Shown here: positions 1-64,000 of the stretch, piece after piece | How the letters are laid out: every line of letters starts with the position of its first letter | Numbering within the stretch: the stretch's first letter is position 1 | DNA from: Sphyrna mokarran | Taxonomy: Eukaryota | DNA length: 64,000 nt | NCBI GenBank assembly: GCA_024679065.1 | Contig: JAGIQG010000016.1 | Coordinates: 14,136,001 to 14,200,000, forward strand | Direction of reading: 5' to 3' | Notes under the pieces: generated by a model | What the model was told of the DNA's origin: nothing | What the model saw: only the letters and a program-made list of their open reading frames with translations | The model's database searches: none | Translations under genes and position numbers: made by a program

Positions 1-745
1 AGAAACTGATGCACGAGGACAGCACTGAGTATACAACATTCAATTTACTCCTACTCAAATCATAATCTTCCTTCTGATTTTTGCTATCAAAGTTGATCAC
101 CTCACATTTATTCACAATCTAATGCATCTACCACGCATACACTCACTCAAACATTCTTTTCAAATCACGCTGAAGCATCTCTGCATCCTCCTCACAGCTC
201 ACTCTTCAATCCAACATTGTGTGAGGTGCAAATTTGGATATAATGCATTTATTTTCCTCTTCAAACTCATACTGATCGTGTGGTAACGCACTAGCTATTG
301 CCTGCCAAACAGAGAAATAGTCATTTATTTCAACTCTACGATTCCTGTCTGCTAACTGACTTTTTATCCATCTCGACCCACCATCTGCTCTCCCGTGCAC
401 CTTTACTTCATTAATAATCTTTTCTGTGGGACCTTGGCTAAGGACTTCTAAAAGACTAAATAAACCAATTGACCGGTTCTCCCTGGTCATCTCTGCTCAT
501 TACGCCTAGCAACAGAGAATCGCTCTATGTAGATCTGTCAAGTATGATTTCCGTTTTGGAAATTCCTGCTGACTTTGTCAGATTACACAGCTATTTTCCA
601 AATCTGTGCTATGATACCCTTCGTGATGTACTTCTGCAAATTCCCCTGCTTTCGACGTTAGGCTCACTAATCGCAGCCTCCCTTTTAGAAAGCAGGCTTA
701 CATTCGCTTTCCTCCAACCTACAGGAACCATTCTTCAGTACAAAT
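1..745 (-). mobile_element. Decayed CR1 LINE ORF2 (RT) fragment
   Basis: ORF 206-490(-) contains RWIKSQLADRNRRVEIN and ISKFA, degenerate CR1 RT motifs. Confidence 0.7.
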
Positions 746-1037
746 AATTATTTTAATTAAGTATCTTCAATTTCATGCATAGGCTACTTCAGACTGAACA
801 ATAGCACATTAATAACATAAGCTTAACAAATAGATAACCGTCTTGTGTAGGATTTGAACAATATGCAGCCATTGCTGCTATGGCGAATATATGAAATGTT
901 TTATGATTTAAACTGATTTTGCAAACACGATAACTTGTGAAAATGACTTAATATAGAAAGTGCACTTCTGTATATTCTATTCCTGCGATTTATGCAAATA
1001 ACGTCCTGATTTTTCCTTCAACATTTTCTTTCCTCAG

Positions 1038-1073
1038 AAATCGAAAACGTCAAAAAATTGGTCAGCGAACTCG
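1038..1073 (+). CDS. Microexon 1 (36 nt, phase 1-1), (E)IENVKKLVSEL
   Basis: acattttctttcctcag|AAATCG...GAACTCG|gtgagt. Confidence 0.9.
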
Positions 1074-1370
1074 GTGAGTTTGAAAGGACAATCAAACGTT
1101 TGATCCAAACTGACCACACCGCAACAACAGTGAGCACATGATTAGCCTAATAGACGGAAGACCTCCATTGTCATAACAAAACATAATATGAAATCAGTGA
1201 TAATAGGATCGTTCTAGTTTTACCAGTTAATGTTTACTTCCTGCCCTGATTTTGCTGCCCTCAAATCGCAAGAAAATTCTGAATAACCATTCCTTGTCAA
1301 TTTGCAGCATTATACAAAATTTAGGTTTGGCCAATATGTGAAAAGTGCCCCCCAGCCCCGTTCCCCCATA

Positions 1371-1398
1371 AACACACACACACACACACACACACACC

Positions 1399-1437
<39 letters not shown>
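1371..1437. repeat. (CA)n microsatellite, one interruption
   Basis: Direct reading. Confidence 0.98.
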
Positions 1438-1439
<2 letters not shown>

Positions 1440-2789
1440 TTGAAGATCTGCAGAAAAGAGAGAAACGAAAAAAAAATTCCATTGAAATTTCGTCACATTT
1501 GCTTCGCTGAATCTTACATTATTAATATTCTCAATGTTAAAATTAATCAGAAATTAACTACCAAGTCCATATAAATAGCCTGTTGTGACGTTAGGTCAGA
1601 GCTTGGAATCATGTGACGGATAATTCACTTCCTCACTCCTAAAATTCTGTAAATAGTTGAAAAGGCATGGTTAAGCGTGCAAGGGAAGGCTTTCCTTGGT
1701 GACTGCAAATCGAACAACACGCAAGTTTCGACAAGATCCAGAATATAGCACCTGCTTAGTTGACATCCATTTAAATATTTCTCTATTACCGGCACTCAGT
1801 GGCATTAATGTGTTCCATGCATAAGCCGCAATGAAACAACTCAGCAAAACAAAAGAAAACACTACAGATGCTGACAATCTGAAGAAAACACCGAAAGTGT
1901 TTGAATCCCACAGCAATTTGGGAAAAATCTGTGGACAGAGAAATCAAGCTGAACTTTCAATTTGTGATATGCATTTTGTGACTTTTCTTTTGTAGTATCG
2001 TATTTTTAGTTTTAGCTAATTACCTCATCTGTCTTTATAGAATATTGCTTTAATAGCCGTATGGTTTCCGACAAGGTGTACAATATATTTATAATTCACT
2101 TCGCTCAATCATTTCGAGCTGCGTTCTACTTCAGGAAACCTTGCATTTTAGAAGAAATATTAAAGGCAAACTGCCCGGAAGTGTTTGTTTCTCGTTTTGA
2201 ATCTCCACAAACATGGGCCGAGTTTCCTTCAGGCATGCACAAAATGTAAAGAATATAGGACAGGTAACAGAGAAACAGATCTTCCCCACTTTCTGCCAAA
2301 CTGTAACAGTCCATCTGGTATCCATGTGAAAACAAGCATATTTCTTTCTTTTTTTTTATTCTAACTTCGTAACAATGTGTTCTTTTCTCACACATATGCC
2401 TGTCCAGTTCCGCATTTAATGCATACACCTTAAGATCGCGTCGCGGTAGTCATATCGACATTATTTCCGCGAGTTGACAGGACTATTTGTCAAATCCTTG
2501 TTGGAGAATTGGATCTAGATGGGGTGGGATTCTCCATCCGCGCTTGCGCAAAACCGAGAATCCTACTTGAGGTCAATATAACTTTTCCTGGTCCCACATT
2601 CACCACCTGCTACAATTCTCGTGGTGGATGAATTCCACCCCCGTCCCCAAACCCCCGCCCCCTTGACCCCCTCCAGTTTTTCACTTTCGGACAAAAGACC
2701 ACATTTTCCACTGATTCTGACAAAACACACCATAACTTTGAAGAAGTCTATTAAACCATTTAGGATAAGACTGATAAGCCAGAATCGGA

Positions 2790-3980
2790 CCAGCAAAAAG
2801 GCGTTCGATAATGTGCCTCACAAAAGGTAGCTAGCTGCAGAACGTTAGGGTACACAGACTTGGTGGTGAAGTGTTAGCGTGAATTGACCATTGACTATCT
2901 AACACGATGCAGAGAGTTGGAATAAATGGAAGTTTTTCTGGTTAGCAGTTGGTGATTAGTGGCATGCCGCAGGGATCGGTGCTGGGGTATCAACTGTTTT
3001 CCATATACATAGACGACCTGGAGGAGGGGCTGAATGTAGAGTAAGAAAATTTGTTGATGATACGAAGATGAGTGGAAAAGTGAATTGCATGGAGGATGCG
3101 GAATGGCTGCAGCGAAATTTGGATAGGCTGAGTGAGTGGGCGAGGACCTGGCAGATGGAGCATAATGTTAGCAAATGTGAGGTTATCCACTTTGGAAAAA
3201 AATAATAGTAGAATGGAATATTTTTTAACTGGTGAAACGTTGCAGCAAGCTACCGTGCAGAGGGACCTGGGGGTCTTTGTGAATGAATCGCAAAATCTCA
3301 GTCTGCAGATGCAGCAGGTGATCAAGGAGGCGAATGGAATATTGACCTTTATCGCGAGGGAGATAAAATATAAAAGCAAGGAGGTCTTGCTGCAACTGTA
3401 CAAGGCACTGGTGAGGCCGCAACTGAAGTACTGTGTGCAGTTTTTGTTCCCTTATTTGCAAAAGGGTACATTGGGAGTACAAAGAACGTTCACTAGGCTG
3501 ATGCCGAAGATGAGGGGGTTAGCTTATGAGGAGAGATTGAGTAGATTGGGCCTGTACTCTTTGGAGTTTAGAAGGCTGAGGGGGGGGTCTTATAGAGACT
3601 TAGAAGATGATGAAGGTGCTAGATAGGGTAACAGTGGAGAGATTCTTTCCACTTAGAAAGGAAACCAGAACTAGAGGAGAAAGCCTCAAAATAAGCGAGG
3701 AGGGGGATAGCTTAGAACAAAAGTTGAGGAGGAACTTCTTCTCTTAAAGGATGGTGAATCTCTGGAATTCTCTGCCCATTGAAGTGGTGGAGGCTACCTC
3801 GTTGAATATGTTTAATCACAAGCAGAGAGATTTCTTATCGATAAGGGAATTAAGGGTTATGGGAAGCAGGCAAATAAGTAGAACTGATCCACTTCAGATC
3901 AGCCATGATCTTATTGAATGCGGGGCAGGCTCGAAGGGCTAGATGGTCTACTCATGCTCCTATTTCTTATGTTCTTCTGT
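2790..3980 (+). mobile_element. 5'-truncated CR1 LINE (RT C-terminal part + 3' tail), frameshifted
   Basis: KKAFDNVPHKR; LLQLYKALVRPQLKYCVQF; YEERLSRLGLYSLEFRRLRG; ends ttcttatgttctt. Confidence 0.93.
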
Positions 3981-4904
3981 AAGCCTTTAATTACGTTTTG
4001 GAAAAGTGAAAGGCATTGTTTTCATTAGTTTAGACGCTGGACAGGTAGCAACTGCCGCTAGGTCTCTCACTGACAACAGCGATTAAGACTAAGTTAGTCC
4101 ATTCGAAAATCTAGCGTCACAATGCCTTCTTTCACCAATCCATTAGAATTGGTTTTGAATGATACGCACGGTCCCAGTACCTTAAGTTTGAAGTTATCCA
4201 TCTAGCTACCACAAGAACTGGCTTCCTTTCTCCGAACTTCTTCCCACTGCCTAAGCACTGAACTCCTGTTCTTATTTCAATTTCTCTGGTATGTTCTTCA
4301 TGCCATGCCTGACCTCATCTTGTCCCTAATCTGTATCCATTATTCTCTCTATCATTTGGTTCCTGGGACCTTCTGAAAATCGAACTTCTCTTATTACTCA
4401 TCTGTTGGCTGATATTATTAAAGGTTCCCAAACCTCATGTAATATTGCCCTCACTTTTTAAAATGTCACTATCAGACCTATCCTTCCAGAACTACAATAT
4501 TACACTGCAGTATGCTCTTACAACTGACCTCCACAAGTGTATCTTTTTTTTTAATTCAAAATTCACGGACGTATTATCTACAGATCGATCCAGGAAATCC
4601 ATGCTTTATTGTCTCTAAGCAATGTTTCACTTCTCCACTTGGCCACGTTATCTCCTTTGAGATTAAGTATATCATTCTGAGATGAAAGCAAATTACTACT
4701 GTCTGAGAATCTGAAACAAGAAGAGAAATGCTGAAATATCTCAATAGTTCTGACAGCATCCGCCACTTTTGTCAGGATTGGGGGGGAAAAATCGTCCTCC
4801 CAAATCTTTTCATTTGCTCGGTGGAAATGAACTAAAGTAGTGCATTTATTGTCTATTGAAACCTGGTGGTTAAAAAAAAACTGGAATAATTTCTTGCACT
4901 CATT

Positions 4905-5580
4905 GTTTGGCGCTACTCTTCTTTGGCAATCAAGTCGATAAGGTTGTTAAGAAGGCATACGGAATCTTGGCTTTTATTGGTGGGGGGATTGAATTTCGGA
5001 GCCGCAACGTCATGTTGCAACTGTACATAACTCTGGTGCGGTCGCATTTGGAGTATTGTGTACAGTTCTGGTCCCCACATTATAAGAAAGATGTGGAGGC
5101 ATTGGAGAGGGTGCAGAGGAGGTTCACCAGGATGTTGCCTGGTATGGAGGGCAGGTCTTATGAGGAGAGGCTGAGGGATTTGAGGTTGTTTTCGTTAGAA
5201 AGGAGGAGGCTAAGAGGGGACCTGATCGAAACATATAAGATGATAAGAGGTTTAGATAGGGTGGACAGTGATAGCCTTTTTCCTAGGATGGAGAAAGCTA
5301 GCACGAGGGGACATAGCTTTAAATTAAGGGGTGGTAGTTATAGGACGGATGTCAGAGGTAGGTTTTTTAGCCAGAGGGTGGTAAGGGTATGGAATGCCCT
5401 GCCTGCTGCAGTTGTAGATGCGCCAACTTTGGGGGCGTTTAAGAGGTCCGTGGATAGGTTTATGGATGAAAAGGGAATGTTTTAGGTTAGAGGGTCATTG
5501 CTTTTTCTTATTTAGTCGGCGCAACATCGAGGGCCGAAGGGCCTGATCTGCGCTGTAATGTTCTATGTTCTATGCTCTAT
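4905..5580 (+). mobile_element. Young 5'-truncated CR1 LINE 3' end with open ORF2 C-terminus
   Basis: 192-aa ORF with LVRSHLEYCVQFWSPHYKKDVEALERVQRRFTRM; tail ggccgaagggcctg...(ttctatg)n. Confidence 0.95.
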
Positions 5581-7633
5581 CTCATTGATCTCTTTCATGT
5601 TGTTATCCCGTAGTGACATCAAGCAAATGATATGCAGTCAATCATTTGCTGATGATTGACTGCATCAGCAATCAATTGACTTCGCGTTTGAATACACAGC
5701 AGAGCACGTCGCAAAGCTTGTCAGTACTTATGCATCACCTCTTCCGTATACATCTTGAATCTCGCTGTCCCAGAGGCAAGGTGCTGGACAGTGCTTTAGA
5801 GACTCTCGTGCATGGAAAGGAAGGGATACAGTTTCACCTGCAACCCGTAGGCCCGCCTCTTCACGTACACCCAGAGTCAGAATAGGGTGGAGTTGTCCAT
5901 CATGCACAGTACAACTGGAATGCGAGTGAGATACACGACAAGAAACAAATGGAACTGGTGCATTTCAACTAATGAATGCGTTTAATTAGAATAGGAATGC
6001 AAACTGTCAGAATATAATCAAACTGTTGGTGATGACATGGTGGGGATGAAGGTGGGGAAGTAAAGCCTAACGTGGCACTTAAAAAATTTTGAATAATTAT
6101 GGAAAATTCACTTCCAAGATCAAGATTTAGCCTTAAGGCATCTGAGACCAGCTGATAAAACCAGTGCTTGAATTTCATACTTCGTATTGAAGGAATATCC
6201 TTGTATTGCCGTCTGACTGTTCACTCTATGCAGGATTGTTGTTTTTTTTTCGTTAACCCTTTATTAGTTTTCTACTTGCAATCCCAGATAACATGTCAGG
6301 TTGCCTTCTTAATGCTTACAGGAACTATCAAAAATAATGTTACCTTACAAGGAAACAAGAAAAAAGAATCAGGGTTTCAACTCAAAATAATTTATATTCA
6401 CGATCTTCTCATACATTTATAGGCAACGAGATTCACACGTTTACATGAAGTTGCTTAAAAATTGGAATTTCCGAATGACAAATAGTTAAGTTGGATGTGA
6501 ATGCGGCCAACACCGATATAGTCAATAAATTGTCTGTGTTGAGAGTTTTCTGTCAAATAGTTGTGCAAGTTTGGCATTGACTACAATCCAAACTGAATAG
6601 TTTAGTCGATAAACGCAGGCTTGATAACCCTCTTTTTCTTTCTACGTTATCTCTAATTGTTTTAATTGGCCTTGTTGCTACCTGCATGCGTGAGAGAGCC
6701 CTGAAATATCTACTCGAGATAATGGATTAGACAGCTGTAGTGTGCATGCTGAAGAAAGAGTTTGTCTAACATTTGCAGTATCAGGAGAACTTAAAATGTT
6801 TAGTAAACATTAATTCAGGTGCAAAATTAAATATGATTCAAATACGCAAGGTTGCAACAATCAAAAGGTAATTGGACTTGATAGGCTCAAATCTTCGGCA
6901 GCAGCTGTGATCCTTTGGGGGTTTTAAGTAAGTGATAAATTTGTCGATATTATGAGCAAATTCAAAGTTGTTCTCAACTTTAAACAGTTATTGAAAAAAA
7001 ACAAATGCATATTATCTGCTCCCGCTGTTTAAGCGAGGTTGGAAAGCTAAACGAAACCTTATAACCCTTTAAGAACCTTTTGTCGGGATGAGCGGAATAG
7101 GGAGACAAGCGCTTCTTTTTTTTCTAAATGTCGAAGTGCCATCAATGGACGTTTGGAAGAAGTGTATGTGGAAGTTCATAACACAGATAATTAATATGCA
7201 GTGCTGGAATCCAAAGTAATAATTTAAAAGGACTATCCAAAAAGTCTAAAACTGCTATCCTTTAGATCCGCCTGATAGAACGTATGCAAAAACAATATAA
7301 GTTTCAGGTATAGAAAGTTGGCAGTTACAAAGCACAGGGACTAGGGATGCCAGGCTCATGATGAACGGAGGTGAAATGGATCGTCTCACATGGCTATAGT
7401 CAAATACCTGTCGTCCACAGCCTTAAGCTACGATAAAAGGGTTCAGCAAGGCTGAAAGTTAATTGTAATGAAATGTGTCCCTGTAGCTCTTTGTTAAAAC
7501 TTACAATCTAAATCTACAGAGGAAAACATTGTGGTGCCTTGGGAGCGCTAATTAAAGAAAAGCATAAGTCCAAAGCCATTTGTGCATTTCTCAAATTGCA
7601 CTTTTGATGCATTATTTTCACTTTTACTGGTAG

Positions 7634-7660
7634 ATGAAGAATTGCGGAAAAAGAAAGCAG
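7634..7660 (+). CDS. Microexon 2 (27 nt), DEELRKKKA
   Basis: cacttttactggtag|ATGAAG...AAAGCAG|gtaaaa. Confidence 0.85.
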
Positions 7661-8302
7661 GTAAAATTGTTAGGAATAGTATGTTTTTTGTGGTATTTGA
7701 GTAAATTGTAGAACAAGCCAGATCAGTCTGGCAATTTTGATGTATGAATGGATTTTATCACTGACGTCCAGCTCTAATTAAAATCCAGATGTTTATTGCC
7801 AGCTCCCTTTATTTTTAATATTTTCCACTGGATAGACACAATGTCAATTTTTTCAAAAATGCATTACTGCTGATTCACATGCAAACAACCTAAACACTTC
7901 GCAGTTTTACTATCTGCCGCGTTCATTATTTCAGGAAACACTAGATAGTGTGGGTTCAACTTTTCTGGACAATCTAGAGGATATTGGATGACTTCATCAA
8001 TTCCTTTAAGTTTACAATGGCGTCTGACAAAATAGCCAGCAAAAGATCCTTCTATTGGTAGAGATTAAGATGAGTGGTCAGTAATAATAGCAGTTACTAA
8101 CAAACACAGGAAGTACTTCAGCGACACGACTTTATTTTGCTGTGAGTGTTTAGAATAATGGACTTGCTACAAAAAACTGCAGTTGAGGTGAGTGAGACTA
8201 TGGCTTTATGGAGCAACAAAATATATAGACGAGAGAGAAAGGAATGTAAATATGTGCTTAGAAGCAGTGTGATAAACACATCTGGCAAGACATTTATTAG
8301 AA

Positions 8303-8590
8303 GCACGGAGGTGCAGTGGTTAGCATTGCTGCCTCACAGCACCAGGGACCGGGTGTGATTCCAGCTTCCATACGGAGACTGTGTGTTCTCCCCACGTCTG
8401 CGTGGATTTCCTCTGGATTCTCTGGTTTCATCGCATAGTCCAAAATACCTGCTGGTTTCCATTGGGCATGCTACACCTCAACAGCATATCCGAACAGGTG
8501 CCAGAGAGTGGCAGCTGGAGATTTTCACATTCATCAATTGCAGTTTTAATGCACTCCTATTTATTTCACTAATAAATAAAGTCAAACTTA
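8303..8590 (+). mobile_element. tRNA-derived HE1-like SINE
   Basis: gtgcagtggttagcattgctgcctcacagc head (A box), degenerate B box, core ttctccccacgtctgcgtggatttcc. Confidence 0.8.
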
Positions 8591-8778
8591 GTATAGCCCC
8601 AATCAGTTGGACCGAATGTCATGGTTTTCCATCTTGAATTACATGCCAACCTGTGTAGCACACATTTCCTGCACCTTGCCTTGTAGATGCAATGGATTTA
8701 GCACTGCTCCTCTTCAGGTTCCAGTTCTCCATATCATGAAAACTGTAACTGATGTTTTAAACATTATTTTCGTTGCAG

Positions 8779-8814
8779 AGATAACAGCTCTGCAGAACAA
8801 AATGCATAACTTAG
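8779..8814 (+). CDS. Microexon 3 (36 nt), EITALQNKMHNL
   Basis: attttcgttgcag|AGATAAC...AACTTAG|gtaagg. Confidence 0.9.
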
Positions 8815-9219
8815 GTAAGGGATCACTTTAACTATCGCTTTGTCTAAATACTTCTGCAGACATTTGCCTTAGCTGCAATACAAACAACGGCAACAGTTTG
8901 TTTTTGTATAGCATGTTATCATAGCAGAGTATTCCAAGGAGCACCAGAGTTGTGTTGTCAATTCAAAGCAATAATATTGTGCAAAAATAGCGTATAGCAT
9001 ATCAATTTGCAAAAATTTTATAAAAGAAATGGGTTTTAAGCTTTGCTTTATTTTAGATGGAAACCGGAATGTGATGAGGAAAAAAATGACATGCAACAGA
9101 GCAGAATTCCGTACCACCGCGAGGTGTTCCATTGAGAACAAAAAGGACCCATAGGAAATTTTGCTGCAGATCGATAAGCATATGCCAAGTTGTAAATGGC
9201 AATTGATATCAGTTAGAGA

Positions 9220-9760
9220 AGAACATAAGAACGTAAGAAATAAAAGCAGAAATAGGCCATTTAACCCCTCGAGCCTGCCACACCATTCAATAAGATCACG
9301 GCTGATCTGAAAGTGGTTCAGTTCCACTTGCCTGCGTTCTCCCCATAACCCTTAATTCCCTTGTTATTCAGAAACCTATCTACCTGTGACTTAAACATAT
9401 TCAACGATGCAGGCTCCGCCGTTTTAATGCGCGGAGAATTCCAGAAATTCCGTACCCTCTGAGAGAAGTTCCTCCTCAACTCTGTTCTAAACTGACTCCC
9501 CTTTATTTCGAGGTGATGTCTTCTAGTTCTTGTTTCCTTTCTAAGTGGAAATAATCTTCCAGCCTCTACCCTATCTAGCCCCTTCATTATCTTATAATCT
9601 TCATAAGATCACCCCTCAGCCTCCTAAATTCCAACGAGTACAGGCCCAACCTACTGAATCTCTTCTTCTAAGCAAACCCCCTTATCTCTAGTATCAAACT
9701 GGTGAAACTTTTCTGTATTGCAAGACCAATATATCCTTTCGCAAATAAGGAAGCCAGGAT
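9220..9760 (-). mobile_element. CR1 LINE 3' fragment
   Basis: ORF 9318-9587(-) MKGLDRVEAGRLFPLRKETRTR; reverse tail agaacataagaacgtaagaa. Confidence 0.9.
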
Positions 9761-9998
9761 TAGCTCTGGTCTCAATAAATAAACTTCGAAATCAGATCAG
9801 GACAGTATTGGATTAGAATTGACTGTACACATCACAGGTATGCATGGCTATTTCACCTACAGCTAAACTGTTATTGTGAGAGTTACTATTTCATGGAATG
9901 TAAGCATCTTTTCATAACATGTTGCACAACTGATGTCCCTTTGTTTATGCTTTGTATTTTGCTGCTTTCAATGACCTTCCATTCCTCTTTCTAATCAC

Positions 9999-10025
9999 AT
10001 GAAAAAGTGAATCAAAATGACAAAG
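9999..10025 (+). CDS. Microexon 4 (27-nt class, acceptor reads CAC not CAG), DEKVNQNDK; possible in-frame 18-nt form 10008-10025
   Basis: ttcctctttctaatcac|ATGAAAAAGTGAATCAAAATGACAAAG|gtaagc; fits the 27-nt consensus and fills the expected slot in the alternation, but lacks AG. Confidence 0.6.
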
Positions 10026-10299
10026 GTAAGCTCGATGTCCGCCCCCATCAATGTACCATAATGTCCTTCGTAGAAAGCTTTGTGTGTTCTTGCTATCACA
10101 ACTGCAAATAGAAATCGAAACAATGGCCAGCTTCATAAGATAACTGAAAATAAGAACAAATGTGATAGTGACCTTATCCCAACTTCCCTGACTACTCACC
10201 ACCCACTACCCCATATCCATATCCTCTCCATCCACCTCTCCTCCCGCCCTTCCCACCTCCACCCCACCCCCAGCCCCAGAAACAAGTCCCAGAAACAAG

Positions 10300-10681
10300 G
10301 TGCATGCATTTGGCAGGTCGTGCGAGGGCTGCTTCTGGATGTTACTTCAGGAGTGGCCTAGTGCTTCATGTCGTTAGTGTATGCTTAAACTGGACCATCA
10401 GATGGGCAACCTGACAGCTCAGAGACTATCGCTGTTGCTGTGCAGACGCGTAGATTTGGGCCTGTGTCTGCGGGAGTTTGTGCGTTCTCCCCGTGGTTGC
10501 GTGGGTTTTCTCCAGGTGCTCCAGTTTCCTCCCACATCCCAAAAATGTGCTCTTAGGCTGATTGGGTAACAAATTGTCCCTATATTGGTCTCTATATGTC
10601 ATTAAGACGTTAGGATGGCGGCGCGGGCTCGTTGGACCGAAGGGCCTGTTTCCCGTGCTGTGTTGTTCTTTGTTCTTTGTT
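10300..10681 (+). mobile_element. HE1-like SINE with shared upstream leader and CR1-type tail (copy 1)
   Basis: Similar along its length to 28170-28740 and 48335-48810(-); tail ggcgcgggctcgttggaccgaagggcctg...(ttctttg)n. Confidence 0.85.
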
Positions 10682-10689
10682 AACAGTGA

Positions 10690-13300
10690 TCTAACTCCGC
10701 TTGGAAATTATCCAGTAAGCAGTCTCCACTGATCTCTGTGGAAAACCTTTGCAAGGAGTACAGACCCAATGAGAAAAGGCAGTCTTCCCCATTTCCGATT
10801 TAAGCGGGAGATCTTTTATTACACTCTGACCCAAACGCCCAAAGCTCGCCCACGACTTGGGAGCGTTCTTATTGCCAAGCCGCTTCTGAAAGTTCTGCTC
10901 CATAAAAATGTCATTTTATCGTGTTCATCTCCAATGAGCATAGGCCCCATGCTCATTATTTCCTCATAAGGCAAGCTCTTCATCCCAAAATATGATTCCT
11001 ACTGAAATGTCTAAGGATTGTTTATAAAGCCTGTGCAGATATGAACTGTAAACAGAAGCCAATTGTAAGTATAAAACGAAGCACATCCGGGTGAAGTCAA
11101 TTAAAGGCATAGTCCATCACACTCTACAATCATTTTTAAGTAGGAAAACCTTCATACTGTCCTCAATTCGTCACCTTGGAAATCCACTATCCAGTTGTAA
11201 AATTCCCCGACTGTCTCTCTTCCCACTTTCCATTTCAACATCTCTGTCAAAAAATACCCACATTCCATTTTGTTTCCAAATAACGATACGTAATTGCATA
11301 TTGTGTTGCATGATTCATATACCAGGACCCCCATTTCTCTCTGTACTGCAACAGTCAGCTGTCGCTTTCCATTTAGTAATGCTCCTTATTTTTCGTCCTT
11401 TCTTTCTTAAATTGTGTTGTCATATTTTGGTTCTTCCAACTGGCTTAGTCCTTTTTCAAGTATCTTGGATTGTTTTTCTTTTGTATTCTTTGTTTTGTAG
11501 GATCACAAGTCACACGTCTTCAGATCCTTGCGACGTTTTGAAATTAACTCCCTTCTTTTTCTAGTTTTTTTTCTAATAACAGTGGCTATCTTTATGTTAT
11601 TTGAACTTTGATTTTTGAAGATATCTGAGATGCTTTGTACACCATCTACCGTGGAGACAGAAATAAGATCTTAAATAAAACAATCTTTCGTTTCCAGATT
11701 TCTCATTATCACTTTTCGAATTTTGACCTGTGATGGACAAATGGATAATCCATCTAATCTCTTATTGTTAATATATTTGCAGAAATTTCTGGCAATTATA
11801 TATTAAACGCCAGGATATTTTTTTTTCATGCGCTAATGTCTCCATCTGTTTTTTTTCTTTTTCAATTATCCCTTGCAGGATGATATTGTATCCCACATAT
11901 CCGGACTTCTTCTGTTCTTTCCAGCATTGAACATATTTTACATCAATTTGATACCAGCCTTCATTTTCTTATTTATTGACAGATGATACATCATTCTCGG
12001 AGCATCTTTCTTACTCGAAGGAATATACATTTGTTCAGAATAATTAAATGTATCCTTAAAAGCCCATAGCGGATTTCATTCCTTCACCATACCCTTCACC
12101 TTCGAAGTGGACTTCAAGACCACTTCGAAGCCCAAGGTATTAGTGTCAAACAGCATCATCTTGCCCTCAAACTGAACGTGCATTCTATCATGTTTTTATA
12201 GCAGTTACATAGAGAATCATGTATTTTCAGGGCACCAATCACTCTTGCCGCATTACACCAAGATAGCTGTTAGACGGTTGGTTCCAGGCCGTATCATTCG
12301 ATGAAGGCGTCCCGAATGCAATCTATGAACTCCACCGACATGCTGCATCAGCCAATTTCATCGCTGCAATCCACATGAGGTTAAATATCTTCAATGAATG
12401 TTGCATTGTCTTCTGTACAGGCCTCCCAGTTTTTTTTTGTAAAATTATTTTTGTCCTACTTTAGTGAGCAAGATGCGATACTTCCACGAAGTAACGTATA
12501 TCTTTTCTAATTCTTATTGCCATAAAAACGCATTCTACATTTTGATCCTCCGAAATTAGGTCTTTCTGATCTCATCCATTATTAACAGCGAACCTCCACG
12601 CTTGTTGAAGTGCCATAAGCTCCTGAAAATCGTGGTCTCAGCCGGTTTCACTGAGCAACAGCACACCTGTAATTATGTTCACTTTATCCTCATTTATATG
12701 CACTTGAGCAAGCAATTTGTGCGTGTTATCGCGATCACTGCGTGTATTCAGAGAGAATTCCTCTGGTTCCTTGAGCTGTTATGTTTAACCCTGCCGCCAG
12801 GCACGAAACACAGTTTTGGCTTAAAACTTTGGCTGCAAATCTCTATCCTTTTAAATTTACTATTTACTACGATAGTTGCGTTACGCTTTTACTCCCACGT
12901 TTGATTGGTTCCGTCCGCCATGGTGTTGTGCTCAATTTACGCAAAGCCCTTGTCGCTTCGCCCTCAAGTCCGCAAGGTCTAATAACCTGCATCCTATTGC
13001 ACAATTTCAAGCGCTGCAGATTCCATATTCCTAACGTTGATAATCCTATGCCCACTTACTTTATAATCGCTTAGCCCTATCTGAGCACAGTTGCAAATTC
13101 AAGTAGCTAGCCTAAGAGCGTGTCAGCCTCCTGCAATGAATTGTCCAGGTAACTATCCCTCCCAGATGAAGTACAGGGAATAAAACTCAGATTCCAGCTC
13201 ATGAGCTCAGACCCGAATTCCTAAGACTACAGCCACATGCTGCAGATAAGATTATCTTGGGTCACGTCAGAATACAACCTGCTACCGGTGCAACGCTTCA
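10690..13300 (-). mobile_element. Heavily decayed long CR1 remnant(s)
   Basis: CR1 3'-like sequence at 10690-11000 and patchy CR1-like sequence beyond; recognised by eye only. Confidence 0.4.
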
Positions 13301-14084
13301 CATCTGCGCTACGTGAGGTTTAGAAATAACAGTTAACAGTTGCCTGTACTGTAGCAATCGTTTTCTGTACTTGGATTCAACTTCAATGTCAGAATCGACT
13401 CAGTTCCTTTCATGTGTTACACTTTGTCATGCAATGAACTGTTGCTGGGACTGGAGGCACTGAAGGACCTCCAGCAAACATCTGATTCATTCATCAAACA
13501 TGCATTTCTGCCTCAAATAAAGTCAATGGCATTACAATAACATCAGAACCAACGATAACTGCAGAGTCAATTGTACTGAACTAGTATGAAATCTAAAGAT
13601 ACGAGCCAAATTTACAGGAAATATTTAAATATTTATCTATTTCAGTTTAAATGGAGCATGAGACGAGAACTAACTAAAGATGCCAAGTCTTCTGGTTAAA
13701 ACTATGGTAAACGTTCTCGATAAAAGCAAGGTCACGTCTGTAGGAAACGATTGTGAATGGATCAAGGAGATTTAAGTCAAAATGACAATGTGGTTGACAG
13801 AAAAATAATATATCATTCGCACAGCAAGCTGTAATACTGCAAGTACGTGCTTTCAACTAATCGAGCCGCTGAAAGCGTAATAGGTTGACATGGACATTTT
13901 TCCAGCACCATTACCCTAGCCCTGACCTACGGCATCACTGCAATCACATTTTAGAAAGGGAAGAACTGCGTGTGACGACATTGATGACATGCTTTTCAAA
14001 TGAATGCCCTTGGAAACGGCATGAAATCCTACACTGTAGCAGCGCCTGCCTGATGGTAAGATCACTGAACTATTAATGCAGTAA

Positions 14085-14850
14085 ACGCACTTAGTGTTCT
14101 GGACCGGCGATCAAACCCCAGTACAGCAGCTAGTGAAGTTTGAATTCAATAAAGAACATCAGGATTAACCATTTGCAGTGACATGAAGCTATTGCTGAGT
14201 CTTGGGAACCTTCACCTAATTCATTGATAGATTTGGTGGGAGTACAGAGACGTTTTACCAGGATGTTGCATGTTATGAAAGATATTAACTATGAAGAGAG
14301 ATTGAATAAACTGGGATTGTTCTCCCTAGAAAGACGTAGGCTGACGGGCGAGTTGATAGAAATTCATATAATTGTGGGAGGCATGGATGGTGAACAGTAG
14401 CAAGCTTTTTCCCAAGGCAGAAATGACAATTATAAGGCGATTCAAGCTCAGTGTAAGGGCGGAAAGGTTCAATATGGATACGCGGGAGACGTTTTTTTTT
14501 ACCAGACGGTGCTGGGGGCGTGAAATGCTCTGCCACCTGACGTGGTTGAGACCGACATGTTAACGACATGTAACACTTAACTGGATAGACAGGCAGGGTA
14601 CAGAGAGATGCAGGCTGTTGGTCTAGAAAGAACAACGTGATCTGTGTAGGCTTGATGAGCTGAAGGCTTGTTCTTGTGCTGTAATGTGCTTTTATTCTTT
14701 GTTCTAATGTCTCTTTTGGAAGGAAATCTGCTGTCGTTGCCTGGTTTGGTTCGCATGTGGCTCCAGATGCACACCAACGTGGTTGATTCTCAACTAGGGA
14801 TGAGCAATAAATGCTAGCCAGCCAGCAGCGCCCACATCCCACAAATAAAT
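14085..14850 (+). mobile_element. Deu/SacSINE-like SINE split by a CR1 3' fragment (~14230-14708)
   Basis: SINE halves (tttgaattcaataaa... / ggaaggaaatctgc...caataaatgctagccagccagcagcgcccacatccc) flank CR1 RT end and tail. Confidence 0.75.
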
Positions 14851-15584
14851 TTGTTTTTAAATTCAGCACCACGTGTAATCTTACATGATTGCACCGGATA
14901 ATTGTACTTATACGGGTTTGAGACCGCCATGAAGACAAAACTACCACCCTCAAAAATCGCGTTTTCAGAGATATATTTTGCCATTTCTGCCTGAAATTGG
15001 TAAATCTATTTCCTCGCATCAGCACATCAGGTTATACTTAATGAACATTTTCCTACATCAATAACTTTGAATGGAGTAAATTATTATTTCAATTCATCAA
15101 ATGTATTTTTAATAGTGATACTCGAATAGAAACGGAAAATTCTGGATGAACTCGACATATTGTTTAGCATCTGTGAAGAGAAACTGAGTTCAGCTTTCGA
15201 ATGCGTATGATGCCACAAGACTGAAGAGGGAGAGAAATGTGCTAGATTAGATAATTGGACAAGGGGTGGACAGAATGGAATGACGCTGATTATTTGAGCT
15301 CAGAAGAGATTGACAAAGATGTCATAGGTCTTTACGGTGCCATTGAAGACTGAAGAGTCTTAATAGTGGCAGAAATGGGAGAAAGTGTAAACAAAGGAAT
15401 GAAGGTCAGTTCTGGCATTGCTCTTCGTGCGATAAAACCTTCCAAATTTAAAACTGTATAATTCCATGTTAAGCACTTTCTTCTCACCCTAATGACACAA
15501 TTGAGGACATTAGATTATATAGATATTGCTTCTTGCTGCTTGGAATTGTCTTTTAATATAAATCAAAGATGGTATCTTAGGTAG

Positions 15585-15885
15585 TTGACTATGGTAAATT
15601 GTCCCTTAGTGTCTAAAGATGTGTAGATTAGGGGGATTGTCCATGATAAATTGTCCCTTAGTGTTCTGAGAAATGCAGATTAGGTGAACTGGCCGTGCGA
15701 AATTGCTCAGTAGTGCCCAGACATGTATTTTGGGTGGATTAGCCATAGGAAATACGTAAGATTATGGGATAGGTCGGGGGAGAAGGTAAGACATTATGTC
15801 AGAGACTCGGTGCAAACACGACGGGCCGAAAGATCTGTCCAGCATTGTAAGGTGTGAATACTGTATGATTCTATGATTCTATGAC
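15585..15885 (+). mobile_element. HE1-like SINE 3' part with internal tandem repeat
   Basis: Three copies of aaattgtcccttagtgt...gcagattagg unit; (attctatg)n tail. Confidence 0.75.
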
Positions 15886-16519
15886 CGGCGAAACTGATGT
15901 GTTAACAGTTGTCCGAGTATCAGGGATCTGAACCACATCTACTCGCCTTTAAAGAAAACAACTACGTCGGTACCTCAGTAATGAAAACGTTAACAATCTT
16001 CGCGACTGTTCGATTAGTCACTTGCTTATTTCGTCTTTGTGAGCAAAATCAAAATATTTTGTTGATTACGAAATGCAAGATCAGACAGGATGTGCTAGAA
16101 ATAATGAGTAGGTCAGACTACAGCTGGAGGAAAGAAACAACGTCAATATATCAAAATCGATATTTCAAATCGATTACATTTCATGATGATTCATGCAATA
16201 ACTTGAACTTTGCTAAAACTTTTTTTTCTCTATGCAAGCTGCGCCTCCTTCTGATTTTAGTTAACTTCCTCCTAATCCATTTCGAATGCCGAGCATATGC
16301 ATTGTTTTGTATTCATTTCTTCTGGTATTCTTTCTGCTTCATTCATTTGAAGATTTGAGACATGCGTCTTGTTCTTAAAATTATGACTCTTTGGATTATA
16401 TTAATAACAGTCGAATTGCATGGTTACGGCCAACTTTTATTGCTGATACGATGCTTGTAGATTTGGGCGTGTCAATTTTATATCAGGGTATGATTATTAT
16501 TTACAAATTAAATATTGGT

Positions 16520-17195
16520 ATTTATTGTTAAAGAAATAGAGTACACAAATAATATAAATGTTTAAGTGTTGCTGTGTCTGTGCAAAATATCACTGAAGCA
16601 GTGCTTAGAATATTGTCTATAGTCTTTGTCCTCGTATTTCAAGAGGTGTGTAGTTGAATTGGAGATGGTCAGAAGAAATTATCTGGATTGATTCCAGAGA
16701 CGAGGGATGAGTTTTACAAAGAGCGATTGGGCAACGTATTTCATCACTGTATGAAGTTTAGAAGACAAAGACGAGTTGTAATTCAGGTATATAAGATGAT
16801 AAAGTGGATGGAGGAAGCAGTCATGGAGAGGAAATTCCTCTTGTGGGGAAACCTAGAATTCGAGGTCATAGCTTTGGGATAAGGGGTGACAATTTAAAAC
16901 GGAAATCAGGAGAAATTATTTCTCAGAAAGGATCGTGGGTCTGTGGAATTCAATACCTCGGAGCGTGGTGGATGCTGGGGCATTGAGTTAATTAATGGAA
17001 GAGGTAGATTAATTTTTAATAAGATTCGAAGGGCTGTGGTATACTGGCAGGAAAGTGAAGTAGAGATCATATCAGTTACTATGGTATTAAATCGCGGAGT
17101 AACATCGGAGCGCTAAATTTCCTAATCCTAACGAGCGGCGCGGGCTCGTTGGGCCGAAGGGTCTGTTTCCCATGCTGTTTTGTTCTTTGTTTTTT
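16520..17195 (+). mobile_element. Decayed CR1 3' fragment plus short CR1-type tail (17135-17195)
   Basis: FRRQRRVVIQVYKMIK, RGHSFGIRG; ggcgcgggctcgttgggccgaagggtctg tail. Confidence 0.8.
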
Positions 17196-17681
17196 GTTTC
17201 TACTCCTTACGAGTTCTTGTGGGATTCTTGCAATACAGTAATGTGGGCCAAAATCAGCGTGGTGAATAAGCATGCTGTTTCTCAATGCGTTGAGCATATA
17301 TTAGAAGGGATTGTTCCAAGGGTCGCTATTTTGTTGCTGAAAAATGCACACCATAAACCACATGACCAGTTATGCACAATGCTTGCTGAAGTTCGCTGAA
17401 CACGTGTTTTTTTTTCCTGACTGATCCCATTGGATTTTTTTTTCGCATGCGACTTCTAAATCTAGTTGTGGCAGACCATTCCAGGGATGAATTTTTCTCT
17501 CTGAACGGATGGACCGAAAATTTAGGAGAACTGCAATTGCAATAACTAGAAAAGGCTCGCTTTTCGGCTTCTGGCTAAGATCAAGTATAGCGTCGGTTCT
17601 AATTAGAGGTGCAGCGCAACTTAATGATGGTGAGTGACTACTCAGATTCATATATTAACAGCCACAATCTGCTTCTTTCAG

Positions 17682-17717
17682 AGGTACTTAAACTGAAAAC
17701 GAATTTGAGTATGGCAG
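17682..17717 (+). CDS. Microexon 5 (36 nt), EVLKLKTNLSMA
   Basis: ctgcttctttcag|AGGTAC...ATGGCAG|gtaaga. Confidence 0.9.
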
Positions 17718-18804
17718 GTAAGAAGAACGGATTCTGCTACCCGCCTCTCCTGGAAACGACAATTTCTGCTGATGCTTGTTGTCTGCGTTATAAAACTCTT
17801 CATGATCAGTGGAATGTGCTCAGAAAGGTCTGATACCGTTTTGCCATATAAAAGAAGCCACTTGAATGCAGTCAGCTTTCCCCACACAAAGGGTCACTTG
17901 ATAAATTCATGACAGTAGATTAGTGAAATGGGCTGCATAGTTCTCAAATCCCCCTCGCCAACTACGTGTTGCCTGCGCAACTTTTTCCACATTCCTTTTC
18001 TGGATTAGCCGTAATTTTCTCCAACACATTGCCGACCAAACGGCACATTTAAGAGCAATAAACAAGTTGTGTATTCATGGCTAGGACTGAAAATTACAGG
18101 GCATTTGTCCGCTACCAAAAATGCATTCGTTCAATGTTCGTGTATGACACTAACTAAACAGTGATTGCGAACAAAACACATCAATGCCTCACGAATCAGG
18201 CCATTAGCATGTATTGATTTTTTTATCATATTGCCAGCTACTTTGCGCATGGATGGATGCATTATGTAGTCTTCGTGGCAAGGGCAGAATTAATGTTTCC
18301 AGAAACGGGATAAACAAATAATCCTTCATAACAGGTTGCACCATTCAATGAGGCTCAGGCAGATTTTTGGCCTAAAGTGATGTCCTCAGAAGCGCAGTAT
18401 ATCCCTGCATCGCGTTTTAATTCGTGCAGTAGAAACAGAACAGCAGACTAATATCAGTGACGCTTTCGCGCAAATTGATTAACAATGCTGTTAATATTGT
18501 ATACTGAGTGATATGTTTATATATATGTTAATGTTCGGTATAATTGTAATGTTATGTTATCACTAATCTTACTAGCAAAAAAGTGCAGTTGCCTAATCGT
18601 AGTACCACATTAACGGGCAACGATTTGCACTTCAAAATATGTTTTCATTATTACCAATGTTAGTTTCTTTATTGTATTAAAGATCTTAGTACGAATATAT
18701 AATAGTGTTGGCCATGATATTGCTTAAAGGTTATTGTGTATTATTGTATCAGAGGCAGCGCAAAAACGCGTCATTATATTGTTGAAAACGGTTACTATTT
18801 TTAG

Positions 18805-18831
18805 ACGAACAGCTGCAAATCAAAACAAAAG
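18805..18831 (+). CDS. Microexon 6 (27 nt), DEQLQIKTK
   Basis: gttactatttttag|ACGAAC...ACAAAAG|gtaagg. Confidence 0.9.
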
Positions 18832-19259
18832 GTAAGGCTGCGGTCAAGATCATTTTAAGGAATTCATTAATAATGTGATTTACATTCGGTATCCACTATC
18901 CTACAGCTGATATCTCCTCCATTGCCTTGTATCTTCCAATAACTTACTTTTCGAATTGTTGTCATTAATGGGCAGTGGCATTTTTATGGATAACTCCCCT
19001 CCTGCATGATTTCGATGTCATTTTATCTCAACATCGAGATGGAAGGAATGTGAAAAGGCCATTCATGTGATTGCGAAAAAGATTGAAAGGAAGAATGAGG
19101 CAGGATGAAACTCGGCTCTGCCGCAGTGACTCCAAATCTATGTTCCCTTGATTTCGATCCATCCACCAGATGTAGCAACTGATAACGAGGCACCCACGAG
19201 GCATTGTCGGTAATCAGCAGTGGCAAAGTCCATAAACCCATGCCTCGGCATATCACACA

Positions 19260-20045
19260 TTGTATCATTAACCCAAAGCCAAGTGGTTGAACATGGCTGA
19301 ATGAAAATTGTCCGTGCGAATATCAGGACCACCATCAGATATACCAGAAGTTAAGTGCCAACCTGTGAAGGTACAACATAAAGCTTTGTATATGCCCAAT
19401 ACCAGAAGCAGTACTAGAGAGGCAGATTTGATTACCAACCGATCTGATTTAAGTTCTTCAGTCTTGTAACATCCAGCTCAAAATGGCATTGGACATTGAA
19501 GCATTAGAATGCTGGAGTTTGATCCACAAGTCTCCACACCTCCAATAATGGTGGAGATTCAATTATATTTAGTTACAAAAAAAAATAAGGCTGAGGCAAA
19601 TGCTAAAATTTTCAGCCGGAAGTACACAGTAGATGACCAATTTCTGCCTCCTCCAGCAATAGCAATCTTCAGCCAGTTTGGTTCATCCACTCGATATCAA
19701 GAAATGGCTTGGCACATTGACTGCCACAAATACAATAAGCCATGACAGCATTCTAGCAACAATGCTAAAGATTTGAAATTCAGAACTGGCCACTTCCCTT
19801 GCCAAGCTGGCCTAATAAATGCATGATACGACATCTACTTGGCAATGTGGAAAAATGTGTTCCATGCACAAAAATTGGGAGAAGTACCAGCAGTTCCATT
19901 TGATACCCCATCAGTCTACTTGTGGCCACCAGCATTGTGATGGAAGATCTCAGCAACAGTGTCATCACATGACAATTGCTAAACAATAACCTGTTAACTG
20001 AAGTTAGGTTAAGGTTATATAGAAATCACTCATTTCTTGAATTCA
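19260..20045 (+). mobile_element. Decayed L2/CR1-group LINE ORF2 fragment
   Basis: Similar to reverse complement of 45000-46030. Confidence 0.6.
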
Positions 20046-20183
20046 TTAAAAGCCTTCCGACAGCCATTAAGTCATGAGTGTTTGTTAAAGTTGTTTCCAA
20101 TTTCAATTTGTTGAGCAACAATGCATTTTCCCCTTTATATACTAATATGAGTCTTTGTCTCCAGTTGCAATTTGCATGACAAC

Positions 20184-20506
20184 TCTGTTCCTTTTGGGAT
20201 TTGTGTGTCGACCCTAGGAGGCAAAATGCCTCAAAGTGGACATCCTGAAATTCTGGATGGTAAAACACTGGATGGGAACACTTTGGAAGCCGTAACCATG
20301 AAATGTATAACCCTGGAAGGCATAACCCCGGAAGATCTAAGATCAGATGGCATAACCCAGGAAAGCATAACCTTTGATGGCATAACCCCCAAGGGTGTCA
20401 CTCCAGAAGGCTTAGTCCCAGTAGGTGAAACACCAGAAGACAAATCCCAAGAAGGCAAATGCTGGAAAGCAAAATCCTAGATAGTGAAATCCCAAAAGGT
20501 GACAGA
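20184..20506. repeat. Degenerate 15-bp tandem array flanked by ~20-bp inverted repeats
   Basis: Unit approx. ga(a/t)ggcataacccc(g/a); IR tctgttccttttgggattt (20184-20202) / aaatcccaaaaggtgacaga (20487-20506). Confidence 0.75.
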
Positions 20507-21912
20507 TAACTCATAATGGGCTCAATTTTCTCTGTTTTTTTTTGATGCCGTAGTGAGGAACGTAGATTTATGTTGGCATTCTCTGGTGTTTATGTCAGCT
20601 TGTTGTTTCAATAATTTATCGTCATAAATTTATAATGCAGTTGAATTGCAGTGCATTTCGATAAATTGTGCAAATAAAAATAAAGTTGGAACTTGTATGA
20701 GAGAGAAAACAACAAGATAATAATTTTGAATCATTATAAGTGCGTGACATAAGTATTTGGCGTCCTGGATCCTTGCTTTCATTGCACACGCACAGTGTTG
20801 TCGAGTGAGATTTCCATAATTTCGATCTGAAAACTCTGAAAGAATGGTGATATCTTCAAGTCGAAACACTATATGATTTGCAAGACATATTGCAGTACTG
20901 GGGTTACCATGCGCCGGTTAACATTGCGCCCCATTACGGTATTGTTGCCCCGATTGCATGGAACAATCGACAAATACTTGGCGAGTTGGTGTAGATCGTA
21001 GACAATCGAGTAACGACGAGTATATTAAATGGGAGAATGCAGACCAACTTAAACAATATGCTTTAGGCATTGGATCCTGTCTAACTCCTTTAATGTTATT
21101 GGAGCATTTGTATTCAAGCCAGAGAGGCACTTCGGTCAGAAGTGCATCCTATGCTTCGTTGTTATTGGACAGAAATTAAATTATTGCTAGCTGAATTATT
21201 TAGCACGGATTGTGAACGAGTGTTATGGCCCCTGTTCTTTATGAGGTTGTTTCTTTCATTCCAGCTGTTTTTTTTTTGGATGTGCCCGTCTCTAGCCAAG
21301 CATTCAATGATAATCTGAAATGCCATTTTACATTAGTTCAAAGTTCAAGACATAGCTAACTCTCTGATCACGCTTGAATTGCAAGATTTCGAAATCTTTG
21401 TGATATACAACTTCAGAGAATGTACATCTCCGATTTTCAATTTGACATTGCAGCGATAGCTATCTGACTCATGAGTCTTACAATTTCTTACTCATCAATG
21501 TTCGGCAATCTATCGCTCTTGATGCCTTGGAATACTCCATAAAATTTGTGGTTGTTTCTTTTATCATCCTATCCCTACGTCAGCGATGTGGCTCATTTAT
21601 TACATTTTGCTGGAAACATTCGTATGAAGCCATTTGTAAACTTTCAGTATAATATGTAAACTATTTGAATGTAATTTCCTTATTTTGGATTATAAGCAGC
21701 GTGTGGCCCACGTAGTGTTATATACCAGACCTACTATACATTTTATCCACATTGAAGTTTTCGGTCGTAGATTCATCGTGCCAGCAATACTATATATATG
21801 TGATAACAACCACGAAAACATCTCGCATCTCCCCAAACGTGTAGCTAACCAAGGAATTACCGAAAATGATTTCACTGACACTTTATTTCTTTGTTTCCTT
21901 TTATTTGGTTAG

Positions 21913-21948
21913 GAATGGAAGATTTGAAAAGGTCTCTGGAAGAAGCAG
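21913..21948 (+). CDS. Microexon 7 (36 nt), GMEDLKRSLEEA
   Basis: ttccttttatttggttag|GAATGG...GAAGCAG|gtaact. Confidence 0.88.
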
Positions 21949-22389
21949 GTAACTGGAAACGTTTGTTTCAATGTTGCATTGTAAGCCTCACTAGTGGCGT
22001 TCGAAGTATGTTCCATTGGTCCAATTACTTCTCAGGAATTGTGTCAAATTTAAACTTTGTTATTAAACCATATCGACAACAAAATAAGGAGTACATTCGA
22101 ATAACATTTCCACTTGATTTGGGCTGTCAGTACTTCAGCTAATTCAGCGTAATTCAAAGTATTCATAACCCCATTTTTTCTCTCTAACCACCGATCTGAA
22201 ACATTATTGAATGTCACCATGAATTCAATTTCAACCACTATCTGATTCTTGATCCTCGTGTGTACATTTGAACAACGATGTTTCTTTTTAAGAGCAGAAA
22301 ATATTAAACGGAAATATCAAACGTGTTCAATACTATGAATTGTTGTTGAGATTATTTTTTGAGATTCTAAGGCATTATGAAATAAGTAA

Positions 22390-22747
22390 TAATAGAACCC
22401 TACAGTGCAGAAAGAGACTCTTCGGCCCATCGAGCCTGCACCGACCACAATCCCACCCAGGCCCTAACCCCACATCCCTATACATTTTGCCCGCTAATCC
22501 CTCTAACCTAAGCATCTCACTAAGGGGCAATTTTAGCATGGCCAATCAGCAGAAGGGGCAATTTTAGTATGGCTAATCAGCCTAACCTGACATCTTTGGA
22601 CTGTGGGAGGAAACCGGAGCATCGAGGGAACCTACGCTGACACGAGGAGAATGTGCAAACTCCCCACAGGCAGTGCCCGAGCCAGGAATTGAATTCAGGT
22701 TCCTGGAGCTGTGAAGCAGCAGTGCTAACTACTGTGCTACCGTGCCG
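22390..22747 (-). mobile_element. Near full-length HE1-like SINE
   Basis: Reverse strand begins cggcacggtagcacagtagttagcactgctgcttcacagctccagg; B box; CR1-type tail. Confidence 0.9.
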
Positions 22748-22759
22748 TACAAGAATGAT

Positions 22760-23085
22760 AATGCACTGGTGTCAGGGACTCAAATCCCGCCATGCCACCC
22801 GGACGAATTGAAACTCAATTCATAAAGGTTAGATTTCAAAGTTAGTCTTAGTAATGTTGACCCTGAAACTCTTATCGATGGTCGTGAAATAAAATCTTTT
22901 TGTTCACAATATCTTTACGGAAGGAAATTTCTCGTCCATATCTGGTATAGCTTACATGCAAATGTAGAAAAAGAATAACGTGGTTGACTCGCCACTGCTT
23001 CAGATATGACTCAATATGTCATTCAAGAGCCACCTGGGATGGACAACAAATACTTCCCTTTCGACTGATGCCCACATCCCATTAC
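22760..23085 (+). mobile_element. Deu/SacSINE-like SINE
   Basis: ctcaaatcccgccatg...ggaaggaaattt...gatgcccacatccc. Confidence 0.65.
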
Positions 23086-23559
23086 TTTTTTGAACATTCC
23101 CTTCACATTGGGATGAAACATTTGCAAAAAAAGCCGGTAATACAGTCAACATATTTCGGAATGAAGCAAAGACCTTTTTTTAAGAAACCGTGATATGTTC
23201 TATCTTATTCTTTCAACTTATATGATTAGCATGCCTCATTATGCTTTATGTTCCTTAGCAGCAAACGCTTAGCAGAGTCCGGTTCTTGTAAAGGTGTTGA
23301 AAGCATTTTCAGATTGGTTTTCAGCATTACTTTGAGTACGTGCTCAGAAAATAAACAAACAGAGGGGTATGCCGAAATGGTTCAAGGAATATGCAGTCTG
23401 GTTCGAACCACCGCTAGAGTATCATTTATTTCGACGAAAAAATATCATATTCTACCTAGGTTATATATGTTTGAAGGGCACAGAGAGTCTGAACAGACAT
23501 ATAACTAAGCAGGCACCAGGATGACAGATGGAATACAATACAGAGAAATACACATGGAA

Positions 23560-24285
23560 AACAGATTTTATCAAAGGTGCGAAACTTGTAATTTCTGATG
23601 TTCAAAAAGACTTCAGAGTACAACGAATGCTGAACATAAGTGCATCTATCAATCCAGAACTCATAGAATGTGCTGGCTTCCACTTGGGGTAAAACAAAAA
23701 AGAAGGCTTGCAGCAATTGTTCAGGGGAGACTACCGGTGCAGCTCTGATTTCCACATATAAGAATGGATATATTTGTACTACTGAGTGCAAGTGGAAGTT
23801 CACTAAATTGTACGCCAAGGACGGAAGTGCTGTCCTATGCTAAGAGGTTGAGTAAATTCATCATATACTCTCTGCAGTTTGGAAGAATGTAAGGCGATCC
23901 TATTGTAAACTGTAAGATTGTCAAAGAAGTTGATACGGAGGAGGGTGAGAGATTGTTTCCGCGAGCAGATCAAGTTAAATGATAGGGAGCAATCTCAGGA
24001 AAACGGGACAGCCTTATTATTCCGTGATGAGACGAAAATTATTTCATTCAAATCGCAGTGAACTTCAGGAATTTGTTAACCAAAGCGTTGTGGATGCTCC
24101 ATGGTTGGCGTATTTTAACGCTGGGATAGAAGCTTTCTTTTTAGTATTCTTGGAGTTGAGGAATATGGGCAGCATGTTGTAAACGGTGGTTGGTGCCCAA
24201 CGTTAGCTACAAGCATGTTGAATAACTGAGCAGTATCGACGGGGGCATATAGACCAGCAATGCTCCGACTTCTTGTGCTCTTATG
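23560..24285 (+). mobile_element. Decayed CR1 3' fragment
   Basis: ctatgctaagaggttgagt...tactctctgcagtttggaagaatg; degenerate tail. Confidence 0.7.
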
Positions 24286-24344
24286 TGTTTTTAATTGTTC
24301 CATTGAACGAATGAATTAATTCTTAATATTCTTGTTTCTTTTAG

Positions 24345-24371
24345 AAACTAAGTTGCGTAATAAAATTAAAG
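24345..24371 (+). CDS. Microexon 8 (27 nt), ETKLRNKIK
   Basis: cttgtttcttttag|AAACTA...ATTAAAG|gtacta. Confidence 0.87.
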
Positions 24372-25519
24372 GTACTAGACTTGATATATATTGATACCAT
24401 AAAATGTGCCACTATTTAATGTGTGTGAATAGCAATTCCATCCCAGTTATGAAATTACTTTGTGTCATAGAAATGTATCGTGCAACGTGCCGAAGATTTG
24501 CCTCTATGTTGCAGATCACCTGGGTGGAGAATGGTTCTCCGCCGCCCCTATCACCTCTTACTTCATGCCATATGTCAATGCCTCCTGTCTTTCATGCAAT
24601 TTAATTAAGTCACCTGGTAGCCTTCTCTACACCAAAGGAAACACAAGCCTTTCAGTGTTCCGGCTCATTGAGGATTTTATTTTCATTACAGTGAACAAGC
24701 CTGTAAACGTCATCTGCACCATTTTTTTTTTGTTTTGTTTTTTCGTACATAGTGACCGGGACTGCACAGAGTGTTACAGCTCCGGGCAAACATCTGATTG
24801 ATTCATCTCAGCATAACTTCGCAGCCATTCTCTTCAATGTTTTCTTTAGTTTAATTATATTGGCTGGATATCTTCTCAAGTAATTTGTCTCCCTGTCACG
24901 AGCCACAAGAATCTGGGCAACAACACTTCATGGTTCCGATTTTCCTCTCCATTACGGTAACTGAAGTTTTATGGGGTACTATATGATATATACACCATGA
25001 TATACTATCTTTCTTTCTTGTATTCCTTTCTCAACCTCACCTGAAAACATTGCATACAGAAACTATCACTTGCCGTCACCTTTACTGTTTGAACCACAAC
25101 TCATGAGTAGCAATGAAGTAACGCACTTCCCTGTTAATCTGTCATTTCAGCCTTGAAGGCCTTTCAATTAAGTACATATTATTGAATTCTTAGTTTATTT
25201 CCCCTTCTCTGTTCCCTTTGTCTTACAAAAAAGGTGTTCCCTTCCAATTGGAAGCCCGCAATCGGAGGTTTACAGGTAAGTGGTCACATGGCAATTCCCT
25301 GGAATGTGAACTCCCATCTGGAAAAAAAAATGTCATTTAAATTGTTAATATCGGACGGTTCCGCCAGGGTTGCACCAATAGTTTGTCCCACAAAAAGTGA
25401 CAAGGATCAAAAACTCTACTCATTCTGGCAAAGAATTACAAAAATTCAGCCTCACCCTTGTACGGGACTTCAACCACATCTCCGACGATCCAACTATTCT
25501 CTCCACTTTCCAGACCCTT

Positions 25520-26805
25520 AAGGTATCGCCCTTCGCATGCTTGACTCTTTCACAACGTGTCCCATCAAATGTAATTGTAGAAAGCAAAGACTCGTCGAGT
25601 ATCTGGATACATAGCGACATGGATAGAAGGTTGGCTAGCTGACACTGAATGGCATAAATGGGTCATTTTATGGCTGGCAGAAAGTATAATGACTGGTGTG
25701 CCAAATGGATCAATGCTGGGGTCCCAATTATTCAACATATGGATGAAGGGACTGAGTGTTGCGGGTTGACTTAGAAGTAAAAGCTGGACAGTTTAGGCTT
25801 GTATTTGTTGGAGCTCAGAATAGCAAGACACAACGTGATCGAAACAGATGAGGCCTTGCGGGGCAAAGCAGAGTGATGTGGTGAGGATGTTTCTCCTTGT
25901 TGGAGAATCTAGAAAGAAGGATTACAGATTTAGAATAAGGAGTTTCCCACTTCAGGCAGAGATTTGGAAGATGACACAAAGCTTGGAGGTGTTGTGGATT
26001 GTGTGAGGGATGTCAGAAGGTGCAGTGAGACATAGATAGGATGCAAGACTGGGCGGGGAAGTGGCAGATGGTCTTCAACTCGGATAAGTGTGTGGTAGCT
26101 CATTTTGGCAGATAAATGGGATGAAGGAATATAGTATTAAGGGTAAGAGTCTTAGTAGTGGAAGATCAGAAGGATCTTGGGGTCCGGGTTCATAGGATTT
26201 CAAATTGGCTTCGCAGGTAGAGGATGTGGTTAAGAAGGCGTATAGAGTACTGGCCTTCATCAATCGAAGATTTGAGCTTTGGAGTCGGGAGATAATGCTG
26301 CATCTGTTTAAGACCCTGGTCAGACCCCATTTGGTTCTGTTTGTCTCATTACAGGAAGAATGTAGAAGCCATTGAAAGGGTGCAGACGAGATTTACAAGG
26401 ATGTTGCCTTATGATGATAGGTTGAGAGAACTCGGTCTTTTCTCCTTGGAGAGAAGAAGGATGAGAGGTGACCTGATAAAAGTATATAAGATGTTGAGAG
26501 GTATTAATTGGGTAGATTCTCAAATGGCTGCCACAACAGGACACAGGTTTAGCGTGCTGGGGAATAGGTATCGAGGGCATATAGCGGATAAATTTTTCAT
26601 TCAGAGAGTGGTGGGTGCGTGGAATCGGCTGCCGACGTTAGTGGTGGAGATGGATTCTATAAGGTCTTTTAAGAGACTTCTGGATGAATACATGGGACTT
26701 AGTAAAATTGAGGTTTAAGGTTAAGCCTCGTAGGTAGAGATGTTCGGCGCAACTTGTGGGCTGAACAGCCTGTTTGTGCTATAGTTTTTCTATATTCTAT
26801 GTTCT
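25520..26805 (+). mobile_element. Two adjacent or nested CR1 fragments (older ~25520-25965, younger ~25965-26805)
   Basis: ORF 26341-26718 HYRKNVEAIERVQTRFTRMLP...LFSLERRRMRGDLIKVYK; (ttctat)n tail. Confidence 0.9.
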
Positions 26806-27819
26806 ATTATTTCAGAAAGACAGCGTCCTTGAAGCATTTTAAGACAGAAATAGATAATGATCATCAGGGGTGAGATGTTCTTTTGTAATAAGCTGGAATG
26901 TGAAGCAAAGGTTAAAATTAGATCATATGCAATGGTGAATTAGATTTGATGTCCGCGACTGGACCAGCACTCGTTAGCTTTAACAGCACATTTAATATGA
27001 ATGGCATTTAAATAATGTTTATATATTGTGTTCAATTCGCCAATGAATTTTACTACTCTGTACAACATGTATGCAATAAAAGATTTCATTTTAGAAACCT
27101 TATTTTCTGCAGGTTTTTACGTATTGTTTAGAAAATCTTGATCAGATTTTTCAACAAATAAATTCAATTAAGATCGGATAACTCTTCAACTAGTTAAAAC
27201 AATGACATTAAAGGTGAAGTCATCAATCTCCATTGAAATAATTTGAAATAATTTACCAGCGTCCCCCAATCATGCAGCCTGCAAAATTTATTTTGATTAA
27301 AATTACATTTTACCTTTTAAAATAAAATTTACCTTTTCAAAAAATCTGACATTCTCCTGATATGTAATGTCTTATTTAACTGAAAGAATATGATAGACAG
27401 ATACTATGCAGTGTCTGAGAGCCAGAACCACAGCAGCTGACCGTTTTCACCTCAACCCCACTGTGTTTTGGAATATCTCTGCAGATGATGGTGAGGAGAA
27501 GTGCTCCTTTAATTCAAATTTTTACTGTGGCGATCACGTTAGGAAGGTCTCCGTTTGATTAGAGGTTAGAAAGGCCATCGCCCACCGTCAATGTAAATTG
27601 CAGCCTCAAATATATACAACTCACTATTCGTTATGTGTACATCATTCAGCATTCTCCACGCACCCGTTTTCTCGAAACCAAAAAACAATTGTGCCGCAGT
27701 ACCGTGGATAATCTTCTAAAATGAGATAGCTGGTGCATTTTTTTTTTGAAACACTTGTGGACATGCTTCTCGCAACAACTCCATTGATTGGCTTATATAC
27801 TTTCAAACTGAGTTATTAG

Positions 27820-27851
27820 CTGGATGCCGCTAACTAATCTGCGGCATCCAG
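27820..27851 (+). promoter_or_regulatory. Perfect 11-bp hairpin with branch-point-like loop upstream of microexon 9
   Basis: ctggatgccgc-taactaatct-gcggcatccag. Confidence 0.5.
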
Positions 27852-27877
27852 GATCAACTTCTCTACTTTCTTTCTAG

Positions 27878-27913
27878 AAATCCAAAAAATGAAAGAAACT
27901 GTCCTCGAATTTG
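27878..27913 (+). CDS. Microexon 9 (36 nt), EIQKMKETVLEF
   Basis: ctactttctttctag|AAATCC...GAATTTG|gtaagt. Confidence 0.92.
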
Positions 27914-28169
27914 GTAAGTGAAAAAAAAGATGCTTCACCACAAATTTACTAATCTACCGATGCATATATGTAAATGCAATACCAAGTTGCTTTGCTCAGA
28001 TGCGATCGAATTATCGGTCCATAATCTTCATTGCCTGAACGCCTTAGGACGTTCCTGGGAATTAACAGATTCCTCTCGGCCCTCCAACAAATTTTAAGGC
28101 TCACCTGTCTCTTACATTGGAGCTATTGGGGATCTTCCATTAATGTCTGTATAGGCTGTTGTATGTTTA

Positions 28170-28740
28170 TTGATGCCTCTTTTTTTTACATCCACAGGCG
28201 ATTTGGTCCGCCTTGTTGGCCAACAATGGGCATACACGCGGTGGGTCGTGCGAGGGCTGCTCTTGGATGTTGCTTTGAGAGTTGCATAGTGCTTCACGTC
28301 GTTAGTGTACGCTTAAACTGGACCAATTGACCGGTAACACGACAGTTCAGTGACTATCACTGTTTGCTGTGCAGTTACAGGGATCTGGGTCAGATCTCAA
28401 TGGCTTGGGTCAATGTCTGTGGGAGTTTGCACATTCTCCCCGTGCTTGCGTGGTTTTTCTCCAGGTACTCCAGTTTCCTCCCACACCCCAGAAACATGCT
28501 TTTAGGCAGATTGTTGTTAATAAGTGTCCCTAATTTGGATCCCTTTTAATCTGGCGCACATATAATTCCCTAAATTTGCATCCCTTTATTGTGGAGTCCA
28601 CTAGGTGTAGACAAAAGTCGTAGGAAGAAGAAGGATTGGAATAAGGCACTCACTGAGTGCTAAAATGGGCGGCGCGGGCTTGTAGAGCTGAAGGGCAGGT
28701 TTCCTGTGCTGTGCTATTCTTTGCTCTTTGTTCTTTGTCA
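28170..28740 (+). mobile_element. HE1-like SINE with shared upstream leader (copy 2)
   Basis: gtcgtgcgagggctgc...tagtgcttcacgtcgttagtgtacgcttaaactggacc leader, SINE core, CR1-type tail. Confidence 0.85.
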
Positions 28741-28929
28741 ATTTACTTTTGCATTGCATTTCCTGACCTTCAGCAGTTGCGTATAACGGCAGGCCAGACT
28801 GATGAACTGCCGAACTTCTGGTCAACTGTGGTATTTCCTGACGGTACTGTGGAACATATATGCTTTCCAAAGGTTACAAGAAGGCTGTGCAGAAGTGTTT
28901 TGCTCTCATCATTTTTCGCTCTGTAATCA

Positions 28930-29530
28930 ATTTTCTGTGCTACACAGATAAATGACAGAATACATGATTTCCAGCGTGATGGAAATAATTTAGTATTTCT
29001 CCCTAGCCTAGCCGTGACCTCGTATTTTTCCCCCAACCTCATTCGTAATCTTTTCACCTTGTCCAGTTTACCCACCCGACGGATTTTATTCCCTCTGATC
29101 AGCTGATCACCCAGTTTCCATTTGTGCCCCCGATGTAAGCTGCCATGTTCAAAGCATTTTTCTTCATCAGATGTCCTCATTACTATCCAGACGATAGAAG
29201 ACTAATGTATCCATAATTTTATTATAGGACAACTCCCCCCCCTCCTCCGCCCCTTTCCCCCTCCCCAACACCCCCACAATTTCTGATGTAATCTAATAAA
29301 CCTTCTCTGATATTTTTCATCATTTATTCATATATTTTTTATAAATTGAGGAGACCAGTACTGTACATTGTACTCTGGATATAGTCCCTGCAATGCCCTG
29401 TATAATCGACTCTACTCTTACAGTTCTTTCCCTTGCAAAGAAAAATAACATTCCGGCTTACCACACCGGCTTACCAACATTTTGTAATTCATGCATTCAA
29501 GTACACAGAAATGCCGCTGCATATCGTATG
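28930..29530 (-). mobile_element. Decayed CR1 3' fragment
   Basis: ggagaccagtactgtacattgtactc is the reverse of a degenerate EYCVQFWSP motif. Confidence 0.6.
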
Positions 29531-29853
29531 AGCTCTGTATTATATAGATAATATGCAGTGGAAAGTGCTACTGCGTAAACGCTGATAAATATTTTTTTTC
29601 TTGAAACCGTTACTGTGGGATTTATCCATCCTTTTGAAAGGTTCTGTTACAACTTGATTCCATTTAAGTATTGACGCCATCGTGGAATCTTTATTTTTAT
29701 CGAGCAGGCTAGTGCTGCTTGCTCATTTTTCCAGCATTTATGCATGGCAAGTGATTGGTATTTGCATTAATAGAAGAGGGATTTTAACATTCAAATGAAA
29801 TCTATTGCTTATAGTGTCTAAATTATGAACGATTCAAACCCAAATGCCATCAG

Positions 29854-29880
29854 ACACGAGACTGGAAAGCAAAGATAAAG
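29854..29880 (+). CDS. Microexon 10 (27 nt), DTRLESKDK
   Basis: caaatgccatcag|ACACGA...GATAAAG|gtaagg; weak polypyrimidine tract but consensus peptide. Confidence 0.85.
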
Positions 29881-32185
29881 GTAAGGTTGCATTTGTTGAC
29901 AACTGGGTCGCTGCTCTGTCTTTTGTGTTTTTTTCCAGCAGATGTGAGTAGTAATAACATTTTAACTTGCTGCAAAACCATATAACGTCGTTTCACAAAA
30001 CAAGATGCAGCGTATTGAAGACCCTCTGTTATCAGTTCCAGTCATTGTGGCACATGCCAGACAGTTAAGATGGTGCCTAACCATCAATAAAGCTACCAAA
30101 GCTGACAAATAAGTTGTATGTGCTGCCATTCGACCTAACTACCTATTAGATAACTACATAAATGCAGCAGGCAGAAAGACTACTGTTTACCTGTCTGTTC
30201 GTCTAACTGCTTATCCAATTACGTATCTATCTATCTATCTGTTTATCTGTCTAGTTGCCATCTATTAGTCCATTTATTTATCTAGTTGGTAATTTATTGA
30301 CTGTCTGTCTAAATCTTCTTTTGAATAGAACAGTATAAGTGGGTCATTTATTCAAAAATATGTAATTGATGCCTGGGAGTATTAAAGATAGAGTGTGCGC
30401 CGAAAAGTTTGGCACACCTATTCGAGACATTAACATTCTTTTTTCATTTCTCTCGAAGACAAATATGCGGCAGATTCAAACACCGTATTTTGAAGAGTCT
30501 CAGGCGATCAGAATATAAGTTAGAACCTGAGAGAAGTAGGCAGCATTAACTCTCCTAACAGTAATTCTGGTAGGTAAAGCACCTGGACTATTAATCTGGA
30601 ACTACTAACTAATGACCTTGAGAAATAAATGCAAATTTCGTCATGGATATGGGAAAGTTAAATTCAGCCAGTATGGCAAACATGAAATAGATTTTTGCAA
30701 TGAAAGCTATAGATATTACAAATGGAAAGAAAAAAATCAGAGTTATTGATATCTTTTAGATAAACGGGATATGGATATAAACTGGAGGAGAGGTGGAGTG
30801 CAGAATGATACCACATGCTGTAGCAGATGGGGCTATTGCTACTGCCCAAGCCAGAAAAAGCCTAAAATTGGGAAGGGATTAGAATCATAATTCTCCACCA
30901 TCTGCATTAGTGACTTGCAGGCAATAAATTGCGGGTGCCAATGTTACCTTGCCAGAAATACTCTCATGATTCTACTTCAATGATGGCTTACAACAGTCCT
31001 CAAAAAATACATCTAACTTTACATTTGTTTTGATCCATTCATCCATGACTGCTATGCCGTTGACCTGGACCTGTTACTGCTCAAACATTCTATAAATGTT
31101 AAAACAGTATGCATTTATATTTCAATCATTCCATGATCCTTTTGTTCTTTGTTCGTGCAATGCCCATAACGGGCTAACAACTTCTCATGAGCAATCCGAC
31201 GTTAATAGATGATTCTCACCTTAACACTGTACCACTGTGTTGCCCTCTTAAGTCGACACTTAAGTCACATATAACCAAGCATTCAAACATCTGCCCTAAG
31301 ATTTGTTTTGGTTCGTTGACTCCGATTTATATCTCAAAGACATTTTTGAAAAGGCTTGGGACTTTCGATAATGTTAAAGGTGTTCACTAAGCAAATACTC
31401 TTGTTGCTTGTATTGACACTGGCTGAAAACTGAGTATGAGTCCCTTTCGTGGTTTCTGAACAGTGACACAGTGTTACAAAAGATTGAAGAATTTTTTCCA
31501 ACTATTCATGAATACTTTCATGAATTCCATCAGAGCGATGTTTAGTGCTGCAATAAAAGCGAATAATAATTGCCACCAATCATACAAATTTCATTGCTTC
31601 TAATTTGAATATGAAAAATAGGGACATTTATTTCTACCATATAAGAAACAAATGTTTGCCGTGAGCATTAGGAAGTAGGAACTGCTGCTAACAGATCGGC
31701 AAAAGAAAAGAACTCTCACAAAACTATGTGCAATACTCTTTGCATGTTAAAATGTACAAACAAATTAATACGAAATTTCGGTTCATTAACGTGGACGGGG
31801 CATTTTGGTCAGGAGTACCAGTGGAAACCAAATGTATTCAGTAAATCATTAGCAACTGACCTGCGATTCTCACCGCTAACATCCATTTTGTCTTTCCCAC
31901 CCCTACTTTCCTCCCAGTCCACATACACACAGAAAACTGTTGCAATTGTCGTTGTGTTATTTACCTTGAGGCCGGTTTAGTAATCTTTAACTCGCATTTC
32001 ACGAAACCGAATCATGCAAAAGAAAATGGTGAAATGGCGAGTATGCTGCTGATCCAAGAAGATAAACGGCATATTCGGCACTTCCCACCTCATGCTGTTT
32101 TGCCACTTTGACTGAAAAATGGTCCGATTTCTCCACGTTAACAACAAAATCCATCTTGTTTTTTTTTGTCACCTTCTCACTCAAG

Positions 32186-32221
32186 AAGTGGAAAAGATTC
32201 AAAATCAGTTCTTGGATTGTG
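32186..32221 (+). CDS. Microexon 11 (36 nt), EVEKIQNQFLDC
   Basis: tttgtcaccttctcactcaag|AAGTGG...GATTGTG|gtaagt; tandem AAG-AAG acceptor. Confidence 0.87.
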
Positions 32222-32964
32222 GTAAGTACAAAGTATTGGATTAGCTTTTCTTGCAAACACCGCTACGCAGTTCACTATTCTCTATGTTGGAAGACACGCA
32301 TGCAGAAGAAGGCCAGATAAATGTCTCCTACAGCTCCCTTGGCAATTTTGCTTTTTTTTTACGGGATGGTCACCATGTGAGATAAAGGCGATGTCCGCAA
32401 TGCCACATTTTCAAATCCACAGCCCTCCCCCCCTACCCCCCAGCTGCTATGGCGAGTTGCCCAGTTTGGTCATTAGATCGGTTGTCTCACTTTCTGTGTT
32501 ATTTTTCCGTGGTGCTCTTGGATGGATGGTTGCTGACCGACATGTCGATTCATAAACCACCAAACCATATTAAATCTCATTATGGCCAAGTCGGGTTTCT
32601 GAAATAGCTATCCAATCAATTCCCCATTCTTCCCTTCCTTCCGAACATCCTGGATTATTTGTCCCCTTTTTATAATAAGTTGCCTTTGGAAATCACATTT
32701 CAACTTGCATTGAGCAATAGTTCAGGCAGCGTATTGAAATTCATAGAAACTTAGAAAGCTCGTCTTATCACCATTGTTATTTCGCCCCAGTTATCGCACA
32801 GCTTTGTTTCCTGGTTACTTACCGTTCTATCCGTGGATCGTTTTAATCTACTTACCCCATATTACATCGACATCCTTTCCAATACAAATACTACATATTT
32901 ACTTCCTTTGTTCGTTGGAGAACGATCTCAGCTCTTATACTATCACTGAATATCTGAAAACCCA

Positions 32965-33500
32965 TAGAATCCATAGCGTGCAGACGGAAGCGACTCGGCC
33001 CATCGATCCTATCCCGACAGTCCGAGAAAGCATGTTAACTAGGTCCACAGTCCTGTCGTATCCCATAAGGCTGTGCATTTGCCATGCCTAATCCACCTAA
33101 CCGACATATCGCGATACACTAAGGGACAACTTAGCATGACATGTCCGCCTCATCTGCGTGTCATTGGACACTAATGAAAAATATAGCATAGTCAATCCAT
33201 ATAATCGGCACATGCTTGAACAATAAGGGATAATTTAGGATGGCCAATTCACCTAACCTGCATATCGTTGGACACTAATGGACAATAATGTATGGTAAAT
33301 CCACTTAATCTGCTCATCAATGGACACTAAGAGACAAATTAGCATGGCCAATTCATCTAAGCAGTATATCAGTAGATTGCAGGGCGCACCCAAAGGAAAC
33401 ACGCAGACACAGGCAGATCGTGGAAACGCCACACAGCGTTACCCGACGCCCGAATCGAACCCAGTGCCCTGACACTGTGACCAAACAGTGTTAACAATTC
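32965..33500 (-). mobile_element. HE1-like SINE with an expanded internal ~50-bp tandem repeat (about 6 units)
   Basis: Repeated ccaatccacctaacc...ggacactaa(g/t)ggaca...tagcat units 33085-33380. Confidence 0.85.
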
Positions 33501-34161
33501 CTCACGCCTGATATATTTCTGTTAAGTCACTGATTATTTTGCTACAATGCGTGCTATATATAAGAAGCAGGTGAGCAACCGCACCAGATTCAATGGATGA
33601 CATATTTCAGTCGCATTCCAGGCTGACAAGAGCAGAAATCACTTTGGGAAACCATGATTGATAATTTCGTTCAAACCCAAACCAGTTCTGATTTATGACT
33701 ATAACGGCTATGTCTTCAAAGTCGCCCGATTAATTATTGAAATTTCACTTAAAAGGGTACTATGAGTGTCCCAATACCAAAACTCTGCAGCTGTTCGTGA
33801 AGGTGACTTGGCAAACCGCAGCTGTAAATAAGCTCAAAATGCCCGTCTTGCCAGTTCATATCAAGGAGATCTTTCTAAGATTGTTTTGCTTCCTTTGAAG
33901 CAGCAGTAAGTACGAATTGAATAATTGATAAAGTAGTATATTTATTTATAAAGTTGAAAATGGTTAATGTATATTCCAAATAAAAACATTTGTATCTTGG
34001 ATCCACAAATTGTTTTGAATTAACATAATCGCTCATCGTGTGTTGAATAAAAGAACCAGGTGAGTATTTTGGGGGTAAAAGTCAATTGCATTTAAATTAA
34101 TTGCAACTTTGTCATGATTTCTTTTTTGTTGTTGTTGTTTTCTAATTAACGTTGCAATTAG

Positions 34162-34188
34162 AACAACGTCTGAACAGCAAAGGAAAAG
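34162..34188 (+). CDS. Microexon 12 (27 nt), EQRLNSKGK
   Basis: ctaattaacgttgcaattag|AACAAC...GGAAAAG|gtaaag. Confidence 0.85.
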
Positions 34189-34299
34189 GTAAAGAAAAGA
34201 ATGAAGATCAGCATCCCTGACTGTCTCATATAAGCTGAAGGTTCTCTTCATACTTTGCGATTATAACGTGACGATTGTCCAGAAAATTGTTTTTTTTCG

Positions 34300-34365
34300 T
34301 TCTCTCTCTTTCTCTCTCTCTGTCTCCCCCTCTCTCTCTCTCTGTCTCTCTCTCTCCTTCCTTCC
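34300..34365. repeat. (CT)n-rich microsatellite
   Basis: Direct reading. Confidence 0.9.
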
Positions 34366-35029
34366 TAACGAGTAAGAAAGTCAGGTACACATATATTCCT
34401 CAGTTTCGTGCAGGTTGCCTGCCGCCTCTCTGTGAGCCTTTCAGCTCAACAATGCCTCCTAACTTTTTGCCATCTATGGTGGGACTCAAGCTTGTAACAC
34501 TAGAGCATTGCTCAAAGTGGGTGACCTTTTCCACTAGACAACAGAGGGAACCTGAGAATATTTCAACTCACCCATGCTTCCCAACGGATTTTTTAACCAT
34601 CTACTGCAGTGGGATTAGAGCCAGCGACCAGGAGCAGTGCTCTATGATTGCGATTTTTTTTTCCAATTCAGTAATCTATCGGGCAAAAGGTGTATTTAAA
34701 TTAGCGGATGTGGTTTCAATTTGCAGTGGGAACGAGAAATGCAGGGTTTCTTCAATTTATTTGTTCCCATGCACATATTAAGCCTCAGAGGCAGCAATTA
34801 AAACATAGCCCAACTGCTCCTTACTCCTGATCTCTTCCTGGGACGGCGTGATTCTCAAATTGGCAGCAGGTTTTTCTTTACGTCCGGAGGATCTAGCTGG
34901 CTTGAATTGTTCGATTATCGTCAAAGAGCAGAATAAATTCAGGTGATTTTATTGTTAAATACTGGGTGTTTTTATTTTGTGATGTGATAATACAGAATGG
35001 TATGAATCACATAAGAAGACAGCAATATT

Positions 35030-35475
35030 CCGGAGCAAGATGAAGCTGGGCGGCCACACAATATGGACGTAAGCATCAGAAACGACAGCGAATACCCCAG
35101 CCCCATCGTGCAATTTCATTCTTACCAACATCTGGGGGCTAGTGCCAAAGTTTGCAAAGCTATTCAGGGACGAGTAAAGCAACAGCCCAAGATAGTTACC
35201 TTCTTAGGCACTACGACCTCTAAAATCTGTAAGTACAAGGACAGCAGATCAGCTAATGGAATACCACAACATGGAGGTTGTCCTCCATCACTCGTTATCC
35301 CAGCATGGAGATTTATCAGCATTCTTTTGCAATGGCTGGGAAAAATTCCTAGCGTTCCTTGCCTGACAACACTCGGGGTGTAACTACAGATCGACATGTT
35401 AGCTCACCACCCCATTGTAACAGCAGCTAGAGTTAGGCAATCAATGGTAATGTAGTCAGTGACGCTCAAATCTCG
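35030..35475 (+). mobile_element. 3' end of L2/CR1-group LINE (same family as 44225-46030)
   Basis: aggacagcagat...ataccacaac...gctgggaaaaattcctag...gctcaccacc...ggcaatcaatg. Confidence 0.6.
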
Positions 35476-35583
35476 TAAACAAATAAAAAAGAGACGGTGC
35501 TTGTTGTGATTAAGAGATTGCCAGTATGTGACACGAATGAGCAACCAAACACTCATCCTGATTAAATTATTATTTTCCAATAG

Positions 35584-35619
35584 CATTGGAAAAAGCCAAG
35601 AAAGAGATTACTGATATTG
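35584..35619 (+). CDS. Microexon 13 (36 nt), ALEKAKKEITDI
   Basis: ttattttccaatag|CATTGG...GATATTG|gtgagt. Confidence 0.9.
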
Positions 35620-37857
35620 GTGAGTATTACATTAACTTAAACTTGCTTTGAACAGCTGGCTACCCGATCATTGCATTGCTTAGCTGATGCTTTTTGTATT
35701 CCCTCTTGAATGAAACTTCCCCTGAATTCTTTTTTGGAATACTCCTAGCATGTGTCGCGCTGAATATTACTCTAACAATCCAAAGAAAACATTGAAAAGA
35801 AGAGAATAACATTTACAAAGCACTAGCCAATCGGATCGGGCAGAGAGCTCATCCAATAGACGTTGAATTGTGTTACCAACGCATAGGATAAGAACAATCG
35901 CCTCCAGGCAGTAGATTTCACTGGAAATAAAATGTACTAGGCATGATGAGATTCATACAACAAGGACATAATTTTAAGACTGTGCCATGTATCTCAACTT
36001 CGAACACCAGAAAATACCTCCACCAGAAAATAGCTCTAAGTAACAAGTAATGAAATTGATCGAATGTTCTCAGATTGGTTGGTTTTGTGCGGTTAATCGA
36101 GATGGCTGTCTTAACTTTAGACAACACAAAAGTCATCAGGCAGATATATCTGTATAAAGACAAAACATTTGTTTAAATAAAACAAAACAGCTGCAAGGAG
36201 ATCACGAGGAAAGCTAAGTAGCTCCAAGATAGAGACAGAACCTCTCTGATGAATCTGAGGCATACAATAAGAAACAGATTAATAATAGTTTTTTTCTTAT
36301 CAATCATTCTCATCTTACATTAATTTAATATCAACTATATTTAGTATATATTCGCCAATAATGATCGCTGATATCTAACTCAGCTAACTTCATTTTACTA
36401 TTCAGCGTAATGATGTTTCATTGATCCATTAAATCTGGATGCTAACTCCCATATTGGCTAAAGTCACTTCCTGTTATCTTAGATGTTTACTAAAGCGGTC
36501 AAAGTGGATTTTATCAAGTGGATCATTATCAAACTGAATAGACACGTGGTCTCACACCTGGCAGGCTGACATCTAAAGTCTTAACAATGAATATCCCTAT
36601 CCATAAATGTTGCAATACATGTTCCTGTATAAGAAACTTGCTGATATTGAATTTTGCTAACTAGAGGTTCCCAGGCCTTTGGTACCTTATGGTAATCTGC
36701 TTTCTGCTGAAGTGAACAATGATTCTTACAATACTTAATATTCATTAAAATATCAGCATGCATGTTTTAAAATCTTAACTATTTGTTTAATTATCTTATT
36801 GCTTTTACATGTGTATAATCTATTCCTCTGGTTAGCTTATTAATTTGGTTTAAGAATCATTTAACTCTTTACCAATAGTTCTGTCAGTGCCTTAATGTAT
36901 TCTGCTTAAAAACATTATTAACTGGTTAGAGATCTCCCACTTCAGTTGAGTACAGTGGTATTTGTACACAAGAAGCTCGAAGGCATTAAGGATAAATCAG
37001 AACTGCTTGTCATTTGTAGTCCAATTAAACATCGAACACAATGTTTGCTATGCAGAGTAAATTAGTGGATGCAATGCAACAATCCATTTATATGTATCAG
37101 ATAGTCCCAAACAGTTCTTCAGTATGTAATGGCTACAACAATAAAGTTAAGGAATGGAAATTCCATTCTCTCCTGATCCTTCCGGCCTGGATTTTATTGT
37201 CTAGCTTCTACAGCTAAGGTATAACGATATACACCCCTGGAAAATAATAGGTCAAATCACTGTAGGGTTCAAGGGAAAAATTGGTTCCCAATTTCGATGG
37301 GCACTTGCCGTGGACAAACTTCATCCCTTGCAAGTAAATTTTATATCCTGGGAATGATTAATGATAAATCAAAACTATAATAGAGTATAATATTAGACAA
37401 ATTGTCAATGATACCAGTAAAATTCAACCACTATTTCAGACTTATTCATTTCATGTTTCCCTGGGGTAATGAAAATAAATACTCCAAAAGAGTGCGCTTG
37501 CATTTATGTATTTAACCACTAAAACTGATTTTCAAAATTATGTGTGGACGTTTGTATGCAGATAAGTAAAACTGGGTTCAGTTGACAGAATAAGTGGAAG
37601 ACGATGGAGTTGTGGCTTTTGCATATGTATTTAAGGGGACAAAAGTCCCTGCTTTGAGTTCATAGGCTGGAAAAAGGTTATTTTAATAGCATGGCGCTGT
37701 CGGTTCATAAAATTATACTGTGCAATATAAGAGGAAGAAGCAACCTCAATGATTCCCGGTAGAAAAGATATATCACCTCTTAGAGTTGGTGCCCAGATTA
37801 TACTCAACATCCTACCTTTTCTTGTTCTGCTAATTGTTCTACTTCACTTTTCTCCAG

Positions 37858-37884
37858 CAACAAAGCTGAGTAACAAAACCAAAG
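37858..37884 (+). CDS. Microexon 14 (27 nt), ATKLSNKTK
   Basis: cttcacttttctccag|CAACAA...ACCAAAG|gtgaga. Confidence 0.92.
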
Positions 37885-38884
37885 GTGAGAGATGGGAAAA
37901 CACCTTCGTTGTACTGTCAAAATTGAACTAGGGGATGAATGTCATATTTGACAATAATTGAGTTGGGTGTTAAATTTATGCTGCAGAGATTTGGGAATCT
38001 AGGTAAATTTGAATGTCATGGAAAAACTAGAGCCAATAAGACAAAATAATGCTTTCAGCCGCTATATATCCGAAACACTGGAATGAATAGAAGCCATGCC
38101 ACAGAACATAAAACACTGGAGCGTAACTGGGCCAACGTGGTTTATTCTACTAATCAGTGCTATGAGGAGGAATGCGTTGGAAATTGAAAGGATTTACTAA
38201 ATTGACAGCTTGACGAGAGATACCATTGCACAAATTCCGGTTGTGCTCCCTGCTGTTTAAAAGCTAGGTACATGGGTAGCAGGAAATGTGTGGAATTACA
38301 AGGAGCGTAGATGGGGAATTCATGTCAACCAATGATTTTTGTTGGTTGGTGCATCCGTTCTGTTGCATAATCGAAAATAAGAGCAAAGCTTTTCTCAAGG
38401 AACAAGTTGTTTCAATGATATGAGCTCTTCTCACAAGCAGTAATTGATTCTGGATCAATGGCTCACTGAAATCAGAGGTTAATGGTTTTATTTTAACCTA
38501 CAATTGCAAGTGACATTGTGCACAGTTCCAGAAACGGAATAATACCAAGACTCAGCCACCAACTCAATAAATTGTGGAATGGGTTAAAGGGGTCGAATGG
38601 AATATTGCTGCTTTGATGTTATGTTAGCCATAAACAGCGCGATCCAATACATCTGGTGCTTCATCTTAGGTCACGCAACCTGACGTTGCAATCTGACACT
38701 ATGTTCACTGTCATGCTTACATTTTGAAAATCCAAACCTCAGCTGTGAATTGACAATTTGGTGTCAGCTTTGATGAGCTCGAAATGTTTCCTACCACTCA
38801 TTTGTGTTTACAGTTGTTTCCTCAAGAATAAAACATATCATATTAGAAATAGTTTAAAATACCTTAAGATAAGCCATGAAATCA

Positions 38885-39205
38885 TGTCGTAGAATCCCTT
38901 CAGTGCAAAAGAGGTGATCTGCTCAACCGATATATGTTGACTCACTGTCTCCCTCCCTGTCCCCTAAAGTTCCCATCGCTAATCCATTTAATCTACACAC
39001 CTTGCGACATAACCGACAACATAGCATGGGCAATTTACATAATTTACACATCTTTGGATTGTAGGAGGAAACCAGAGTGCCTGGAACGAACACAAATAGA
39101 GAGTAGGGGAACACACAATCTCCACACAGTCACCCAAGGCCGGAATTGAAGCCAAATCGCAGGAGTTCTGAGAGTGCAGTGTCATCATGTAACCCACAGC
39201 ATTCA
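38885..39205 (-). mobile_element. HE1-like SINE
   Basis: catctttggattgtaggaggaaaccagag...ctccacacagtcacccaaggccggaattgaa. Confidence 0.8.
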
Positions 39206-40419
39206 ACAAAACAGCAGGTGCACATTCTCAAGCTGTGCAATAAAATATCAGGTGCCAAATATTGCCTTGCGTTCAAACAGCCTCGACTTCTGTATTCCAG
39301 TGAAGTGGTTAAATGGCCTCAACTTGCTGTGCAAGTGAATGAGTGTGGGATTTGGTGCGTGAGTAAATCGGTAAGTAATATGAGATTGCTAGATGCGTAA
39401 GAGTGTAGATGAGCGAGGCATGTGCGTAGGTAGGTGGACTGCCAGATAGTTGAGGCAGTAGCTGCGTGTGAAGGCATTGGGTGAGTAAGGTGGGTGGGTA
39501 AGCTGGCAAGGTCGGCGAGTGGCAGCTGTGTGGTGTGGAAGCCTGGTAAGGATTAGGTAGTTAAATTGAATGCTTGGGTTGTGTTCAAACAGGTTAGAGT
39601 AACGGCTCCGTCGGGCGCTATGCAGTGTGGGAGGCTGAAAATTGGAGTGGGTAAGATGATACCTGAACAGGATGACTAACAAAATATTTAAGCATGGATT
39701 TTTTTGCCCTGTATTTATTGCACAACTATTCAGGTAATTAATTCAGAACTCTCTGAGGTCTTCAGACCAACACTGCAGACTATTTTTGCTTGTGTTTGAT
39801 TTTTTTTTTTATGTATTGGTATTCCAAGTAAGACAACAAATACAGTTTATATCTTGATGACCTGGCCGTTATTATTATTTCCTCGCAAATCAGAGCACTT
39901 GCATCTCTTGACGGTGAACATTTTCTTTGGCGGAGAATTGGGCTCCATGCAATCCACTCTCAGCACAACAATGTTTGCAGTTTTAGCCCATTTCTGAAAT
40001 ATAGAATCTGTCTCTTCACCATGACACTTCTTTCTGTCAAACCGTCTCTTATCCTATGCGTTTCAGGGATCGTTCCTCTTCTTGTACCGGGTAAACTTTT
40101 GGGACTGATATTTACAAAACATTTTGTACTGTGTCCTCGTGGTCTCTGGTACGTTGACCATCTTTCTGGCCTAGGCGATGAGAGGAAAACATTCCACATC
40201 TTCTGTGTAACAAGGAAATTACTCCTTAGGATACCACCCTAGCAATTCACAGTCAGTGTTTCAAAAATTCCTCAAGTCCCAGTGAATATTTTGGGAAAAG
40301 CAGATCCAGTCCCCACGGCTCATAGACGGGAAAACAGGGGCCGTTATGAAACTTCAGTTTATTCTAGCAGACACTATGAGGGATACTGCAAGATTGGTCA
40401 AATTATACACATCGTGAGA

Positions 40420-40620
40420 ACCAGTAAGAGTCCCACCTACCCCGCAACGCCACGTATTTATCCTGCTATTCCTTCTGAGACAAAGGGTCAGTTTAATATG
40501 GTCAATGAACATAACTAGCAGATTTCTGGACAGCAGGCGAAAACTGAGTCACGGGGAAAATGTGCAAACTGCACACGGACAACCATCGAAAGCCAGAATT
40601 GGCAGTGTTAACAACGATAC
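40420..40620 (-). mobile_element. HE1-like SINE fragment
   Basis: ggggaaaatgtgcaaactgcacacggaca. Confidence 0.65.
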
Positions 40621-41925
40621 CATCTTGCTTCGATCACCTGGCCACCACCGTCCCTCCCACATCTCTCTCCAATCCCGAACAATCTAGAAGTCAATATGGA
40701 AGAGATTGCCTGAAAGCAAGTTGGAAGTAGCTTAATCACTATTATGCAGGGGGAAAATGGTATCAAGATTTGAAAATGAGGTGGGCTGAGTAATGTTGTT
40801 TAAGACCATTCGAAATAGAGTCAGTTAAGGGCTTATTAGCTATCGGTTTTCAATATGAAGTTTAGGCATCATGGACAGATTGGCTTTCATCTAATATGTC
40901 TCAATGGATGTCTCCTCATTATATCATCTAGGCAGCCTGAGATCAAATGTTTCGTGATCAATTATAACTTCTCCACATCTCTGTTCTGCGTTAGGGTCAG
41001 GCGACTTTTGAAGACATCTGTTGATTTTGCTTCCCTTTCAGCCATGTATTAAGCATGTACTATGTCAAAAATCCACACAACGTGGAACAGTCAGACATTC
41101 ACCGATTTGCCTAAAAGCATCGTAGTTTGCCAACATGTTTTCTATCCTCTTGATGTATAGCCCAAAATGACTGACATCAAATGGAGATCAGATTGGATGG
41201 AGTCCACAGTGGGCGTGTTTTTATAGGGTTGTAATATCTCTTTGTAATATTTATAAGCTAATCTTAACTTTTGACTTTGTCTATTTTTGGCTATTGTGGG
41301 GACACGCTTCCTTTAATTAGATTGTTTGTCTTTGGCATTTTTTCTGTGATGCAAACATCGATATTTCTACAACGCTACTTATCGAATGTTTTGTGCGTCG
41401 TCGGACTAGTTTGCATAACCATGACATTGTGCATAACAGCAAAGATATATTTCATTGATAAGCACTGTTTGGAAGTTGCATACGTTGAAAGCTCTTGCTA
41501 TGAACGACCAACATTTTGGAAGAATTATGTCATTAGGCAAACGCGCCATAATATTACACAGTCTTGCTTTGAGAGTTTAGGTGTAAGCAACTGAAGTCAT
41601 TGAGTACAGAGAAGCAGTAAGAGCCCCAAACTGGCAAGCATTCGTAAATTTTAGAAGTTGAAAGCTAGTTGAAAAAAGAGTGAAGATATCTCACAGAAAT
41701 TCGAAACTATGATAGGAAATTTGAATTCAAGGCAATGCAAGACCAAAAAGTAAGGACGTTATTATGCTGGAACTGAAGTCAATTAATTGACAACTGCATC
41801 CTGTAAATAATGTAATAGATCCCATTTTCACTTGCCCTCGAATTCATTATTTCTCAAAATCTGTACTGGTGGCTATCCTGAATACAAGCAAAACTTTAGC
41901 AAATCATCATTATTATTTTCTATAG

Positions 41926-41961
41926 AATTGGAAAACGAAAAGAATGACGCATTTGATGGTG
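41926..41961 (+). CDS. Microexon 15 (36 nt), ELENEKNDAFDG
   Basis: ttattttctatag|AATTGG...GATGGTG|gtgagt. Confidence 0.88.
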
Positions 41962-42619
41962 GTGAGTACGATGATTTCTTTGCATTTACTGTTGTCGTCA
42001 ACGAGGTCAGAAACTCCCACGAGTTTTATGCAGCCAGCCTAGACCATAAATTTTGCATTTGGAATTTTAGCAAAGTAAGTGTAAGATAATTGACTTCAGG
42101 TATGATTGAAACATCCCACTAGAGAGTTAATATCAAACAAATGTATTTAAGAACACAGCTAACACATCATAAGACAATTTGCAATAACTTCTACCAATTA
42201 CAAGCAAGAAAAAAAAAAACGTGTTATCGTTTAAACTTCAAAGCTCCAAATACTGTTCTACCCAACCGGTCTTCTTAAAACATCCACCCATTCCAGGCTT
42301 AGCAGAAAATAAAAATGTCCACTTGATGTTGATTTTTTTTTAGGGGTTGGAAAGTCAGCTTGAGTAACTCCATTGGAAGGAGAATTGAAGCTGTGAATTT
42401 CCAGCCCTGGAGCTTCCAGCCTGGCTCAAGGTGAACATAGAAAATTGTTTGCCTCTATCTAGCAAGTCACAAATAGCAAAGTTTTCACTCCTGAAAAGTA
42501 AGAAACGCTGCTCCCAACACTGAAACAGTTGGCGGTGTTTCAAATACCAGGAAGAGATACAGAAATACTGCATTTCAGTCTGCAATCCAATAGATTGTTA
42601 CTCGCTAGCAGCCAAAACT

Positions 42620-43085
42620 AAGAACATAAGAAATAGGAGCAGGAGTAGGCCATCCAGTCCTTCGAACCTGTCCCGCCATTCAATAAGATCATGGCTGATC
42701 TGAAGTGGATCAGTTACACTTTCCTGCCTGCTCCCCATAACCCTGAATTCCCTTATCTATCAGAAATCTATCTACCCGTGACTTAAACATATTCAACGAG
42801 ATAGCCTCCACCACTTCAATGGACAGAGAATTCTGGAGATTCACCGCCCTCTGAGAGAAGAAGTTCCTCGTCAACTCTGCCCCTTCTCCCCTTATTTTGA
42901 GGCTGCGCCCTTTAGTTCTGTTTCCCTTTCTAAGTGGAAAGAATCTCTCTACCTCCACCTTATCTAGCCCCTTCATTATCGTGTATGTCTCTATAAGATA
43001 CCCCCTCAGCCTTCTAACCTCCACCAGCCCAGTCTATTTAATCTTTCCTCATAAACTAACCTCCTCAACTTCGATATCAACTGGA
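42620..43085 (-). mobile_element. CR1 LINE 3' fragment (same subfamily as 3132-3980 and 9220-9760)
   Basis: ORF 42710-43024(-) RRLRGYLIETYTIMKGLDKVEVERFFPLRK. Confidence 0.93.
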
Positions 43086-43701
43086 AGTAAAGAACTATTC
43101 CAACCTGACCTGTCAATCCTTCTCCCCCCAACAATTAAAATGTTCGTAAAACTCGAAAAATGCCTGGACATTGCATTAGGATCAGAATAAAAATGAACTA
43201 TATGACTCTAACGATAATAGAATGTGTCACTACAGATCCGATGGTACCAATAAAACATCGGGTTGCTTACAAGCTGCAGAAAACAGGATTAAAAATACAT
43301 TTCTTAAAGGTACAGTAGCGTCACTCCGTCCAAGATCAAATAATTTCCTACTGGTTAGATCTCGTTATAGCTTTGTTTCAATTCGCTTTATTATCTTGAG
43401 CAAACGAATACAATATACCTGAAAATATAGCTAGGCTATGTCTTCATTTTTTTAATGTCGTGCTAAGTATCATCAGAGATATGATTGGAAGAGTTTCAAG
43501 CTAATTTCCTTTTTTTCCTTTAAATTTCCTTTAAAACTTTTTTTTAACCTTTAGATTTTCTGCAGTGGGAGTAATTCGCTTTTATTTTAATAGACTTGTC
43601 TTCCGATTGTTTCCTCTAATCACTTTCATATCCATGGAACACTAAATTTATTAAGCCACTCTCCTTAGTCGTCACCAGGAGAAATCCCCGGCAGTGCTGC
43701 G

Positions 43702-43703
<2 letters not shown>

Positions 43704-43769
<66 letters not shown>
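43704..43769. repeat. (CA)n microsatellite, pure
   Basis: Direct reading. Confidence 0.98.
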
Positions 43770-43773
<4 letters not shown>

Positions 43774-44224
43774 ATAATATATCTGCATATAAATGAAATT
43801 CCTGCAACAAGAAATGTTTAACTGTCATTCCTTGTCTTCTTTCAGGCTTCACTTAGCAAGAGCCAAAATACCAAGCACACAAGTCCTAGTCAGTCCTCTC
43901 CGTTCATCTGGCTGACTCCTAAAGTAAAAGCAAAATTCTGTGGATGCTGGAATTCTTAAATAAAATAGCAAGTATTAGAAAAACTCAGTACGTATTACAG
44001 CATCTGAAGGGAGAGAAACTAATTTGTTTCCAGAGCCTATAAGTATTCTTTTCAGTGCCAAGACTCCTAACAAATATGACAGATTTTATATCTTTAAGGA
44101 AGCAGTAGAGCAAAATAGAAGGTCAGGGATAAATGATGCTTAACGGGACATTTACCATGATGTCATGCTACACAATATAAAGGGCATGTCAACAGTAGCA
44201 TTAAGGACTAAATAAGGTGCTATT

Positions 44225-46030
44225 TTTTTTTATTCAGTTTAAGGATGTGGTAGCAGCTGCCTAGATGAGCATTTATTCTCCACTAACAATTGTCCTTTGA
44301 AAAACTGGTGGTACTTTCCTAAGTTATAGGTACACCCACAGTACTGTTAATGAGAGAGTTCCAGGATTTTGACTCAGCAACAGCAAACGAATGGTGATAT
44401 AGTTGCAAGTCAGAATGGTGACCATTGGAGGAAATTCCAAGTGATGTTGTTCACAAGTATCTCCTGCTCTTGTCCTTCTAAATGGTAGTAGTCTTGGGCT
44501 TGAAAGGTGTTTGCTAAGGATCGCTGGTGAATTTTTGCCGTGCATTTTATAAATGGTACACAAGGCTGCCACTGTTCAGCACTGGTGAAGCAAATGAGTG
44601 TTTGTTCAAAGTTTATCAATCAAGCGAGACTGCTTTGTCATGGATGGCATTTTAAATTCTTCACTATTGTTGAACCTGCATTCTTCCAGACGAATATACA
44701 GTGATTAAGATTTTTTTTATTGAAAATGGTCAGTAGCATGAATGGCACTTGCCATTTTTCTGACCAGGCCTGAATATTGTGCAGGTATTGCTGAATTTTG
44801 ACATGGGCTGCTGCAGTGTATGAGGAGTCATCAGTGGTGCTGTATGTTGTCCAATTATGAGCGCAAATTCTACTTTTTACCTTTATGGTGGAAGAAATGC
44901 CATAGATAGAGCTGCTAACGATAGTTGGACAGAGAACTCCATACTCAAGAAATCACTCGATGACGTTCTGAAGTTAAGATGATTGACCACCAATTACAAC
45001 GAATGTTTTCCTTTACACCAGTTATGATTCTATCTAATGGAGAAAATTCCCCCGATTCCCATTGACTCCAGTTTTGCTAGAGTTCTTTGATGCCACATAA
45101 GATCACACGCTGCCTTATTGTCCAAGACAGTCGCTTTTCCCTCATCTCTGGCATCCAACACTTGTTCATGCTGCAACGAAGGTTTTAGTGAAGCATGGAG
45201 CTGACAGATCATGACGGAATCCAAACCGATGGCTGTGAGCATGGCATTTGGCGTCTTCCATCATTTTATTGATGATCGAGAGTAGACTGATGAGGAGGTA
45301 ATTCGACGGATTTGATTGTCCAGTTTCTTGTGAGCAGAACGTACCTGGGAAATTTTCCACATTGTCGAGTAGATGTCAATGTTGTAATAGCATTGGAACT
45401 GTGCAACGTGTACCACGTTCAATGTATTCAATACTATTGCTAAATATTGTAAGGGCTCATAGCCTTTGAAGTTTTTGAACCAATCAGTCATGTCTTGACA
45501 TTACTTTCTGTATTGAACTGGCTGAAGGCTGAAATCTATGGTGCTGGGAACCTCCAGAGAAAGCTGATATGGATCAACCACTCGGCACTTCTGGTTTAAA
45601 ATTGTAGCGAATGTTTTAGCCTCACCTTTTGTTCTGACCGTTTTGATCGTCTCCACCAATAAGAATAAGAGTATTCATGGCGCCTCTTCATCCAACGATG
45701 TTGTCTAACGGTCAACCACCATTCATAGCTGGGTGTGGCAGGACAGCAGAGCTTCAATCTGAACAGTTCGTTGTGGGATTGCATTGTTCTGTCCATTGCT
45801 TGCTGTTTCTGCTGTTTGGTAGGCAAGTGATCCTGTTGCATACCGACTGTTGCAAGTCACTATACCGACACCACATTTTTAGGTATGCCTGGTCTTGGTA
45901 CTGGCATGCTCTCCTGCACTTGATTGAATCAGGGTTTCTGCTGTGTCTTGGTGGTAACGGTAGAGTGTGAGATATGTTGAGCCGTGATGTTACAGATTTC
46001 GGGCGAACACAAATCGGCTGCTGCTGCTAA
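44225..46030 (-). mobile_element. Decayed L2/CR1-group LINE ORF2 3' half
   Basis: NPSNYLLISLLSIINKMME, DNKAACDLMWHQRTLAKLESMGIGG, AALCTIYKMHGKNSP: RT-domain remnants. Confidence 0.85.
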
Positions 46031-47329
46031 GCACTAGCAAATAACTTCTCCAGCATAACTATGTCAGGCATTTTGAAGTAAACAAATCCATTCTCTTGTT
46101 CTCCCCACTGCCCCAAAGGCAATCACTGTGTACCAAGAGTGTAAAGGCATCTCTCCAGCGTCATGTGCCTCACATATGTTCATTATTTCAATCATCCTCT
46201 TACTGATCTCTCGAGTCTTTGTCAATGATAGTCATTCCAGGTCATGAACTTTAATGTCTCGTGTTCCAATTTCTATGCTGGCTCACTGTACTCCATTTTT
46301 CTAACTGATTTGCTTTTCCTCCATTGCTGTTTTTGTTCTCACAGACCACCTTTCCTAGGTTTTGGCACCATTCCTTCAGGAGCTCATGGAGTTGTTCGCT
46401 AACACCAATGCACTTGCACTAAGAAGGAAACCTACAATTGTGGTTTCACATCTCCGGCTATAGTTGTCTATTTCTCCTCATTATAGAATCCTTTATGACT
46501 GCTGTGCTTGCATCCAATCCGACACTCACCACACTTTCAACTGTGACAATCATGCTACAGTGGGCGTAGTGGTGCCAACACTGTTCACAGGAATACTCCC
46601 GTTCAGTGGTATTAGGAAGTGAAAACTTGTTGGAAAGTGGCCAACAGACAAGGTCCCAATATGCCTAGCCAAGATTGTTCCTTCCCATGTCAATTATTCT
46701 GCCTTTTCAAGCATGTATTACTGATGTTCAGTGAGCACATACAAGAACATGTCTGCTCAAAATCCCTCAACTCGCACGAGTGTAGTTTTTGTAGACTACA
46801 TCACTAGGTGGAACAATCGGAGTATAAGCTACTCTATCCAGATGTTCTAGCTGGAACATTCCCTGAGCATGTTTTCATCCTAGTAATGAGTCATGTTGTG
46901 AAGTTCAGTTCTAAAGATGTAAACGTTGTTTATAAAGATGAAATAAATGTTTTTAAATAATGTAAAATAAGAAGGAGAACAACAGTGTATGGTCCCTTTA
47001 AAAGCTGCTTTGGTGCTCAATGCTGAGTGGTTTAAAATGGAGACATAGAGAGGACACAGATAGCAACATTTGTTGCAAAGATCAAAGTGTCAAGATTGCC
47101 TTGGTAACAGAATTTGCAGGTTTTTGCATTTCGTTAGCCTATGAGTTTAAAAAATACACTCAGCTAAAGGGAACATATCAGATTTGAGCTTGCTGTTATT
47201 GTCAGCATCAAACCAATCCTCTTTATTGTTGAAGGTGCCCCACAAAGCTTTCTTTGCAGCTTCAACGCTCCTGTCATGGGGTTCTGTCTCAATCCAATAC
47301 CACCAATGACAATCCTACTAGTGGAATCC

Positions 47330-47625
47330 ATAGAATGCCTATAACACAGGAGGAGGACATTCGGGCCATTGAGCCTGAACCGGCAACAAACACACCCAGT
47401 CTTGATCCGTGTAATGCCACCTAATTACTCTGCTAATTCCCGTGACGCTAAGGGGCAACTTATCATGACCAACTAACATAACCCTAAGTGTGAGCAGAAA
47501 CTGGAGGAACTGACATAGAAATGGGGAGAACATACAAACGCCACACAGACAGCCACTGGAGGCTGGAATTCAACATGATACCTGGTACCGTGAAGCAGTA
47601 GTTAATCACTTTGTCACTATGCCGC
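47330..47625 (-). mobile_element. HE1-like SINE
   Basis: ggggagaacatacaaacgccacacagacag...gtgaagcagtagttaatcactttgtcactatgccgcc. Confidence 0.8.
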
Positions 47626-48334
47626 CAAACTCTGCAAATAGTTGCATGTTTCCCTCCAACCTCCTGCTCATCATATGCATTCCATTGGACTCCAACATCT
47701 ATCTCTCTCTCTCTCTCTCTCTTCATTCCTCAGTCGAACGGTATAAAATATCAGAAAAATCCCCCTTTCCCTACTTGCCCTTTACTCGCTTGATTTCCTG
47801 AGTTCGATACATGATCGAAACAACACTATGTCGATCTGGATCCTTGCTAATCTAATAGCCAGCTCTTTAATCAGATTTGAAGATGTTTCTCTGGATTTGT
47901 AATGCCTTTCGATTGCTCTGGAAGTCACATAAACCCTTATATTTCAAACTTACTTTGCTAACAATGGAAGCAGTGTAATTGCCTTACATGTCTCGAAGTC
48001 ACTGGATTGTGAATCCAATGCCTATCACAACGCTATCAGGTGACGCTATCACAAAAAAGTGTTTGCTCCTCTGCTCCAATAGAAAAATTAAGCACCAATA
48101 GAAAATTAAGTGAGAAGTCGAATTGGAGCTGAAAAAGCATGGAAATGAACATTTGTCTTTGATATAACACTTCAGTTCACTGGGATATCTCAGCCACATG
48201 ATTTCAATGATGTGATGCCTTCCTCGTATTTGATAGGGTAGCATCGCAGTTATGCCATTGGCCTGGTGACACAAGTATTGGAGTTTTCATCCCACAACCA
48301 TTGCGAGGCTTCATAAATTCAATGAAATTAAACG

Positions 48335-48810
48335 AAGAACAAAGAACAAAGAACAAAACAGCACGGGAAACAGGCCCTTCGGCCCAACGAGCCCGCGCCG
48401 CCACCCCGATGTTCTCACGTCTACCCGCGATCCCTGTCCATGTTTATAGATGTACGGATTAAAAGCCAAATTTGAGACAATTTGGGGAGAATTTGTTTTG
48501 CCAATTAGCCTAAGAGCACATCTTTGGGATGTGGGAGAAAACCGGAGCACCCGGAGAAAACCCACGCAAGCACAGGGAGAATGCGCAAATTTCCACAGGC
48601 ACAGGCCCAAATCCATGTAAGTGCACAGCACAGCGATAGTCACTGAGCTGTCGTGTTGCCCATCAATGGTCCAGGTCAAGCATACACTAACGTCGTGAAG
48701 CACTATGATGCTCTCAAAAAAAAATCCAAGAGCAGCCCTCTCACGACCCATCGCGTGTATGCCCCTCGTTACACAACAAAGTGGACCAAAGCACCTGTTG
48801 GATAAAAACA
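48335..48810 (-). mobile_element. HE1-like SINE with shared leader (copy 3), directly downstream of a CR1 ORF2 end
   Basis: Reverse-complement similarity to copies 1 and 2; (gaacaaa)n tail at ~48336. Confidence 0.88.
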
Positions 48811-48865
48811 AGTACATCAATATCATCATCTATTTACACACTTCCCAAGGCTCATGATCACTATT

Positions 48866-49967
48866 TTAAATCAGTTTTCTACACCCCTCCATTCCCATTC
48901 TGTTCATGTGCCCATCTAAGTATTTCTTAAATAACTCCAGAGTACCTGCCTCCATCACTTTACTTGGCAGCACATTCCATACCCCCACCATCCTCTGTGT
49001 GAAAAAACTCCCTCTAGCGTCCAAATTATACCTTACCCCCCTCACCCTAAGTCCGTGACCCCTCGTGCTATTTGAGTCCATCCTAGGAAAAAGCTTAACC
49101 CTGTTTACTCTATCTATACCCCTCATAATCTTGTCCACCTCTATTAGATCTCTTCTAAGTCTACGTCTTTCTAAGGAAAACAGTCCCAATTTGCCTAACC
49201 TCTCCTCGTAACTCAGACCTTCCATACCAGGCAGCATCCTGGTAAACCTCCTCTGCACTCTCTCCAGAGTCTCCACGTCCTTCCGGTAGTAGGGCGACCA
49301 GAACTGGACTCAGTATTCCAAATGAGGTCTAACCAACTTTTTATACAACTGCAACATTAAAGGCCAGCTCTTGTACTCTATACCCCTTCTTATAAAGGCT
49401 AACATACTATATGCTTTCTTCACAACCTTCTCCACTTGCTCTGCCACCTTCAGAGACTTGTTCACCTGCACCCCCAGGTCCCTCTGCATTTCTATACTCT
49501 TAATAGGTCTACCCTTTATCATATACCTCCCCCTACATTCTTTCTCCCGAAATGCATCACCTCACATTTATCAGGATTGAATTCCATCTGCCACCTGTCT
49601 GCCCAAGCTACCAGCCTATCTATGTCCTGCTGCATCGCCTGACAATGCTCCTCACTATCCGCAAGTCCAGCCATCTTTGTATCGTCTGCAAACTTGCTGA
49701 TCACTCTGCTTACTCCCTCTTCCAAGTCATTTATATATATTACAAATAGAAGAGGTCCCAGTAGCGAGCCCTGTGGCACACCACTAGTGACCGATCTCCA
49801 GCTAGAAAAACACCCTTCCACTATTACTCTCTGTCTCCTATTACCAAGCCAGTTACTGATCCATCTAGCTACCTGTCCTTGTATCCCATTAGCCTTGACC
49901 TTCTCAACTAACCTCCCATGAGGGACTTTGTCAAACGCCTTACTAAAATCCATATAGACGACATCTA
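48866..49967 (-). mobile_element. 5'-truncated CR1 LINE ORF2 RT core, lightly disrupted
   Basis: MDFSKAFDKVPHGRL...GVPQGSLLGPLLFVIYINDL...KFADDTK; LVRPHLEY; ERVQRRFTRMLPG. Confidence 0.97.
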
Positions 49968-50409
49968 TTTTGTCAACAGTGACACACAGATCCTAAACCC
50001 GCTTCCATCTGCAATGATTAGGTTGTGGATTCAAGTCAAACGCCAGAGTACTGAGTAAATAAATACAAGTTATTGTGACAGAGCAACAGTGAGGGATCTG
50101 AAATTTCAAATGATATGTTACACCCAACCCCTGCTCTCTCTTCACTGCACACAAAAAGGCTTATGAATATACACAGAATTATCCGCCTTTAGGATAACGT
50201 CAGTTCTAGACACGAAGGAATCGCTGCACTTAAGATTCTAGAAAAAACAAGAATCATATAAACCTCGAGAGGAGAGAAATGGAACAGGAAGTATGTGCTG
50301 TGATCGTCATTCTTCACCCCATGTTTGTTGAGTTCTCTGGAAATGAAATTATTTCCCTCCTGTGAAACCTTCCTTTCTTTTTCAAAAAACTCTGATTGCG
50401 ATTTTTTAG

Positions 50410-50436
50410 AACAAAGAATGCTGAAAAAGGATAAAG
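50410..50436 (+). CDS. Microexon 16 (27 nt), EQRMLKKDK
   Basis: attgcgattttttag|AACAAA...GATAAAG|gtaagt. Confidence 0.92.
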
Positions 50437-52002
50437 GTAAGTGAAAAAGAATCTAACTGAGGGCATCACTCAACAAGCAAGAAAAGGAAAATTGTTATTG
50501 AACAAATATGCAAAATTGATGTTCATTATAACAAGCAGCTAGCTTGCAAAAACATAGGCGACTTGTTTAATGGTTGCATGATACGCTGCTTGTACTACCA
50601 TTATGGAAGATATGTAGGGGATGGCTAGCATTTGTTGACTGTCCCTAACCATCGGCATCTGCCCATGTATCATCCACATATTGGTGTGGACTTCGGGTCA
50701 CAATGTAGGTGCAACCGTGAAAGTCCAGCAGACTTCCTTTCTGTCGAAATATATTTGTGATCCATGTAAGCAATTTCTACAATTGGCAATGGATTTAGAC
50801 TTTTAATTCAAGATTTCTATGGGACTCGAATATAGATTTCAGCCGGCTCGCAGATTTTGCTCGGAATTTCTAGATTACTCGTCCGTTGGTTATACCACTG
50901 AGCGACCACCTTCCCATCTGTACACCTATATATTCCTCCCTAGTTTGGTGGTGGCATTATTTCTTCTGAACCAGACGACAGCAGATTATTTCTCACTGCA
51001 ACATTTTAAGCTCAGAATCTATGTTAAATTTTGCAGCGTTGTAATTATAGTGAGATGGGATTTTGGATATGTCAGGAATGGGACCTGGCATCGTATTTCC
51101 TTTTGTACTCATCACCGGATACTAAAGTTCTCCTGGAACTATGTCTACGAATAACAGCAGACTTGTCGCGCATGCTTTCCGCAATGTTTGTTGTTCTTGC
51201 ACAACAAGCGAGAGATGTTGCTATGTGTCACTTTCTTATTATTTTCTGGAAGGTACCTATGGGGGAGGGAAACAGTGACGAATTTCTGTGGTGAGAATAG
51301 ATTTCACAGGAAAGCAATGGCCGGACTTGGAAAACATATCACTGTTTGTGGCGCAGAGTGAGATGCTGATATATGCTTTCCAACATAACGCTACGTTTCT
51401 CCCTTCTTTTTTTTCAAATTCCAATTGCTACTGTTCAAAATGTTATTGCGTTAGTGGACAGGGTTCTAAAGCCTAACTCTGAATCTGATTAACTGAAAAA
51501 TGATTCCTTTTTTTGTTTGCATACGGGAGTAGATTTCACATAAGAATGCCAAATCGAATATATGCGTATGGCACAGAAGTGATGCAACCACCGTTTGTTT
51601 CATTGCAGCATAGAATCAATTGGCGGCGATTTGAACCCAGCTCTTAACCGACCATGATTTTCGGACCATTCTAATCTGAAATCAATGACATCAAGTTGTC
51701 TTTCACTTTTTTAACAGCGCATAATTTGTGCTACCTTGCAACATAGCTGAAGCCACATATTAGTTTCCACTCTTCCAACGTCCATTTTTGATCAGGTGAC
51801 TATCTGGGAATACTAGCGGCAACTGACGCATGCGGAGTCATCTCGAAAGGAACAGTGCTTTTTTATTGCACAGAATAAAGTAAAACAAAAGTGACAAGGC
51901 TGTGGTGAACACAACACAACTCTCTCTCTCCCGCCCCCCCCCCGCTCCCCCTCCCCCGCCTGTCTCTCCATTTCTCTATTTAATTATTTTTTTCTGCTTT
52001 AG

Positions 52003-52038
52003 TCATAGGAAAACTAAAAGAGAGTATCACTGAATTGG
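52003..52038 (+). CDS. Microexon 17 (36 nt), VIGKLKESITEL
   Basis: tttttttctgctttag|TCATAG...GAATTGG|gtgagg. Confidence 0.88.
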
Positions 52039-52362
52039 GTGAGGAAATTAAGTCCTTTAAGCGATTGTTTGGAACAAGTCGAAATAGAGTGGCATCGTTT
52101 TGTTGTTGTTGTTGTTATTCACAGTACTGCGCGAGGATAAATAAATGAATATTCTGAGCGAGGATACATAAATGGATATTTTAACATTGAATGTAAGTCC
52201 TTTTGTTTTAGAACCCAAACTGACAACTAGTTGCAATGTAGACTTAACGAACACATAACTGGGGAGAGATACCACACTATACTGACCGAAATGAAATGCC
52301 ACCATGATATCGAAGATAGTTTTTGTGAATAACTTTATTTGTCCGATTTATGCTCCCTCCAG

Positions 52363-52389
52363 AACAAAGATTTGAGAACAAAGACAAAG
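52363..52389 (+). CDS. Microexon 18 (27 nt), EQRFENKDK
   Basis: ttatgctccctccag|AACAAA...GACAAAG|gtgagg. Confidence 0.92.
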
Positions 52390-52699
52390 GTGAGGATGGA
52401 ACTTGGTTTAATGGATGTCGAAATGGAACTATCTTTTTTTTCCTCCATGAATCTTCTTTTTATCCTTGTCAATGTAACATTGGACATTGGCCTTATCAGG
52501 AAGTGATGCTTCAAGTCCCTGTCTTCACAAGTCTCAAATTATTCTGTGTGTTAGAGATGGACAGGTGCCTGACTTGCCAAACAACTCCTCTGTCGGAGAT
52601 TTTAAACGGCATGTTTTTTTTAAAAAAATCACCTTAATTGCCATGAGTGCATCGCACATATGTCACAGAATTTTTTTTTGAATGTTTGCAAGAAATATC

Positions 52700-52842
52700 T
52701 TCCTTCTTTCCATGTTTTCTCGTCCTTTCCTTCCTTTTTTTCTTCTTTCCTTCCTCCTTCCTTCTTTCGTTCCTTCCTCCTTCCCTCCCTCAATTCTTTC
52801 CTTCCATTCCTTCTTCCTTTCTGCCTTCCTTCCTTCTTTCTG
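52700..52842. repeat. (TTCC)n-like pyrimidine tract in intron 18
   Basis: Direct reading. Confidence 0.9.
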
Positions 52843-52984
52843 TCATTTTTCAGTGATTCTTCTCTGCACTTCTGGCATCATTCACTATTCCTTCTTAATC
52901 GTCTTTCTTCTCCCTTTTTGCCTTATTTTTCTTCTACTCGTTCAAGTTATGACCTGCTAACATACCTGTTTTCTTTTATGATAG

Positions 52985-53020
52985 AAATATCAAACCTGAA
53001 AGCAAGTCTGCAAGACGCAG
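52985..53020 (+). CDS. Microexon 19 (36 nt), EISNLKASLQDA
   Basis: gttttcttttatgatag|AAATAT...GACGCAG|gtcaat; weaker donor. Confidence 0.85.
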
Positions 53021-53169
53021 GTCAATGGAACCATTTTTGACTGTCTTTAACCTCAAAGGCACGGCAACCGCTTACTGTGATGGATAGGCATCATGCTTTA
53101 AATGCCTCACTTATAAGGATTGTATGAACAGTCAAGTCTAGTATTCCCTTCATATGGACAATTAAGAGC

Positions 53170-53930
53170 TAATTGACATCCACTATAAATCGATAATGTT
53201 ATCTGTCATGGAGAGAAACTGCAGAAAACTGCAACACAAAGGCACTTGGGGTTCTTGCACAGGAAACAGACAAAACTATTACGCAGATGCAACAGGTAAT
53301 CAGGAATGTGACTAGAGTGTTAGCCCTTTGTCTCAAAGCTATTGGAGTTAAAGGGTAGGAAAGTCCTGTTATAACTGTACAATATACTGGCTGGATTATA
53401 CTATGAGCTGTTTTGTCCCCCATTTTTAAGGACAAATACTAATTCATCAGAAACTGTTTAGCACGTGTTCACACGAGTGATCACTGGAATGGACGGATAG
53501 CTTACACTGAAATGTTAAACATGTTCCGATCCATTTATTGGATTTTTACAAGAATGTGGAGTGATCTCGTTGAAACAAATGGGATTCTTAAGAGGTTTGA
53601 AAGGGCAAATGATAACAGGATGTTCCTCCTTATAGGAGTGTCTAGGACAGGGGGAAGAGTCTCAGGATAGAAAATCAGACTGAGCTGAGAAAGAAATTCT
53701 TCTCTCACAGATCTCTGAGTCTTTGGAAATCCTTGCCAGAGAGAGTTGTAGAGAGTATAGTATTTTTTCTGTATATTTAAGGTTGGGACAGATAGATTGC
53801 TGAACACTAATGGATTCAACTGTTACAGGGAAAGGGCAGGAAAATAGTCATGAGGAATGTCGGATCAGCAATGGTACTGTTGAATAGCAGAACAGACTCA
53901 AATTCTGAACGGCTTTATCCTGTTCCTATT
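53170..53930 (+). mobile_element. Decayed CR1 3' fragment
   Basis: acttgggggttcttg...gtgatctcgttgaaaca...ctttatcctgttcctat. Confidence 0.75.
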
Positions 53931-54854
53931 TATTTTGACATTGTGAAATGCATACAATGGAATGTCGACAGGTGATTTTAAGTCGCTGATACTGCAGGAT
54001 AGCTTTCCAACAGCAAAAGAAGTGTGGTTGACAGGATATTTATTTCGATGGAGCATGTTACTTATTAATAAAAAAATCCTGAACAAAGCAGTTCTTTATG
54101 CACTCTAGTATATTCTATTTGGGTACTAATTAATCATTGCCTTGATTGACCTAAACATAATTCTGGAAAATCTTGAAAGTCTAAACATAACAACTTACAA
54201 GGAAGAAGCCTCTATGTTGATATGGCATCGTGTTAAAGGACATGCAATATGTTTCCGAGTTAGGAAAAATACTTTACCACTGAAATATTCAACAAGGCTG
54301 AATACCTGAAATTGAGTTTTGACCGGTGCAATGCAATGTTGCAATGTTGGCACTTTTGAGGTGTAAATGCCACGACAGAAGGAGACTTCACATGAAATTC
54401 GAGTTAAGTTATGGGACCCTTGGCATCTCTCTCAAAATGGACATCAGGCCTTGTTTAATCTCTCACCTGAATGACAGGAGCTCGAACAATTAATAATTAA
54501 CATTAATAATTCCAATATGGAATATTTTCTGAGGGTTATGGAATGAGACATCAGAGCACAATCCTCTGACTTAGAGTCTGTGGTGCTTTCAACTTTGAGG
54601 AAAAAAGAACACCGTTATTCTCACAGATGCAAAATTCCAGTAGTTCATTTAAGTTTCCTTTCAACTGTTTGGCTAAGTTTCATCTTGGAAACTATTTGAA
54701 ATAAATTGTGTTTTTTATTCATAATCAATTTGTGCCGTGATGAAGGAAGAAGGCATTTTAAATCGGAACGGGAGGTTGCATAGCACTCCTGGTTGGAATT
54801 GAATTGCACTTCCAGTTTCCAAATAATCAATTTTGACTTTTCATCCTCTTTCAG

Positions 54855-54881
54855 AAGAAGAGCTTAGTAGGACAGACAAAG
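54855..54881 (+). CDS. Microexon 20 (27 nt), EEELSRTDK
   Basis: tcatcctctttcag|AAGAAG...GACAAAG|gtaagg. Confidence 0.92.
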
Positions 54882-55129
54882 GTAAGGATAAGCCAACTGC
54901 GATGTGAGACATGAGTGGGAAATTCTGTCGACATCAGTTGTCGAACTCGCAAATATTGATCCCATTGACGATCATGGAGTTGAATATCATCATGTGTAGA
55001 GAATGGGAAATAGTAGTGATGTCGCCTGTTTTATCTCCACGTTGAAAATTGATTTTAAGTTGACTCTTAATTTCGTCTGTACTGTTAACTTCTTTCCTGC
55101 AATGTTATTGCGACGGTAATGATCCTTTT

Positions 55130-55830
55130 TTCATTCAGTTGCGCGAGTTATGCGTCAGTGGTTTGCCAGCATTTATTAGCAATCTCTAACTCACTTCAGC
55201 TGAGTGGCTTACACTCAGAAAGCATTTCAGAAAGCAGTTGAGAGTCAAACGCATTGATATGGCTCCGGGGTCATCCGGACTGTTTTGGACAGTGATAGCC
55301 TTTTTCCTAGGATGGAGAAAGCTAGCACGAGGGGACACAGCTTTAAAATAAGGGGTGATAGTGATAGGACGGATATCAGAGGTAGGTTCTTTACCTTAAG
55401 GGTGGTTCGGGAGTGGAATGCCCTGCCTGCGGCAGTTGTAGATGCGCCAAGTTTGGTGGCGTTTAAGAGGTTAGTTGATAAGTATATGGAAGAGAAGGGA
55501 ATGGTTTAGTTTGGAGGGTCATTGCTTTCTATATTGGTCAGCGCAACATCGAAGGCCGAAGGGCCTGTTCTGTGCTGTAATGTTCTATGAGTCAAATATA
55601 GGGTAAAGACAGCAGATTACGTTCCCTAAAGGACGTTAGTAAATCAAATGAGTCTTTGCTCCAATCGATAGTAGTTTCATGGTCATCAGTGCATTCCCAA
55701 TTCCACATTTTTTTATTGAATTCAAATTGCACCCCTGCTGTGGCGGCATTCGTACCCGGGTCCACAGACATTAGCTGAGCTTCTGGATTGATAGTCTAGC
55801 AATAATAAAACTCGGTGATTACCTTCCCCT
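55130..55830 (-). mobile_element. Deu/SacSINE-like SINE interrupted by a + strand CR1 3' fragment (55285-55590)
   Basis: Inserted piece DSDSLFPRMEKASTRGHSFK closely matches 5262-5570; SINE resumes after it. Confidence 0.85.
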
Positions 55831-56509
55831 ATAGTGGCATTGAATAGTAGAGAAAGCTGCGCATCAAAACTCCGACCCATTTACCCACCGAAATTAACCC
55901 CCTGCCTACTACAATTGTTCTATTTCTGCATTTAGATTAACTCATCCCTGAAAGAACCAGCAGCTTTCCCGTGCACTAGTAATTGGATAAACTGGAATAC
56001 AATGGGCATCTTCGTTGCTAAAAATAGACTGAATTACCTATGATCCTTCATTCAGATTCAGCCATGTATCCATATCGAACCAATTAGTGGATATTCCGGC
56101 GAATGTGAACTTTCCTGTGCTCCTCACGCACAATATGACAAATGGAGTTCAATAGAAGTGGATGACAGGCGCGGGGTGTAACAAAGTTCAAAGAAGACCC
56201 AAACTACATTTTCATTTGAAAGTGGAGAAAACGGTGAGGGTCGGGGGTGGGGTGTGATGGGGAGGAAGTGTGAGGGGATCTTATAGTCGGAACGTGTGAA
56301 AATTATTGCTTTCCGACATATGGTACAATATTAATTTAAAATGGGCAAGGAAAGCAACGTCTGATGAGGTTTATTAAAGGGTGATTCACGATCAAAGGTC
56401 ACTTCCTCTGATGCACTGACAATGCATTCCATCTCCTGCCTCCATATGGAGGATCTTATTTCATTTCAAGTCGTTTTTAGGAATGTCCAAGTGATATTGC
56501 AAAACAGAA

Positions 56510-58030
56510 ACCAGAATATTGATTCAGTGGGAGGAAGCAGAGGCTGATGGTCAAAGATTGTTTTGTGCCTGGAAGCCTCTGCCCAGTGGGGTGCCACAAG
56601 GATCGGTGCATTTCTGTTTGAAAAATCTAGATGTGAATTGAGAAATATGTTTCAAAGATCACAGGTGTCACGAAAATTGGTGGTGTGATAAATAGCGAGG
56701 TGGAAAACCTTAGATGCCATGTTAATATGGACAAGTTGAACAGCAGGTCAGAACATTGGTCGATGCAGATTAACCCTGAAGAACCTGTGGTGATGCATTT
56801 TGGGGGAACGAAGAAGGCAACGGAATACATAATGAAAGACAGAATGCTGGGAAGTACAGAGATGCAGAAGATTGCATGTCAATGACCTCTGAAGAGAGCA
56901 AAACATCAGGATTAGATGATTAAGAAGACATATCGGATAATTTTCTGTATTAGCCAAGGCACGAATTTTAAGAGTAGGGAGTGTACGATGCAGCTGTATA
57001 AAATAGTTATGACGCACGGTTCAGCAATAGGTTGCCAGTTTCTTTTTTGTACAATATACAAAAACACAAACATTTGAAGCAAGAACAGTCCACCAGGTCT
57101 TCAAGCCTGTCCTGCCACTCAGTACAATTATGCCTGATGTTGGTCTCGGCTTATTTTTCTGCCTTACTTCCCCAAAGCCTTCCATTCCTCACTCTGTCAT
57201 ACATTTATCCACCTCCAATTTAAATACTTCAAATGATTGAGCCGCCATTATTCTTCATACAGTGACTAATCAGCCTCCACGAGAAGAAATATATATGTAT
57301 CTCAGTTTCAAATGGTCAGCCCATTATCTTCTAGCTGCCCCCTTGTTCAGGACTCTCTTACTAGTGAAAACATATCATCATATATCTTTCAAAAAACCCT
57401 CAGGATCTTATATCTTTGGCTAACATCACCCTTCACGCTGCAAAACTCCAAGGATTACAAGCCCACACACTTGAATCTCTCTTGATAACACTCTTTGTCC
57501 AGATTGCTATAAGGAATGCGTGACAATAACAGACAGAGTACCCATCAAATTGTTGAAAAGGATTATGGATTGTGGAAAGGATAGATGAGATTTACAAGAA
57601 TAGTTCCAAGGATGAGAAACTTCAGTTCTGAGGATAAATTATAGGGAATGGCACTGTTGTCTTGGAGAGAAGAAAGCCAGGAGCAGATTTGTTAAGACGT
57701 TCAAATTCATAAGATAACTAGACAGAAAAGATGACGGGAAATTCTTCCAAGTCACAAAACGATAAAGAACGAGAAGGACACATTTAATGTGATTTGCAAA
57801 AAAAAACAATGTGAGACAAATACTTCGACACGCAATGAAACGTTTAGGTCTGCAATGCGCTTCTTTGAAAGAATGGTGGAGATAGCTTCAATTGAGGAAT
57901 TCAAGGGCGCTTTAGATTATTATTTGAAGAGAAAAAAAAAGTGCAGAGGTGCGAGAAAAGGGCAAGGACATTAAGTCATTGCGCTCATTTGGCTAGCTGA
58001 TGTGGACATGATGTGAAAACTGTATTCTTC
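56510..58030. mobile_element. Cluster of decayed CR1 fragments (+ 56510-57030, - 57060-57500, + 57560-58030)
   Basis: agtggggtgccacaaggatcggtg (SGVPQGS); VMHFG; later 3' motifs. Confidence 0.7.
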
Positions 58031-58519
58031 TGTAGCACAGTAATTCTGTGGTTCAATGGTATGCAGCTGATGTACAGCTATAGACTATATTCTGGAAACT
58101 GAGGTTGGGTTGTGTTTTACAAAAGGCTAAGGCACAACCAGCTAAGGGGTCTCATTCTATGCTTTCTGTGATGTGAAAAAAAATGCAATAGTCTAAATGA
58201 CCAACTATTGCCTCATCTCAAAGCGCAGCCTAACAAATGATTTTGAAGTTTGGTCAGTATTTCAGTAGTCAATAGCACACAACCTCATTGCAAAGGCAGG
58301 AATGAAAGAAGTGCCAAAAAATCAATTGTTTTGTTTCGTGATAGTATCTGTGCAATAGGCATTGTCCCAGGATACGGTCTGTCACCTTGCTTTGTTTTCA
58401 TTTTTTGGCTGTGGAACTTTCACATCTAGCTGAGACAGAAACTTAAGTTTGTCTCTTATCTTGCTACAAAAGGAGTACAGCTAAAGTTCTTGAGGCTGAT
58501 TCCTGTGACAGTAGGTCTG

Positions 58520-58945
58520 CTACATAAGGAAAGACTGAGTCAATTCGGATTAGATTCATTGGAGTTGAAAGAAGTGAGAGGCGTCTCATAGTAATATATA
58601 AATTTCTAATAGGGTTAAGCAGGGTAGATTCTGAAAGGATGTTCCCGTTGGTGGGGGAGTCCGGAGTAGCGGTCACAGTTTGAGAATAACCTTTTATATC
58701 TGTGGTAAGGAGAAAGTTGTTCACCCAGAGAGTCGTGAATGTGTGGAACTGACCAGCACAGAAAGTAGCTGAGGCCAAAGTATTATGTGATTTCAAGAAA
58801 AAAATAAATATAGCTCTTGGGGCTAGATGAATCAAGGGATGTGGGAGGGAGTGGAATCAGGATATTGAATTTGATGTTCAGCTATGATCATGGAGCAAGA
58901 TCGATGGGCCCAATGCCCGCCTACTGTTTCCAGTTTCTACGTTTC
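58520..58945 (+). mobile_element. CR1 3' fragment
   Basis: ttcacccagagagtcgtgaatgtgtggaac; tail cctactgtttccagtttcta. Confidence 0.8.
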
Positions 58946-59094
58946 CAGCAACAGAAAGACACGATCATTCATTCAATACTCAGTCACCAATGAATGTTCA
59001 AACTTTAGTATGTATGCGCATGCCTGGCATGGAGTTCGGACCTGTTATATTCAGAGTACAATTCACTTCAGCATTATTTATATTTAATTTTCAG

Positions 59095-59130
59095 AGCTGG
59101 AGAAACAAAAAACCGTTCTTGAAAATACAG
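59095..59130 (+). CDS. Microexon 21 (36 nt), ELEKQKTVLENT
   Basis: tatttaattttcag|AGCTGG...AATACAG|gtcagt. Confidence 0.9.
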
Positions 59131-60335
59131 GTCAGTGGAATGTCCTGGTTCCATACATTGATGCTGGAAAGGACATATATATGCTCCCCGTTTCTCCATT
59201 TGCCATTGGCTCAGTGAATTGTGATTCTGTTGTAGGCAGAAGAAAGAAAAGATAAGAGTGATTTTCTTCAATTTAAAGTGCTGACAGGAAAGAAATCCCT
59301 CACTGAAATTTCACACTGTGTCTCCCTCCTTTGGAAACCTGCAACGAGTATTTTTACGTTGCACCCTCGTGCCTATTGCCTCGTGAATGCGCTACAACTA
59401 GCTATTCCTGGTCATTAACTTTCATTGCAACAGCCTTTGTATTGGCATCGTGCGTATGATAGAAAAAGTAGAAATTTCATCGGCCTAATTATTGGCAATA
59501 CTTAAGATTTTTGCCTTCAATCTTCAACATTGCCCGTTTCCTCATCATGGAACCCATCCCTCTCCAGAACAACTTCCTGAGCTTCGAAAACGTAGCTCCA
59601 GGTTTGACGACAAGCTCAACTTTCAAAACTAAAATTGGCTCAATCGCCGCTATTGTTTCACTCAACGCTACCTGCCCCCAATCTCAACTTGTAACAGTGT
59701 ATTTCAGTGTTCCGCTTGAGCTTGCATTCTGATGATACCCTCGTACATTTAGTGCCTTTGTTATTTAGAAATTTGATTATTCCAATGTTCTTCTGGGCAA
59801 AGTACGATTATTCAAACACGTCTCTCGTTATCAATGCCAAATCACCAAAACACAGGCCCAGTTCCTTAACAGATATAAATTCCCTTTATCCATACCTCTG
59901 AGCTTATTGATCTGTTTAGACTTCTGCGATTACAAAAATTCAATAGAAAATTTTGGACCTAACATTAAAAGTCCCTTCATGGCCTTGCACGCCGCTAGTC
60001 ATCATTGCCTTCTGGCAGCACTGTAATCTTTCTGTGGTAGTCAAATACTAGCGTCGTGTGCACCCACAGTGCGATCGCAGCATTTGTTTTCTCTCCCTCT
60101 TCATCTTCCTTCTATTCTTGTCCATCTCTTTCTTATTTTTCTACTATACTGATTTGCAGATCTGCGTCTATTTCTGTCGTTCTTGTTACTTTTGCTATCA
60201 CTTTGTTCTTCTCCGCTTACGTTCCCTTCACCAAAAACTCTTTTCATTCCTTATTTTTGACGTCCTTCCCTATTTTGCTCTCGTCTACCATGTGCTTCAA
60301 TCAATCGTACGATTAATAGTAACTATTTATTTCAG

Positions 60336-60362
60336 AAAACAGTATGAAAGAAAACATTAAAG
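60336..60362 (+). CDS. Microexon 22 (27 nt), ENSMKENIK
   Basis: ctatttatttcag|AAAACA...ATTAAAG|gtaaat. Confidence 0.9.
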
Positions 60363-60509
60363 GTAAATGTAAAGCACCGCGTTCCCATACTAAAGTCAGC
60401 AGAAGGATGTTTCCTGATAACGAGCTGTATTGTCAAGAATCACATAGAATAATGTGGGATATGATACACCAAAGAAACAGCGCTGTCAGAGCAAATAACA
60501 AAGGGGTCA

Positions 60510-61190
60510 TTGAGATATACAGAACAGAAAGAGGTCTTTCGGCCCAACTCACCCATGTTGGCCAGGTGTCCAAAACTGAACTAGTCCCATTTACCTATAG
60601 TTGGCCCATATTCTTCCAGCCATTTCCCATCGATCTGTCAATCCTACAATGGTAGTAAAAAGAGGGTAATTTTACCCTCTTGCCTGGCAGTTCATTCCAT
60701 AAATGCACTGCACTCTGTGTGAAATAATTGCCTTCAGATCCTTTTAAATATTTGCTCTCTCAGATTAAACCAATACCATTTAGTTTTAAACTCCCCTATT
60801 CTGGGTAATGTACATTGTAAGAAGTCTCACAGCACCAGGTTAAAATCCGACAGGTTTATTTGGTAGTAAGCATTGCAAGCTTTTGGGGCTTCGTCAGGTG
60901 AGTGGAGAGAAATCGTCTGAAAGCTGGTGACGTTTACTACCAAATAAACTTGTTCGACTTCAACCTGGTGTTGTCAGACTTCTTACTGTGTTTACCCCAA
61001 TCCAACACCAGCAGCTCCACGTCATCATGTACCTTGACCCATTCATCTTATCTATGTCGCTCATGATTTTATAAAGCTCTGTAAGGTCAACCTTCATTAT
61101 GCTACATTTCAGGGAGGAAAAACCCAGCCTATCTAGCCTCTCCTTATAATTCATATGTCGAGTCCATGGCGATATCCATGCATTAAAAAA
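60510..61190 (-). mobile_element. CR1 3' fragment interrupted by a palindromic element
   Basis: MNYKERLDRLGFSSLK...VDLTELYKIMSDIDKM. Confidence 0.8.
60815..61025. mobile_element. Short palindromic element, probably Penelope-like-derived
   Basis: ~53-bp imperfect inverted arms 60817-60869 / 60934-60986. Confidence 0.7.
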
Positions 61191-61520
61191 ATCCATATTC
61201 CCTCATCTGACACTATCTGCAGAGGTCTATATTTTCGATTCCTCATATGGCTAGACTCCGTTTTTCGGTGAGAAGCAACTCATTTCGACAGGTATTCCTC
61301 ACAATGAATTCCAGACCTGATATTCATAACACATATTTCAGTGAAAACGTTGCCTCGGAATGACCTTGTGAAATAAAGATCTTTTTCACAAGTGAAAACA
61401 GTATTACTGTGTATTCTACTCAAAGCGTTCGTCACTTTTTGGGCCACCCTTATGCTCCTTTTTATTTCATTGGCAGCCCACATGCCAAAATAACGAAAAT
61501 GTTCTTTGCTTTTGCTACAG

Positions 61521-61556
61521 AAATAGATATGTTGAAGGAGCGTCTTCAGGATACAG
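61521..61556 (+). CDS. Microexon 23 (36 nt), EIDMLKERLQDT
   Basis: ctttgcttttgctacag|AAATAG...GATACAG|gtaaat. Confidence 0.92.
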
Positions 61557-61779
61557 GTAAATGGCAAATATTGATTAGGAGTGCATTTTGAAACTCAGCT
61601 TCAGTGAAGCAATATCTTCCAAGTGAAAATGTGCATATTCTAGAGGACGATGTTTCCCTTCACCCTATAGGACCAAGCAACATTTTGTCAATAACGCATT
61701 GTTTATTCTATTCAGGAGAGTAGGGATCATATGGGAACGTGCAGCTGTGCAACAAAATTGGGGCGAAATGTGGTCTAGT

Positions 61780-62120
61780 TGTAACTTCATTGAACTAGTC
61801 ATCAAACTGCTAAGACTAAAACGAGTTCAAGAGGTTGTTGATTCGGTTAAGAAAATCGGCAATGGAAAGTTAGCCTTAATAGTCGAGATCGTGGTGATTT
61901 CACTGACTGTCGTAAAAAAAACCATCTGGTTCATTATTGCCCTTCAGAAAAGTAGATCTGTCACCCGTAGCTGGCCTAGCCTACATGCGACTCCAGATCC
62001 GTACCAATGTGGTTGCAGTTTTACTGCCCACTAAAGTTGTCCAGCAATCCAGACTGTGCTAAGGCAGTTAGGAACTCACAAGAAATGCTGACTTTGTCGG
62101 TGGTGCTCAAGACACATGAA
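61780..62120 (+). mobile_element. Deu/SacSINE-like SINE
   Basis: accatctggttcatt...ctacatgcgactccagatcc...aatgtggttg. Confidence 0.65.
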
Positions 62121-63264
62121 ATAATCAAGAGCAAAAATATCAAAAATGGTCCACAGAACTCAAAATAGAGTCCAGCAACCGCACACAGAATTATAACCTA
62201 ACATTTCCACTCCTTGTTGTCATCGATGACCCAATCTGCAACAACATAACACAGTTGCATAAATTTCATTTCGCCACTAACATTGCCCTAACAATGAAAC
62301 TTTGAAAGATAAATATGGAATATATTCATTGATGAACGATTATCATCGTTTCACATGAGGAAGACACATACTCTCTGCTATACGATATCGAATACAGGTT
62401 CAAATGGCCTCGTAAATGGGGATCACGCCACTGCAGCAACAGTTTCAATAGAAGATGAGTGAAGCAAAGTTATAAATAATTATTACATCTGGCATTATGC
62501 TCCTCGCTAAATTGTATCAACTTGAATAGAAGTTAATATGGAGATGCTGACTAACTCTTAGTTATGCGATTCCACAACTTATTACAAATCAGTCAAGTTG
62601 GTTCTCAAACGATAAGGTCGGAAGCAAAACTTCAATTTAGAGAGGCGTCAACAAGGAACGCAATAAGAATCTAGGGCATTCATTGCTCCCAATGCGGTCT
62701 CTGCTACATGAAGTAGTGTGGAAATTAAGAGCTGCCTAAGTGACTGCTTTGTGGAATAACTTCGAACAGGGCGCGAGTGTTCCTATCCCTTGCTACTTCA
62801 TCTCAATATTTTGTTCTCATGCTCCTTTGAAGTCCAATTCAAACTGGAGTAACAGCAATACATGTTCCGATTGCGCATGTTATCATCTGTAAATTTCAAA
62901 ATTGAGTTCCAGAACTTTCGAATGTGACTGTTCTCTTCAAATTTGACGCCCTTTTTTCGAAGATCATTTTTTTCCCAACGCAACACGCTTACATCCACCC
63001 TTCCCTCTCCCCAACTGGGTTATTTGTCCCTACTTTTTGTGTCTGTTCTCTCTGAGCACTCAGCTTTACTTTTCAATTAACATATTATGCTATCCAATCT
63101 CAATGCCCCATAAGAACCTTCTACAGCTCTTTGCACAATGAATAACACTACCGTTGCTTCGTACGCTACGCATTCTCTATTCGCCCCCACCTAACACTAA
63201 CCTTCTACTCTTCTCCATCTGTTGCACCCACCCGTGTTCATAACAAATGCTCTAACTTTAGCTC

Positions 63265-63360
63265 TGGCGATGAATCACGTTCTCTCGAAATGTTAATTCT
63301 GCTGTTCTCTTCACAGATGCCACCAAGTCAGTTGAGTTGTTCCAGCATCTTCGGTTTTCA
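63265..63360. mobile_element. Short dispersed repeat resembling a Penelope-like terminal repeat (related pieces near 1850-1960, 4715-4765, 15130-15200, 43925-44030)
   Basis: tcgaaatgttaattctg...cacagatgc...gagttgttccagcat; family assignment from memory only. Confidence 0.5.
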
Positions 63361-63572
63361 CATGTAGCAGTCAATGTCGGCCATCTCTTGCAAAGCTTGT
63401 TTCCATAGAAGGGCGCAGAAACAAAACGTTGGCATCAGCAATTAGCGGAACGGTGGCACATCAGTAAAGAATATTTGAATGAAACGAAATAAGCTTGACA
63501 TGATAACAATGTTGATGTTAAGGAAAGAAGATAATAGTTCGGAAATAGATAAGCCTCACTATCTAAACCTCA

Positions 63573-63775
63573 GCTCCTCCGACATCTTTATATCCCGGCG
63601 GTAAATGCAAATCTACCCAATAGTAATAGGTGCTTGAGTTCCATGCTTGGATTTATCAGATATTTTTAAAAAGTTCTGCTACATATTCAACAGTAACCCA
63701 ACAAGGAGCTCAAGCACCCACCACTATTGGGCAGATTTTGCACCTACCACCGGGTTATAAAGACGTCAGACGAGC
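63573..63775. mobile_element. MITE-like foldback element
   Basis: ~78-bp imperfect inverted arms 63573-63650 / 63698-63775 with an AT-rich spacer. Confidence 0.7.
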
Positions 63776-64000
63776 AAGGATTTCGAAACCGAAGTTTGCG
63801 TATCTACTTGCTGCCTTTAATGGAAAATCAGCCTTCTGCCAATCTCAGTGATTGTGAATTGAAATGATGTCAACAATTACCTCCGAATCTTCTTTACCTG
63901 CTGCTCGCTAACGTGGATTTGTGCGTGTATGGTTTTGCATTGAATGGGCTCTCCAATCAAGCGAAATATGTTCTCTACATCTGCACGGATAAAATTCATT

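Follow-up and report, generated by a model that had tools for sequence, protein, structure and literature searches.

The window analyzed here, a 64-kb stretch of Sphyrna mokarran DNA (64,000 nucleotides; contig C668, positions 14,136,001 to 14,200,000), is the middle part of a half-megabase-scale gene on the plus strand. This host gene is an array of symmetric microexons encoding a coiled coil, and it is closed 120 kb downstream of the window by an intact, in-phase (phase 1) B30.2/SPRY exon. Its exon grammar is butyrophilin-like, not TRIM-like, and the coil is a butyrophilin-related tail that the B30.2 exon completes. For the protein as a whole, we lean toward a "free butyrophilin tail" that is soluble and forms a rod ∼165 to 190 nm long, with B30.2 heads and a length tuned by splicing.

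A microexon array that ends in a B30.2 exon

The window is internal to the host gene from position 1 to position 64000, and 22 phase-1 microexons (234 codons) lie between its positions 1038 and 61556, all on the plus strand. Twelve are 36 nt long (1038 to 1073, 8779 to 8814, 17682 to 17717, 21913 to 21948, 27878 to 27913, 32186 to 32221, 35584 to 35619, 41926 to 41961, 52003 to 52038, 52985 to 53020, 59095 to 59130, and 61521 to 61556), and 10 are 27 nt long (7634 to 7660, 18805 to 18831, 24345 to 24371, 29854 to 29880, 34162 to 34188, 37858 to 37884, 50410 to 50436, 52363 to 52389, 54855 to 54881, and 60336 to 60362). The two lengths alternate with a sole break, at the adjoining 36-nt exons 8779 and 17682, between which no 27-nt exon was found. 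An alternative acceptor at 52009 would shorten the exon at 52003 by 6 nt. A weak plus-strand 27-nt candidate at 48083 to 48109, not counted among the 22, ends in A and falls under the model threshold; it may be optional or not an exon. An earlier, sequence-only reading had noted that 36-nt exons open and close the array in the window, that no exon for an Ig, transmembrane (TM), B30.2, or lectin domain could be found within it, and that the array probably continues on both sides. The exon coordinates and domain scans bear out the first two points, and a scan of the flanks found more microexons upstream and downstream. Its term "heptad microexons" is right as to the phase but not as to single exons, since only the 36+27 pair (63 nt, 21 amino acids [aa]) makes an integer number of heptads.

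Two scans show a strong strand bias, from which we conclude that the array is beyond chance. A search by exon length returned 13 (27-nt) and 14 (36-nt) candidates on the plus strand and 1 and 2, respectively, on the minus strand. A position weight model that took 19 of the window's exons as seeds and was run over 864 kb found, at a score of >16 in its first round, 55 plus 44 exons of the two lengths on the plus strand (seeds included; 98 of 99 free of stops) and none of either length on the minus strand. At a score of >20, 107 exons remain (49 of 36 nt and 58 of 27 nt); joined, they give 1,110 codons with no stop, and the lengths alternate at 87 of 106 neighbor pairs. The array spans ∼550 kb with 107 to 124 exons and 1,110 to 1,270 residues, from the most 5′ confident microexon at C668:13,768,287 to the last 27-nt exon at C668:14,318,086 (both plus strand). 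The B30.2 (PRY-SPRY) exon follows on the same strand at C668:14,320,311 to 14,320,831, with 172 open codons and a TAG. Upstream, the B30.2 exon of a paralogue (gene 2) at C668:13,715,950 is the likely 5′ limit of the host gene. The entire locus is CpG rich, which makes CpG islands useless as a promoter marker.

It is unlikely that the array yields no single full-length product and is instead divided by internal promoters, expressed as short transcripts, heavily skipped, or partly decayed. Most database relatives are indeed short (175 to 460 aa), gaps between confident exons reach 42.6 kb, and one paralogue has a TGA within its B30.2 domain. On the other hand, stop-free exons run along the whole span, no other family B30.2 exon was found between 13.72 and 14.32 Mb, and relatives of 945 and 1,697 aa also exist.

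The joined exons have the features of a coiled coil. Hydrophobic residues occupy positions 2, 5, and 9 of the 36-nt exons at frequencies of 0.90 to 0.96 and position 4 of the 27-nt exons at 0.93; the strongest period among those tested is 3.5 residues, on the 21-aa repeat. The terminal exon matches PF00622 (E = 2.4e−15), and the best solved-structure match of the family B30.2 profile is BTN3A1 (E = 7.7e−34); the AlphaFold model of the domain is weak (pLDDT, 54.7). In a shark butyrophilin used as a control, phase-1 exons of 21, 27, and 27 nt precede the B30.2 exon, whereas a TRIM gene has coil exons of 96, 234, and 116 nt, a set that is absent at the locus. The sequence-only reading had proposed a butyrophilin- or B-G-like receptor, and the tail with a phase-1 B30.2 exon downstream is the part of that proposal that stands. 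It had also named golgin, centrosomal, and myosin-type genes as identities that would overturn it; these are ruled out, as the array ends in B30.2.

The 5′ end of the gene

The receptor part of the proposal, with IgV, IgC, and TM exons upstream, did not hold up. Hidden Markov models found no IgV or IgC2 domain in 864 kb, while a fish butyrophilin control was recovered at 2.9e−15 and 5e−9. The 5′ end of the gene must lie in the 52-kb gap that separates the first microexon from the upstream paralogue's stop codon; no TM exon candidate was found there with strict or relaxed filters, in a scan whose splice filters pass 99 of 107 real microexons and which had no true TM exon as a positive control. 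Of 124 open reading frames in the gap, 122 have no Pfam match, and the other two are the SPRY domain of gene 2 and one sub-cutoff match. Thus, as neither an Ig domain (864 kb) nor a TM exon (the gap) was found, the label "receptor" is unsupported.

A true butyrophilin or B-G receptor would either have its Ig and TM exons at a large distance upstream, in a single transcription unit for which gene 2 and gene 1 provide alternative 3′ ends, or have an Ig domain too diverged to be recognized. We regard such a receptor as quite improbable. The butyrophilin-type exon grammar speaks for it, as do two family members (at 99.1 and 101.4 Mb) within a TRIM/butyrophilin cluster on C1548, and a gene 2 whose 5′ end lies beyond the DNA analyzed. 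However, most of the butyrophilin-type Ig exons of this genome are on C1548, no butyrophilin IgV or C2 match lies on C668 past 3.4 Mb (39 matches with 97 of 97 candidates scored and 28 matches with 88 of 88 scored, respectively), matches from a general V-set search, with 150 of 1,261 candidates scored, reach only 5.3 Mb on C668, and no family protein model examined has an Ig domain.

Two further identities were considered. The sequence-only reading had offered as its alternative a long-necked, CD23-like type II C-type lectin, and the 63-nt, 21-aa unit seems to resemble the CD23 stalk repeat. We now consider this identity extremely unlikely: the last exon encodes B30.2, a crude motif scan found no lectin exon in 664 kb, and none of 24 Lectin_C matches in the genome is on C668 (150 of 152 candidates scored; intron-split lectin domains can escape this search). 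A TRIM identity was rejected as well. Tblastn with shark and ray TRIM N termini found no RING or B-box in 864 kb (a control TRIM was found at 1e−74), motif scans agree, the TRIM exon set is missing, and the B30.2 domains form a group of their own.

The more serious competitor, possible but doubtful in our view, is that a short leader exon encoding a signal peptide or anchor is spliced onto the coil, giving a secreted or membrane-anchored rod with a collectin-like or vespryn-like layout and B30.2 as the recognition head. A signal peptide was at first attractive, as 3 of 9 related gene models, from skate, chimaera, and epaulette shark (P0268, P0198, and P0258), have hydrophobic N termini. Two RefSeq accessions exist for the skate protein, usually a sign that transcripts back the model, and for genes built of microexons the RefSeq models may be 5′ truncated. 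The gap holds three leader-like phase-1 exon candidates, one at C668:13,727,855, and a bowfin model (P0212; possibly fused) combines a type II TM segment, a glycosylated neck, and B30.2. Calibration against background lowered our estimate. Equal lengths of background contain 2.1 to 2.7 such candidates, so the gap is at the background rate; for 7 of the 107 microexons, upstream read-through into the pyrimidine tract produces a Met with a hydrophobic stretch, so hydrophobic starts can be annotation artifacts; and N-glycosylation sequons in the joined coil show no excess (7 observed versus 5 expected). Three multi-isoform RefSeq relatives have polar N-terminal residues and isoforms that differ by 9 aa.

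The proposed rod and its family

In the soluble protein that we favor, a very long coiled coil would lead into a single B30.2 (PRY-SPRY) domain at the C terminus, and Ig, TM, RING, and B-box parts would be absent; in effect, a butyrophilin cytoplasmic tail would have been set free and enormously lengthened. Two chains, from one gene or from two paralogues, would form a parallel rod of ∼165 to 190 nm with a pair of B30.2 domains. All exons are in phase 1 with lengths divisible by 3 and should therefore be freely skippable or duplicable; splicing may thus set the length of the rod, and optional 9-aa linker exons may set its hinges. The B30.2 heads would bind a protein ligand with avidity, the rod acting as a spacer or tether. 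By analogy with the B-G zipper protein and enterophilin, the most likely setting is cytosolic, with a role either at the cortex or the cytoskeleton or else in innate sensing.

There are 8 family loci in this genome, and relatives occur in sharks, rays, and chimaera. Word-based protein searches missed members (one returned no family member from cartilaginous fishes, another only 2, and a third only the query's own cluster), so the family size in databases is a lower bound. The relatives lack Ig and RING domains, are mostly fragments, and carry misleading automatic names (TRIM, BTN, nuclear pore); Pfam found only SPRY in six family proteins, one with a weak PRY. None of the matches was a close orthologue of the host gene, the best single-domain ones being 42 to 47% identical. 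As a lead only, the Atlas holds three clusters (55, 79, and 137 members; scores, 0.79 to 0.92) of SPRY proteins of 1,277 to 1,802 aa, after removal of every cluster in which even one member had a V-set, RING, or B-box domain.

On a B30.2 tree of 39 chosen rows, the family forms its own group on a long, 100/100 branch, inside neither the butyrophilins nor the TRIMs, whose rows lie intermingled across that branch. The tree is midpoint rooted and leaves out P0012, P0286, P0258, P0141, and the C1548 copy at 99.1 Mb; an earlier quick-method tree contained the long-branch row P0012. Because the rows were chosen for their resemblance to the family, with neither a one-clade test nor an outgroup root, we claim no donor from it. 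At the level of abstracts, we found no description of the family in the literature; Suurvali et al. 2022, the enterophilin paper, and the BTN supplements of PMC12841164 could include a mention. This cartilaginous-fish family is apparently undescribed so far.

A bolder proposal, which we hold as speculative, is that this is an ancient cartilaginous-fish family of rods, at most ∼190 nm long, that are secreted or tethered to the surface and have B30.2 in place of lectin, C1q, or fibrinogen heads. Splicing of >100 interchangeable microexons would set their reach, and a butyrophilin tail would have given rise to extracellular, length-programmable pattern recognition by B30.2.

The free-tail reading would give the oldest lineage of jawed vertebrates one more B30.2 architecture in its immune toolkit. 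The array shows that butyrophilin-type tail exons underwent a runaway expansion of the BG style in cartilaginous fishes too, with other exon sizes. The shark expansion kept the B30.2 head, apparently without an ectodomain, which bears on what BG and BTN tails do alone. A gene of >100 symmetric microexons is, in addition, a test case for how microexons are spliced and how proteins grow by modules.

Comparison with known systems

Like the butyrophilins (BTN/BTNL, e.g., BTN3A1), the host gene has phase-1 heptad microexons and a 27-nt exon right before a single-exon B30.2. Unlike them, it has no detected IgV, IgC2, or TM part, and its family's B30.2 is on a separate long branch. The butyrophilin coil is a few heptads (PMC8813856, PMC4046983), versus >1,100 coil residues here.

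Chicken BG (B-G) shares the long heptad tail of variable length made from many microexons, which in the BG tail are 21 or 24 nt long. A soluble BG tail, the "zipper protein," regulates actin-myosin in the brush border (PMC4046983). BG genes have 13 to 36 exons with IgV and TM and are described without B30.2, whereas the host gene has at least 107 exons of 27 or 36 nt and a B30.2, and no Ig or TM exon was found. Class IV TRIM proteins (TRIM39/TRIM21-like, names that RefSeq gives to these proteins) likewise have a coiled coil and then B30.2, but the host gene has neither RING/B-box nor the 96/234/116-nt exons, and its B30.2 group is separate.

Guinea-pig enterophilin-1, a mammalian protein far shorter than the host protein, is a long heptad/leucine-zipper rod with B30.2 and without Ig or RING, a layout that matches the one proposed for the shark protein. 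Enterophilin-1 is reported to be a partner of SNX1 and to reduce surface EGFR (PMC13749957). Enterophilin-1 and the shark gene are probably separate derivations.

A microexon array beyond both window edges

In this 2.77-Gb genome, splice-site scans revealed an excess of AG...GT segments on the + strand only (27 nt, 13 versus 1 on the − strand; 36 nt, 14 versus 2). A weight model for microexons, seeded with 19 window exons and run over 864 kb on both strands, found 55 exons of 36 nt and 44 of 27 nt scoring >16 on the + strand and none on the − strand in its first round; after retraining, the counts were 59 and 68 versus 0 and 0. The window itself holds 22 microexons, every one in phase 1, from 1038-1073 to 61521-61556. 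These results bear out the exon array of an earlier sequence-only reading, and exons found upstream and downstream confirm its supposition that the array continues past both edges. Dispersed repeats and SINE/LINE-like fragments lie in window introns (5065-5567, 9226-9596, 10294-10681, 26334-26479, 28222-28732, 42619-42985, and 55286-55589), and AC microsatellites are present at 1372 and 43705.

On C668, the contig carrying the window (14,136,001-14,200,000, + strand), the final 27-nt exon (C668:14,318,086) precedes the terminal exon, which lies at C668:14,320,311, 120 kb beyond the window, is in phase 1, and stays open for 172 codons. This exon encodes a SPRY domain (PF00622, E = 2.4e-15), and the best solved-structure match to a profile of it and nine relatives is the BTN3A1 B30.2 domain (7.7e-34). 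The confident exon furthest 5′ is at C668:13,768,287. A B30.2 exon of the same kind, 52 kb upstream on the same strand, closes gene 2, a tandem paralog (C668:13,637,602-13,716,459) with an intact B30.2 domain and its own 27/36-nt array, ∼20 exons of which were seen in DNA whose edge falls short of the 5′ end of gene 2. The host gene therefore extends over 552 kb or more, with 107 exons scoring >20 (49 of 36 nt and 58 of 27 nt; 1,110 codons) and 124 scoring >8 (1,272 codons); read in series, the 107 contain no stops, and their median spacing is 3.6 kb. The downstream neighbor, at ∼C668:14,344,600-14,359,500 (+), has exons that, judged by eye, resemble a Myb/SANT-like (MADF-type) protein and holds a long C-rich low-complexity intron.

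In this AT-rich DNA, CpG observed/expected is 0.55 to 0.71 across the host and gene 2 bodies (C668:13.636-14.236 Mb, including the window) and 0.60 to 0.66 at five further paralog loci, compared with 0.23 to 0.44 from C668:14.276 Mb onward and 0.36 to 0.39 at two TRIM loci. The near-undepleted CpG suggests low germline methylation over the long term across the whole family.

The predicted rod

Neighboring host exons alternate in length in 87 of 106 pairs (14 are 27-27 and 5 are 36-36), with a longest unbroken run of 21 exons. Each 36+27-nt pair encodes a 21-residue unit that is hydrophobic at positions 2, 5, 9, and 16 (0.90 to 0.96 of exons), small or hydrophobic at 12, and Lys at 19 in 41 of 58; this is a three-heptad a/d pattern, and period 3.5 was the strongest among nine tested. 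The coil is 18% Glu, 17% Lys, 13% Leu, and 0.4% Pro. At the coiled-coil rise of ∼0.148 nm per residue, the rod would be 165 to 190 nm long. The strict coil pattern is present in 45 of 72 27-nt candidates, and several of the remainder, rich in Ala, Asp, Ser, or Pro, look like linkers. RefSeq isoforms of relatives lie exactly 9 aa apart (catshark, 442/451/460; chimaera, 221/230; ray, 353/362 and 369/378), which fits optional 27-nt exons and points indirectly to splicing, albeit in species other than S. mokarran.

Host chains would pair as a parallel coiled-coil dimer, a long hinged spacer tipped with two B30.2 heads. Because the exons are symmetric, splicing and exon duplication could alter the reach of this spacer. 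By likeness to TRIM and butyrophilin B30.2 domains, which bind ligands (PMC8813856, PMC12841164), the heads may do the same.

A B30.2 family in cartilaginous fishes

Host-type B30.2 domains occur at eight loci in this genome: six on C668 (8.56, 11.34, 11.88, 11.93, 13.72, and 14.32 Mb) and two inside a TRIM/butyrophilin cluster on a second contig, C1548 (99.10 and 101.42 Mb). The copy at C1548:99,103,312-99,103,836 (−), 55% identical to a basking-shark protein, has one TGA in the match and is possibly a pseudogene. Four of five further loci, each taken with 30 kb of 5′ flank, carry several coil exons of 27 or 36 nt; at 11.88 Mb there are just one or two. This last member (C668:11,879,157, +), nearly free of microexons in the 30 kb upstream, may be a short form; it faces another member 46 kb away (11,925,604, −). 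In the large cluster at C1548:91-113 Mb, >100 B30.2 matches are accompanied by butyrophilin Ig exons and, at 97.46-97.51 Mb, by eight single-exon C-type lectin matches.

Relatives in the databases, from chimaera, little skate, catshark, a numbray, basking shark, and epaulette shark, are annotated as TRIM39/58/69-like, A33-like, BTN3A1-like, or "nuclear-pore anchor-like." SPRY alone was detected in six family proteins scanned for domains. Searched with the host 21-aa profile, seven relatives hold 13, 4, 3, 2, 1, 1, and 0 units (shuffle means, 0 to 0.2); two TRIMs and a butyrophilin hold none, and a bowfin neck protein that is no family member holds one. A 39-row tree sets its 15 family rows apart as one side of a 100/100 branch; BTN and TRIM rows are mixed. 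The family is present in chimaera and elasmobranchs and therefore probably arose before their split. Atlas clusters of SPRY proteins of 1,277 to 1,802 aa, free of V-set, RING, and B-box members, may belong to this family or to a parallel one. The N-terminal part of catshark model XP_038668997.1 is partly repeat derived, matching many repeat copies in this genome, and thus exemplifies annotation failing on family genes. Bowfin model MBN3300211.1, which joins a type II TM and a repeated glycosylated neck to a B30.2 domain outside the family, represents either a genuine extracellular protein with B30.2 or a fused prediction.

The 5′ end and relation to known systems

The sequence-only reading had proposed Ig and TM exons of a butyrophilin/B-G-like receptor or, alternatively, a CD23-like type II lectin; neither was recovered. 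Shark-relative butyrophilin HMMs, which detected a fish butyrophilin at 2.9e-15 and 5e-9, gave a best IgV/IgC2 E value of 0.38 in 864 kb on both strands; genome-wide, butyrophilin-type IgV and C2 exons are concentrated at C1548:94-112 Mb, with none on C668 past 3.4 Mb. In tblastn searches, two shark or ray TRIM N-termini had zero matches in the region (control TRIM, 1e-74 and 7e-67). Among 124 + strand ORFs (≥56 aa) from the 52-kb gap below gene 2, 122 lacked a Pfam match, the other two being the gene 2 SPRY and a below-cutoff match on intronic sequence. A scan run without a true TM exon as a control found no TM exon in the gap with strict filters or with relaxed ones, which let through 99 of 107 real microexons. 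As for a lectin, the terminal exon is SPRY, and C668 has zero Lectin_C matches.

The host protein may be secreted or anchored via a leader, since 3 of 9 related gene models, including a skate model with two accessions, have a hydrophobic N-terminal stretch. However, leader-like candidates in the gap equal background (3 versus 2.1 to 2.7), an intron pyrimidine tract read as coding gives hydrophobic starts at 7 of 107 exons, and three multi-isoform genes have polar N-terminal residues. We favor a soluble host protein.

In the 4 kb upstream of B30.2, one true butyrophilin of this genome has phase-1 exons of 21, 27, and 27 nt, whereas one TRIM control has exons of 96, 234, and 116 nt; thus, the 27/36-nt host tail is butyrophilin-like in grammar. 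The host shares this grammar and B30.2 with butyrophilins, but its Ig and TM were not found, nor was a TRIM N-terminus. The simplest inference is descent from a butyrophilin that shed its Ig and TM parts, which the 39-row tree neither supports nor refutes. Chicken BG genes have 13 to 36 tail exons (PMC4046983), versus at least 107 in the host. The component parts are already known; no account of this combination or its scale was found in the literature searched, which did not extend to a 2022 review of fish B30.2 families (cited in PMC11192531).

The host gene is real and of the butyrophilin/B30.2 kind, and by defining features it falls outside BTN, BG, TRIM, and CD23. By analogy, its nearest functional precedents would be the BG "zipper protein" and enterophilin-1, which joins a long leucine zipper to B30.2. 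The former, a soluble chicken BG tail, regulates brush-border actin-myosin (PMC4046983), and enterophilin-1 is linked to SNX1 (PMC13749957).

Follow-up and report, generated by a model that had tools for sequence, protein, structure and literature searches.

The closest described systems are the chicken BG genes, the butyrophilins and the TRIM proteins that carry a B30.2 domain. In chicken, the BG tail is encoded by 13-36 cytoplasmic exons of 21 or 24 nt (PMC4046983), and one such tail, made from heptad exons of 21 nt, regulates the interaction of actin and myosin (PMC4046983, PMC8813856). BG carries an IgV domain and a transmembrane segment and lacks B30.2, and the chicken B locus has the order BF/BL-TRIM-BG (PMC8813856). 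Butyrophilins (BTN3A1, BTN2A1 and those of sharks) have an IgV-IgC-TM architecture and only a few heptads, encoded by heptad exons that are followed by a short linker exon and then by B30.2. The TRIM-B30.2 proteins (TRIM39-like, A33-like, TRIM21, TRIM7 and pyrin) also have a coiled coil followed by a B30.2 terminal exon; their coils are short and come from a few ordinary exons, not from dozens of microexons. Here we describe a shark locus which, like chicken BG, belongs to a multigene family near an MHC/TRIM region and encodes a long coiled coil in many tiny heptad exons, with a length that varies by exon number. In contrast to the 21/24-nt exons of BG, three heptads are here encoded by a unit of two exons (36+27 nt), and the gene, with 83 or more exons in 404 kb, ends in B30.2 and showed no IgV in the region searched; its array has far more heptads than butyrophilins have. 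It extends the way in which butyrophilins and BG make a coil out of tiny symmetric exons to a two-exon module of three heptads, and to a scale of 83 or more exons in one gene.

The window, a stretch of 64,000 nucleotides from Sphyrna mokarran on a contig referred to here as C668, had been interpreted in a sequence-only reading as a hidden gene of 23 phase-1 microexons encoding a heptad coiled coil. All 23 exons are present over the span proposed (Table 1), twelve of 36 nt (A) and eleven of 27 nt (B), each ending in G before GT and in strict alternation, the chance of a perfect 12+11 alternation being 1 in 1,352,078. The spliced exons make up 729 nt, with no stop codon and no proline in the phase-1 frame, while the other two frames contain 16 and 24 stops.

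Table 1. Exons of the array in the window (window positions; all read as phase 1-1; from motif scan, leave-one-out profile and outside-trained profile) and the 3' end of the gene (C668 positions)
Feature	Position	Strand	Basis or remark
Exon A, 36 nt	1038..1073	+	profiles; array goes on upstream of window
Exon B, 27 nt	7634..7660	+	profiles
Exon A, 36 nt	8779..8814	+	profiles
Exon B, 27 nt	9999..10025	+	profiles; non-canonical AC acceptor
Exon A, 36 nt	17682..17717	+	profiles
Exon B, 27 nt	18805..18831	+	profiles
Exon A, 36 nt	21913..21948	+	profiles
Exon B, 27 nt	24345..24371	+	profiles
Exon A, 36 nt	27878..27913	+	profiles
Exon B, 27 nt	29854..29880	+	profiles
Exon A, 36 nt	32186..32221	+	profiles
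Exon B, 27 nt	34162..34188	+	profiles
Exon A, 36 nt	35584..35619	+	profiles
Exon B, 27 nt	37858..37884	+	profiles
Exon A, 36 nt	41926..41961	+	profiles
Exon B, 27 nt	50410..50436	+	profiles
Exon A, 36 nt	52003..52038	+	profiles
Exon B, 27 nt	52363..52389	+	profiles
Exon A, 36 nt	52985..53020	+	profiles
Exon B, 27 nt	54855..54881	+	profiles
Exon A, 36 nt	59095..59130	+	profiles
Exon B, 27 nt	60336..60362	+	profiles
Exon A, 36 nt	61521..61556	+	profiles; array goes on downstream of window
Linker exon, 27 nt, Trp-containing	C668:14318086	+	downstream continuation of array
Terminal B30.2 (PRY-SPRY) exon	C668:14320311-14320831	+	phase-1 acceptor; Pfam SPRY E 2.4e-15

The bare motif AG-(36 or 27 nt)-G/GT was not enriched on the plus strand of the window (41 and 46 occurrences) as compared to the minus strand (48 and 46), and hence the signal of the array comes from splice strength and content. 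With leave-one-out profiles, each of the 22 canonical exons outscored every minus-strand position. The exons also withstood the comparison with the minus strand and shuffled sequence that had been proposed along with them: a profile trained on 21 + 24 exons outside the window returned exactly 23 window sites in ABAB order, none on the minus strand, and one site in total in 20 dinucleotide-matched random sequences, although this control is not fully independent, as the 45 training exons were first located with a window-trained profile. Splice matrices alone, trained on the 22 window exons and run over 264 kb, gave length peaks at 27 nt (22/110 candidates) and 36 nt (24/110) on the plus strand, where 21 nt and 24 nt accounted for 1/110 and 2/110; on the minus strand the two exon lengths accounted for 1/65 and 0/65, respectively. 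An AG acceptor precedes 22 of the 23 exons but not the exon at 9999-10025, which is preceded by CAC and has a 92-nt stretch without AG ahead of it. This exon has a strong GT donor and a profile score of 28.4; the next AG lies 9 nt inside it and would give an in-frame 18-nt exon with an acceptor score of -6.7, the canonical exons scoring 2.7-14.1. Its inclusion in the transcript is doubtful.

The gene had been taken to span 60 kb with 23 exons, but the window holds only its middle. The array was read upstream to at least C668:13916428, 219.6 kb before window base 1, and in 351,000 bases, spread over 404 kb or more, 83 canonical 36/27-nt exons were counted (39 A, 44 B), 67 of which had belonged to the training set; the minus strand of the same bases contained none. 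About 188 kb separate the sequence read from the B30.2 of the previous gene, two gaps of 54 kb and 14 kb interrupt it, and the 5' end lies upstream of it, so that both figures are lower bounds. Phase-1 stops occurred in 0/83 exons and stops in the other phases in 52/83 and 44/83. Variability was greatest at third codon positions (entropy 1.70 vs 1.48/1.22 in A exons and 1.57 vs 1.44/1.21 in B exons), and exon copies were only 43-44% identical on average. The strict alternation claimed earlier is true of the window; elsewhere in the gene same-type neighbours occur, together with candidate exons of 18, 21 and 24 nt, two candidates with AT donors, one stop-containing copy without AG, and degenerate copies. 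Judged from the genomic sequence, the microexons of the window are genuine and belong to the central part of a larger gene, and one mRNA is predicted to run through all exons of the array.

Each 36-nt + 27-nt pair encodes exactly three heptads (21 aa). In a relaxed set of 101 exons, core positions 2, 5, 9 and 16 were I/L/V/M/F in 84-91% and position 12 in 40%, while position 19 was K in 40/58; position 2 is rich in Ile/Val and position 5 in Leu. Exons, frame and heptad pattern thus bear out the hidden coiled-coil gene. The gene is predicted to encode a coiled coil of two parallel strands, with position 2 as a and position 5 as d, probably loosened once per module by a Lys that is conserved in the sixth of the core positions. 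The rod is predicted to have at least 864 residues and a length of about 130-150 nm instead of the 36 nm suggested before, because the gene extends over at least 404 kb with 83 exons.

Downstream of the window the array continues to the linker exon and terminates, 21 kb past the last typical module exon read and in matching strand and phase, in a B30.2 exon with a stop codon, so a pair of B30.2 heads is predicted at the far end of the rod. The gene thereby joins the array to B30.2, which serves TRIM5, TRIM21, pyrin and BTN3A1 for recognition. A PDB sequence search with this B30.2 gave 84 matches, the best being BTN3A1 (E 2.4e-25), and a fold search with a low-confidence model (pLDDT 55) had butyrophilin and TRIM B30.2 structures among the matches listed, a butyrophilin again being the best. 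In a ray orthologue, the 9 residues before B30.2, counterpart of the linker exon, align with the corresponding stretch of BTN3A1. The butyrophilin/B-G analogy was strengthened by this 3' end, while the comparison with CD23 and type II C-type lectins was dropped, since the terminal domain is B30.2 and not a C-type lectin domain; no printed source was found for 63-nt CD23 stalk exons. His351 in the phosphoantigen pocket of BTN3A1, which binds phosphoantigen (PMC7348870), aligns with Thr in the B30.2 of this gene. The gene also differs from butyrophilins in that no BTN-type IgV or IgC mapped to the six-gene region.

What had been considered a single gene is indeed a gene, but one of a multigene family. 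Six arrays lie within about 6 Mb of C668, each ending in a related B30.2. Of the B30.2 paralogues on the contig, the five closest ones all form the 3' terminus of separate arrays and share the orientation of these arrays. Further arrays occupy about 3 Mb on another contig, between MHC class I genes and a TRIM/butyrophilin cluster; one related B30.2 on contig C1548 carries TGA. Genuine shark butyrophilins are located elsewhere in the genome (C1548:94-112 Mb). The B30.2 domains of the family formed one clade (support 100/100), separate from the shark butyrophilin-type proteins tested, in a tree that did not distinguish a butyrophilin from a TRIM origin. The elasmobranch source expected earlier was correct. 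Sharks, rays and a chimaera account for every named member of this clade, and the members include XP_042192744 of Callorhinchus milii ('nuclear-pore anchor-like', 1697 aa), XP_069797409/11 of Narcine bancroftii, GCB75680 of Scyliorhinus torazame, XP_055510696 of Leucoraja erinacea and XP_038672306 of S. canicula. These database models are automatic predictions with misleading names and mostly fragments. As had been anticipated, annotation is poor: the names given to clade members are 'TRIM39-like', 'A33-like' and 'nuclear-pore anchor-like', and their lengths mostly fall within 175-460 aa, for which real short transcripts are a possible cause. We found no published description of these models as one family. 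Most clade models that are long enough carry the same 9+12 units joined to B30.2, spaced 21 aa in the Narcine and Leucoraja models; a 945-aa Scyliorhinus model has 9 units (shuffled maximum 2), the Callorhinchus model only 3 in its 1697 aa, and a further model from Scyliorhinus has none. The same units, sought in one shark butyrophilin and two shark TRIMs, numbered 0.

Other domains were searched for in C668:8-14.4 Mb. BTN-type IgV gave 46 matches in the genome (74/74 candidates scored) and none in this region, with a shark butyrophilin query that elsewhere picks up V domains down to 26-30% identity; BTN-type IgC (PF22705) gave 82 matches genome-wide (88/88 candidates scored) and none here. 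No V-set was found in the region among the best 150 of 1261 candidates, and no TRIM RING (PF15227) among 150 scored of 391. A Pfam scan of 8 family models gave no domain above cut-off except SPRY (no RING, B-box or Ig). The family shares with TRIM proteins its clustering near the MHC and the database names of its relatives, but showed no RING among the candidates scored and no RING or B-box in these 8 models. No hydrophobic 19-mer above 1.59 was present in 9 family models (butyrophilin control 2.36), and no convincing transmembrane exon was seen among candidates in the farthest-upstream 78 kb, judged by eye. The N-termini of one Narcine and one Scyliorhinus model are each other's best match (73 vs next 58). 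A strongly divergent V domain, another divergent N-terminal domain or a short membrane anchor may lie upstream of the sequence read.

The array could be the giant cytoplasmic tail of a BG/butyrophilin-type receptor, with a divergent Ig ectodomain and a transmembrane exon in the 188 kb upstream. The heptad microexons, the 27-nt linker and a B30.2 with BTN3A1 as best solved match agree with such a receptor, the V-set search covered the best 150 of 1261 candidates, and the second cluster between MHC class I and TRIM/butyrophilin genes recalls the BF/BL-TRIM-BG order given for chicken in PMC8813856. However, six genes would each need an IgV, which the shark butyrophilin query did not find, IgC is likewise missing from the region, and no family model has an Ig or a clear transmembrane segment; we regard a receptor as unlikely. 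Slightly less probable still is a short N-terminal signal-anchor from which B30.2 would reach 130-150 nm into the cytoplasm from an organelle or the plasma membrane, comparable to golgins or kinectin. A signal-anchor exon would slip past all domain searches, and hydrophobic stretches open both the Callorhinchus model (KD19 1.59, with basic residues next to it) and the Leucoraja model (KD19 1.48). Both values are nevertheless borderline and the stretches dissimilar, predicted gene starts often run into introns, and the N-terminal 322 aa of the Callorhinchus model gave 1 match in the shark genome, at a non-credible E of 2.8.

There is a slim chance that the array is split over several transcripts, in which case promoters inside it or premature polyadenylation would yield short coil-B30.2 and coil-only proteins, with much of the array rarely used. 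Among the retrieved family models just two are longer than 460 aa (945 and 1697 aa), and the looser alternation and degenerate copies outside the window point the same way; but annotation pipelines overlook exons of 27-36 nt that lie behind introns of kilobases, and this by itself accounts for short models; moreover, the 83 exons share frame, strand and phase, with codon-position selection signatures over 404 kb. The AC acceptor at 9999, the two AT donors, the stop-containing copy without AG and the TGA in the related B30.2 on C1548 would suit a locus decaying or pseudogenised in the lineage of this shark, yet we hold this to be very improbable, as none of the 83 canonical exons has a frame stop, the B30.2 is intact with 71% identity to its Scyliorhinus orthologue, and the frame survives loss of any single exon.

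We consider it probable that the locus is one very large gene of a cartilaginous-fish family, in which a microexon rod is followed by a linker and B30.2. By analogy, its most likely role would be that of an intracellular long-reach adaptor with no Ig ectodomain or RING ligase, this being the least certain step. The array would have originated by repeated duplication of a two-exon module from a short heptad-exon + B30.2 tail, of the kind that butyrophilins and TRIM genes have in common. The dimeric B30.2 head would bind a target, either a microbial polymer or a host protein, which the rod would space or tether to the cytoskeleton or partner coils, the protein working as a free-standing, hugely enlarged butyrophilin/BG cytoplasmic tail. 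Since every exon is frame-neutral, skipping would alter rod length, the heptad register being kept when a whole pair is skipped and broken when a single exon is.

We give an even chance to the wider proposal of an undescribed family of chimaeras, rays and sharks, with genes of 0.4-0.6 Mb, about 100 frame-neutral microexons, rods of 130-200 nm varied in length and register by microexon splicing, a distinct B30.2 tip, neither Ig nor RING, and an MHC-linked locus besides a second, six-gene locus. It would add a third type to the MHC-linked B30.2 proteins, next to TRIMs and butyrophilins, and could hint at the origin of the bird BG tail. Several Mb of shark genome (about 6 Mb on C668 and about 3 Mb by the MHC) encode a family annotated as short misnamed fragments, and the exact exon coordinates supplied here serve re-annotation. 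If expressed as predicted, the family would offer a natural system for microexon inclusion tuning rod length and register, and would present comparative immunologists with a new class of MHC-linked B30.2 proteins in the oldest lineage of jawed vertebrates. Annotated isoforms differed by exactly 9 aa in 4/9 pairs compared.

The window is vertebrate DNA of 40% GC with many retroelement pieces, and its long ORFs proved to be retroelement pieces or noise. Tandem-repeat and direct-repeat scans of the window returned only microsatellites and retroelement copies, the exon array being invisible to both. Counting bare matches to AG-(36 or 27 nt ending in G)-GT gave 41 and 46 on the plus strand, and 48 and 46 on the minus strand, respectively; this count was discarded as a test, since it showed no strand bias and is no proof alone. 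Twelve matches of 36 nt (type A) and ten of 27 nt (type B) differed from the other plus-strand matches by their pyrimidine tracts, the strength of their donors and the relatedness of the encoded peptides. The profiles derived from these 12 + 10 exons separated them sharply from background, and with leave-one-out profiles every left-out exon scored above all minus-strand positions. The profile also recovered an eleventh type B exon, at position 9999, with which the 23 exons follow strictly in the order ABAB. A hidden gene piece of 23 alternating 36/27-nt exons had been proposed in the sequence-only reading, to be checked against the minus strand and shuffled sequence. We ran this check with content profiles: a profile trained on 45 exons outside the window returned exactly the same 23 window sites, none on the minus strand and one in 20 random controls. 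Spliced together, the 23 exons gave 729 nt whose phase-1 frame lacks both stops and prolines, as compared to 16 and 24 stops in the remaining two frames. The proposal was thus confirmed.

The series of phase-1 exons, each ending in G before GT, was likewise found as claimed, except that the acceptor of the type B exon at window 9999-10025 (exon 9999) had been overlooked: window 9996-9998 reads CAC in place of CAG. As the 92 nt upstream contain no AG and the donor is strong, the exon looks real, with a changed or misread acceptor. The CAC may be an allele, an assembly error or a fixed change or loss. Skipping of exon 9999 would leave the reading frame intact and shift the heptad register. U12-type (AT-AC) splicing was ruled out, the upstream donor GTAAGG not fitting the U12 donor consensus, and an in-frame AG 9 nt inside the exon scored far under every canonical acceptor.

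Within 351,000 bases read around the window (G000:C668:14136001-14200000 in the 2.77 Gb genome, C668 being the contig with the window), 83 canonical exons (39 A, 44 B) were found, with none on the minus strand; 67 of them belonged to the profile training set and 16 did not. Upstream, the array extends at least to C668:13916428. The gene spans at least 404 kb, of which internal stretches of 54 kb and 14 kb are unread, as are about 188 kb upstream, and pattern matches place further exons in the 54-kb gap. Thus, the extent originally claimed (23 exons, 60.5 kb) was far too small, and the strict alternation claimed with it holds within the window alone; elsewhere in the gene, exons of one type can adjoin each other, some candidate exons measure 18, 21 or 24 nt, and the splice sites of a few copies are damaged. 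None of the 83 exons has a phase-1 stop, as against 52 and 44 of them in the two other phases, and variation is greatest at third codon positions. Since the mean nucleotide identity between exon copies is only 43-44%, and since the window introns have no repeats in common except retroelements and microsatellites, the array is an old one maintained by selection and not a recent tandem repeat.

Coordinates of the gene end, off-size candidate exons and repeats (L014, L017 and L023 are stretches read)
Feature	Position	Strand	Remark
27-nt Trp-containing exon	C668:14318086	+	precedes terminal exon
Terminal exon	C668:14320311	+	phase-1 start; intact 172-aa B30.2 domain
Candidate off-size exon, 18 nt	G000:C668:14204670 (L014)		alternation breaks here; would shift coil register
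Candidate off-size exon, 24 nt	G000:C668:14232499 (L017)		alternation breaks here; would shift coil register
Candidate off-size exon, 21 nt	G000:C668:14290999 (L023)		alternation breaks here
Retroelement fragment	window 3132-3626	+	intronic; among longest protein-like ORFs
Retroelement fragment	window 4874-5485	+	intronic; among longest protein-like ORFs
Retroelement fragment	window 26296-26718	+	intronic; among longest protein-like ORFs
Retroelement fragment	window 48866-49992	-	intronic; among longest protein-like ORFs
Retroelement copies	window 5262-5504 and 55286-55528		89% identical to each other
(AC)n, (TC)n, TTCC-type microsatellites	window 1372-1437, 43705-43769, 34301-34356, 52699-52840

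One A and one B exon together encode 21 residues, that is, three heptads. In a relaxed set of 101 exons, which contains some noise, I/L/V/M/F account for 84-91% at module positions 2, 5, 9 and 16 and for 40% at position 12, where Thr, Ala or Ser are frequent; at position 19, the sixth of the core, Lys is found in 40 of 58 cases. The Ile/Val of position 2 and the Leu of position 5 agree with the preference of parallel dimers for these residues at a and d, respectively. Each module would have a weak point in the coil at the core Lys of position 19. A total of 864 residues is encoded by the 83 exons, corresponding to ~130 nm (0.15 nm per residue), and the predicted rod would reach roughly 150 nm once exons in the unread gaps are counted. 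The coiled coil predicted in the sequence-only reading fits this sequence pattern, and its length of at least ~36 nm would be an underestimate.

A genome-wide search with a 34-base pattern for the 27-nt exon gave 30 exact matches, as against 4 for the control; 21 of the 30 lie in C668:8.59-14.30 Mb and the other 9 on a second contig, in C1548:98.1-101.35 Mb. With one mismatch allowed, the C668 matches form six blocks of ~0.4-0.6 Mb each, on both strands, among the 100 of 195 matches listed. For the 36-nt exon, a short pattern covering its start was too weak to be of use (11 matches vs 4 in the control, only 2 in the clusters). The five best B30.2 paralogues on C668 (37-40% identity, 144-162 bits) each close one block in the right orientation; one further paralogue, on C1548, scored 135 bits, after which scores drop to 109. 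The B30.2 exon at G000:C1548:99103312-99103824 (-), downstream of a microexon array, carries an in-frame TGA and is possibly pseudogenised. The array blocks of C1548 are flanked on one side by the MHC class I genes, all 53 matches to which fall at C1548:85.8-95.8 Mb, and on the other by most of a large cluster of TRIM and butyrophilin genes, an order reminiscent of the chicken B locus. In addition to MHC class I, C1548:85-113 Mb contains roughly one hundred exons for SPRY domains, numerous exons for TRIM RING domains and roughly a dozen IgV/IgC pairs of butyrophilin type.

The closest database proteins were from Scyliorhinus (71%) and Narcine (53%), followed by Chiloscyllium, Leucoraja, Cetorhinus and Callorhinchus; in a first 'longer' protein search, all proteins returned were TRIM-like and distant (24-37% identity), and almost all came from amphibians. 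The B30.2 domains of the family formed one clade (24 of 125 rows, SH-aLRT 99) in a quick tree, whose 125 rows were chosen out of 283 proteins by score above 75 and length. A careful tree of 37 hand-picked rows, including shark TRIMs, two shark butyrophilin-type proteins, and frog and teleost B30.2 proteins, recovered the clade with 13 of 13 chosen rows and support of 100/100. Proteins P0148 and P0265 are among its members. In several relatives' models, B30.2 is joined by splicing to the same units of 9 and 12 residues, and annotated isoform pairs differ by exactly 9 residues in 4 of 9 cases. These proteins are automatic gene models, which in such pipelines generally rest on RNA data. The relatives are named 'TRIM39-like', 'A33-like', 'TRIM58/69-like' or 'nuclear-pore anchor-like', and RING, B-box and Ig domains are absent from all eight family models scanned, in keeping with the mis-annotation that had been expected. 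In the chimaera model P0205 (XP_042192744), an 8-residue Pro/Thr/Asp-rich tandem repeat breaks the coil at ~900-1010, and a repeated block lies near residues 1030-1170.

The biological role is the weak step as compared to the gene structure itself, of which we are highly confident. By analogy, the product is probably an intracellular spacer or adaptor that lacks both Ig and RING domains. A receptor of BG/butyrophilin type whose ectodomain has diverged is unlikely, as neither butyrophilin-type IgV or IgC exons nor, among the best 150 of 1261 candidates, V-set exons were mapped to the 6 Mb with the six genes; elsewhere, the same searches readily detect exons of all these kinds. TRIM RING exons were also absent there among the 150 scored of 391 candidates, and readily found elsewhere. 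An N-terminally anchored tether, which a borderline hydrophobic stretch at the start of the chimaera (Callorhinchus) model would allow, is quite unlikely, since models from two species and two paralogue groups start at matching points directly in the coil, favouring a soluble protein. The N-terminal 420 aa of the Callorhinchus model had no usable match in the ESM Atlas, and a search of this genome with the first 322 aa gave no credible match. Fragmented transcription is improbable, and decay of the locus highly so. At C668:1-5.3 Mb, 3-7 Mb ahead of the first microexon gene, V-set and C2-type Ig exons are clustered.

At its end, the gene combines heptad microexons with a 27-nt linker exon and B30.2, as butyrophilin genes do for their cytoplasmic region, and the ray orthologue can be aligned with BTN3A1 over the linker residues. 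We infer that a two-exon, three-heptad module of a butyrophilin-type tail was duplicated dozens of times; phase-1 symmetry would allow any exon to be gained, lost or skipped without frameshift, and the register would be retained when exon pairs change together. The spacer or adaptor so produced is predicted from sequence to be a long dimeric rod with two B30.2 heads. B30.2 domains bind ligands via variable loops (PMC3137616), and His351 of BTN3A1 is required for phosphoantigen sensing (PMC7348870). The aligned residue in the shark B30.2 is Thr, and therefore a phosphoantigen ligand is unlikely. The nearest precedent for the rod is the chicken BG tail, which acts on actin-myosin and varies in exon number (PMC4046983, PMC8813856).

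The components, namely B30.2 and the heptad microexons of BG and butyrophilins, are already known. No description of the shark combination and its scale was found in the open-access text searched, to which subscription papers and supplements could add one; such genes are not mentioned in the available part of PMC12841164. As far as membership tests were applied, the family falls outside butyrophilins, BG and TRIM, although its working mode would by analogy be most like a butyrophilin/BG tail. The microexon gene is judged to be real.

The fragments and copies in the window introns are what we take to be LINE-type reverse-transcriptase elements. An intronic 15-nt minisatellite (7 copies, 62% matches) lies at window 20284-20388, inside the open frame 20151-20480. 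The stretch L029 (G000:C668:13904001-13910000) contains two long ORFs back to back, of 600 aa (-) and 659 aa (+), and a frame with a Cys-rich finger and a short coil; the former are presumably LINE-type and the latter ORF1-like, and we take them for retroelement copies of young age that lie within the gene or immediately ahead of it.

Follow-up and report, generated by a model that had tools for sequence, protein, structure and literature searches.

The locus analysed here raises the question of how a coiled-coil rod encoded by a long series of micro-exons can change in length in spite of its heptad register. The window, a stretch of 64,000 nucleotides from Sphyrna mokarran, harbours on the plus strand, from position 1038 to 61556, 23 micro-exons in strict alternation of 36 nt (type A) and 27 nt (type B) (Table 1). 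All 23 are in phase 1, and every 36+27 nt pair encodes three heptads. A first-pass annotation proposed that skipping of exons in pairs would change rod length in steps, like a molecular ruler. Its premises are sound: phase-1 exons with lengths in multiples of three leave any subset of the window in frame, and all 22 adjacent pairs, as opposed to none of the 23 single exons, are multiples of seven residues. With a coiled-coil rise of 0.1485 nm per residue, a 21-residue pair spans approximately 3.1 nm.

Table 1. Features of the window and of the gene around it. Bare numbers are window positions; C and L prefixes denote contig and locus handles.
Feature	Position	Strand	Remarks
Window, entirely inside one gene overrunning both ends	1..64000	+	23 micro-exons
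Exon 1, type A	1038..1073	+	36 nt; heptad g to d
Exon 2, type B	7634..7660	+	27 nt; heptad e to f
Exon 3	8779..8814	+	36 nt
Exon 4, type-B body	9999..10025	+	27 nt; strong donor, acceptor AC not AG
Exon 5	17682..17717	+	36 nt
Exon 6	18805..18831	+	27 nt; weak acceptor
Exon 7	21913..21948	+	36 nt; donor gtaact
Exon 8	24345..24371	+	27 nt; weak donor gtacta
Exon 9	27878..27913	+	36 nt
Exon 10	29854..29880	+	27 nt; weak acceptor
Exon 11	32186..32221	+	36 nt; weak acceptor, second AG at +3
Exon 12	34162..34188	+	27 nt; weakest acceptor in window
Exon 13	35584..35619	+	36 nt
Exon 14	37858..37884	+	27 nt
Exon 15	41926..41961	+	36 nt
Exon 16	50410..50436	+	27 nt
Exon 17	52003..52038	+	36 nt; second AG at +6
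Exon 18	52363..52389	+	27 nt
Exon 19	52985..53020	+	36 nt; weak donor gtcaat
Exon 20	54855..54881	+	27 nt; extra AGs at +3 and +6
Exon 21	59095..59130	+	36 nt
Exon 22	60336..60362	+	27 nt
Exon 23	61521..61556	+	36 nt; second AG at +6
Candidate first exon, hydrophobic, ATG-initiated	C668:13790726 (L056:4726)	+	strong phase-1 donor
Trp exon, penultimate	C668:14318086		27 nt
B30.2/SPRY exon, terminal	C668:14320310-14320828 (L024:310-828)		open frame

The micro-exon array in the window is real. Leave-one-out profile scores range from 14.7 to 37.6 for 22 of the 23 exons, versus top scores of only 1.0 and 2.7 on the reverse strand. The last base is G in every exon, and hydrophobic periodicity is strongest at 3.5. 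The window exons can be joined in 253 ways, and in no case is the junction codon a stop. A further 27-nt candidate at 48083-48109 (score 16.7) was discarded as a chance match, since scores above 16 occur 10 times in 604 kb of the reverse strand.

Exon 4 is preceded directly by CAC instead of AG. The sole AG nearby lies 9 nt inside the exon, in frame and weak (-7.6), and would give an 18-nt exon; the 36/27 alternation is thus broken at exon 4 as assembled. The AC might represent an allelic variant or a mistake in the assembly; the exon with its flanks is single-copy in the genome. A U12-type intron was rejected, since the upstream donor, judged against the U12 consensus, is an ordinary U2-type site. 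The lesion might also be an early sign that the gene is decaying and that exon order no longer matters, and one more A-like stretch with a broken donor is found downstream. Yet two convincing broken exons are set against about 120 intact ones, no stop interrupts the approximately 1244 joined codons, and the B30.2 reading frame is intact, which renders decay extremely improbable.

Profile searches identify the window as the most regular eighth of a gene of about 530 kb with about 123 micro-exons (approximately 1240 amino acids). Upstream of the window the array extends for 345 kb, downstream for 120 kb, with introns of 0.3-40 kb. From the sequence we infer how the exons are joined, which exon comes first and that the 530 kb form a single transcription unit. 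The product of the terminal exon is recognized by the Pfam SPRY model (E 2.6e-15) and missed by the Pfam PRY model; its best solved relative is the B30.2 domain of BTN3A1 (E 1.8e-25 over residues 3-161). Downstream of the B30.2 exon of the upstream paralogue there is one B30.2 exon only. A C-type-lectin neck of the CD23 kind, triadin and collagen had been considered as models; the discovery of the B30.2 exon and the lack of a Gly-X-Y pattern led to their rejection.

Other domains of B30.2 proteins were sought around the gene. A tblastn search with eight butyrophilin N-terminal parts found no Ig exon at E 0.01 in 694 kb; the same search recovers the IgV exon in a control locus (L100), and IgC2 controls were positive at L100 and L101. 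The IgC2 model PF22705 gave 28 genome matches from 88 candidates, none of them within C668:8.5-14.4 Mb. A genome search with a whole butyrophilin scored B30.2 candidates only; the Ig controls come from PF22705 and tblastn. Seven TRIM queries produced no RING or B-box match in the 694 kb and did match the control locus L077.

The N-terminus of the protein bears on where the rod resides. The candidate first exon is the best of seven plus-strand hits for a hydrophobic exon (control strand: one), lies 1.2 kb upstream of an A exon and resembles the N-terminus of a skate model (score 26, p 0.009 versus shuffles). It shows no likeness to the N-terminus of a chimaera model (p 0.83), matches only itself in a genome search and has seven family-like exon candidates upstream of it. 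In butyrophilins a transmembrane segment lies between the Ig domains and the heptads; here the only counterpart is the ATG-initiated hydrophobic exon candidate, which could be a signal peptide or an anchor. Sequons are not enriched (7 versus 5.7 expected), so their count lends no support to secretion. Alternatively, the protein may be leaderless and reside in the cytoplasm in the manner of an orphan butyrophilin or BG tail, for which the BG-derived zipper protein offers a comparison, or more than one gene may occupy the 530 kb. Four of six relatives' models inspected start without a hydrophobic segment, the other two (P0108, P0183) with one, and no convincing hydrophobic start was found in 100 kb at the paralogue on contig C1548. 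Moreover, an upstream 36-nt exon contains an in-frame ATG, the array itself includes another candidate for a hydrophobic ATG exon (C668:13964777), and one gene could end and another begin at a gap of 42 kb near C668:13.86-13.90 Mb. The B30.2 domains of butyrophilins and TRIM proteins are described as cytoplasmic in PMC8813856. Set against the strong donor, position and skate-like sequence of the candidate first exon, these points make a leaderless protein or a split locus a possible, though not the favoured, reading.

The gene belongs to a distinct family. Its B30.2 domain falls into a clade of 16 rows (support 100/100), which comprises the gene, six paralogues in the genome and proteins of sharks, rays and chimaeras, and stands on its own long branch apart from 11 butyrophilin and 27 TRIM rows. 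To judge by this clade, the family is common to chimaeras, sharks and rays. At least seven copies are present in the S. mokarran genome, either close to the TRIM/butyrophilin cluster or elsewhere. RefSeq names relatives TRIM39-, TRIM58- or TRIM69-like or A33-like, and others are filed as myosin-like or nuclear-pore-anchor-like. SPRY is the only Pfam domain in all six family models scanned, which lack RING and B-box. The TRIM-like and A33-like labels are misnomers. Profiles of 12 and 9 residues parse five of five family models above shuffles and none of three control proteins. Most family models are far shorter than the gene, and none of the proteins reached by word-based searches is a full-length orthologue. 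No description of the family was found in the literature covered, to which subscription journals mostly do not belong, and the family looks undescribed.

Four groups of proteins come closest in architecture. Butyrophilins (BTN3A1, shark butyrophilin) likewise end in a B30.2 exon, preceded by a Trp exon of 27 nt and, before that, by small heptad exons in phase 1, and the same layout occurs in a butyrophilin on C1548; they differ by a short stalk and IgV/IgC2 domains, whereas the shark gene has a heptad region of approximately 1240 residues and no IgV/IgC2 that we found. TRIM-B30.2 proteins also place a coiled coil before B30.2, but encode it in few large exons and possess a RING and B-box, neither of which was found in the gene region. 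Two type II membrane proteins of gar and bowfin (P0083, P0119) share a hydrophobic segment, a repeat neck and a C-terminal B30.2 domain without Ig or RING. Yet their B30.2 domains group with butyrophilins, away from the present family, and P0119 fails the 12/9 parse; these neck-plus-B30.2 proteins are best read as a parallel design. Chicken BG proteins, like the shark gene, form a long coiled coil from many symmetric micro-exons. According to PMC5938342 and PMC5043582, these exons split the first codon, number 27-38 repeats varying by gene or allele and undergo some alternative splicing. BG exons mostly comprise 21 nt, one heptad each, whereas the shark gene uses 36+27 nt and about four times as many exons; BG proteins carry an IgV domain and a transmembrane segment without B30.2, while the shark gene has B30.2 and no Ig domain that we found.

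Throughout the gene, heptad register is favoured without being absolute. The 36/27 alternation holds at 89 of 122 junctions versus 52.6 by permutation (p 1e-4), and 68 of 87 typed junctions are in register. Taken in genomic order, 31 of 48 units comprise 21 residues and 17 are out of register. The most conserved codon position is the second in both exon types. The likeness of A exons does not follow that of their B partners (Mantel test, r 0.055 and -0.003, no signal), and so pairwise duplication is not shown for the gene. Long duplications were also sought; the 15 longest of 57 self-matches above 1.2 kb recur widely and look like interspersed repeats. One paralogue contains a block duplication of about 68 kb (86-88% identity), whose six detected exons add up to 56 residues or eight heptads, a single case in which a whole-heptad sum has a chance of 1 in 7.

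A sequence sign of coupled skipping would be weak splice sites shared by neighbouring exons; splice strength was scored with crude matrices that cover the sites alone. The three donors flagged as weak in the first-pass annotation are all present; those of exons 8 (-0.4) and 19 (1.1) are indeed weak, that of exon 7 (5.1) is not. The acceptors of exons 10, 11 and 12 are weak as claimed (-5.4, 0.8 and -6.8), a trait they share with exons 6, 13, 16 and 22. The in-frame alternative AGs named at exons 11, 17, 20 and 23 all exist, without any excess of such sites in the window (10 in frame versus 13 out, p 0.52) or in the whole gene (51 versus 82, p 0.65). Ten “extra” 27-nt exons have splice sites no weaker than 30 typical ones (p 0.31) and hence bear no mark of cassette exons.

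If 36+27 nt pairs were jointly skipped under regulation, isoforms would differ in steps of 21 residues (about 3 nm). The register arithmetic is in line with this notion, as is the cost of single losses. Following Hartmann et al. 2016 (PMC4786415), a lost 36-nt exon acts like a two-residue, helix-breaking insertion, and a lost 27-nt exon like a five-residue insertion that needs delocalizing. These are the insertions hardest to accommodate, and a strain on the coil from single losses follows from that source. As a lead, long SPRY-bearing clusters in the ESM Atlas, of possible kinship to the family, bear names up to “isoform X51”. Against pairing, splice strengths of neighbouring exons are uncorrelated across the gene (r -0.001, p 0.47, n 122) and within AB or BA pairs; the weakest window acceptors sit on the single B exons 10, 12, 6 and 22; and the run of weak acceptors at exons 10-12 is three exons long. 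Furthermore, one paralogue has four consecutive 36-nt exons, the gene tolerates the out-of-register units counted above, and isoform models of relatives (three sets, computed for shorter paralogues) differ internally by single blocks of 6, 7 or 9 residues, with 21 residues in none of five cases. The symmetric exons, the heptad rod and the 21 residues per pair stand, while regulated paired skipping finds no support in the sequence and is quite unlikely.

At the other extreme, the array might be spliced constitutively apart from noise and a dead exon 4, with the common phase a relic of duplication history and the weak sites due to drift. The patternless splice strengths, the chance-level alternative AGs and the phase-1 heptad exons of an ordinary butyrophilin in the same genome agree with this notion, and BG1 is described as having one predominant transcript per haplotype (PMC5043582). 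Conversely, relatives' models include several isoforms with internal skips, and unfailing inclusion of 120 micro-exons across introns of 0.3-40 kb, with several very weak acceptors, seems implausible; we consider purely constitutive splicing unlikely.

On balance, we regard it as somewhat probable that the gene encodes a rod-plus-B30.2 protein in the style of butyrophilins, in which selection acting on the gain and loss of exons preserves the register and single exons toggle register breaks. The window would be the middle of one family member, a long parallel coiled-coil rod with a divergent B30.2 (SPRY) tip. The rod presumably lengthened as single exons and blocks of exons were duplicated again and again; with symmetric phase 1, any exon could come or go without a frameshift, and heptad-register selection would preserve the 36+27 nt pairs across long runs like the one in the window, while occasional extra or shortened single exons may introduce hinges or stutters. 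Register would be kept as in chicken BG tails, which vary through exon-block expansion according to PMC5043582. Most likely, the rod mediates oligomerization and would keep the B30.2 heads far from a hydrophobic leader at the N-terminus, by up to approximately 185 nm with every exon included, and the protein would serve in binding or recognition, mounted on a spacer. Alternative splicing probably occurs and would mainly involve single exons, some switching a register break on or off; rod length would depend chiefly on the gene copy and the allele. A bolder version, with secreted or surface rods of up to about 185 nm, extracellular B30.2 heads and more than 100 micro-exons co-spliced in pairs for length and singly for hinges, is very unlikely.

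The family seems to have been hidden from annotation by misleading names and short models. It offers a natural test of the limits that coiled-coil register imposes on exon gain, loss and skipping: a BG exon equals one heptad, whereas here single events break the register and paired events keep it. Should the leader prove to be a signal peptide, the gene would also provide a case of extracellular display of an immune domain that is normally cytoplasmic.

The window (G000:C668:14136001-14200000, assembly size 2.77 Gb) consists of vertebrate DNA with approximately 40% G+C, LINE fragments and microsatellites. Searching for exons of 27 or 36 nt flanked by AG and GT yielded 10 strong candidates on the plus and none on the minus strand, and exon profiles trained on these 10 recovered 22 exons with intact splice sites. 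Exon 4, whose acceptor reads CAC, was found as the 23rd by a scan without the AG requirement; once it is counted, the exon numbering of the first-pass annotation is matched. Exon lengths alternate between 36 nt (A, 12 residues) and 27 nt (B, 9 residues), and translated in phase 1 an A-B pair forms a repeat of 21 residues. Positions 2, 5, 9, 12 and 16 of this repeat are hydrophobic (12 often being small) and position 19 is mostly Lys, a spacing of 3-4-3-4-3-4 with a Fourier peak at 3.5. Judging by this hydrophobic 3-4 pattern, the A exon would span heptad positions g to d and the B exon e to f. All 23 exons end in G, none of 253 possible junction codons is a stop and, as had been claimed, adjacent pairs are multiples of seven residues (22/22), single exons never (0/23). 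A borderline 27-nt candidate within a short tandem duplication would, if real, sit between exons 15 and 16 and interrupt the alternation. The introns are full of reverse-transcriptase-bearing LINE-like fragments, which we take to be CR1, and short dispersed repeats.

The gene to which these exons belong encodes a rod, built from symmetric micro-exons, that bears a B30.2 domain at its tip. Profile scans (694 kb of flanking DNA) place the array at about C668:13.79 to 14.318 Mb. A family-trained scan returned 126 candidates above 18 on the plus strand and one on the minus strand; the training exons are included, and their own scores are inflated. The resulting catalogue of 123 exons (49 of 36 nt, 66 of 27 nt, 8 of 18-33 nt) comprises candidates scoring >18 and shorter than 60 nt, nine lower-scoring profile-scan exons and exon 4, and leaves out seven candidates upstream of the candidate first exon. 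Joined, these exons encode 1244 residues without a stop, corresponding to a rod of about 185 nm at a rise of 0.1485 nm per residue. The micro-exons end with a 27-nt Trp exon, and a B30.2 exon lies 2.2 kb further on (Pfam SPRY, E 2.6e-15; best solved relative, BTN3A1), the only one beyond that of the upstream paralogue at 13.716 Mb. Ig, RING and B-box domains were not found in the 694 kb around the gene by searches that detect them in control loci.

The putative first exon was the best of seven matches in a scan for hydrophobic ATG exons (against one on the control strand) and lies 1.2 kb ahead of an A exon. Its sequence is similar to the N-terminus of a skate model (p 0.009), not to that of a chimaera model (p 0.83); we regard it as no more than a candidate. 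The seven left-out candidates, located between it and the last exon of the upstream paralogue, may be remnants or an alternative 5' end, or may belong to a separate gene. CpG ratios in this neighbourhood are high for vertebrate intergenic DNA. Beyond the B30.2 exon, a G+C-rich open frame resembling a Myb/SANT-like domain leads into several kb of low-complexity DNA rich in pyrimidines.

Coordinates of features in the window, around the gene and in its paralogues
Feature	Location	Strand	Details
LINE-like repeat fragments	window 2900-3960, 4930-5560, 14220-14700, 16600-17200 and others
Exon 4	window 9999-10025
U2 snRNA-like degenerate stretch	window 17556-17670	+	28.4 bits, E 0.088; gathering score 46 not reached
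Borderline exon candidate	window 48083-48109	+	27 nt
Stretch with high CpG ratio	C668:13.716-13.775 Mb		observed/expected 0.35-0.9 per kb, mostly >0.55
Seven family-like exon candidates	C668:13746672-13789763 (L056-L060)		one with in-frame ATG
Candidate first exon	C668:13790726	+	ATG, 13-residue hydrophobic core, strong phase-1 donor
G+C-rich open frame	L026:4531-4842	+	about 24 kb beyond B30.2 exon
Paralogue with repeated block	C668:12.195-12.275 Mb (L078-L085)	-	block of about 68 kb, 86-88% identity
Near-identical 27-nt exons	C668 12.084, 12.200, 12.268, 12.340 Mb
B30.2 exon cluster	C1548:91.8-112.9 Mb		>100 B30.2 exons
Family members inside cluster	C1548:98-101.5 Mb

The 27-nt exon pattern occurs at 31 places in the genome versus two for a control, including 19 on C668 (8.6-14.2 Mb), six on C1548 (98-101 Mb) and a few strays, and sampled stretches at these places contain A and B exons. 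The closest named single-domain HMMER matches are from chimaera, catshark, basking shark, skate and electric ray, under the database names TRIM39/58/69-like, A33-like, nuclear-pore anchor-like or myosin-like; SPRY is the sole domain in all six relatives scanned. Profiles of the 12/9 pattern parse five relatives above shuffled controls (e.g., 127 vs 24 +- 9) and fail on three non-member proteins. Of 64 B30.2 domains placed in a tree (7 from this genome, 9 from relatives, 11 BTN, 27 TRIM, 10 other), the seven and the nine together form one side of a branch with 100/100 support; being midpoint-rooted, the tree does not decide between a BTN and a TRIM source. In a butyrophilin of this genome, B30.2 is likewise preceded by a Trp exon and small phase-1 heptad exons, and this common 3' layout favours a BTN-like origin. 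Given these relatives, the source organism would most likely be a shark or ray.

In the C668 paralogue with the repeated block, the near-identical 27-nt exons suggest at least four copies. On C1548, the family members lie within a cluster that holds TRIM genes and exons for butyrophilin IgC besides its B30.2 exons, probably the MHC-linked region. Three gar and bowfin proteins (P0083, P0119, P0194) combine a lectin-like type II membrane start, which would put B30.2 outside the cell, with a repeat neck and a B30.2 head; they represent a lineage separate from the family.

The first-pass annotation had further proposed that skipping adjacent exons in pairs would adjust rod length in 21-residue steps of about 3 nm. 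By our own crude vertebrate matrices, the donors of exons 8 and 19 are indeed weak, that of exon 7 is not; among acceptors, those of exons 10 and 12 score lowest, while that of exon 11, also named, ranks after those of 6, 22, 16 and 13. The four alternative AGs are present, owing to Glu codons, yet in-frame AGs are not above chance, either across the 23 exons of the window, counting AGs in their first 12 nt (10 vs 13 out of frame, p 0.52), or gene-wide (51 vs 82, p 0.65); splicing at them would shorten an exon by one to four residues and upset the register. Skipping of exon 4 would leave a 12-residue unit, and entry via a weak in-frame AG 9 nt inside it one of 18; its stretch is single-copy in the genome, and the CAC may be an allele, an error or a fixed change. 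The U2 snRNA-like stretch stops 11 nt before exon 5 and overlaps its branch and pyrimidine region.

Splice strengths of neighbouring exons are uncorrelated (r -0.001, p 0.47, n 122; rho -0.05 within AB and 0.11 within BA pairs) and give no hint of coupled skipping. Relatives contribute 12 sequences in three isoform sets, which weigh lightly because they are computed models of paralogues that are shorter; their five internal differences amount to 6, 9, 9, 9 and 7 residues, none to 21. Judged by eye, leaving out one block of 9 residues in catshark and one of 6 in electric ray restores register; of the other three, one is a whole heptad, one is the Trp exon and one has no clear place. Atlas clusters of SPRY proteins of 1277-1802 residues bear names such as “isoform X51”, hinting that similar genes have many isoforms if kinship is assumed; these clusters match PRY, whereas the family does not. 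The initial observation was largely right apart from the broken exon 4, and a ruler by paired skipping is unproven and somewhat disfavoured.

Heptad register matters in the gene: exon types alternate at 89 of 122 junctions (52.6 by permutation), and of 87 typed junctions 68 keep register. In the duplicated 68-kb block of the C668 paralogue, a single case in which exons may be missed, the six exons detected total 56 residues. Register breaks are also tolerated, both in this gene and in a paralogue on C1548; missed exons may inflate their counts. Successive A exons lie 21 residues apart in 31 of 48 units; the window is the most regular part (11/11, counting exon 4), and other parts have 12/19, 6/10 and 0/5. 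Same-type junctions comprise 17 BB and one AA, and the commonest shifts are +2 (nine cases) and +4 (six). According to Hartmann et al. 2016 (PMC4786415), +4 is a stutter (18/5), +5 requires delocalising, and +2 breaks the helix, with beta-layers forming in trimers. In the C1548 paralogue, the 18 exons detected include four consecutive ones of 36 nt and others of 24, 30 and 48 nt.

The rod would form a parallel oligomer. The first a position often carries a beta-branched residue and d a Leu, which by GCN4 rules suggests a dimer, and Lys at every sixth core position would make the core periodically soft. The B30.2 heads would constitute the binding end, and the chances that a putative leader exports the protein from the cell or anchors it are about even. 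Paralogues differ widely in rod length, which gain and loss of exon blocks probably determine, by analogy to chicken BG genes; splicing probably contributes variation through single exons.

Micro-exon coiled coils of variable length and heptads joined to B30.2 are already known. Published work describes BG alleles differing through four-exon repeat expansion (PMC5043582), BG genes with 27-38 repeats and intron read-through variants (PMC5938342), and the heptad-B30.2 design of butyrophilins (PMC8813856, PMC12841164). In the literature searched we found no description of the 36+27 grammar, its scale, the missing Ig and RING domains or the separate B30.2 clade; supplements of genome papers may list the loci. 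By the features tested, the gene is neither a butyrophilin, a TRIM nor a BG gene, and in its working it would resemble a BG tail fused to a butyrophilin end. The main finding is the gene family itself.
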